30,989 nucleotides of DNA from a virus (taxonomy: Duplodnaviria > Caudoviricetes), in the IMG/VR virus record IMGVR_UViG_3300025035_000074, positions 1 to 30,989 of that record. One strand, given 5' to 3'. Position 1 is the stretch's first letter; each line of letters starts with the position of its first letter. The translations under genes and the position numbers were made by a program. Under the pieces are notes generated by a model. That model was not told where the DNA came from and made no database searches. It worked only from the letters and a program-made list of their open reading frames with translations. This document shows positions 1 to 30,989 of the stretch, one piece after another.

Positions 1-163
1 AATAGACGGAGAATGGCTTGGGCAGCATTGTGTTCACGCCTTCTCTTTCCTATATTACACTTATGGACTGATTTATCAACCATAGCAGTCCCTTTCTATC
101 TTTTTACTTCAAGTGTAGTTGGAGCATACATTGGATTTGCGACCATAGATGACAAATGGAATA
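1..163. repeat. Terminal direct repeat, left copy (circular-assembly overlap or terminal redundancy)
   Basis: 1-163 is identical to 30827-30989 except C37 vs A30863. Confidence 0.97.
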
Positions 164-166
164 AGA

Positions 167-1579
167 ATGAAAACAACCAGGCGTGAATTAGTTAATGAAA
201 GTTGGAGACGGGGAACTATCTCTTGGAAACTGTATAAACACCAGTTGCCTATCTATAATGCTGTATGGAATGCTATTCAGAACAAATCAACTCTTAAATA
301 TGTTATCAACTGCTCACGACGATTTGGGAAGACAACTATCCTTTGTCTTATTGCTATTGAATATGGAATAAGAAACCCAAATACTCAAATACGATTTGCG
401 GCACCAACCGCCAAAAGTCTCAAAAAATCTATTCACCCTATTATGAAGATGTTGATAGCTGATTGCCCACAACATTTAATGCCAATCTATAAAGGGTCTG
501 AAGATATGTTCGGCTTGCCTAATGGTAGTCAAATCCACTTCTCTGGAACTGACAATGGGCACGAGGAAAACTTACGAGGAACAGTATCGCATTTAAACAT
601 CGTGGATGAAGCAGGATCAATGAATAACTTAAACTATATCATTAAATCCATTTTAGTCCCACAGACATTGACTGTTCAGGGAACAACAATCATTGCTTCA
701 ACTCCATCAGTGACCCCAGACCACGACTACTTCTACTTATATAGAGAATGCCTTGAGGATGATTGTGTTAGCGAATTTACCATCTATGATAATAAATCAC
801 TTGACCCAGACACATTGAAGACTTATATGAAGGAAGCCGGAGGAGAAGACTCAACTACATTCAAAAGAGAATACTTGGTTAAATTTGTCACTGACTCAGA
901 ACAATCTATCCTACCTGAATGGAGTGATGACTATGCTGAGGACACAGTCAGAGATGAGTATTTCCCATTCTACCATAAATATGTCTCACTTGACACTGGT
1001 GTAGTTGACTATACGGCAGGTCTATTCGCTTACTATGACTATAAGAACGCAACCATTGTTGTTGAGGACGAATACACCATCAATGGTCCGGAGATGACTA
1101 CTGACATATTAGCAAAAGATATTAGAAATAAAGAACAAGCACTATGGGGAGAATTGAAGGTCAATCGCAGAATCGCAGACAATAACAACCTTATCCTTAT
1201 AGCAGACTTGACGAGATTACATAACTTACCATTTGCTCCAACTAACAAGACGAGTCTTGAAGCAATGGTTAACCAAGTGCGTATTATGATCAATGAAGGA
1301 CGATTGAAGATCAATCCACGATGCGTCCAGACTATTGGGTGTGTAAAGTATGGTATATGGAAGAGGTCCAATGGTAAGAAAGAGTTTGGACGCAGTAAGA
1401 AGTATGGTCACTATGATCACTTAGCGGCATTAGTTTACCTGGTGAGAAATGTTGATATGAATACCAATCCAATCCCAACTTTATACAAGTTAAATAATGA
1501 TACACACTGGATTAACAAAGATTTACTAAATAATAGAACAGCAAACGCTCAGACAATGGGTAAACTATTTGGAAGATAA
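167..1579 (+). CDS. terL: Terminase large subunit
   Basis: Walker A-like SRRFGKT, Walker B LNIVDEAG, coupling motif ASTP, RNase-H-like nuclease half (SLDTG ... HYDHLAALVY). Lies before the portal. The ORF track starts at 149; ATG167 is the likelier start because it reduces overlap with the junction-spanning ORF. Confidence 0.93.
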   Translation: MKTTRRELVNESWRRGTISWKLYKHQLPIYNAVWNAIQNKSTLKYVINCSRRFGKTTILCLIAIEYGIRNPNTQIRFAAPTAKSLKKSIHPIMKMLIADCPQHLMPIYKGSEDMFGLPNGSQIHFSGTDNGHEENLRGTVSHLNIVDEAGSMNNLNYIIKSILVPQTLTVQGTTIIASTPSVTPDHDYFYLYRECLEDDCVSEFTIYDNKSLDPDTLKTYMKEAGGEDSTTFKREYLVKFVTDSEQSILPEWSDDYAEDTVRDEYFPFYHKYVSLDTGVVDYTAGLFAYYDYKNATIVVEDEYTINGPEMTTDILAKDIRNKEQALWGELKVNRRIADNNNLILIADLTRLHNLPFAPTNKTSLEAMVNQVRIMINEGRLKINPRCVQTIGCVKYGIWKRSNGKKEFGRSKKYGHYDHLAALVYLVRNVDMNTNPIPTLYKLNNDTHWINKDLLNNRTANAQTMGKLFGR

Positions 1580-1593
1580 CAAAAGGAAATACT

Positions 1594-3549
1594 ATGACAA
1601 TGACATACTTCGCCAATCAACCACGCGAACAAGCAGTAGGTGAGATTGAAACACTCATCAATGATTACTACAGACACTTACAGACAAAAGGAATTCTACA
1701 ACTATGGGGGAAGAGTTATAACAACTACAACTCAGCAGTAGAGAACGGAGCATCAGTGTATAAAGTTGGTGATCAAAATGAATTGTCTGCGATTAAAGTC
1801 AACCACTATCGCAACTTCATCCAACACTTGATGAATCTGACTATCAATCAACGACCAGCGTTTGAACCACGCGCAACTAACTCTGATGTGAAGAGTCAAA
1901 CACAAACGATCTTGGCACGCGGGCTATTAGATTACTATATGCGTGAGAAACGATTGGAGAAGAACTTACGCACCGCAGTTGAGTTTAGTTTAGTTTATGC
2001 GGAAGGATATGTATCATCTATATGGAATGCTACTGCTGGCAAGGTTTACTCTGTTGATCCAGAGACTCAAATTGAAGTTCACGAAGGTGACATTGAATAT
2101 GAGGCACACGAACCATTTAACATCATTCGCGACACTAACTTAGAAGACTGGGCAAACAATAACTGGGTTGTTATCCGTAAGTTGATGAATAAATATGACC
2201 TTGCGGCGAAGTATCCAGAACTTGGGGATGACATTATCTCTACCTCACCTGATTCTATTTCACAATTTGATTATCGCATTAAACCTACTACTGTATCCAA
2301 CGATAGTTTAATTACAGTATATGAGTTCTACCACAATCGCACAGATGCAGTGCCAGATGGTCGCTTATTGACATTCATCAACAGCAGTATTGTTCTTAAC
2401 GATGGACCATTACCATACAGAAACATTCCACTATTTAGAGTTACTCCTGCTGATTTGATTGGCACCACAAGTGGCTATACTCCAGCATACGACTTATTGG
2501 CTCTACAAGACGGTGTCAACAGCTTATACTCTACTGTATTGACTAACCAGTTATCATTTGGCGTTCAAAATATTATGGCTCCAAAAGGTAATAACTTATC
2601 AGTTACTCAATTAGCAGGTGGACTAAACTTCATAGAATATGACTCACAACTTGGCAAACCAGAAGCACTTAACCTAACTTCAACTCCACCAGAAGTATTC
2701 AACTTCTTACAGATGCTGGAACATACAATGGAAACTATCAGTGGTGTCAATAGTGTTGCTCGTGGCAATCCAGAAGCGTCTTTGAAATCAGGAGCAGCAT
2801 TAGCACTCGTTCAATCAATGTCTATCCAGTTCGCACAACAGTTACAGCACAGTTATGTCCAGTTGTTGGAAGATGTAGGAACATCAACCATCAATATCCT
2901 GCGTGATTATGCAAGCGTCCCTCGTGTCGCAATGATTGCGGGCAAAGGGTCTCGTGGCATTATGCGTGAGTTTACTGGTGAGGATTTAGCACAAGTCAAT
3001 CGTGTTATTGTGGATGCTGGCAATCCAATGACAAGAACAACTGCTGGTAAGGTAGAGTTAGCTCAAATGATGATACAAGCAGGGTTAGTAAAAACCCCAG
3101 ACCAAATGTTACAAGTTATTCAAACTGGTAACCTTGACCCATTGATTGAAGGTCGCACTATTGAGTTACTTGCTATCAAGGCAGAGAATGAGTCATTAGT
3201 TGAAGGATTGCCAGTTTCAGTTATGATTACGGATGAGCATAAACTCCACATTTTAGAGCACAAAGCAACTATCAGTGACCCAGCAGTTAGAGAAGACTCA
3301 ATGGTAGTTCAATCAGTGACAGAACACATTATGGAACACTTTAGATTCTTAAGCGATCCTGCTGTCGCAAGTCTACTTACTCTACTTGGACAAGAGCCTA
3401 TCCAGACAACGCCTCAGCTGGGTGGTGCTCCAGTTCAAGGTGCTAACTTATCTACCTCAACGAATGAACTGGTTCAGCAAATGCAGCCAAATCAACCGTC
3501 AATGCCAACCAACCCGTTGACTAATGAGCAAGCACCATCGCCGGTATAA
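1594..3549 (+). CDS. Portal protein (podovirus/P22-like size)
   Basis: 651 aa between TerL and scaffold; ETISGVNSVARG...SGAAL segment typical of portals; Q/P-rich tail; RBS AAGGA. Confidence 0.85.
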   Translation: MTMTYFANQPREQAVGEIETLINDYYRHLQTKGILQLWGKSYNNYNSAVENGASVYKVGDQNELSAIKVNHYRNFIQHLMNLTINQRPAFEPRATNSDVKSQTQTILARGLLDYYMREKRLEKNLRTAVEFSLVYAEGYVSSIWNATAGKVYSVDPETQIEVHEGDIEYEAHEPFNIIRDTNLEDWANNNWVVIRKLMNKYDLAAKYPELGDDIISTSPDSISQFDYRIKPTTVSNDSLITVYEFYHNRTDAVPDGRLLTFINSSIVLNDGPLPYRNIPLFRVTPADLIGTTSGYTPAYDLLALQDGVNSLYSTVLTNQLSFGVQNIMAPKGNNLSVTQLAGGLNFIEYDSQLGKPEALNLTSTPPEVFNFLQMLEHTMETISGVNSVARGNPEASLKSGAALALVQSMSIQFAQQLQHSYVQLLEDVGTSTINILRDYASVPRVAMIAGKGSRGIMREFTGEDLAQVNRVIVDAGNPMTRTTAGKVELAQMMIQAGLVKTPDQMLQVIQTGNLDPLIEGRTIELLAIKAENESLVEGLPVSVMITDEHKLHILEHKATISDPAVREDSMVVQSVTEHIMEHFRFLSDPAVASLLTLLGQEPIQTTPQLGGAPVQGANLSTSTNELVQQMQPNQPSMPTNPLTNEQAPSPV

Positions 3550-3552
3550 ATA
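3545..3552 (+). promoter_or_regulatory. TATAAATA box (T4 late-promoter consensus) upstream of the scaffold gene
   Basis: Exact TATAAATA overlapping the portal stop, followed by a perfect 9-bp hairpin TGTGATCTT(3556-3564)/AAGATCACA(3577-3585). Confidence 0.6.
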
Positions 3553-3614
3553 CAGTGTGATCTTTACCATAATGATAAGATCACAATACTCTACACATAA
3601 AGCGAGAAATAAAA

Positions 3615-4571
3615 ATGACAACAGAAACATCATCTAGTGCCCCAGCGGCAAGCGTTAGCAGCGTATCATCATCTGCTGATACCTCTTCTTTAACAACAAC
3701 AACTAATACTACTGAATCAACAGAATACAATGCTGACGCAGTGAGCGCAGACATTGCGGCACTTGAAGCATCATTGGCAGATTTGCCAGCAGCAAAAACT
3801 TACAAAGTTAAAATTGATGGTCAAGACATTGAAGTAGATGAAAGTGAATTACTTAAAGGATATCAATCAACTAAATCCGCCCAACAAAGATTCAACGAAG
3901 CTGCTATGATGCGAAAACAAGCAGAGGAGTTTATCAAGATTGCGAAGACAGACCCACGCAAGCTGTTATCACATCCAGATATTGGGATTGATTTAAAAGA
4001 GTTTGCTAACTCAATCTTGCGTGAACAAATTGAAGAGCAAATGTTATCTCCAGAAGAAAAGGAGATGCGTGATACTCGTAAAAAGTTAGCCGAATATGAG
4101 CAAGCACGTAAAGAGCAAGAAGAAAATGCTAAACAAGCAGAAATGGACAAATATACTAAGTTATACGAAGAAGAATATACTTCTAAGATTGTGGGAGCCC
4201 TTGAAACCTCTGGTCTTCCAAAGACTGAGTCTACTGTTAAAAAGATGGCTTCAATGATGTTGTTGGCACTTGAGAACGGACTTGATGTTCAGCCAGCAGA
4301 TGTAGTTGAGTTCGTTCGCAGGGATTATATAGCAGAAGTGAAGAGTTTATTTGGTGCTGCCAATGAAGATATCATTCTATCATTGCTTGGTGACGATATC
4401 ACTAACAAGGTTGTTAAAGGACACTTGAAGAAGAGTAAACCTAAAATGACACCAGTTATGAATAAGATCACAGAGTTGACTAAACCATCAAATGCCTCTA
4501 CTACACCACAACGCAACTTGACTCGTGATGAATGGGCCAAGAGAATCTCAGAACGGGCTAAAGGAGGCTAA
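3615..4571 (+). CDS. Capsid scaffolding protein
   Basis: S/T-rich N-terminus, then KVKIDGQDIEVDESELLKGYQ motif typical of podoviral scaffolds, then a charged coiled coil; lies between portal and capsid. Confidence 0.82.
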   Translation: MTTETSSSAPAASVSSVSSSADTSSLTTTTNTTESTEYNADAVSADIAALEASLADLPAAKTYKVKIDGQDIEVDESELLKGYQSTKSAQQRFNEAAMMRKQAEEFIKIAKTDPRKLLSHPDIGIDLKEFANSILREQIEEQMLSPEEKEMRDTRKKLAEYEQARKEQEENAKQAEMDKYTKLYEEEYTSKIVGALETSGLPKTESTVKKMASMMLLALENGLDVQPADVVEFVRRDYIAEVKSLFGAANEDIILSLLGDDITNKVVKGHLKKSKPKMTPVMNKITELTKPSNASTTPQRNLTRDEWAKRISERAKGG

Positions 4572-4584
4572 ATTTATTCAATTG

Positions 4585-4592
4585 TATAAATA
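4585..4592 (+). promoter_or_regulatory. TATAAATA box upstream of the major capsid gene
   Basis: Exact T4-late consensus in the intergenic gap, followed by a 150-nt leader that can fold. Confidence 0.62.
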
Positions 4593-4742
4593 AGGATAAC
4601 ACAGTGACGCTAACGGCTATCACTTAGTTACTTTGTGAAGTATTGTATTAGGACCCAAGTGGCACCCTTTAATATAAGACTAATTAGGATTAGCGAGACA
4701 GAATTTAAAATTGCCAAATTATTACATTAAAGGAGAAATATA

Positions 4743-5999
4743 ATGGCTACTACTACAGATTTAACAGGTTTATTTAAAGAGGTTTACGGTCAAGAAGTTG
4801 TAAACTTAGTTCCAGAAAGTGCGTTGCTTGTAAAGGAAGTCCCTTTTACAACTCGCGACAAGCAGTTGGGTAACAAATATCACCAGCCAGTTATTGTTCA
4901 AATGGAACACGGCATTACCTATGCTGGTGCTGATGCTGGTGCGTTTGCTTTAAACAACGCAATTTCAATGAAGACACAAGACGCACAAGTTCAAGGTGCT
5001 CAAATGGTATTGCGTTCAACTTTGGATTACGAAAGTGCTGCTCGTGCTTCTGGTTCTAAGTCTGCGTTTATGGACGCAACTCAATTACAAGTTGAAAACA
5101 TGATTCAATCGTTGACAAAGCGTTTAGAATTGTCGTTGCTTTATGGCGCAGGCCCAACAGGTCTTGGAACCGTAGATGACACAACAAACGCAAACGCAAC
5201 AACAACAGTGTTGACATTCAGTGCTGCTGGTTGGGCTGCTGGTATCTGGGCAGGAACTGAAAATGCTCAAATTGATATCTTCAAGGTTGCTGATGGCGCT
5301 AAAGTCAACACTAATGGTGCTTTGACTATTGGTTCAATTGACACGTCTGCTCGCACAATCACCGTAACTGGTATTGCTGCTGACATCACTGCTATTGATA
5401 CCTACTCTCCAACTGATATGTTCGTTCGCTTCTTTGGTGCTAACGGTAACGAAATGGCTGGTTTGGACAAGATCCTTACTAACACTGGTGTGTTGTTTGG
5501 CATTGACGGTGGCGTTTACAATCTTTGGAAAGGTTCTACTTACGCTGTTGGTGGTGCGATCAGCTTCTCTGCTTTACAGACAGCAGTAGCAGTGGCAGTT
5601 GAGCGTGGTGGATTGGACGAAGATGTAAATGTATATTTGAATCCAAAGAAATGGGGTGTATTGTTAAATGACCAGGCTGCATTACGCAAGTATGACCAGT
5701 CTTACACAGCATCGTCTGTAGAAAATGGTTCTAAGACAATCGTATTCCACAGCCAGAACGGCACATTGCGTATTCACGCTCACCCATATGTTAAAGAAGG
5801 TGAAGCATTCGTGTTGCCAACTAAGCGTATCAAGCGTATTGGTGCTCAAGACATTTCGTTTGAAATCCCAGGCAGCAAAACTGGTGAGATCTTCCGTCAG
5901 TTGGAAAACAGCGCAGGCTTTGAATATCGCTTATACAGCAACCAGGCTATTGTATCTGAAACACCAGCAAAAATGGTGAAATTGACTGGCATTTCCTAA
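4743..5999 (+). CDS. Major capsid protein
   Basis: 418 aa after the scaffold; strong RBS AAAGGAG; LFKEVY N-terminus and KLTGI C-terminus typical of HK97-fold capsids; strong terminator follows. Confidence 0.85.
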   Translation: MATTTDLTGLFKEVYGQEVVNLVPESALLVKEVPFTTRDKQLGNKYHQPVIVQMEHGITYAGADAGAFALNNAISMKTQDAQVQGAQMVLRSTLDYESAARASGSKSAFMDATQLQVENMIQSLTKRLELSLLYGAGPTGLGTVDDTTNANATTTVLTFSAAGWAAGIWAGTENAQIDIFKVADGAKVNTNGALTIGSIDTSARTITVTGIAADITAIDTYSPTDMFVRFFGANGNEMAGLDKILTNTGVLFGIDGGVYNLWKGSTYAVGGAISFSALQTAVAVAVERGGLDEDVNVYLNPKKWGVLLNDQAALRKYDQSYTASSVENGSKTIVFHSQNGTLRIHAHPYVKEGEAFVLPTKRIKRIGAQDISFEIPGSKTGEIFRQLENSAGFEYRLYSNQAIVSETPAKMVKLTGIS

Positions 6000-6022
6000 G
6001 CAATAGGTAGTGTAGGTTATTA

Positions 6023-6059
6023 AAAGCCCCACAGTGAGCAATCATAGTGGGGCTTTATT
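6023..6059 (+). terminator. Rho-independent terminator after the capsid gene
   Basis: AAAGCCCCAC(6023-6032)/GTGGGGCTTT(6047-6056) stem with inner TGA-GCAA-TCA, then TTTATT. Confidence 0.85.
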
Positions 6060-6098
6060 GCTTTAATAATAAATAAGAGTATAAAAGGAAACAACTCT

Positions 6099-8117
6099 AT
6101 GACAATCGCACTAATAGTAAATGGTTCAACATACCAGTATCCAGAAAATGGTGATGTAAGTTGGGGCACACAAGCCACTAACTGGGCAGCAGCCATTACA
6201 AACTCAACATTACAGCCAACAGGTGGCACCTTCACACTCACTAATGATGTGAACTTTGGCATCAACTATGGTGTTCAAAGCAAATATTATAAATCAATCT
6301 CTACAAATGTGTCAGGATCAGGTATTGTTCGCCTATCTAATACTGATACCATCGCTTGGAGAAATGGCGCAAACACGGCTGACCTACCATTAACAGTTGT
6401 TTCAGATAACTTACGGTTTAATAACGCAGAGTTCGTAACTACTGCTGGCAGTCAAGCACTATCAAACAAAACTTATGCTGGAACATCACTGACATTATCT
6501 GGTGGCACTGCGCTTACCACAACAAATCACACTGGAACTGGTAGTTTAGTATTGGCAACGGCTCCAACCATCTTAAACGCTTCATTGACAACCCCAACAA
6601 TCACAAGCGCAACAATGATTACACCGTCTATTGGGGTAGCAACAGGAACTTCACTGAATGTTTCAGGGTCAGTCACTGCTAACAGTTTAGTATTAGGTGG
6701 TGGAACTGCGCTTACCACAACAAATCATACTGGAACTGGTAGTTTAGTATTAGCAACATCTCCAACGATTACAACTGCTACACTATCTTCGCCAACAATG
6801 ACCACTCCTGTCCTTGGAGTTGCCACTGCTACGTCAATCAATAAAGTAACAATCACTGCGCCAACATCAAGTGCTACACTAACGATCGCAAATGGCGGAA
6901 GTCTTACTACAACTGGTGCGCACAGCATTACATTATCATCTACTGGTCTAACTTCTATTACTCTACCAACATCTGGAACACTATCTACAGTGGCAGGAAC
7001 TGAAACACTCTCTAATAAAACATTTACCCAACTTTATACAGCAGATAACACAGCAAAAATGTTACAACCAGATGATTTTATCTCAGATACAATCGTTTAT
7101 GGATTAATACCACCTGTTTCTGGAACACTATCGTCAACACATCCGGATGGAGTGGGTTATGTTGCTGGCGTTCGTGTTATAATAGATCCAAAGCCAAAAA
7201 CTTATACAGCATCTCGTGACACTTATGTGGATGTTACTCCAACTGGGAGTTATGTTTATACGGCAGTGACACTTGGAGCAGCCGCCCCTGCGATCACATC
7301 ACCTAATATGCGCATCTGTAAGGTGGTGACAGATGGGACAACAGTATCAAGTGTTGTGGTGCTAAAGGGAGCAGCAACAAACTTTGGGTTTAATGCTGGT
7401 GGAAATATTACAACTGGATATAATAACGTCAACTATGGTGAAAATGCAGGTGCGTCTATTACAACTGGGTATGAGAATGCTAACTTCGGGTTTAATGCTG
7501 GTGAAAGTATTACTGATGGATTCACTAATGTAAACTTTGGACCATATGCTGGGAATACAATAATTAGCGGATATGAGAACATCAACATTGGTGCGTATGC
7601 TGGTCAGAATACAACATTTGGCTACGAGAATGTATGTATTGGTCCAGAAGCAGGAGCAAGCATTACCTCTGGTGATACAAATGTCTGTATTGGCTATCAA
7701 TCAGGTGTAACTGCTACTCCTGCTAATGCTACCACGACTGGTGGAAATAATGTGTTTATTGGTGTATTAACTGGATCAAGTGTTCCTACACAACTATACG
7801 GAGGTATTGCGATTGGATACGGCGCAACAGTAAGCCGTTCAGGTGAATATGTTATTGGAACACTTGGAACCATTCAGCAAATCCCAGAAGGTGAGGATGC
7901 TGCGATGGGGATCGCAACTCTGGTGGCTGGAACAGTCACAGTAATTAATGGTTTAACCCGTGCCAATAGTCGTATATTTCTTACCACTAATGTCCCGGGT
8001 GGCACAGTAGGAACACCTTACATTTCTGATATAAGTGCCGGAACATCATTTACTATCACTTCTACTTCAGGTGCTGATACTTCGCAAGTTGCTTGGCACA
8101 TCATTAACCCACAATAA
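6099..8117 (+). CDS. Fibre protein (head or tail fibre) with YadA-like G-x-x-AG repeats
   Basis: T/S/G-rich shaft with a duplicated segment GGTALTTTNHTGTGSLVLAT (DNA repeat at 6501 and 6699); ~17-aa repeats such as NFGFNAGGNITTGYNN; beta-rich C-terminal knob; AATAAATA at 6068-6075 upstream. Confidence 0.7.
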   Translation: MTIALIVNGSTYQYPENGDVSWGTQATNWAAAITNSTLQPTGGTFTLTNDVNFGINYGVQSKYYKSISTNVSGSGIVRLSNTDTIAWRNGANTADLPLTVVSDNLRFNNAEFVTTAGSQALSNKTYAGTSLTLSGGTALTTTNHTGTGSLVLATAPTILNASLTTPTITSATMITPSIGVATGTSLNVSGSVTANSLVLGGGTALTTTNHTGTGSLVLATSPTITTATLSSPTMTTPVLGVATATSINKVTITAPTSSATLTIANGGSLTTTGAHSITLSSTGLTSITLPTSGTLSTVAGTETLSNKTFTQLYTADNTAKMLQPDDFISDTIVYGLIPPVSGTLSSTHPDGVGYVAGVRVIIDPKPKTYTASRDTYVDVTPTGSYVYTAVTLGAAAPAITSPNMRICKVVTDGTTVSSVVVLKGAATNFGFNAGGNITTGYNNVNYGENAGASITTGYENANFGFNAGESITDGFTNVNFGPYAGNTIISGYENINIGAYAGQNTTFGYENVCIGPEAGASITSGDTNVCIGYQSGVTATPANATTTGGNNVFIGVLTGSSVPTQLYGGIAIGYGATVSRSGEYVIGTLGTIQQIPEGEDAAMGIATLVAGTVTVINGLTRANSRIFLTTNVPGGTVGTPYISDISAGTSFTITSTSGADTSQVAWHIINPQ

Positions 8118-8121
8118 TATT

Positions 8122-10467
8122 ATGAGTATACCATTAGTTGTTGACAATGTAACTTATAACTATCCCACAGATAATGATTTGGACTGGGGATATCAAGCAT
8201 CTGAGTGGGCTGCCGCGATCACTGATAGTGTAGTGAGTGGTGGTGGGTCAGGTGGACTATCTGGATTAAACTCTATTGCTGACTTACGAGCATTAGTCAG
8301 GACAATACAAACCCGTGTATCTGTAATAAGTTACTATGGTGATAATAATGGAGGTGGTGGAGTATTTTATTATGTTGACCCAGTAGAGGGAGTATCACAC
8401 ATTGACGATGCTGGTGTCACTATCGTCGCTAACGACGGGACAGTGTGGAAGCGTGCTAATGTTGATACAATAAATGTAAAATGGTTTGGTGCTCGTGGTA
8501 ATGGAACCGGGGATGATGCACCTACTATGCAGGCAGCATTGGACTATGCGGGTCAGGTGGCACTATCTCGTGGTAACGCATCAGTTTATATTCCTGCCGG
8601 GGTATACCCTGTTTTCGCATCAGTAGATAACTATTTATGGTTGTATGCTCGTCCAAATAGAACTAACTATGCGGCATTATTTGTTGATAGTAATGTAACA
8701 GTATTTGGCGATGGCTGGGGGTCTAAAATAAAGTTGATGAGCACTCCATCAAGCCCAGGAACAACTGATGGCCGTGGTGATTATGCTACAACTCACATAT
8801 TAGCCAATAGAGGTGCGGTTGGATTACCATCAAAGATTGTTGACTACAACATATATGTGCACGATTTAGGTTTTGATGGAAACTTGATACATGAAAGTGG
8901 TGAGTGTGTTACACTGTGTGCTGTATCACAGTTCGCAATCACTAACTGTTTCTTTGAGAACACCTTCTTTGAGTGTTCATATATGGTGTATTCACGAAAC
9001 GGGTTATGGATGAACAATCACTCCCATAAATGCGGTTTGCCACCAACAGAAATATTGAATGACGGCGGCGGACCAATGCTTGATACATGCTCACATGTTA
9101 TTATCACTAACAACACAATGGTTGATATTGGATACTATGCAGTATTAGTTATTGACAGTTGGGATTGCTCTGTTAGTAATAATATTGTTAAAGAGCAAGA
9201 TTATCCAAGTAGTGCTGGATATCAGGCTATCCGTGTTCAAGGTGGATTTAGACTGATTGTAGAGAATAATAAGATTTGGAGAGCAGGATATAATGGTATT
9301 TGGGTCAACAATAGCAATAACTGTATCATTAGAAACAATGTCACTATCCAATGTGGGTTTGGGTCTGGTGGTGGTAACCAAATCGCTGGCATTCAAGTAG
9401 AAGCAGATAAAGGAAAACCAAATGGTGGTCACCTCATTGATGGAAACTACTCTGCATTAAACAAAGGTGGTGGGATATCCTGTGTTGATGCATATACACA
9501 GAATGATATAATACAATATCAAAGTGGGCATACCATCACTAACAATACATGTGTCTATAATGGCAGAGATGGTATTGCAGTGTATGGTGAAAATCATAGA
9601 TTGACCAATAATGTTTGCTCCAGCAATGGCACTGATGTTACTGACGGAGTAGTTGGCAATGGTTACTCTGGTATCTCACTCGCAGGTGCAAAATATTGCT
9701 TAGTTAGTGGGAATACTTGTTTGGATTGGATTGTAACTAACCCAGCACCTATGAACTTGGACGCTTGGGTGGGGGAATCAAAGAATACATTCGCACCCGT
9801 ATATATAACTCACCCAGTGAAAACACAAAACTATGGGATATATGAAGGGATTGGATTCTTAGGTGAGTTACAGGTAAACACCACAGTTATTAAATCATTA
9901 TTACAACCTGACCCAGGTGGTTATTGGCAGTGGAAGATAGAAGAATATGGTCCTCCACCAGCAATCTACAAATCTGGTGTTGTAAGATACACAGCCATTA
10001 TCAACTTTGAGGGGCAATGGGTAGATTTGTATGGTGATGTCATTGCAGAACTTAGTAATGATTACTATACTGTAGCAAGCGATACACATTGGGAAGAGAT
10101 AATGTTAGCATCAATGAGTGTATATACTGTAGATGGGTCGCCACATAACTTATTGGCTGGCTCTACTGTTCTACTATCAGATAGGAGAGATACCGAAGGT
10201 GTGCTATTATCTGGTTTATATACAGTATTGGAAGTGACTAGTGCATCCTCGTTCATTGTAAATCTTGAAGGTTACTACCCACAACCCAAAGACGGGGACT
10301 ATACAGGAGAGTTATGGATAAGTGAAACGATTGTGCCAGCAGATTACAATATCATAACTGGAAACAATGTGCGAGATAACATGGCAGTATCCGGAATAGG
10401 ACACTATCAAAGTAGTTTTTTTACATCCGGTGTAAACTCAACAATACACACAAATATTGGTCAATAA
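8122..10467 (+). CDS. Tailspike-like pectin-lyase-fold (parallel beta-helix) protein, putative depolymerase
   Basis: GGGVFYY...DDAG...GTVWKR, then INVKWFGARGNGTGDDAPTMQAALD...VYIPAGVY (pectate_lyase_3-type start), then N-rich beta-helix repeats. True start is probably ATG8122 (MSIPLVV), not 8035. Confidence 0.8.
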   Translation: MSIPLVVDNVTYNYPTDNDLDWGYQASEWAAAITDSVVSGGGSGGLSGLNSIADLRALVRTIQTRVSVISYYGDNNGGGGVFYYVDPVEGVSHIDDAGVTIVANDGTVWKRANVDTINVKWFGARGNGTGDDAPTMQAALDYAGQVALSRGNASVYIPAGVYPVFASVDNYLWLYARPNRTNYAALFVDSNVTVFGDGWGSKIKLMSTPSSPGTTDGRGDYATTHILANRGAVGLPSKIVDYNIYVHDLGFDGNLIHESGECVTLCAVSQFAITNCFFENTFFECSYMVYSRNGLWMNNHSHKCGLPPTEILNDGGGPMLDTCSHVIITNNTMVDIGYYAVLVIDSWDCSVSNNIVKEQDYPSSAGYQAIRVQGGFRLIVENNKIWRAGYNGIWVNNSNNCIIRNNVTIQCGFGSGGGNQIAGIQVEADKGKPNGGHLIDGNYSALNKGGGISCVDAYTQNDIIQYQSGHTITNNTCVYNGRDGIAVYGENHRLTNNVCSSNGTDVTDGVVGNGYSGISLAGAKYCLVSGNTCLDWIVTNPAPMNLDAWVGESKNTFAPVYITHPVKTQNYGIYEGIGFLGELQVNTTVIKSLLQPDPGGYWQWKIEEYGPPPAIYKSGVVRYTAIINFEGQWVDLYGDVIAELSNDYYTVASDTHWEEIMLASMSVYTVDGSPHNLLAGSTVLLSDRRDTEGVLLSGLYTVLEVTSASSFIVNLEGYYPQPKDGDYTGELWISETIVPADYNIITGNNVRDNMAVSGIGHYQSSFFTSGVNSTIHTNIGQ

Positions 10468-10491
10468 TAAATAAACGAAATGGAGGATATT

Positions 10492-10818
10492 ATGAAATCA
10501 GAAGACATGGCAGAACTAAAGAAATCACTTTTAAAAGACTTGTTAAAACAGATGGATGGCGGGATTGTATCCAGCCTTAAGCCTGTAAAATCCACATCAA
10601 GCGAGCTTATCGTGATGGCTGGTGGCAAGAAACCAGAAAAAATGGAAGACGAAATGAAATACGATATGGAAGACAAAATGGAAGGTGAAATGGAAGACAA
10701 AATGGAAGACAAAATGGAATACGATATGGAAGAAAGCTGTAAAGCTGAACCTTCTGTTGAAGATGAAGAAGAAAGTGATATTCAGAAAAAACTACGCTAT
10801 TTGTTCAGTTCAATGTAA
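10492..10818 (+). CDS. Small acidic, Met-rich low-complexity protein
   Basis: GGAGG RBS at 10482-10486 favours ATG10492; contains MEDK-type repeats. Confidence 0.7.
   Translation: MKSEDMAELKKSLLKDLLKQMDGGIVSSLKPVKSTSSELIVMAGGKKPEKMEDEMKYDMEDKMEGEMEDKMEDKMEYDMEESCKAEPSVEDEEESDIQKKLRYLFSSM
10642..10737 (+). repeat. Eight 12-bp tandem units (consensus ATGGAAGACAAA)
   Basis: Encodes MEDE MKYD MEDK MEGE MEDK MEDK MEYD MEES. Confidence 0.9.
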
Positions 10819-10830
10819 AGGACATATATT

Positions 10831-11724
10831 ATGTCATCTATTAGATACGAAACTACGTCATTATGTAATCAGATCCGCAGGATTGGCTCATTGCCAACAA
10901 GCGCGAGCACATTTACTGATGATGATTTAACAGCTATTATGAATATGGAACTACAAGCATCTGTTGTTCCAATTATTCAGACTGCCCGCGAAGAATACTT
11001 TGTCATTGCTGATACAGTAACGGTTGCTGCTAATGTCGCCACTATTGACATTGCTTCAGAAGCTATTGGAATGAGAATACGAGACCTTGCAGTTGCATCT
11101 GGTAATAGTTTACAATACATTCCTCGTGTGACACCAGAACTTTATAACTCTTCGTTTGGATACTATATTCAGAACAACCAGATTATCTTATGCGCTCCAT
11201 TCACAACTGAAACAACATTTATCGTCAAGTATTACAAACGGCCAAACGATTTGACTACTGAAACTGTAAAAGTAGTTTCAAAAGGTGCTGGGACTACAAT
11301 AAATGTTGACAACATTCCAGATACTTGGGGAACTATCTCTAATAATATTACTATTGATGTGATTGACAAATCAGTTCCGTTCATTGGTAAAAAGTATAAT
11401 GTATCATCTACTATTACTGGGGCTAGCGCAATAAGTGTGACAGCAGAAGCATATGCGTTGATTGAAGTTGGTGATTACATTGCCTTAGAGGGAACCAGTC
11501 CAGTGCCACAATACATTCCAGTTGAAGCACACCACTTGATGGTCCAAGGTGCGAACACTCGTTGTTTAGAAGCACTTGGTGATAAGGATGGTTACAAGGC
11601 TGCTGCTGTAAAGTTCGCACAAATGACAGAAGCACTTATCTCTATCATCAACCCTCGTGTAGAAAGTCAAAGTAAAAAAGTTATTACAAATCGCACATTA
11701 CACTCAATGATTACAGGACGCTAA
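10831..11724 (+). CDS. Putative head-tail adaptor / tail tubular protein A-like
   Basis: Helical N-terminus (LCNQIRRIGSLP...FTDDDLTAIMN), YYKRP and IPVEAHHLMVQGA motifs of podoviral adaptors; directly precedes a large nozzle-like gene. Confidence 0.6.
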   Translation: MSSIRYETTSLCNQIRRIGSLPTSASTFTDDDLTAIMNMELQASVVPIIQTAREEYFVIADTVTVAANVATIDIASEAIGMRIRDLAVASGNSLQYIPRVTPELYNSSFGYYIQNNQIILCAPFTTETTFIVKYYKRPNDLTTETVKVVSKGAGTTINVDNIPDTWGTISNNITIDVIDKSVPFIGKKYNVSSTITGASAISVTAEAYALIEVGDYIALEGTSPVPQYIPVEAHHLMVQGANTRCLEALGDKDGYKAAAVKFAQMTEALISIINPRVESQSKKVITNRTLHSMITGR

Positions 11725-14226
11725 ATGGCACAATCACTCAACTTAAAGTTTTCAGGACTATGGACTAACCCTAACGAGTTCAGTGAGGTCCCAGTTGGTG
11801 CTATGAATATTGCTACAAATGTTGTTATTGACAAGGAAAGCATTATTGATAGTCGTCGTGGGTTCCAACACTATGGTATTCCACTATCTGCTAACTACAT
11901 TCGCTCACTATTAGCATTCAACGATACTAATATCGCTTTAACTACTGGTTCAGAACTGTATTACGATGCGGACAACAATGGAAACTGGACAAAATATGCT
12001 GGAACATTCCCTGCTCCAGCAAGCAATACTAAAACTCGTGCTATCCAAAGTAATAAAAATCTTTATTTCACAACAGCAGAAGGGATTTATAAGTTAGAGA
12101 GTGTAACAGCACAACCTCGTAAGGGTGGAGCCCCAAAAGGATTGGCTGGTATCGCAACAGCAACTGAAACGGTTGGATGGTTTACAGAAACCACTAATGT
12201 TGGGTATAGAATAGTATGGGGATATCGCGACACTAATAACAATCTCGTCCTTGGACCTCCATCAGATCGTATTATCGCAGCAAACACTTCTGACGGTCCA
12301 AAGAATGTTACTATTACATTCCAAGTTCCTACTGGTGTGGATGAGAACTGGTTCTACCAAGTGTATCGCTCCGCAATGAGTTCGGATTTGAATACTGTCG
12401 CATCAGATGATATGCAGCAAGTGTATGAGAACAATCCATCGTCATTAGAAATCACAAACCGTGAGATTTCAATCATTGATGTCACACCTGATGACTTAAA
12501 ACAGGCTGCTCTATACACAAATGCGACACAAGAGGGGATTGGTAATGCTAACTGGGCGCCTCCATTCTCAAAAGACATTTGTGTATATAAAAATCACGCA
12601 TTTTATGCTAATACTCGCACTATTCAACGACGATACTTTAACTTCATTGCGGTTGGCGGGACTGATGGTATTCAGATAGGTGATACATTTACATTTGTAG
12701 ATAATGCAGGTGGGTCATTTACAGTTTCTGCAGGATCATCAAACAATCCAAGTATTGGTCAATTTGAAGTTATTGATACACTAACACCAGCAGAAAATGT
12801 GGAACAAACTGCTCGTAAGTTTGCGGAAGTTGTCAATAAGTATTCAAATAATACTTTTATAAACTGCTACTATACATCAGGGTTTGACGAACTACCAGGT
12901 CAGATGATGGTAGAGAAACGGTCGTTGAATGGAAGCACATTCTTTATCAACTCGTCTCGTCCAAGTGCATCAAGTCCACGATTACAGCCTACTGGACAAG
13001 ATGTCATATCATCTAACGATGAGTTGCCAAACCGGGTGTGTATTTCCAAAATACAACAACCAGAAGCAGTTCCGTTATTGAACTATATTGACATTGGATC
13101 AGCAAATGAGCCTATTGAACGTATTTTGGCATTGCGTGATGGTATTATTGTTCTGAAAACAGATGGAGTATATCGCATATCAGGGGATAGTGTTTCTACA
13201 TTCAGGGTATCATTAATTGATAATACTGTTCGTATTCTAGCAAAAGACACTGCTGTTATCCTATCCAATCAAGTGTTCTGCTTATCAGATCAAGGTGTGG
13301 TTGCGATTACGGACACCGGGGCACAAGTTATTAGTCGTCCTATTGAAAACTTATTGACTAAATACACATCTAATGCACTTGCTAACTTTTCCACACTTGG
13401 TTTTGCTATTGCATATGAGAGTGACCGCAAGTATATCCTATTTGCACCATTAACATCAGCAGATACATTCTGTAAGATAGCATTTGTCTATAACATTTTC
13501 ACAAATACTTGGACTACTTGGACAAAGGACGCAACAACAGGTGCAGTTGATTATCTAAAAAACAAAATGATTATTGCTGCTCCCAGCACAGTGTTTGAGG
13601 ACACAACAGTTATGATTGAGCGTAAAGATTATGCGACATCAGATTATGTGGATGAAGAATATATAAAGTCTATTACTGATATTACTGGGAATGTTATTAC
13701 ACTTAACCCACTATTAGTTAAGTTAGGGGATGTTATCACACAAACATCTGGTGCAAAAGCAGTGATTACTGATGTTGGAAGTTCAACAGTTACAGTCACT
13801 TCATCTACTGGTTTGATACCAGGTGATTGTAGAGTAGTAAGACCTATCCCAACTGACATCAGGTTTAATAAGATCGATGCTGAAAATCCTGCGATTATGA
13901 AACACTTCCGTAGAACTGCATTTTTAGTAAGTGAAAGTGCCGCAAGTGAGATTAGTGTAGATTTTGAAAGCGATATTAGCGCAGGTTACAGCACTGTTAC
14001 ACTTACAAAAGCAGTTAAGGGACAGTGGGGAAATAGTGTATTTGGTGCTGTAACTTGGGGTAGTGGATCTGCTGGACAGGTTATTCGTCTGGAAACACTT
14101 GTTCCACAACATCAACAACGGTGCAACTGGTTAAATATTCGTATCAATACCCGTGATGTGTATTCATCATTGGGATTGAATGGTGTTAGCTTGATTTTTG
14201 AAGGAATGAGCGAAAAGTTCAAATAA
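11725..14226 (+). CDS. Putative tail nozzle / tubular protein B (stabilisation protein-like)
   Basis: 833 aa, beta-rich; FSGLWTNP...NVVID...SRRG N-terminus; propeller-like segments (IERILALRDGIIVLKTDGVYRISG; YNIFTNTWTTW). Confidence 0.65.
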   Translation: MAQSLNLKFSGLWTNPNEFSEVPVGAMNIATNVVIDKESIIDSRRGFQHYGIPLSANYIRSLLAFNDTNIALTTGSELYYDADNNGNWTKYAGTFPAPASNTKTRAIQSNKNLYFTTAEGIYKLESVTAQPRKGGAPKGLAGIATATETVGWFTETTNVGYRIVWGYRDTNNNLVLGPPSDRIIAANTSDGPKNVTITFQVPTGVDENWFYQVYRSAMSSDLNTVASDDMQQVYENNPSSLEITNREISIIDVTPDDLKQAALYTNATQEGIGNANWAPPFSKDICVYKNHAFYANTRTIQRRYFNFIAVGGTDGIQIGDTFTFVDNAGGSFTVSAGSSNNPSIGQFEVIDTLTPAENVEQTARKFAEVVNKYSNNTFINCYYTSGFDELPGQMMVEKRSLNGSTFFINSSRPSASSPRLQPTGQDVISSNDELPNRVCISKIQQPEAVPLLNYIDIGSANEPIERILALRDGIIVLKTDGVYRISGDSVSTFRVSLIDNTVRILAKDTAVILSNQVFCLSDQGVVAITDTGAQVISRPIENLLTKYTSNALANFSTLGFAIAYESDRKYILFAPLTSADTFCKIAFVYNIFTNTWTTWTKDATTGAVDYLKNKMIIAAPSTVFEDTTVMIERKDYATSDYVDEEYIKSITDITGNVITLNPLLVKLGDVITQTSGAKAVITDVGSSTVTVTSSTGLIPGDCRVVRPIPTDIRFNKIDAENPAIMKHFRRTAFLVSESAASEISVDFESDISAGYSTVTLTKAVKGQWGNSVFGAVTWGSGSAGQVIRLETLVPQHQQRCNWLNIRINTRDVYSSLGLNGVSLIFEGMSEKFK

Positions 14227-14229
14227 AAT

Positions 14230-14649
14230 ATGAGTAATATACCAGATTTCAAACGGATGCTAAGGGAGGACTTTAAGGATGTCCCTGGTGAATGGATTGA
14301 TAAGTTGATCTATCCTATCAACTCGTTCAGTGAGCAGGTTACTTCTGCAATGAATAGGAACTTGACTATTGGTGAAAATGTCACCGGGATGATTTACACT
14401 ACAGTATTCTCCACACCATCCACTTACATAAAAAATAAGTCCTTCAATCAAATCAACATACCGTGGAACTTCCGGGTGGCACCAAGGTCTGTAACGATTG
14501 GACAGTTAATAAACCAAGATAATGATGCACCTATTACTAATCCTGTTAGTTTAGATTGGAGACAAACCGGTCCAAATGCAATAACTGTTCGGTTTATGGT
14601 TGGATTGAAGAATAATACTAAATATACAGTAACCTTCCTGATATTATAA
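14230..14649 (+). CDS. Small virion protein, unknown function
   Basis: 139-aa ORF tightly packed between the nozzle-like and ejection genes. Confidence 0.6.
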   Translation: MSNIPDFKRMLREDFKDVPGEWIDKLIYPINSFSEQVTSAMNRNLTIGENVTGMIYTTVFSTPSTYIKNKSFNQINIPWNFRVAPRSVTIGQLINQDNDAPITNPVSLDWRQTGPNAITVRFMVGLKNNTKYTVTFLIL

Positions 14650-14666
14650 CACTGGGACACATCACT

Positions 14667-16478
14667 ATGGCATACATAAAAACATTAAAAGACTTGGAGT
14701 TAGAGAAGGAAAATCAGCAGACTGGATTTACTGCATCTACTGGCCCATCTGAAACTACCAACGCAACATCTGATGTTGCAGGACAAACAACTGCTGCACC
14801 TGCACTATCATCTGCGACTGGGGCAAAGACACCATCACAAAGTGGAAGGTTTGTTAATCTACAAAACTACATTTCGGCTAATCAACCACAAGCAGTGAAG
14901 TTAGGTGAGAATGTTGCTGGACAGATTGGGAAAGAAGTTGATGAAGCAAAAACTGCTATTACAACTGCTGGAAATACTTTTGGTCAAGAAGTAGAGAAAG
15001 GAACTACTACTTACAATAAGGATATAGTCAATAAGGCTATTGCAGCGCCAACCACATTTGGCAACACAGCAGAAGCAGCACAGTTTGGGCAAATGTTATC
15101 AGGTGGCTATCAAGGTCCTACACTAACATCATCTACTGCGTGGCAGCCTGCTGTAAAAGAAGCACAAGAAGCCCAAGAGGCAGGAAAACTTGCTGGGACT
15201 GCTGGTGGTAGAGTGGAGTTGCTTCGTGATATAGCGAAAACTCCTTACTCACAAGGCGGATTATCATTTAACCAGTTGTTATTACAGAATACAGAACCTG
15301 CTCGTCAGAAGGTTGCTGCTGCTGCTGAACAAACGAAACCTATTGGAACAGAGTTAGAAGGTGCATTGACGAAAGGTCAAGAAGCAGTTGCAAATGCTAT
15401 TAACACTGGGCAAGCAACAAGACAGAAAGTTGTGGATGATGTTACTGCTGTTACTACTCAGTTTGAGAATGAGTTACTTTCAAAGGTAGAACAGAACAGA
15501 GCATTGACATTAGCACAACAACAATTGGCAAAGAATGAGATTGCCAATGGAGCACCTAGTGCGAACACATTAGCAATGCTTGGATTGACACGAGCACAAT
15601 ATGATAATGTAAAAGCAAGAAGTGCTGAAGCTAACACACTTGGTGGTCAAGGTGTTGATTTATCAACATTCATTACTTCAAGAAATCCAGATGAGTTTAT
15701 CAATCCACAATCTATCGCAACATATGATGAGGCACTTCGTTATAGAGCATTGAATAGTTTAATTGGAAATCAAGGTAATCTTTCACTTATTCCAGAAGTA
15801 TCTGCGCTTACAGCACGCGGTGGTGCTTCTAAATCTGCACTGGGAGTGGATATCAACACAGTTAATGCGGAACTATCACGTCAGATTGAGACTGGTAAAG
15901 CCCGGCGTGAAGCTGCAAAAGCTAATGCAGAGTTCCTTGCAGCGCAAGAACGAGCGATGGCGCAAGCACGAGCACAAGCAGAAGAAGCTAAAAAACGTGG
16001 TCAGAAGCAAATGATTGGTGCAGCAATTGGATACGCTGTTGGTGGTCCTGTTGGAGGATTAGTTGGATCCGTTTTAGGGGGATGCTTCATTACTACGGCA
16101 ATCGTTACGAGTATTGGTAAAGATGATAACTGTGAAGAGCTTGTAATGATGAGAGATTTGCGTGATAGCTTTGTTATTTTAAATCATCCAGCTGAGGTGA
16201 CTTACTACTATCAATACGCTCCATCAATAGTTAAACTAATTAATGAGCGTAAGGATAGTGAGTTAGTCTATAACATTTTATATGATGAATATATTCGTCC
16301 TATTACTAAAATGGTATATGCGTATGATTATGAAGAAGCATACGACAAGTATAACGAAATGGTTGATTATGCAAGACAAGTCGCTAATGGTGAAATAGTT
16401 CCAAAAGCATCACTTCTAACAAAAATCAAGATAGTATGTAGAAAAGTCGCAAACTATGTAAATAAACTAAAAGGATAA
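14667..16478 (+). CDS. Putative internal virion (ejection) protein with C-terminal CFI-box-CTERM-like domain
   Basis: A/Q/T-rich helical body; glycine zipper IGAAIGYAVGGPVGGLVGSVLGG; then CFITTA...ELVMMRDLRD...YYQYAPSIV (Cys473 at 16083). Confidence 0.7.
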   Translation: MAYIKTLKDLELEKENQQTGFTASTGPSETTNATSDVAGQTTAAPALSSATGAKTPSQSGRFVNLQNYISANQPQAVKLGENVAGQIGKEVDEAKTAITTAGNTFGQEVEKGTTTYNKDIVNKAIAAPTTFGNTAEAAQFGQMLSGGYQGPTLTSSTAWQPAVKEAQEAQEAGKLAGTAGGRVELLRDIAKTPYSQGGLSFNQLLLQNTEPARQKVAAAAEQTKPIGTELEGALTKGQEAVANAINTGQATRQKVVDDVTAVTTQFENELLSKVEQNRALTLAQQQLAKNEIANGAPSANTLAMLGLTRAQYDNVKARSAEANTLGGQGVDLSTFITSRNPDEFINPQSIATYDEALRYRALNSLIGNQGNLSLIPEVSALTARGGASKSALGVDINTVNAELSRQIETGKARREAAKANAEFLAAQERAMAQARAQAEEAKKRGQKQMIGAAIGYAVGGPVGGLVGSVLGGCFITTAIVTSIGKDDNCEELVMMRDLRDSFVILNHPAEVTYYYQYAPSIVKLINERKDSELVYNILYDEYIRPITKMVYAYDYEEAYDKYNEMVDYARQVANGEIVPKASLLTKIKIVCRKVANYVNKLKG

Positions 16479-16482
16479 TATT

Positions 16483-17697
16483 ATGGGACTATTTTCTGGG
16501 ATTATGGATATATTGAGTGGTGGCTCACGAAGTGATGCTTCTGCGTCGTATAGTGGTGCTGTTAGTGCTCTATCAGGATTGATACCACCTACTGCGGAAG
16601 AAACTGCTGTCAGTCTGGAACGAATGGTGCTGGCTGGAACACTTACACCTGCACAAGCACAAGCACAATTACAAGAAGCAACCAGATTGGCTGGTATCCA
16701 AACTAATCCTCAACTTGCTGCTGCTCAACTAAACGCTTTAACTGAACTACAACGGGTTAGCCAAGAAGGTGGATTGACTTCCATTGACAGATCTAAACTA
16801 AATGCTATTCAGACAGATGAGCAAACAGCAGAGCGTGGTCAAAGAGAAGCATTATTACAAAATGCTCAACAACGCGGTGTTGCGGGGTCTGGATTGGAAC
16901 TGGCTGCGCAACTTTCAAATGAACAGAATGCTGCTAATCGTGCTAGTGCTCGTGGAACAGAAGTTGCTGCCCAGGCACAAGAAAGAGCATTGCGTGCTAT
17001 TCAAAATGCAGGTGAACTGTCTGGACAACTGCGTGACCAGGATTTTGCGGAACAAAGTTCTAAAGCAAAAGCACAAGATGCTATCAACGCATTTAATACT
17101 AATATGCGGCAACAAGCAGAAATAGCAAACACATCATCTGCTAACACTGCGCAGAATCAAAACTTGGCTAACCAGATGAAGGTTCAAGAGTTGAATCTTG
17201 GACAACAAAAGGCTGAACAGTTAGCGGCTGCTGAATCCGCTAATACTCAATATCAATCACAAATTGATTTAGCGAAGGCTCGTGCTGGTGCGTTACAATC
17301 ACAAGGTGCTTCTCAAGCAACTCAGGGCAAGGATACACTATCTGGAGTCACTGGTGCTATTGGCAATATTGCTTCAAACTGGGATACTTACTCTAAACTC
17401 GGTTCTACTGTTGCTGGGTGGTTTAGTGATGAAAATCTAAAAAAGGAAAGAAAAGAACTTACCAGCGACGAAATTGGAGATATGTTAAACAACTTAACTG
17501 GATACTCTTATAAATACAAAGGAAGCAATGAGCCAGGTGTTGGAGTAATGGCGCAAGACTTAGAGAATACTCCACTTAGTGATAATGTTGTTGATACGCC
17601 AAAGGGCAAAATGGTAGTCTCTGACCCCACCATGCAAAGCGCAATGCTGGCTGCATTAGCAAACTTAAACAAACGTCTAAACGACATTGAAGGATAA
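16483..17697 (+). CDS. Putative ejection/pilot protein with C-terminal peptidase S74 (intramolecular chaperone) domain
   Basis: MGLFSG N-terminus, A/Q-rich body (QQRGVAGSG), then FSDENLK...YSYKYK...GVMAQDLE and a terminal coiled coil LAALANLNKRL. Confidence 0.78.
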   Translation: MGLFSGIMDILSGGSRSDASASYSGAVSALSGLIPPTAEETAVSLERMVLAGTLTPAQAQAQLQEATRLAGIQTNPQLAAAQLNALTELQRVSQEGGLTSIDRSKLNAIQTDEQTAERGQREALLQNAQQRGVAGSGLELAAQLSNEQNAANRASARGTEVAAQAQERALRAIQNAGELSGQLRDQDFAEQSSKAKAQDAINAFNTNMRQQAEIANTSSANTAQNQNLANQMKVQELNLGQQKAEQLAAAESANTQYQSQIDLAKARAGALQSQGASQATQGKDTLSGVTGAIGNIASNWDTYSKLGSTVAGWFSDENLKKERKELTSDEIGDMLNNLTGYSYKYKGSNEPGVGVMAQDLENTPLSDNVVDTPKGKMVVSDPTMQSAMLAALANLNKRLNDIEG

Positions 17698-17701
17698 TAA
17701 C

Positions 17702-19201
17702 ATGGCAGATTACTCACTATACAATCAATATGCAGCGACCCAACCTAATCCAAGCGAGGAAGGATTTAACTCAATGTTGGGTAAGTTGCGTGAATATATG
17801 CCTGATGCAACTGATGATGATTTTCAGACAATATTTGACACAGCAGCAGCAGTAAAAGGAACAGGCACTCTTACTCCAAAGGGTGCTGCGTATGCCCAGC
17901 TCATTGATGAAGAAACACAAAAGAGAACAGCCCGTGGTTTACCTGCGTTACCTACACAAGAAGAAGTGTCTGGTTATCAAGCACCTATTCCACCAGCACC
18001 ACCACAAGCACCACCAGCACCTATTCCACAAGCAGCACCACAAGCACAACCACACCCTACACGCAATAAGACTGGGGAAGCCATTGGTGGATTTTTTGCT
18101 GCTTTAGGCGGACCACAAGTTGCTCAACAATATCAATCTGGGATTGAGTTAAAAGATAAGCAGGACAAGGCTGCTTCTGACGAGGAAACTAGTCAAGAAG
18201 TAATGAAGCAAACTCGTGAAGAGTGGGCACAAAAGAAGCGTGAAGCAGATGCTAAGTTTAAAGAAAGTCAAAATCTATCTGATCCAACCTCTGATGTAAG
18301 TAAGGTTACTCGTGAAGCTATAAAACGATTAGCAAGTCAAGACCCTAAACTTGGTGAGATGTTGAGTCGTATGGACATTGACAATATGAGTGCTGCCCAG
18401 TTATCAAAGATTTTGCCATTTTTGGATAAGATTGTAGACAACACCACACAGCAACTAAAACTACAGCACAAGAAAGAACTTGATGATGCTAACAATGAAT
18501 ACAAGTTAAAACTATTAGATGCTAAAATAGAAACCTTGAAAGTTGGTCGCACTGGTGGTGGCAGTCGTTCATCAGGTGGTCGTTCATCAGGTGGTGGGCA
18601 ACCCGCAACTGTTGGAGCAGATGGTATTCCAAAGATTTCTGGTATCAAAGTAGACAGACAAGGTAATAGGTCCATTGACCCAATTGTGGCAAGAGAACTA
18701 TCTGATAAACAGAAGGCTGCTGCACTTGCAGGGCAGTTTATTAAAAATGTGCCAGCCATTAGAACTATTTTACCTGATGCATCACAATCTGGTGTTGGTG
18801 AGTTAGTTGGTAAGGCACAGTCGTTCATTGGGGTGGGTAAAACTGGTGCGGCAAATAAGAAAATGGAACAGTTTGCAAATGCAGCATTGGGAGCATTAAA
18901 CTCTCCATTGATGAAAGGTGCCCCAAGTGAGGCTGATGCTCGTAGGGCATTATCTATTATCAATGATCCTACCGCACCACTTAATGTTAAAGAACAAGCA
19001 CTTGATCAGTTTGAGTCTGCTTTACAACTGGCTATCAATAGTCACAACGATGCTGTATCACAATATGATAGTGAAACATTAGATAAATTAAAAGGAGTTG
19101 GAGTTACTTTTGTTGGCGGAGGTAATAAACCACCAGCAGCCCTAACATCTTCCCCAGCAAGAACACGAGTATATAACCCATCAACTGGTAAACTGGAGTA
19201 A
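17702..19201 (+). CDS. Putative internal virion/ejection protein
   Basis: About 500 aa, helical, with P/Q- and G/S-rich linkers; in the ejection cluster; AAGGA RBS favours ATG17702. Confidence 0.6.
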   Translation: MADYSLYNQYAATQPNPSEEGFNSMLGKLREYMPDATDDDFQTIFDTAAAVKGTGTLTPKGAAYAQLIDEETQKRTARGLPALPTQEEVSGYQAPIPPAPPQAPPAPIPQAAPQAQPHPTRNKTGEAIGGFFAALGGPQVAQQYQSGIELKDKQDKAASDEETSQEVMKQTREEWAQKKREADAKFKESQNLSDPTSDVSKVTREAIKRLASQDPKLGEMLSRMDIDNMSAAQLSKILPFLDKIVDNTTQQLKLQHKKELDDANNEYKLKLLDAKIETLKVGRTGGGSRSSGGRSSGGGQPATVGADGIPKISGIKVDRQGNRSIDPIVARELSDKQKAAALAGQFIKNVPAIRTILPDASQSGVGELVGKAQSFIGVGKTGAANKKMEQFANAALGALNSPLMKGAPSEADARRALSIINDPTAPLNVKEQALDQFESALQLAINSHNDAVSQYDSETLDKLKGVGVTFVGGGNKPPAALTSSPARTRVYNPSTGKLE

Positions 19202-19203
19202 TA

Positions 19204-20706
19204 ATGGCTGATTTTCAACGCATTAACCATCCAACGCTTGGATCTATTGATTTTCCAGCAAGCATGTCAGATGACGAAGTAGTATCTGCTATTAAGCGAC
19301 TTGAAACTACTGATTCACAACCAGCACCAGCAGCAGAAGAACCCGGATTGTTTCAACCAGGTTCAACAAGTGAAGCAATAGTTCGCGGAGCAAGTCAAGG
19401 AGCAACATTTGGGTTTGGTGATGAGATTCAAGCAGCAATTAGAGCAGGTGGTGCTAAACTAACTGGAGATTCCAGACCAGTAGGCGATATCTATTCTGAT
19501 TATCGTGATACTGAACGAGCAGCAAATGTAACATCTTCAGATACAAATCCAGTTGCTTATACAGCATCAAACATAGTTGGTTCAGTTCCAGCAATACTAG
19601 GCACAGGGGGAGCAGGTGCTACAGTTAAAGGGGCTACCGCAATAGGGGCAGGCGTTGGATTAGGAAATGCTGAAGGATCAGCAAGTGATCAAATTATGAA
19701 CACTGTGATTGGCGGAGCTACTGGTGGTGCGATAGCAAAAGTGGCACCAGTAGTATCACGATATGGTTCAGCAGTAGTTAAAGCAATTCCAACAGCAGCA
19801 AAAATAGCAGGTAAATCTGGTGTAGAAGAAGCAGCACAGTGGTCAGGGGCGAGTGGTGGCATTCATATACTTTCTACCATTGGCAAAACCGTGAGAGGAG
19901 AGAACGCAGTAACTCCAACAGTATCAGAAATATTGAAACCAGCAATTACTCACACTCTTGGCCCAGCAGGATATGCTATAGCAGGTGCTGCGACAGTTGG
20001 CAAGGGTATTATTGAAGGTGCTAAAGCAGGCAGTAAGATTGTATCAAAGGAATTAGCAAAGACTGCGCCCGCAGTATCAGATGATGTAGCCAAACCAGTC
20101 TGGGCAAAGATTATGGCTTATGTCAAGCAGCAGCCAAAAGGATCACCAGCGGCTGCACCTGAAACTAAAACTGCTCAAGAAATATTCACATTAAATCAAA
20201 CAAATCCACAAGCACGGCAAATTCTTGGAAGCACTACCACTCCAACAAGTGAATTACCTGTCCCACAAATTAGACAAGTAAGAACTGAAGCAGAAAAAAA
20301 TGACATTATAGCACAGATTAGAGCAAGAAAATTAGGTGCTGTTAAACCTGTGGAAGCAACAACGCCAGCAAAAGTTCCGTTATCAACTGATCCTGCTATT
20401 CGTAAGGAGCAAATACTCAATGAAATTAAATCACGCAATGGTGACTTAGGTGCTAAACCAGTATCATTTGAAGTGCCAGGTGCTCCACCTGCGTTTGAAA
20501 AATCATATACTGTTACGGAGTTGGAAGATTTAGCAGGTCTAAGTAAAACTAAATCAGTAACACCACAAAGCGATAAAGACCCAGCTAAAGTATTACAAGG
20601 TGAGATATTGAATTTAACTCGTAAAATGCAAGCAGAAACTAATCCAGGCAGATATAAAATATTCCAAAAGATGTTAGAGGCTAAAACTAGCCAATTAAAT
20701 AAATAA
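19204..20706 (+). CDS. Putative ejection (DNA-transfer) protein
   Basis: IDFPASMSDDEVVSAI N-terminal module and RGASQGATFGFGDEI motif, followed by Gly/Ala-rich helices, as in podoviral injection proteins. Confidence 0.65.
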   Translation: MADFQRINHPTLGSIDFPASMSDDEVVSAIKRLETTDSQPAPAAEEPGLFQPGSTSEAIVRGASQGATFGFGDEIQAAIRAGGAKLTGDSRPVGDIYSDYRDTERAANVTSSDTNPVAYTASNIVGSVPAILGTGGAGATVKGATAIGAGVGLGNAEGSASDQIMNTVIGGATGGAIAKVAPVVSRYGSAVVKAIPTAAKIAGKSGVEEAAQWSGASGGIHILSTIGKTVRGENAVTPTVSEILKPAITHTLGPAGYAIAGAATVGKGIIEGAKAGSKIVSKELAKTAPAVSDDVAKPVWAKIMAYVKQQPKGSPAAAPETKTAQEIFTLNQTNPQARQILGSTTTPTSELPVPQIRQVRTEAEKNDIIAQIRARKLGAVKPVEATTPAKVPLSTDPAIRKEQILNEIKSRNGDLGAKPVSFEVPGAPPAFEKSYTVTELEDLAGLSKTKSVTPQSDKDPAKVLQGEILNLTRKMQAETNPGRYKIFQKMLEAKTSQLNK

Positions 20707-20723
20707 TGAGAAGAGAGTAAAAT

Positions 20724-21347
20724 ATGGATAACAAAGATAAACTACAAGTTAAAGCACATTTACTACGAAAGTTGATGTCTGAGTTAGATCAAAACTCTGT
20801 TAAACGACTTGCCCCTTCTCGTGATACTTCTGCTATGAAAGAAGTTTCAGTCAAACCGAATAAGCAAAATATGTCGCAACTATATGTTGAAGCAGTTGAA
20901 AAACAATTTAACATCAAGCCGTCAGTTAAAGCAGCAACTAACAATAATATTGTATTGGCTGGTGAGCAAAAAGTTGATGACACAATAGTAACACAAGGTG
21001 ACCGTGTATTAGTAAAAGATCAAGATAAACCTAATCAGAATGGTATCTATGTTGTATCAAAAGATAACTGGTCTCGTGCTTTAGACGCAAAAACAACAGA
21101 TACTATTGGCAATAATATGTTCACTTTTGTTGAGCAGGGAACTGTAAACGGTGGTGAGGGATATGCGACTGTTATTCCAAGTATTTTTGAAATGAATAAA
21201 ACTCCTATGATCTGGGCACCGTTCAATGAGAAGAAAGATAATGCTGGAAACTTACGCAAGGGTGGTGGGGCAATGTTGTCAAGCACAAGCCCAACAAGTT
21301 TGGATGCTGATCTTTTGACGGGGGTTGGTGATATGGGAGCATACTAA
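20724..21347 (+). CDS. Virion fibre/decoration-type protein
   Basis: Contains the widespread phage structural module SVKAAT..NI.L.G.Q.VD......GDRVLVKDQ....NGIYVV....WSRA.DA; AATAAATA at 20698-20705 upstream. Confidence 0.65.
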   Translation: MDNKDKLQVKAHLLRKLMSELDQNSVKRLAPSRDTSAMKEVSVKPNKQNMSQLYVEAVEKQFNIKPSVKAATNNNIVLAGEQKVDDTIVTQGDRVLVKDQDKPNQNGIYVVSKDNWSRALDAKTTDTIGNNMFTFVEQGTVNGGEGYATVIPSIFEMNKTPMIWAPFNEKKDNAGNLRKGGGAMLSSTSPTSLDADLLTGVGDMGAY

Positions 21348-24334
21348 TGGCTTATGTAAATAAATTTAAACGATCAGCAACACCAGGTAAAGTTCCTACC
21401 ACAAGTGATTTAGAACTTGGTGAAGTATCCATCAACACATACGACGGTCGTATGTATATGCGGATCAACAACGGTGTAGATGCTATAGTTGAGATAACAG
21501 GATCTGGGATTACGGGCAATCCTGCGTGGGGTTTGATCACTGGCTCTATTGGAGCACAAACTGATTTACAAACTGCTCTAAGCACAAAACAACCACTTGA
21601 TGGCGATTTAACTGCTATTGGCGCACTTACTGGGACATTTGGTCTGCTTAAAAAGACTGCTGCCAACACTTGGGAGTTAGACGCAACTGGTTACGCAAGT
21701 GCGACTCATGTCCATACTGGTGTGTATGAACCAGCAAATGCTAATATTCAGTCACACATTAGTTCCACATCTAACCCACACAATGTAACAAAAGCACAGA
21801 TCGGGTTAGACAATGTTAATAACACAAGTGATATTAACAAACCTGTTTCTATTGCCTCTCAAACTGCTTTAGATTTAAAGAGTAATATAGGACACACTCA
21901 CACCGGAGTATATGAGCCAGCAAATGCTAACATTCAAACTCACATTAGTGACACTAACAACCCACATAGTGTAACTGCTAACCAAGTTCTTCCAACACAA
22001 ACTGGAAATAGTGGAAAAGTATTAGGAACAGACGGAGCAACAGTAAGTTGGGTAGTAATGTCAGGTGGTGGTGGTGACATATATCAGCCAGTTGACGGTG
22101 ATTTGACTGCCATTGCTGCTTTGTCAGGAACAAGTGGGTTATTGAAGAAAACTGCTGCTAATATTTGGACATTAGATACTAATGCTTACACTACTAATAC
22201 TGGAACGGTAACTTCTGTTGCTGCTATAACTCTTGGAACTACCGGAACAGATTTAAATTCATCAGTCGCAACTGGAACAACTACTCCAGTTATTACACTG
22301 AATATCCCTACCGCAAGCGCAAGTAATAGAGGTGCGTTATCTGCTGCTGATTGGACTACTTTTAATAATAAGCAACCAGCAGGTTCTTATTTGACATCAG
22401 CCGTAACATCTGTTAGTGGGAATGGCACAGTATCTGGGCTAACATTATCTGGATCAGTAACAACTACTGGAAGTTTAACATTAGGCGGCACCTTAGCAGT
22501 TACCCCAAGTAACTTTACATCACAAACGCAAAAGACATTCCTCGCTGCCCCAAACGCAATTAACGGGACACCCTCATTTAGAACAATTGTATCAAGTGAT
22601 ATCCCCACATTAAATCAAAATACAACTGGTAGCGCAGGATCTACTGCTGCTTCAATAACATTTAACAACAGTGGCATAGGGGATGCCAGCGGTTCTACAT
22701 TTAACGGATCGTTATCACGCACAATTTCGTATAATAGTATTGGCGCAAGCCCATTGGCAGGTAGTGTAAGTCTTACAACTACAGGAACAGTAACAACTGG
22801 CACTTGGTCTGGATTATTTGGTGCTGTGTCAGGAGCAAATCTTACTACACTAAACGCAAGCAATTTATCATCTGGAACTGTTGGAACAGCAAGGTTAGGA
22901 ACTGGCACGGCAGACAGCACAACTTACTTACGAGGTGACGGCACTTGGGCTACTCCTACTGGTGGAGGGGGTGGTGGTGGTAGTGGAGTAACATCTGTCG
23001 CAATGACAGTGCCAACTGGATTGACTGTCACTGGATCACCTATTACATCAGTAGGAACACTGGCTCTGACAATGACTGCTGGCTATGCGATTCCAACTAC
23101 AGCAAGTCAAACTAACTGGAATACAGCATATACTGATAGAAATAAGTGGGATGGCGGTTCTACTGGGTTAACCGCATCTACTGGTCGCACCAGTTTAGGG
23201 GCAAATACTGTTGGCAGCAACCTATTCACATTATCCAATCCGTCTGCGATTACATTTCTGAGAATCAATGCTGACAACACTGTATCTACACTAAATGCTG
23301 CTGATTTTAGAACCGCAATAGGGGCAGGCACAAGTTCTACTACTGGAACAGTAACTTCTGTTGCTGCTATAACTCTTGGAACTACCGGGACAGATTTATC
23401 GTCAAGCATTGTTAATGGAACTACCACTCCAGTTATTACATTAAACGTCCCTACCGCAAGCGCAAGTAATAGAGGTGCGTTATCTGCTGCTGATTGGACT
23501 ACTTTTAATAATAAGCAACCAGCAGGTTCTTATTTAACATCAGCCGTAACATCTGTCGCAATGACAGTGCCAACTGGATTGACTGTCACTGGATCACCTA
23601 TCACATCAACCGGCACTTTGGCTCTGGCAATGACTGCTGGCTATGCGATTCCAACTACAGCAAGTCAAACTAACTGGAATACAGCATATACTGATAGAAA
23701 TAAGTGGGATGGCGGTTCTACTGGGTTAACCGCATCTACTGGTCGCACTTCATTAGGCGGAACAACTGTTGGGTCAAACTTCTTTACTCTAACAAATCCA
23801 ACTGCTATTACTTTTCCACGAATCAATGCTGATAATACAGTATCAACACTAAATGCTGCTGATTTTAGAACCGCAATAGGGGCAGGCACAAGTTCTACTA
23901 CTGGAACAGTAACTTCTGTCGCAGCACTAACTCTTGGAACTACCGGAACAGATTTAAATTCATCAGTCGCAACTGGAACAACTACTCCAGTTATTACACT
24001 GAATATCCCAACTGCGTCTGCTGCTAATAGAGGTGCTTTATCTGCTGCTGATTGGACTACTTTTAATAATAAGACAAGTAATACAGGAACAGTGACTACA
24101 GCATCTGTAGTAACAGCTAACGGATTCGCAGGAACAGTTGCGACCGCCACATCTACACCAGCAATAACAGTTTCAACAACAGTTACCGGTTTAGTAAAGG
24201 GTAATGGAACAGCACTTTCAGCAGCAACAGCAGGGACTGACTATTTGGCATTCAGTGGTTTATCTAAAATCACAGTGGGGACTACTGCCCCAAGTTCACC
24301 AGCAGTTGGTGATTTATGGTTTGATACTAACTAA
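21347..24334 (+). CDS. Long repetitive tail fibre
   Basis: N-terminal KRSATPGKVPTTSDLELGEVSINTYDGRMY anchor module; NPHNVTKAQIGLDNVNNTSD module; several internal duplications; ends in TAPSSPAVGDLWFDTN. Confidence 0.82.
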   Translation: MAYVNKFKRSATPGKVPTTSDLELGEVSINTYDGRMYMRINNGVDAIVEITGSGITGNPAWGLITGSIGAQTDLQTALSTKQPLDGDLTAIGALTGTFGLLKKTAANTWELDATGYASATHVHTGVYEPANANIQSHISSTSNPHNVTKAQIGLDNVNNTSDINKPVSIASQTALDLKSNIGHTHTGVYEPANANIQTHISDTNNPHSVTANQVLPTQTGNSGKVLGTDGATVSWVVMSGGGGDIYQPVDGDLTAIAALSGTSGLLKKTAANIWTLDTNAYTTNTGTVTSVAAITLGTTGTDLNSSVATGTTTPVITLNIPTASASNRGALSAADWTTFNNKQPAGSYLTSAVTSVSGNGTVSGLTLSGSVTTTGSLTLGGTLAVTPSNFTSQTQKTFLAAPNAINGTPSFRTIVSSDIPTLNQNTTGSAGSTAASITFNNSGIGDASGSTFNGSLSRTISYNSIGASPLAGSVSLTTTGTVTTGTWSGLFGAVSGANLTTLNASNLSSGTVGTARLGTGTADSTTYLRGDGTWATPTGGGGGGGSGVTSVAMTVPTGLTVTGSPITSVGTLALTMTAGYAIPTTASQTNWNTAYTDRNKWDGGSTGLTASTGRTSLGANTVGSNLFTLSNPSAITFLRINADNTVSTLNAADFRTAIGAGTSSTTGTVTSVAAITLGTTGTDLSSSIVNGTTTPVITLNVPTASASNRGALSAADWTTFNNKQPAGSYLTSAVTSVAMTVPTGLTVTGSPITSTGTLALAMTAGYAIPTTASQTNWNTAYTDRNKWDGGSTGLTASTGRTSLGGTTVGSNFFTLTNPTAITFPRINADNTVSTLNAADFRTAIGAGTSSTTGTVTSVAALTLGTTGTDLNSSVATGTTTPVITLNIPTASAANRGALSAADWTTFNNKTSNTGTVTTASVVTANGFAGTVATATSTPAITVSTTVTGLVKGNGTALSAATAGTDYLAFSGLSKITVGTTAPSSPAVGDLWFDTN
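22988..24073 (+). repeat. 558-bp (186-codon) near-tandem duplication within the fibre gene
   Basis: GTAACATCTGTCGCAATGACAGTG... begins at 22988 and again at 23546. The TVTSVAAITLGTTGTDL...WTTFNNK sub-module occurs three times (~22200, ~23341, ~23900). Confidence 0.9.
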
Positions 24335-24345
24335 TAGGAGATGAT

Positions 24346-25503
24346 ATGGCTATTAGTTATATAGGGTCAGCATCTGGCATTAAGACTGTTTCAATACCAG
24401 CACATCAAAGAGATGATCTTATTATCATCTTTGCGTTTAGAGATGGTAATGTAACAGCACCTGCTCTTCCAGCAGGATGGACGAATATAAGATTTGCTGG
24501 CGCAAACGCCTGCTCAGGAAGAATTGGTTATAAATTAGCATCATCGTCAAGTGAAGTGTCAGGCACGTGGGCGAATGCTTCCTCAGTAGTATGCGCAGTA
24601 TATCGTGGGGTCAATCGTGCGACACCCATTGGCGGTAATAGCACTTCTGCTGCGGCAAGCACAAATGTTACTTATAATACAGTTACTATGGCAAACTCAA
24701 CTGGCTCTAGTTGGGTAGTTGGGGTAGCAGGACACCGCGCAGTCAATACTAACTTACAGAATGCACCTACGGGGATGACAAACCGTATCAATGTAGTAGA
24801 TGCAGCAGACGAAGCATCATTACACGACACAAACGGAGGGGTAACAAGTTGGGCAGCAACTAGTGTGGCAGTGGCTGGCACATCAGCTGGATGGAGAAGT
24901 TTTACTGTTGAACTTCTCGCTGAAGCAGCATTTTCTACAACTGAAGTATATGCTACCTCTTGGTTTGATGGAAATACTACTACTCCAAACAACGCACTTG
25001 GAGCAGCAGACGGAACTTTTACAGAAGATACTACTGGTTTTGATTGGTATGGTCAATGGAATATGGGGAATCCTGGTCATCCGCTAAATGGAAGATTACA
25101 ACGATTAGAAATAACGTGTAGGTCACATATTTTAGGAGCATCATATCTTGATTCAGTTGATATTTACTATAACAATGTATATTCTGAATCAGCAACACTT
25201 ACTAACATAAACAATACTGTAATCTCAACGACTGGGCAGGTGTTGACTTACACATTCCCAGCACATTATTTGTCCAGCGGAACTGATATGGCACAAATAG
25301 GTATATATGCGGTTAAAGGAACAGCAATATTACAAATAGATAGTATTAAATGGATAGCATATCACGACGAAATTCCACCAACCAGTGGAACACTAAAATA
25401 CTGGACTGGATCTGCGTGGGCACCTAAGACACTAAAATACTGGACTGGATCTGCGTGGGCACCTAAGACACTAAAATACTGGACAGGAAGTTCTTGGGTG
25501 TAA
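24346..25503 (+). CDS. Putative fibre-tip adhesin / receptor-binding protein
   Basis: AGGAG RBS; beta-rich DDLIIIFA...PAGWT module; three C-terminal TLKYWTGS(A/S)W repeats. Confidence 0.68.
   Translation: MAISYIGSASGIKTVSIPAHQRDDLIIIFAFRDGNVTAPALPAGWTNIRFAGANACSGRIGYKLASSSSEVSGTWANASSVVCAVYRGVNRATPIGGNSTSAAASTNVTYNTVTMANSTGSSWVVGVAGHRAVNTNLQNAPTGMTNRINVVDAADEASLHDTNGGVTSWAATSVAVAGTSAGWRSFTVELLAEAAFSTTEVYATSWFDGNTTTPNNALGAADGTFTEDTTGFDWYGQWNMGNPGHPLNGRLQRLEITCRSHILGASYLDSVDIYYNNVYSESATLTNINNTVISTTGQVLTYTFPAHYLSSGTDMAQIGIYAVKGTAILQIDSIKWIAYHDEIPPTSGTLKYWTGSAWAPKTLKYWTGSAWAPKTLKYWTGSSWV
25390..25500 (+). repeat. 39-bp tandem repeat (two perfect copies plus a diverged third)
   Basis: ACACTAAAATACTGGACTGGATCTGCGTGGGCACCTAAG at 25390 and 25429; third copy starts at 25468. 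Confidence 0.95.
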
Positions 25504-25526
25504 TAACAACTTTTTCAATTATCTTT

Positions 25527-25534
25527 TATAAATA
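25527..25534 (+). promoter_or_regulatory. TATAAATA box upstream of the holin-like gene
   Basis: Exact T4-late consensus in an intergenic gap. Confidence 0.58.
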
Positions 25535-25585
25535 TAAGCGAAAGCACAACTAGAGAAATCATTAATTACAAAGTTTAAGGAACAT

Positions 25586-25948
25586 ATGGAACATCAAATA
25601 GTAGACATTGACAAGAGACTATCAATTGTGGAAACTAAAATAGCAGAAGTGCCCGTAAAATTTGTTGAAGTTCATACGAAAATTGATTGCCATCAAAAGA
25701 AAGCAGATGACATCGGTATGAGAATGTATACTGTTATGGAAGAGATTAAAGATGAGATAACATCTTTCAAACTTAAAAAAGCAGAAGAGGAGATTGGCCT
25801 ATCAAAACAACTAACAACCTTAGATAACAAAATGGATAAGATGAACGACAAGTATCAACACATCTATAAAACAGTCGCGGTGGTAATGACTATTATTTCG
25901 TCAATAGTAGGAGGTGCATACTCAATTATTTCATTAATACTCAAATAA
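25586..25948 (+). CDS. Coiled-coil protein with C-terminal TM helix (holin/XhlA-like)
   Basis: RLSIVETK coiled coil; hydrophobic C-terminus TVAVVMTIISSIVGGAYSIISLILK; AAGGA RBS. Confidence 0.6.
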   Translation: MEHQIVDIDKRLSIVETKIAEVPVKFVEVHTKIDCHQKKADDIGMRMYTVMEEIKDEITSFKLKKAEEEIGLSKQLTTLDNKMDKMNDKYQHIYKTVAVVMTIISSIVGGAYSIISLILK

Positions 25949-26298
25949 TGAATTATACGAAAATATATGATTCACTTATAAATGCCGCATTGTATAGAGA
26001 ATATACAAAGAGACCATCAGAAGTTCATCATATACTTCCTCGCTCAATGGGCGGAACCAACGATTCAGAAAACTTAGTTAGATTGACTGTTAGAGAACAC
26101 TTTATTGCTCATTTACTATTGTATAAAATGGGATATAACACTCAAATCTTCTCAGTCAAAGCAATTATTCAAGATAGTTTAAATCCAGAGTGCGCCCACA
26201 GATATAAGTTGCCTAAGATAAGATACACAAAGTATATTAGACGACAAATATCCATAACTAATGCGCAAATAAACATATATAGGAGAAAACAAAGATAA
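25948..26298 (+). CDS. HNH endonuclease (free-standing homing-endonuclease type)
   Basis: MNY.KIY..LI...EVHHILPRSMGGTNDSENLVRLTVREHFIAHLLL matches the HNH core of phage Mob-type nucleases. Confidence 0.88.
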   Translation: MNYTKIYDSLINAALYREYTKRPSEVHHILPRSMGGTNDSENLVRLTVREHFIAHLLLYKMGYNTQIFSVKAIIQDSLNPECAHRYKLPKIRYTKYIRRQISITNAQINIYRRKQR

Positions 26299-26306
26299 AT
26301 AAAAAT

Positions 26307-26397
26307 GGACAGTCTGAGACGGCTAATCTCAGATTATTTGATTTATTCCTTTCATAGTTAAAGATCAAGCGATTCAGAAATGTATCGCTTTTTCTTT
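26307..26397 (+). ncRNA. Candidate ~90-nt small RNA
   Basis: Bounded by GATAAATA (26294-26301) and an intrinsic terminator; 5' hairpin TCTGAGA/TCTCAGA; unpaired ATTCCTTT core. Confidence 0.4.
26367..26397 (+). terminator. Rho-independent terminator
   Basis: AAGCGAT-TCA-GAAA-TGT-ATCGCTT followed by TTTCTTT. Confidence 0.75.
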
Positions 26398-26414
26398 GAA
26401 TGGATAAATAATAT

Positions 26415-26516
26415 TGTGTATAGCAATATACGCACATTTGTCTTTCCTGACTCGTAAGCGATGCCTGAACTCATCGCTTACACCCTAAGTTCAGAGGGGT
26501 TAGAAAAGACGCAACA
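26415..26516 (+). ncRNA. Structured 5' leader: hairpin plus three-way junction with kissing loops
   Basis: Downstream of GATAAATA (26403-26410). Perfect 10-bp stem 26454-26463/26472-26481; its loop CTGAACT is complementary to AGTTCAG (26488-26494); closing stem 26440-26451/26499-26510. Confidence 0.55.
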
Positions 26517-26527
26517 AGGAAAGCAAA

Positions 26528-26974
26528 ATGAAAACAACTATACAAATAAACAACACTATCAACGACTCTCAAATTGAAGTTTGGAACTTGCTCAGGACAT
26601 CACCTGATCAACTTCGTGTTCTAAAACTGATAGAGAACATCTTGGATAACGATTATCGTAAGCCCAGTATGGAGCAAGCATTAGTCACTGCCCAACGGTA
26701 TGTGGCTGAGGAAAATAATAATGCCTCAAATGATTGGGAAAGAGTGTCAAACAAAACAGTTGATTTTAGATCTATTTGGAAGAGAATGCCAAAGCATCGT
26801 TATTGCGACTTAGTTATTCGTAGATCAGAGGTAAACCCAACTTATACTGGATTGTATTGTCAACAGCATAACAAGTTATTACAATGGGTAAATGACTATC
26901 AAATTTATTGGTTGATGCATCCATCTGACACTGGTATAATTAACGAAACAAACAACACTGGGAGATATCTATGA
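26528..26974 (+). CDS. Hypothetical protein (first gene of the replication operon)
   Basis: AAGGA RBS; overlaps the next gene by ATGA; H-x-x-C ... C-x-x-H could bind a metal. Confidence 0.7.
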   Translation: MKTTIQINNTINDSQIEVWNLLRTSPDQLRVLKLIENILDNDYRKPSMEQALVTAQRYVAEENNNASNDWERVSNKTVDFRSIWKRMPKHRYCDLVIRRSEVNPTYTGLYCQQHNKLLQWVNDYQIYWLMHPSDTGIINETNNTGRYL

Positions 26975-28155
26975 ACTATACTCCAAACTTCACTGATAAG
27001 AGAGTCATTAAACGAGTCAAGCGAGTGCTTGGGTTCTTGCTATCTCAGATGAAACCGAATAAGCCAAGAGAACTAAGCCGTAACTACTTGAGTAAGATCT
27101 TTGGGCAATCACAAAACGACCTAACTAATTATCTCCGGGAGTCTTGCTTGATCACAACTGATGAGAAGTATTACTTCTTTGCGAGTCCAATGGCAAAGAG
27201 ACCAGGACGAGTTGATTCTGGTAAGTGTAAGGAGTATAAAATTAACGAGTCCAGTATCAATGAGTTGATAACCAGATGCGGTATCACTAAAGAGGAAGTT
27301 ATTCCGAAGAAACCCGTTCGCCTTAATGATGCTCACACCACCACTCGCCCCTATTGTATTACTTCTTTTGGAACGCTAGAACTTGAAGTAATTAAATTTG
27401 GGTTAGCACTTAACTCAGCAGAATACGAGTTTAGCTCAATGCTTGATTCAAACAAGATCACTTACTTTGATAAGTCAAACAGACTATTTGGTGGGACACA
27501 AAACTTAGTGAAACCAGTTAAACAACAACTCCATTACAACCACAACTATTGTTATGAATATGATATTGAAGCCTGTGCCCCAACATTACTACTCCAATAC
27601 GCAAAGAAACTTGGATTGCGTAAAGCACCAATCATTGAATTCTATCTGAACAACAAATCAGAAGTAAGAAATGAAGTATCACGCAACACAGGAATTGATG
27701 TAAAGATCGTTAAACGAGTAATTAACGCATTATTTGCGGGTGCTCGCACTGATGGATCCATTGCTAGCGAGATCAATAACAAAGAACAGCTCAACAAATT
27801 TAAATCCAACGAGTTCGTTAAATCACTCATCAAAGATATCTCTAAAATGTGGGTCGCAATCAAACCAAGTGTTGGAGTCAGATATAACAGCAAGGCAGGT
27901 AAACTAGAAAAGAGATTATCACCGGGAACTAAGTGGTCTGTTTACTTTAAACTAGAGAGAGAAGTTCTTGATGTAGTTAGAGCTTATCTTTGCGAGTCCA
28001 GTAACAACTGTGTGCTTGAACATGATGGATGGACTACAACTAAACGAATCAATGTTGGCGAGTTAACTGCGGTGATTGAATCAAAGACTGGGTATCAAAT
28101 CAAACTGAGTGAAGTAGAACTAAAAGATGTAGTTCTCATTCCGTGGGTGATTTAA
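26971..28155 (+). CDS. Compact family-A-polymerase-palm protein (TV-Pol-like primase/polymerase or replication initiator)
   Basis: Motif A YEYDIEACAPTLL (D198), motif B R...KRVINALFAGA, E in FKLERE, motif C VLEHDGW (H351-D352). The N-terminal ~110 aa look wHTH-like; no exonuclease domain. Confidence 0.68.
   Translation: MNYTPNFTDKRVIKRVKRVLGFLLSQMKPNKPRELSRNYLSKIFGQSQNDLTNYLRESCLITTDEKYYFFASPMAKRPGRVDSGKCKEYKINESSINELITRCGITKEEVIPKKPVRLNDAHTTTRPYCITSFGTLELEVIKFGLALNSAEYEFSSMLDSNKITYFDKSNRLFGGTQNLVKPVKQQLHYNHNYCYEYDIEACAPTLLLQYAKKLGLRKAPIIEFYLNNKSEVRNEVSRNTGIDVKIVKRVINALFAGARTDGSIASEINNKEQLNKFKSNEFVKSLIKDISKMWVAIKPSVGVRYNSKAGKLEKRLSPGTKWSVYFKLEREVLDVVRAYLCESSNNCVLEHDGWTTTKRINVGELTAVIESKTGYQIKLSEVELKDVVLIPWVI
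27286..27375 (+). repeat. Copy 1 of the 60-bp element (core 27316-27375), inside the polymerase-like gene
   Basis: GTTCGCCTTAATGATGCTCACACCACCACTCGCCCCTATTGTATTACTTCTTTTGGAACG, identical to copies 2 and 3; the upstream ~30 nt are also shared with copy 3. Confidence 0.95.
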
Positions 28156-28157
28156 GT

Positions 28158-28351
28158 GTTCGCCTTAATGATGCTCACACCACCACTCGCCCCTATTGTA
28201 TTACTTCTTTTGGAACGGAATAGAACAGAGCAGAACATAACTAAAAGAGGAAGTTATTATTCCGAAGAAACCCGTTCGCCTTAATGATGCTCACACCACC
28301 ACTCGCCCCTATTGTATTACTTCTTTTGGAACGGAATAGAACAGAGCAGAA
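28158..28351 (+). repeat. Copies 2 and 3 of the 60-bp element (28158-28217, 28274-28333); candidate replication origin
   Basis: 116-bp period; both copies are followed by GAATAGAACAGAGCAGAA; non-coding, starting 2 nt after the polymerase-like stop. Confidence 0.9.
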
Positions 28352-28473
28352 TAGAACACTAAGATACAATAATTGAAAAATAACTCATTCTAATCACCAC
28401 TTCTATTGACTGGGGACTAACTAACATACTACTTAAAAAATACAGGCATAAAACCAGTCAAAACGAGCACAAA

Positions 28474-28525
28474 ATGAGCCATTATTTAACAGAAATCACA
28501 CAGAATCTACCAAATAATGGCTCAT
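28474..28525. repeat. Perfect 14-bp inverted repeat with 24-nt spacer
   Basis: ATGAGCCATTATTT(28474-28487)/AAATAATGGCTCAT(28512-28525). Confidence 0.85.
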
Positions 28526-28552
28526 AACTAACACAAATTTAAAGAGGATACT

Positions 28553-28828
28553 ATGGCAAGACTAACACTCAACAAGGTAACATCAAAAGAAGGCAATAAC
28601 TTATTCAGAGAACAAATCATTTGGGACAGCGATGATGTAATTCCAAAGAGGTTTATAACAGATGATATCAAACCAATAAAGAACGGAACAAGTTTTTCAA
28701 GATCAGTCCATTTTATAACACTAACTGAAACATCGTCGGTGGCAAAGATCATTGAAATGAGATGCCGCTATTATGAAACATTAAATGTGAAAATAAATCG
28801 TATAGATGTCAAATTAGCTCGTAAATAA
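28553..28828 (+). CDS. Hypothetical protein
   Basis: AGAGGA RBS, 91 aa. Confidence 0.65.
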   Translation: MARLTLNKVTSKEGNNLFREQIIWDSDDVIPKRFITDDIKPIKNGTSFSRSVHFITLTETSSVAKIIEMRCRYYETLNVKINRIDVKLARK

Positions 28829-28903
28829 CCAAATATGCTGTTATAATTATTAAATAGTATATGCTAAATACTTTTATACAGCAAACAAAAAGGAGCGTAT
28901 AAA

Positions 28904-29281
28904 ATGATACAACTACACGAACAAGACTTAGAGATAATAACAGAAGCATTAATTCTGGTAACAGAGTATAAAGCAGTTGCTTTATCAGCAAAGAAATTCA
29001 ATATTTTTAACACTTACTGGTTACCTGAAGCGATTGCCCAAATTGAAAAGAATAACTTTAAACTAAACCACCCAAAGAAGAATGTCTTCATTTGGATAAT
29101 TGACCAGATCAATCACTGTAACTTACTATCACAAGGAGTTAAACCAGAATACGGCTATCCACTTAGCAAGACTAAAACTGGTGAAGCAGCAATCAGCATT
29201 TGCGAGAAAGCAGCAAGAGGCAAATCCGCTTACTTAGCAGCCACAAGAGGTGAAAACAACTTCACAAAATTATTTGATTAA
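28904..29281 (+). CDS. Hypothetical protein
   Basis: AAGGAG RBS, 125 aa; TAAATA boxes upstream. Confidence 0.72.
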   Translation: MIQLHEQDLEIITEALILVTEYKAVALSAKKFNIFNTYWLPEAIAQIEKNNFKLNHPKKNVFIWIIDQINHCNLLSQGVKPEYGYPLSKTKTGEAAISICEKAARGKSAYLAATRGENNFTKLFD

Positions 29282-29299
29282 CATAAAGGAAAAAATAAA

Positions 29300-29641
29300 A
29301 TGAACACTACAACACAAACACCACAAACAACAGAAGTAACTCGTTTACAAGCAAAAGGTCGCCCAGTCAATCCAGACAAATGGATATCTGGACCAGACCC
29401 AACTGCGCACCGTTATTACGGAGCATTCACCCAACAACGAAACCAAGCAAAATTCAGAAAAGAAGGTTGGAATATGACATTCGCTGAATGGTATGCTATT
29501 TGGGGTCACAACATTATCAACAGAGGGCGGAAGAAATCCCAATTGACAATGACTCGTCCAAACATTAATAAGCCCTGGTCTGTTGACAATGTTCTTATTA
29601 TTACACGATCAAACAATGTAACACTAAAGGAAATCATTTAA
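29300..29641 (+). CDS. Small basic protein with degenerate HNH/His-Me-finger-like core
   Basis: QAKFRKEGWNMTFAEW...RGR...MTR.....PWSVDNV.IITR resembles phage HNH-like proteins; AAAGGA RBS. Confidence 0.55.
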   Translation: MNTTTQTPQTTEVTRLQAKGRPVNPDKWISGPDPTAHRYYGAFTQQRNQAKFRKEGWNMTFAEWYAIWGHNIINRGRKKSQLTMTRPNINKPWSVDNVLIITRSNNVTLKEII

Positions 29642-29710
29642 CTAAATACAATGTGACGATACCCAAACTGGATTCGTCACTGTTAACTAACCATAAAGAG
29701 ATAACACAAA

Positions 29711-29986
29711 ATGAAAAAACCATTAACAAAACTTGAACCGAAATCTGATACTACCTCTGATGTAGACTACTCAAAGTTCTATTCTGGGGAATACTTACCA
29801 CAATCCCCAACTTCTTATACTGCCCTGTCTGTCATATGCATTGAGCCTGGCAAATGGATCTTACGGCAAACAGATATCATCAACGACAAAATCGCAAAAA
29901 TTATTGAATCAAAGCCAAACGCAAGATCAGTTATTTTTGAATACTTTAAAATGGCAGCAGCAGATTTATACTACAAGGAGCACTAA
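29711..29986 (+). CDS. Hypothetical protein
   Basis: 91 aa; preceded by ACTAAATA (29641-29648) and a GTGACGA/TCGTCAC hairpin. Confidence 0.65.
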   Translation: MKKPLTKLEPKSDTTSDVDYSKFYSGEYLPQSPTSYTALSVICIEPGKWILRQTDIINDKIAKIIESKPNARSVIFEYFKMAAADLYYKEH

Positions 29987-29987
29987 A

Positions 29988-30371
29988 ATGAAATTCACAA
30001 AAGAACATATGACAGCAACCGCAGCAGTAACTACCTTTATATTGACAGTTTACTCAATAGTAACACACGACCCATACGCAATTAGCATTATGACACTATT
30101 GTCACTTTTGTTAATATATGATATCGTCAATGATATGACTTCAAACAGTAAAAAGATCAAAGCAGCAAACGAACTACTGATAGTGATTGACTCACAAATA
30201 AAACCAGAACTCAGCAGCATCAAAGAATCATTTACAGAACTTCAAATACAAGTTAGAGAAAACGTTAAATCACTAAACACCGAAATTACTGAAGCAACGA
30301 AAGAAGTAACAGTAGTTAAAGGTGAAGTCGCTAACTTACAAATGGCAAACGGATTTAAGAAATTAAAATAA
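29988..30371 (+). CDS. Two-TM membrane protein with C-terminal coiled coil
   Basis: AAGGAG RBS before ATG29988 (MKFTKEH); two hydrophobic segments, then heptad repeats. Confidence 0.7.
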   Translation: MKFTKEHMTATAAVTTFILTVYSIVTHDPYAISIMTLLSLLLIYDIVNDMTSNSKKIKAANELLIVIDSQIKPELSSIKESFTELQIQVRENVKSLNTEITEATKEVTVVKGEVANLQMANGFKKLK

Positions 30372-30375
30372 CATT

Positions 30376-30813
30376 ATGACAACACCAATCACAACAAAAA
30401 TTAAACCCGGACCCAAAGGAAAGAAGTTAGTTGAGGCAACTATAGTGGGACTGCCAGTAGGACGAGACAAAGTAGTAGTGCCGCCAATTGAAGTATTTAA
30501 GTTAGCCGAAATCGGTTGTAAGGATAATGAGATTGCTGACTGGTTTGGCATTGATAATAATACACTTAGATATAACTTCAGCGTTGAGTTGCTAAAAGGT
30601 AGAGAGTCTCTAAAGCAATCACTAAGAAAAGCACAAATTCAGTTAGGATTGTCAGGAAATTGTGTAATGTTGATATGGTTAGGCAAAAACTTACTTGGCC
30701 AAAGCGATAAGTTAGAGGTCCAAAACTCTGAAGTTGTAGAAGAAAAACTAAAAGACTGTGACACTGAAGTTATAGTGAATACATTATCTGATTTAAGAAA
30801 TGACAACGAATAA
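30376..30813 (+). CDS. terS: Terminase small subunit
   Basis: HTH (VFKLAEIGCKDNEIADWFGIDNNTL), ELLKGR..LK.SLR.AQ and MLIWLGKNLLGQSD motif; upstream of terL on the circle. Confidence 0.75.
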   Translation: MTTPITTKIKPGPKGKKLVEATIVGLPVGRDKVVVPPIEVFKLAEIGCKDNEIADWFGIDNNTLRYNFSVELLKGRESLKQSLRKAQIQLGLSGNCVMLIWLGKNLLGQSDKLEVQNSEVVEEKLKDCDTEVIVNTLSDLRNDNE

Positions 30814-30989
30814 GGATAGATGGGTCAATAGACGGAGAATGGCTTGGGCAGCATTGTGTTCAAGCCTTCTCTTTCCTATATTACACTTATGGACTGATTT
30901 ATCAACCATAGCAGTCCCTTTCTATCTTTTTACTTCAAGTGTAGTTGGAGCATACATTGGATTTGCGACCATAGATGACAAATGGAATA
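30800..30989 (+). CDS. 70-aa two-TM holin-like protein spanning the junction (continues through 164-186; TGA at 184-186)
   Basis: MTTNKDRWVNRRRMAWAALCSSLLFPILHLWTDLSTIAVPFYLFTSSVVGAYIGFATIDDKWNKNENNQA; missing from the linear ORF track. Confidence 0.7.
   Translation, partial: MTTNKDRWVNRRRMAWAALCSSLLFPILHLWTDLSTIAVPFYLFTSSVVGAYIGFATIDDKWN
30827..30989. repeat. Terminal direct repeat, right copy
   Basis: Matches 1-163 with one substitution. Confidence 0.97.

Follow-up and report, generated by a model that had tools for sequence, protein, structure and literature searches.

TAAATA boxes in a 31-kb podovirus genome and the possible dependence of its late genes on the gp55 of a helper phage

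The window, by which we mean the whole stretch of DNA analysed here (30,989 nt of one tailed-phage record), encodes a podovirus with TAAATA boxes before its virion and replication genes. Since these boxes resemble the late promoters of T4-type phages, the question arises which factor reads them. The original prediction was that the phage builds its own virion, has no sigma factor and is transcribed only in cells co-infected by a T4-like or large myovirus. We give a probability of roughly 60% to the reading that it is a satellite virus needing a gp55-encoding helper for late transcription. A 163-nt end repeat was found and the genome thus looks complete, as had been supposed, and head, packaging, tail and fibre genes are all encoded (Table 1), comprising TerL, a P22/SU10-like portal, a scaffold-like protein, an SU10-like capsid, fibres/spike, an adaptor, and nozzle-like and ejection-like proteins. 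The window genes of any size are all located on one strand with few terminators, and the block after the box at 29643 runs through TerS and then across the junction to a holin-like ORF and TerL. A close cultured relative of the window was not found.

Table 1. Boxes, genes and predicted elements of the window
Feature	Position (nt)	Strand	Remarks
Podovirus virion module	149..25503	+	self-encoded
TAAATA box	1527..1532	+	67 nt before portal gene, inside TerL end; second box at 1491
TAAATA box	3547..3552	+	on portal stop codon, 68 nt before scaffold-like gene, then hairpin
TAAATA box	4587..4592	+	156 nt before major capsid gene
TAAATA box	6070..6075	+	29 nt before first tail-fibre gene, directly after terminator-like hairpin
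TAAATA box	10468..10473	+	12 nt before 112-aa ORF opening adaptor/nozzle block
TAAATA box	14619..14624	+	48 nt before first putative ejection-protein gene
TAAATA box	16459..16464	+	24 nt before 404-aa putative ejection-protein gene
Two overlapping TAAATA boxes	20696..20705	+	28 and 24 nt before second fibre block
TAAATA box	25529..25534	+	57 nt before 120-aa coiled-coil/membrane ORF and HNH gene
Tandem TAAATA boxes (26296, 26405)	26296..26410	+	before replication operon, hairpin after each
148-aa ORF	26528..26974	+	C-terminal part rich in Cys/His; family members at 19 other Rep loci; no likeness to gp55
Second candidate sigma70 promoter	26857-26885	+	10/12, 85 nt before Rep; consensus match only
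Candidate host sigma70 promoter	26912..26940	+	10/12, 17-nt spacer, extended -10, 30 nt before Rep; consensus match only
Rep	26971..28155	+	394 aa, TV-Pol-like
Predicted origin	27316..28364	+	three repeat copies (27316, 28158, 28274), 9-nt core at 27349, 28191, 28307
Three TAAATA boxes (28822, 28851, 28865)	28822..28870	+	before 125-aa ORF
125-aa helical ORF	28904..29281	+	C-terminal F-x-x-L-F-D; predicted clamp-docking tail
TAAATA box and hairpin	29643..29648	+	68 nt before block leading into TerS
Terminase small subunit (TerS)	30376..30813	+	

TAAATA as a positional signal

All 13 8-mers quoted for this genome are present where they had been placed, although their conserved core is not TATAAATA, as proposed, but TAAATA preceded by A or C. 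Over the whole window both ATAAATA (12 observed, 9.5 expected) and TAAATA (31 observed, 32.8 expected; 24 of the 31 on the + strand) occur at chance level, and the enrichment over a null that had been foreseen holds only before genes. There, 15 TAAATA are found 8-150 nt before starts (3,974 nt) compared with 8 in deeper coding DNA (26,663 nt), a ratio of 12.6, for which six control hexamers give 0.3-2.7. The 15 gaps of at least 10 nt contain 10 copies versus 3.0 in 5,000 shuffles (P=0.002) and a single one on their minus strand. Deep coding DNA is indeed poor in the box (6 versus 13.0 after synonymous-codon shuffling, P=0.01), as had been noticed, but it holds more + strand copies than had been listed (295, 13359, 21357), and gene ends carry 8 versus 4.4 expected (P=0.065). 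Likewise, the sites concentrate upstream of starts as described, yet not all are intergenic, as those at 1525, 14617, 16457 and 20698 fall within the last part of the preceding gene and those at 3545 and 26294 overlap a stop codon. Among the 4,096 hexamers before window starts TAAATA ranks first under a second-order and fourth under a first-order null; because the P of about 1e-4 is uncorrected, the window alone is suggestive and the proof comes from its relatives.

In 57 non-redundant loci encoding a homolog of the Rep protein, TAAATA ranks first of 4,096 hexamers (328 versus 110-126 expected), compared with ranks of 233-947 in loci that share the capsid (n=67). The anticipated conservation in related genomes is seen in 20 of 21 whole Rep genomes, with an upstream/coding ratio of at least 5.5 (P<=0.011) at a GC content of 37-58%, and these box-bearing genomes span unrelated virion modules. 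Conversely, seven of ten same-capsid genomes without Rep have no box signal. The boxes are thereby confirmed as a real, positional signal rather than a genome-wide excess. Rep is the only gene common to all 20 box-bearing Rep genomes, and no small gene is common to more than ten of them. However, Rep is neither needed for the boxes, which G039 and G001 carry without it, nor sufficient, as G074 has Rep together with its own divergent sigma factor and zero boxes. Of 50 capsid relatives just one encodes gp55, namely G039, which is complete by terminal repeats, belongs to the same capsid family and has a ratio of 29.7. It is therefore a natural control, in which phage-borne gp55 occurs together with the boxes. 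The three upstream boxes versus none in G007 (P=0.008), which has neither Rep nor gp55, count against the helper reading.

T4 late promoters are placed at -13 to -6 in the available part of PMC1524935, so that in TAAATA-N5-ATG the A of the start codon would be at +1. This spacing is found at 31 of 1,327 genes of the small Rep phages (2.0 expected) and at 24 of 430 genes in loci of gp55-encoding jumbo phages (1.1 expected), compared with 0 of 1,075 control genes, and three other hexamers show no N5 spike. The window itself has no N5-ATG site, the nearest being N6 at 10468. A logo of 344 sites contains no conserved -35 element, and a minority of the sites is composite with sigma70 promoters. Together with the gp55 of G039, geometry and missing -35 element bear out the gp55-type behaviour ascribed to these promoters, whereas the correlation of upstream AT profiles with those of gp55 loci is weak (r=0.27, P=0.08), which counts against a helper. 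As far as the T4-family late promoters (gp55, gp33 and gp45) are covered in the excerpts of PMC1524935 and PMC7892883, they share with the boxes the short -10-like element with no conserved -35, the ATAAATA and CTAAATA (Aeh1-type) variants and the placement before virion genes; they start 5-6 nt after the box, and the N5-ATG spacing in our clade would fit such a start. Unlike these systems, the window has no detectable gp55 or gp33, is a 31-kb podovirus and not a T4-like myovirus, and has boxes before replication and accessory genes too.

Search for a reader and properties of Rep

In line with the original prediction, none of 27 window ORFs or 17 rescanned ones matched sigma, RNA polymerase, clamp, helicase, SSB or integrase families. 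The gp55 PHROG gave no match in the window at E<=1 nor in any of 21 near-complete Rep records, and a 52-sequence gp55 profile run against 13,954 six-frame segments of 31 genomes found only G039 and G074 (best window E=16). In profile-profile comparison with gp55, 11 window ORFs or domains and eight small families all stayed at or below 3.1% (positive control 94.9%; four window ORFs had no homolog for profile building), which speaks against a sigma factor among the small ORFs. One of 28 records contains gp33, and that one is a T4-like fragment; Sigma70_r2 occurs in three of 28, all gp55 carriers. The gp45 clamp profile (PF09116) matched 0 of 5 records, but four gp55 jumbo phages are equally negative. 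A very divergent sigma2-fold protein may still lie beyond the reach of such sequence profiles. The claimed lack of an endolysin holds apart from the sole lysis-labelled match, a partial one of an 833-aa tail protein to an 'amidase' PHROG.

Rep consists of an N-terminal winged-helix-like domain (read off the secondary structure), a disordered linker (116-133) and the minimal core of a family-A polymerase, in which R171, D198, K248 and H351-D352-G353 are invariant and which has the catalytic residues and no nuclease domain. All Foldseek matches listed are PolA-type, and in the viral library they are virophage primase-polymerases. The assignment as a TV-Pol-like primase-polymerase, which the original prediction had implied, is thus supported at the level of structural neighbours. 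In the accessible part of PMC2579912, the TV-Pol family including Sputnik V13 shares the minimal core, the conserved Arg, the two Asp and the fingers Lys, and Rep matches virophage replication proteins and D5-fused Preplasmiviricota clusters in structure; it differs by the lack of a fused or adjacent D5 helicase, by the winged-helix-like domain and by its tailed-phage setting. A T7-type single-subunit RNA polymerase was considered for Rep and rejected, as Klenow aligns better (Z 12.2, rmsd 3.9, 216 aligned) than T7 RNA polymerase (Z 9.9, rmsd 5.2, 237 aligned) or N4 RNAPII (Z 8.1) and the motif has only six bases.

In 24 of 62 loci the 9-nt core of a repeat returns in the linker and at the end of Rep, and this repeat region is a predicted origin. 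The C-terminal F-x-x-L-F of the 125-aa protein is predicted to be a clamp-docking motif, the host beta-clamp being an alternative partner; such tails end 18 of 1,392 Rep-phage proteins and 4 of 1,122 controls (P=0.016), whereby the origin and the tail patterns were both picked after the data had been seen. Four jumbo-phage DNA polymerases, all close kin, end in F-x-x-L-F, and in the jumbo phage G103 the polymerase is the sole protein of 324 to do so.

Helper dependence and competing explanations

As the window's own virion genes sit behind TAAATA boxes and no gp55 is detectable, dependence on a gp55 helper is likely. The helper would be a co-infecting gp55-encoding myovirus, probably of the freshwater jumbo type, whose gp55 would open the TAAATA promoters together with host RNA polymerase for late-gene transcription. 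Before its arrival host sigma70 would express Rep and a few early genes, the phage waiting as an episome here and in integrated form in some relatives. Rep would prime at its own origin, helper or host would supply the helicase and the processive polymerase, the 125-aa protein may dock on the helper's clamp, and lysis might use the helper's endolysin. The Rep family is large, with 1,210 representatives at E<=1e-10, and no member of it was recovered from the cultured-phage collection, as helper dependence would predict. The window has no integrase and no evident route for waiting or meeting a helper, which counts against this reading, as does the absence of proteins common to the window and G103 at E<1e-8.

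Transcription exclusively in co-infected cells, as originally claimed, is not supported. At 11/12 positions, sigma70-type promoters in the intergenic DNA of Rep genomes number 20 versus 0.6 expected and are enriched in early regions, 11 of 53 regions upstream of Rep have one (2.5 expected), and the window has two 10/12 candidates before Rep (Table 1), so that a helper is more likely to be needed late, when virions are made. Nine of 20 Rep genomes have such a promoter close to a gene start, which would equally suit a common early-to-late cascade run by an unknown activator of the phage. We regard an autonomous phage, in which TAAATA is read by the product of a sigma70-driven early gene (a sigma2-fold protein diverged beyond recognition, or Rep acting as activator or as minimal RNA polymerase), as unlikely but worth serious attention: early regions do contain sigma70 promoters, the box follows Rep through different virion types, T7 RNA polymerase can also be aligned to the Rep core, and two small phages carry their own gp55-like sigma factor without gp33, thus autonomy by a captured sigma occurs in the neighbourhood. 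Against it stand the box distribution in G039, G001 and G074, the DNA polymerases as best Rep matches, the origin-like repeats of Rep, the lack of a long conserved promoter of the single-subunit-polymerase kind and the low gp55 scores of window ORFs and small families. Moreover, as small genes are so little shared, several different unknown factors would be needed.

It is rather improbable that the phage is a facultative parasite with a weak cycle or persistence on host enzymes, whose late expression is merely boosted by the gp55 of a co-infecting phage. TAAATA lies inside the sigma70 spacer in 17 of 98 sites of Rep phages versus 0 of 59 in gp55 loci, which favours this explanation and counts against a strict helper requirement, and read-through from early promoters is possible because the genes lie on one strand with few terminators. 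However, no sigma70 site of at least 10/12 occurs in the window's 11 larger intergenic regions or before its virion genes, and the box depletion in deep coding DNA is what would be expected of heavily used promoters.

A sigma factor encoded by the window's host is a very remote prospect. In its favour, the capsid is distantly related (32%) to a Silvanigrella prophage, but four host genomes carrying Rep contain no gp55, 400 kb from two such hosts show TAAATA at rank 86-195 with no N5 spike, and box carriers of 37-58% GC imply many hosts. Sigma28 and sigma54 have a second conserved element in their promoters and the archaeal TATA box has a T just upstream; the boxes lack the former, and T is rare just upstream of them. 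An artefact of composition, produced by AT-rich gaps and TAA stop codons, to which the chance-level genome-wide count and the two window sites on stop codons might point, is refuted by the shuffles and control hexamers, by carriers with high GC content and by the N5 spike; of the 328 upstream hits in Rep loci just 27 fall on a stop.

Relatives, known satellites and meaning

Three Burkholderiales chromosomes harbor Rep in islands that have an integrase and, in 21 kb, no virion genes; each has a pair of boxes no more than 230 nt from Rep. Of 259 sampled host genes none has two boxes, and the host DNA shows no N5 spike. The Janthinobacterium and Caballeronia islands are from cultured strains, which carry Rep with tandem boxes. 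Integrase or chromosomal residence is confined to related islands and the provirus G084. Gene traffic with gp55 phages is indicated by Rep inside three T4-like or jumbo fragments, beside gp55/gp47/gp46 or UvsY/primase, and by a protein of G061 that shares 52% identity with a jumbo ORF. It is about an even bet that all these form a widespread, polyphyletic guild that takes in both tailed phages and chromosomal islands, with a TV-Pol Rep-origin module and gp55-read promoters, which would parasitise T4-like and jumbo myoviruses via their late sigma factor and replication clamp, build their own virions and thus be virophage analogues in bacteria. Sputnik uses mimivirus late signals, and the parallel drawn to it stands as functional analogy and shared polymerase fold, not as kinship.

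The phage satellites known to date depend on their helper for capsids, tails or replication. The Streptomyces satellite viruses MiniFlayer and MulchRoom, as far as the consulted part of PMC10690885 goes, also have their own capsid and packaging genes, MiniFlayer having no integrase, like the window. Their helper is large and virulent, as the predicted helper of the window would be. They lack key replication genes; in the window no helicase, SSB or processive polymerase was matched, but a TV-Pol-like Rep is present. They differ in having no replicase, whereas the window has Rep and a full tail set; that part of the source reports no promoter analysis, and the window's predicted dependence is on a helper late sigma factor. 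P4, PICI, cf-PICI, PLE, PICMI and Ando are helper-dependent, as proposed here, and the Burkholderiales islands, with integrase, Rep and defence cargo but no virion genes, resemble this class; these elements take helper capsids or tails, however, whereas the window has its own head, tail and fibre genes and no integrase, which upholds the distinction made originally (PMC10690885, PMC13587820, both in part).

If true, the satellite reading would describe a new form of parasitism between bacterial viruses, namely a complete tailed phage that needs only the late transcription factor of a helper and is missed by satellite finders. Such phages would be counted as ordinary lytic phages, and T4-like and jumbo phages would have their own parasites, which could be found by a promoter-based test.

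The TAAATA box in Rep phages and in the window

The window is probably (at roughly 0.6, judged from its sequence) a satellite virus whose late genes would need the gp55 of a helper phage. The core of the originally predicted motif is conserved in related genomes. Before gene starts in 57 non-redundant loci carrying the primase-polymerase Rep, TAAATA has the top rank among the 4,096 hexamers (328 copies vs. 110-126 expected), and in 67 loci chosen by the window's capsid its rank is 233-947; redundancy had removed 7 Rep loci out of 64 and 12 capsid loci out of 80. The box is enriched in 20 of 21 whole Rep genomes, whose modules are of podovirus or siphovirus type and whose GC content spans 37-58%, with a ratio of density before starts to that in coding DNA of 5.5-97 (P at most 0.011), and Rep is the sole gene common to these 20. 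Seven of ten same-capsid genomes without Rep are not box-enriched, and Rep occurs in a single one of the 50 capsid relatives; these relatives were recovered by an alignment-based scan, whereas a single-sequence scan gave none. In 30 of 53 loci, vs. 14.1 expected, a box is found no further than 300 nt ahead of Rep. A logo built from 344 sites shows no -35 element and has A or C in front of the core, in agreement with the T4 and Aeh1 late-promoter variants (PMC1524935). Genes were called by a simple in-house script, which performs badly on GC-rich genomes. The Rep provirus G084 (L169, L170; 55% GC) has 13 boxes upstream and one in coding DNA, and also carries a small integrase, three GIY-YIG-like genes and an H-NS gene.

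All 13 motif sites quoted originally are present at their coordinates, but several of them sit on stop codons or in gene ends and not in gaps. The placement of TAAATA is non-random, with 15 copies in 3,974 nt before starts vs. 8 in the 26,663 nt that lie deeper in coding sequence, and the motif is depleted deep inside genes (6 vs. 13.0 expected, P=0.01). Hairpins downstream of boxes were folded at 23 sites without a control set and are therefore not counted as evidence. A stop-codon artefact and an archaeal TATA box were considered as explanations of the motif and scored low.

The T4 late-promoter box lies at -13 to -6 (PMC1524935), so that TAAATA-N5-ATG puts the ATG at +1. This arrangement is found at 24 of 430 genes in 37 loci of gp55 phages (1.1 expected; 42 of 79 loci were dropped as redundant), at 31 of 1,327 genes in small Rep phages (2.0 expected) and at none of 1,075 control genes, and no such spike was seen for three other hexamers tested. 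One 278-kb jumbo record, counted separately, has nine; the window itself has zero such sites. For this comparison, as for those of composite promoters and tail motifs below, the sets exclude T4-like fragments and any controls that bear gp55 or Rep. The spike shared by gp55 loci and Rep phages makes it likely that the reader of the box starts RNA at the same place as the gp55 holoenzyme.

Sigma factors and F-x-x-L-F tails

gp55 was found neither in the window nor in any of 21 near-complete Rep records. Run against 31 genomes cut into 13,954 six-frame segments, a 52-sequence gp55 profile matched only G039 and G074. In a profile comparison with gp55, none of 11 window ORFs or domains reached more than 3.1% (positive control 94.9%). 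Among 28 records, gp33 turned up once and Sigma70_r2 three times, each of these three a gp55 carrier. The podovirus G039 is complete at 35 kb, has terminal repeats, shares its capsid type with the window and shows a box ratio of 29.7. It has its own gp55 and neither Rep nor gp33; it seems to be a small phage that captured the late sigma. Basal transcription by gp55 alone, as reported in PMC7892883, would explain the missing gp33. G074, a GC-rich P22-like phage, carries Rep and a divergent sigma and has zero boxes. In G001, the closest capsid relative among those retrieved, boxes (ratio 7.7) occur without Rep or gp55, and the primase-helicase is a different one. Given these exceptions, the box tracks gp55 logic and not Rep. 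That the window is an autonomous phage with an unrecognised factor is rather unlikely. A sigma2-fold protein may be hidden among its small ORFs.

F-x-x-L-F C-termini occur in 18 of 1,392 Rep-phage proteins vs. 4 of 1,122 controls (P=0.016, for a pattern picked after inspection). The Rep-phage proteins concerned are unrelated and small, and include the window's 125-aa ORF, which has no named match in the structure atlas. Four jumbo polymerases, related to each other, end likewise, and of the 324 proteins of the jumbo phage G103 none but the polymerase has this ending. By analogy with T4 clamp-binding tails, it would bind the helper's clamp. A candidate for the jumbo clamp, as a guess, is the 244-aa ORF that follows the jumbo polymerase. 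Proteins of the Rep phages G083, G090, L022 and L059 that by eye resemble DNA methyltransferases share the tail, which suggests a putative fork-coupled methylation.

Rep, gene content and chromosomal islands

The Rep model has a confident fold (pLDDT 89.8), and its core matches DNA polymerases of family A (Klenow, Z 12.2, rmsd 3.9, 216 aligned, vs. Z 9.9 for T7 RNA polymerase) and virophage primase-polymerases, with catalytic residues invariant in 67 homologs. This fits the proposed TV-Pol assignment (PMC2579912); a role as RNA polymerase was considered and scored low. The family is large, with 1,210 representatives (E<=1e-10), and no match to Rep turned up among the solved sequences, cultured phages or plasmids searched. 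A repeat within the Rep linker has two more copies 3' of the gene. Its core is found again in the linker and behind Rep in 24 of 62 loci, the pattern having been derived from the same loci; this suggests an origin, comparable to one located within the gene of its initiator.

The window, 30.8 kb long with a 163-nt end repeat, is apparently a complete podovirus, and its large genes all lie on the + strand; no integrase was seen among its genes, and no endolysin was found.

Coordinates of features in the window and in related loci
Feature	Record	Position	Strand	Remark
TerL, P22/SU10-like portal and capsid, fibres, adaptor, ejection-like proteins, HNH, TerS	Window			
Putative ejection protein	Window	14667-16478		C-terminal CFI-box-CTERM domain, just below NCBIfam cut-off
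Rep	Window	26971-28155	+	394 aa
Rep repeats	Window	27316-28364		
125-aa ORF	Window	28904-29281	+	Ends F-x-x-L-F-D
ORF across terminal repeat	Window	30800-30989 + 1-186		Two-helix membrane protein, presumably holin-like
Rep of T4-like/jumbo myoviruses	L041	7217-8182		Beside gp55 or recombination genes
	L023	9926-11431		Same
	L062	9989-11119		Same
gp55-like sigma of G039	L202	11532-11942		
Divergent gp55-like sigma of G074	L183	11721-12377		
Small gene family shared with gp55 jumbo phages	L174	3752-4360		Rep phage; 52% identity
	L294	8875-9174		Caballeronia island; by eye
	L032	3007-3300		Rep phage; by eye

Rep also adjoins gp55-gp47-gp46 or UvsY and a primase in three T4-like or jumbo fragments; in a quick tree these Reps fall in two places, which is also compatible with a single origin. 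No protein is common to the window and G103 at E<1e-8. In GTDB, Rep turned up at four loci. One is a short phage-like contig in a MAG. The other three are integrase islands of Burkholderiales that carry defence genes, with no virion gene seen; two boxes directly precede Rep in all three, and one island sits at tRNA-Pro. None of the four host genomes carries gp55, and none of 259 sampled host genes has two boxes. The islands (L293, Duganella; L294, Caballeronia; L295, Janthinobacterium) lack a capsid. They also encode DUF6641, another small tyrosine recombinase besides the integrase and, as cargo, TIR, an AbiEii-type ATPase or ApeA; possibly they are gp55-triggered anti-phage satellites.

Dependence on a helper phage

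Sigma70-type promoters number 20 in Rep genomes (0.6 expected) and precede Rep in 11 of 53 loci (2.5 expected), with a strong candidate close to a gene start in 9 of 20 genomes. The claim that the window is transcribed only with a helper is thus overstated. TAAATA lies inside the sigma70 spacer at 17 of 98 Rep-phage sites (0 of 49 in controls, 0 of 59 in gp55 loci), which likewise speaks against strict dependence. In the window two 10/12 candidates lie before Rep, though the total for that region is at chance level (29 vs. 20.8 expected, sd 5.0), and none was found before the virion genes. A facultative parasite is improbable, and that a host sigma reads the box is very improbable. A compositional artefact is close to negligible. 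TAAATA has no excess genome-wide (31 vs. 32.8 expected); in gaps it occurs 10 times vs. 3.0 in shuffles (P=0.002).

By their membership criteria, the window is neither a PICI nor a P4 element. Literature searches, mostly of open-access text, combining TATAAATA late promoter, gp55 or T4-like late promoter with satellite or helper phage found no paper on a satellite that draws on a helper's gp55. As a probable satellite virus of this kind, the window would resemble in its working the satellite viruses of the MiniFlayer type or the virophages (PMC10690885).
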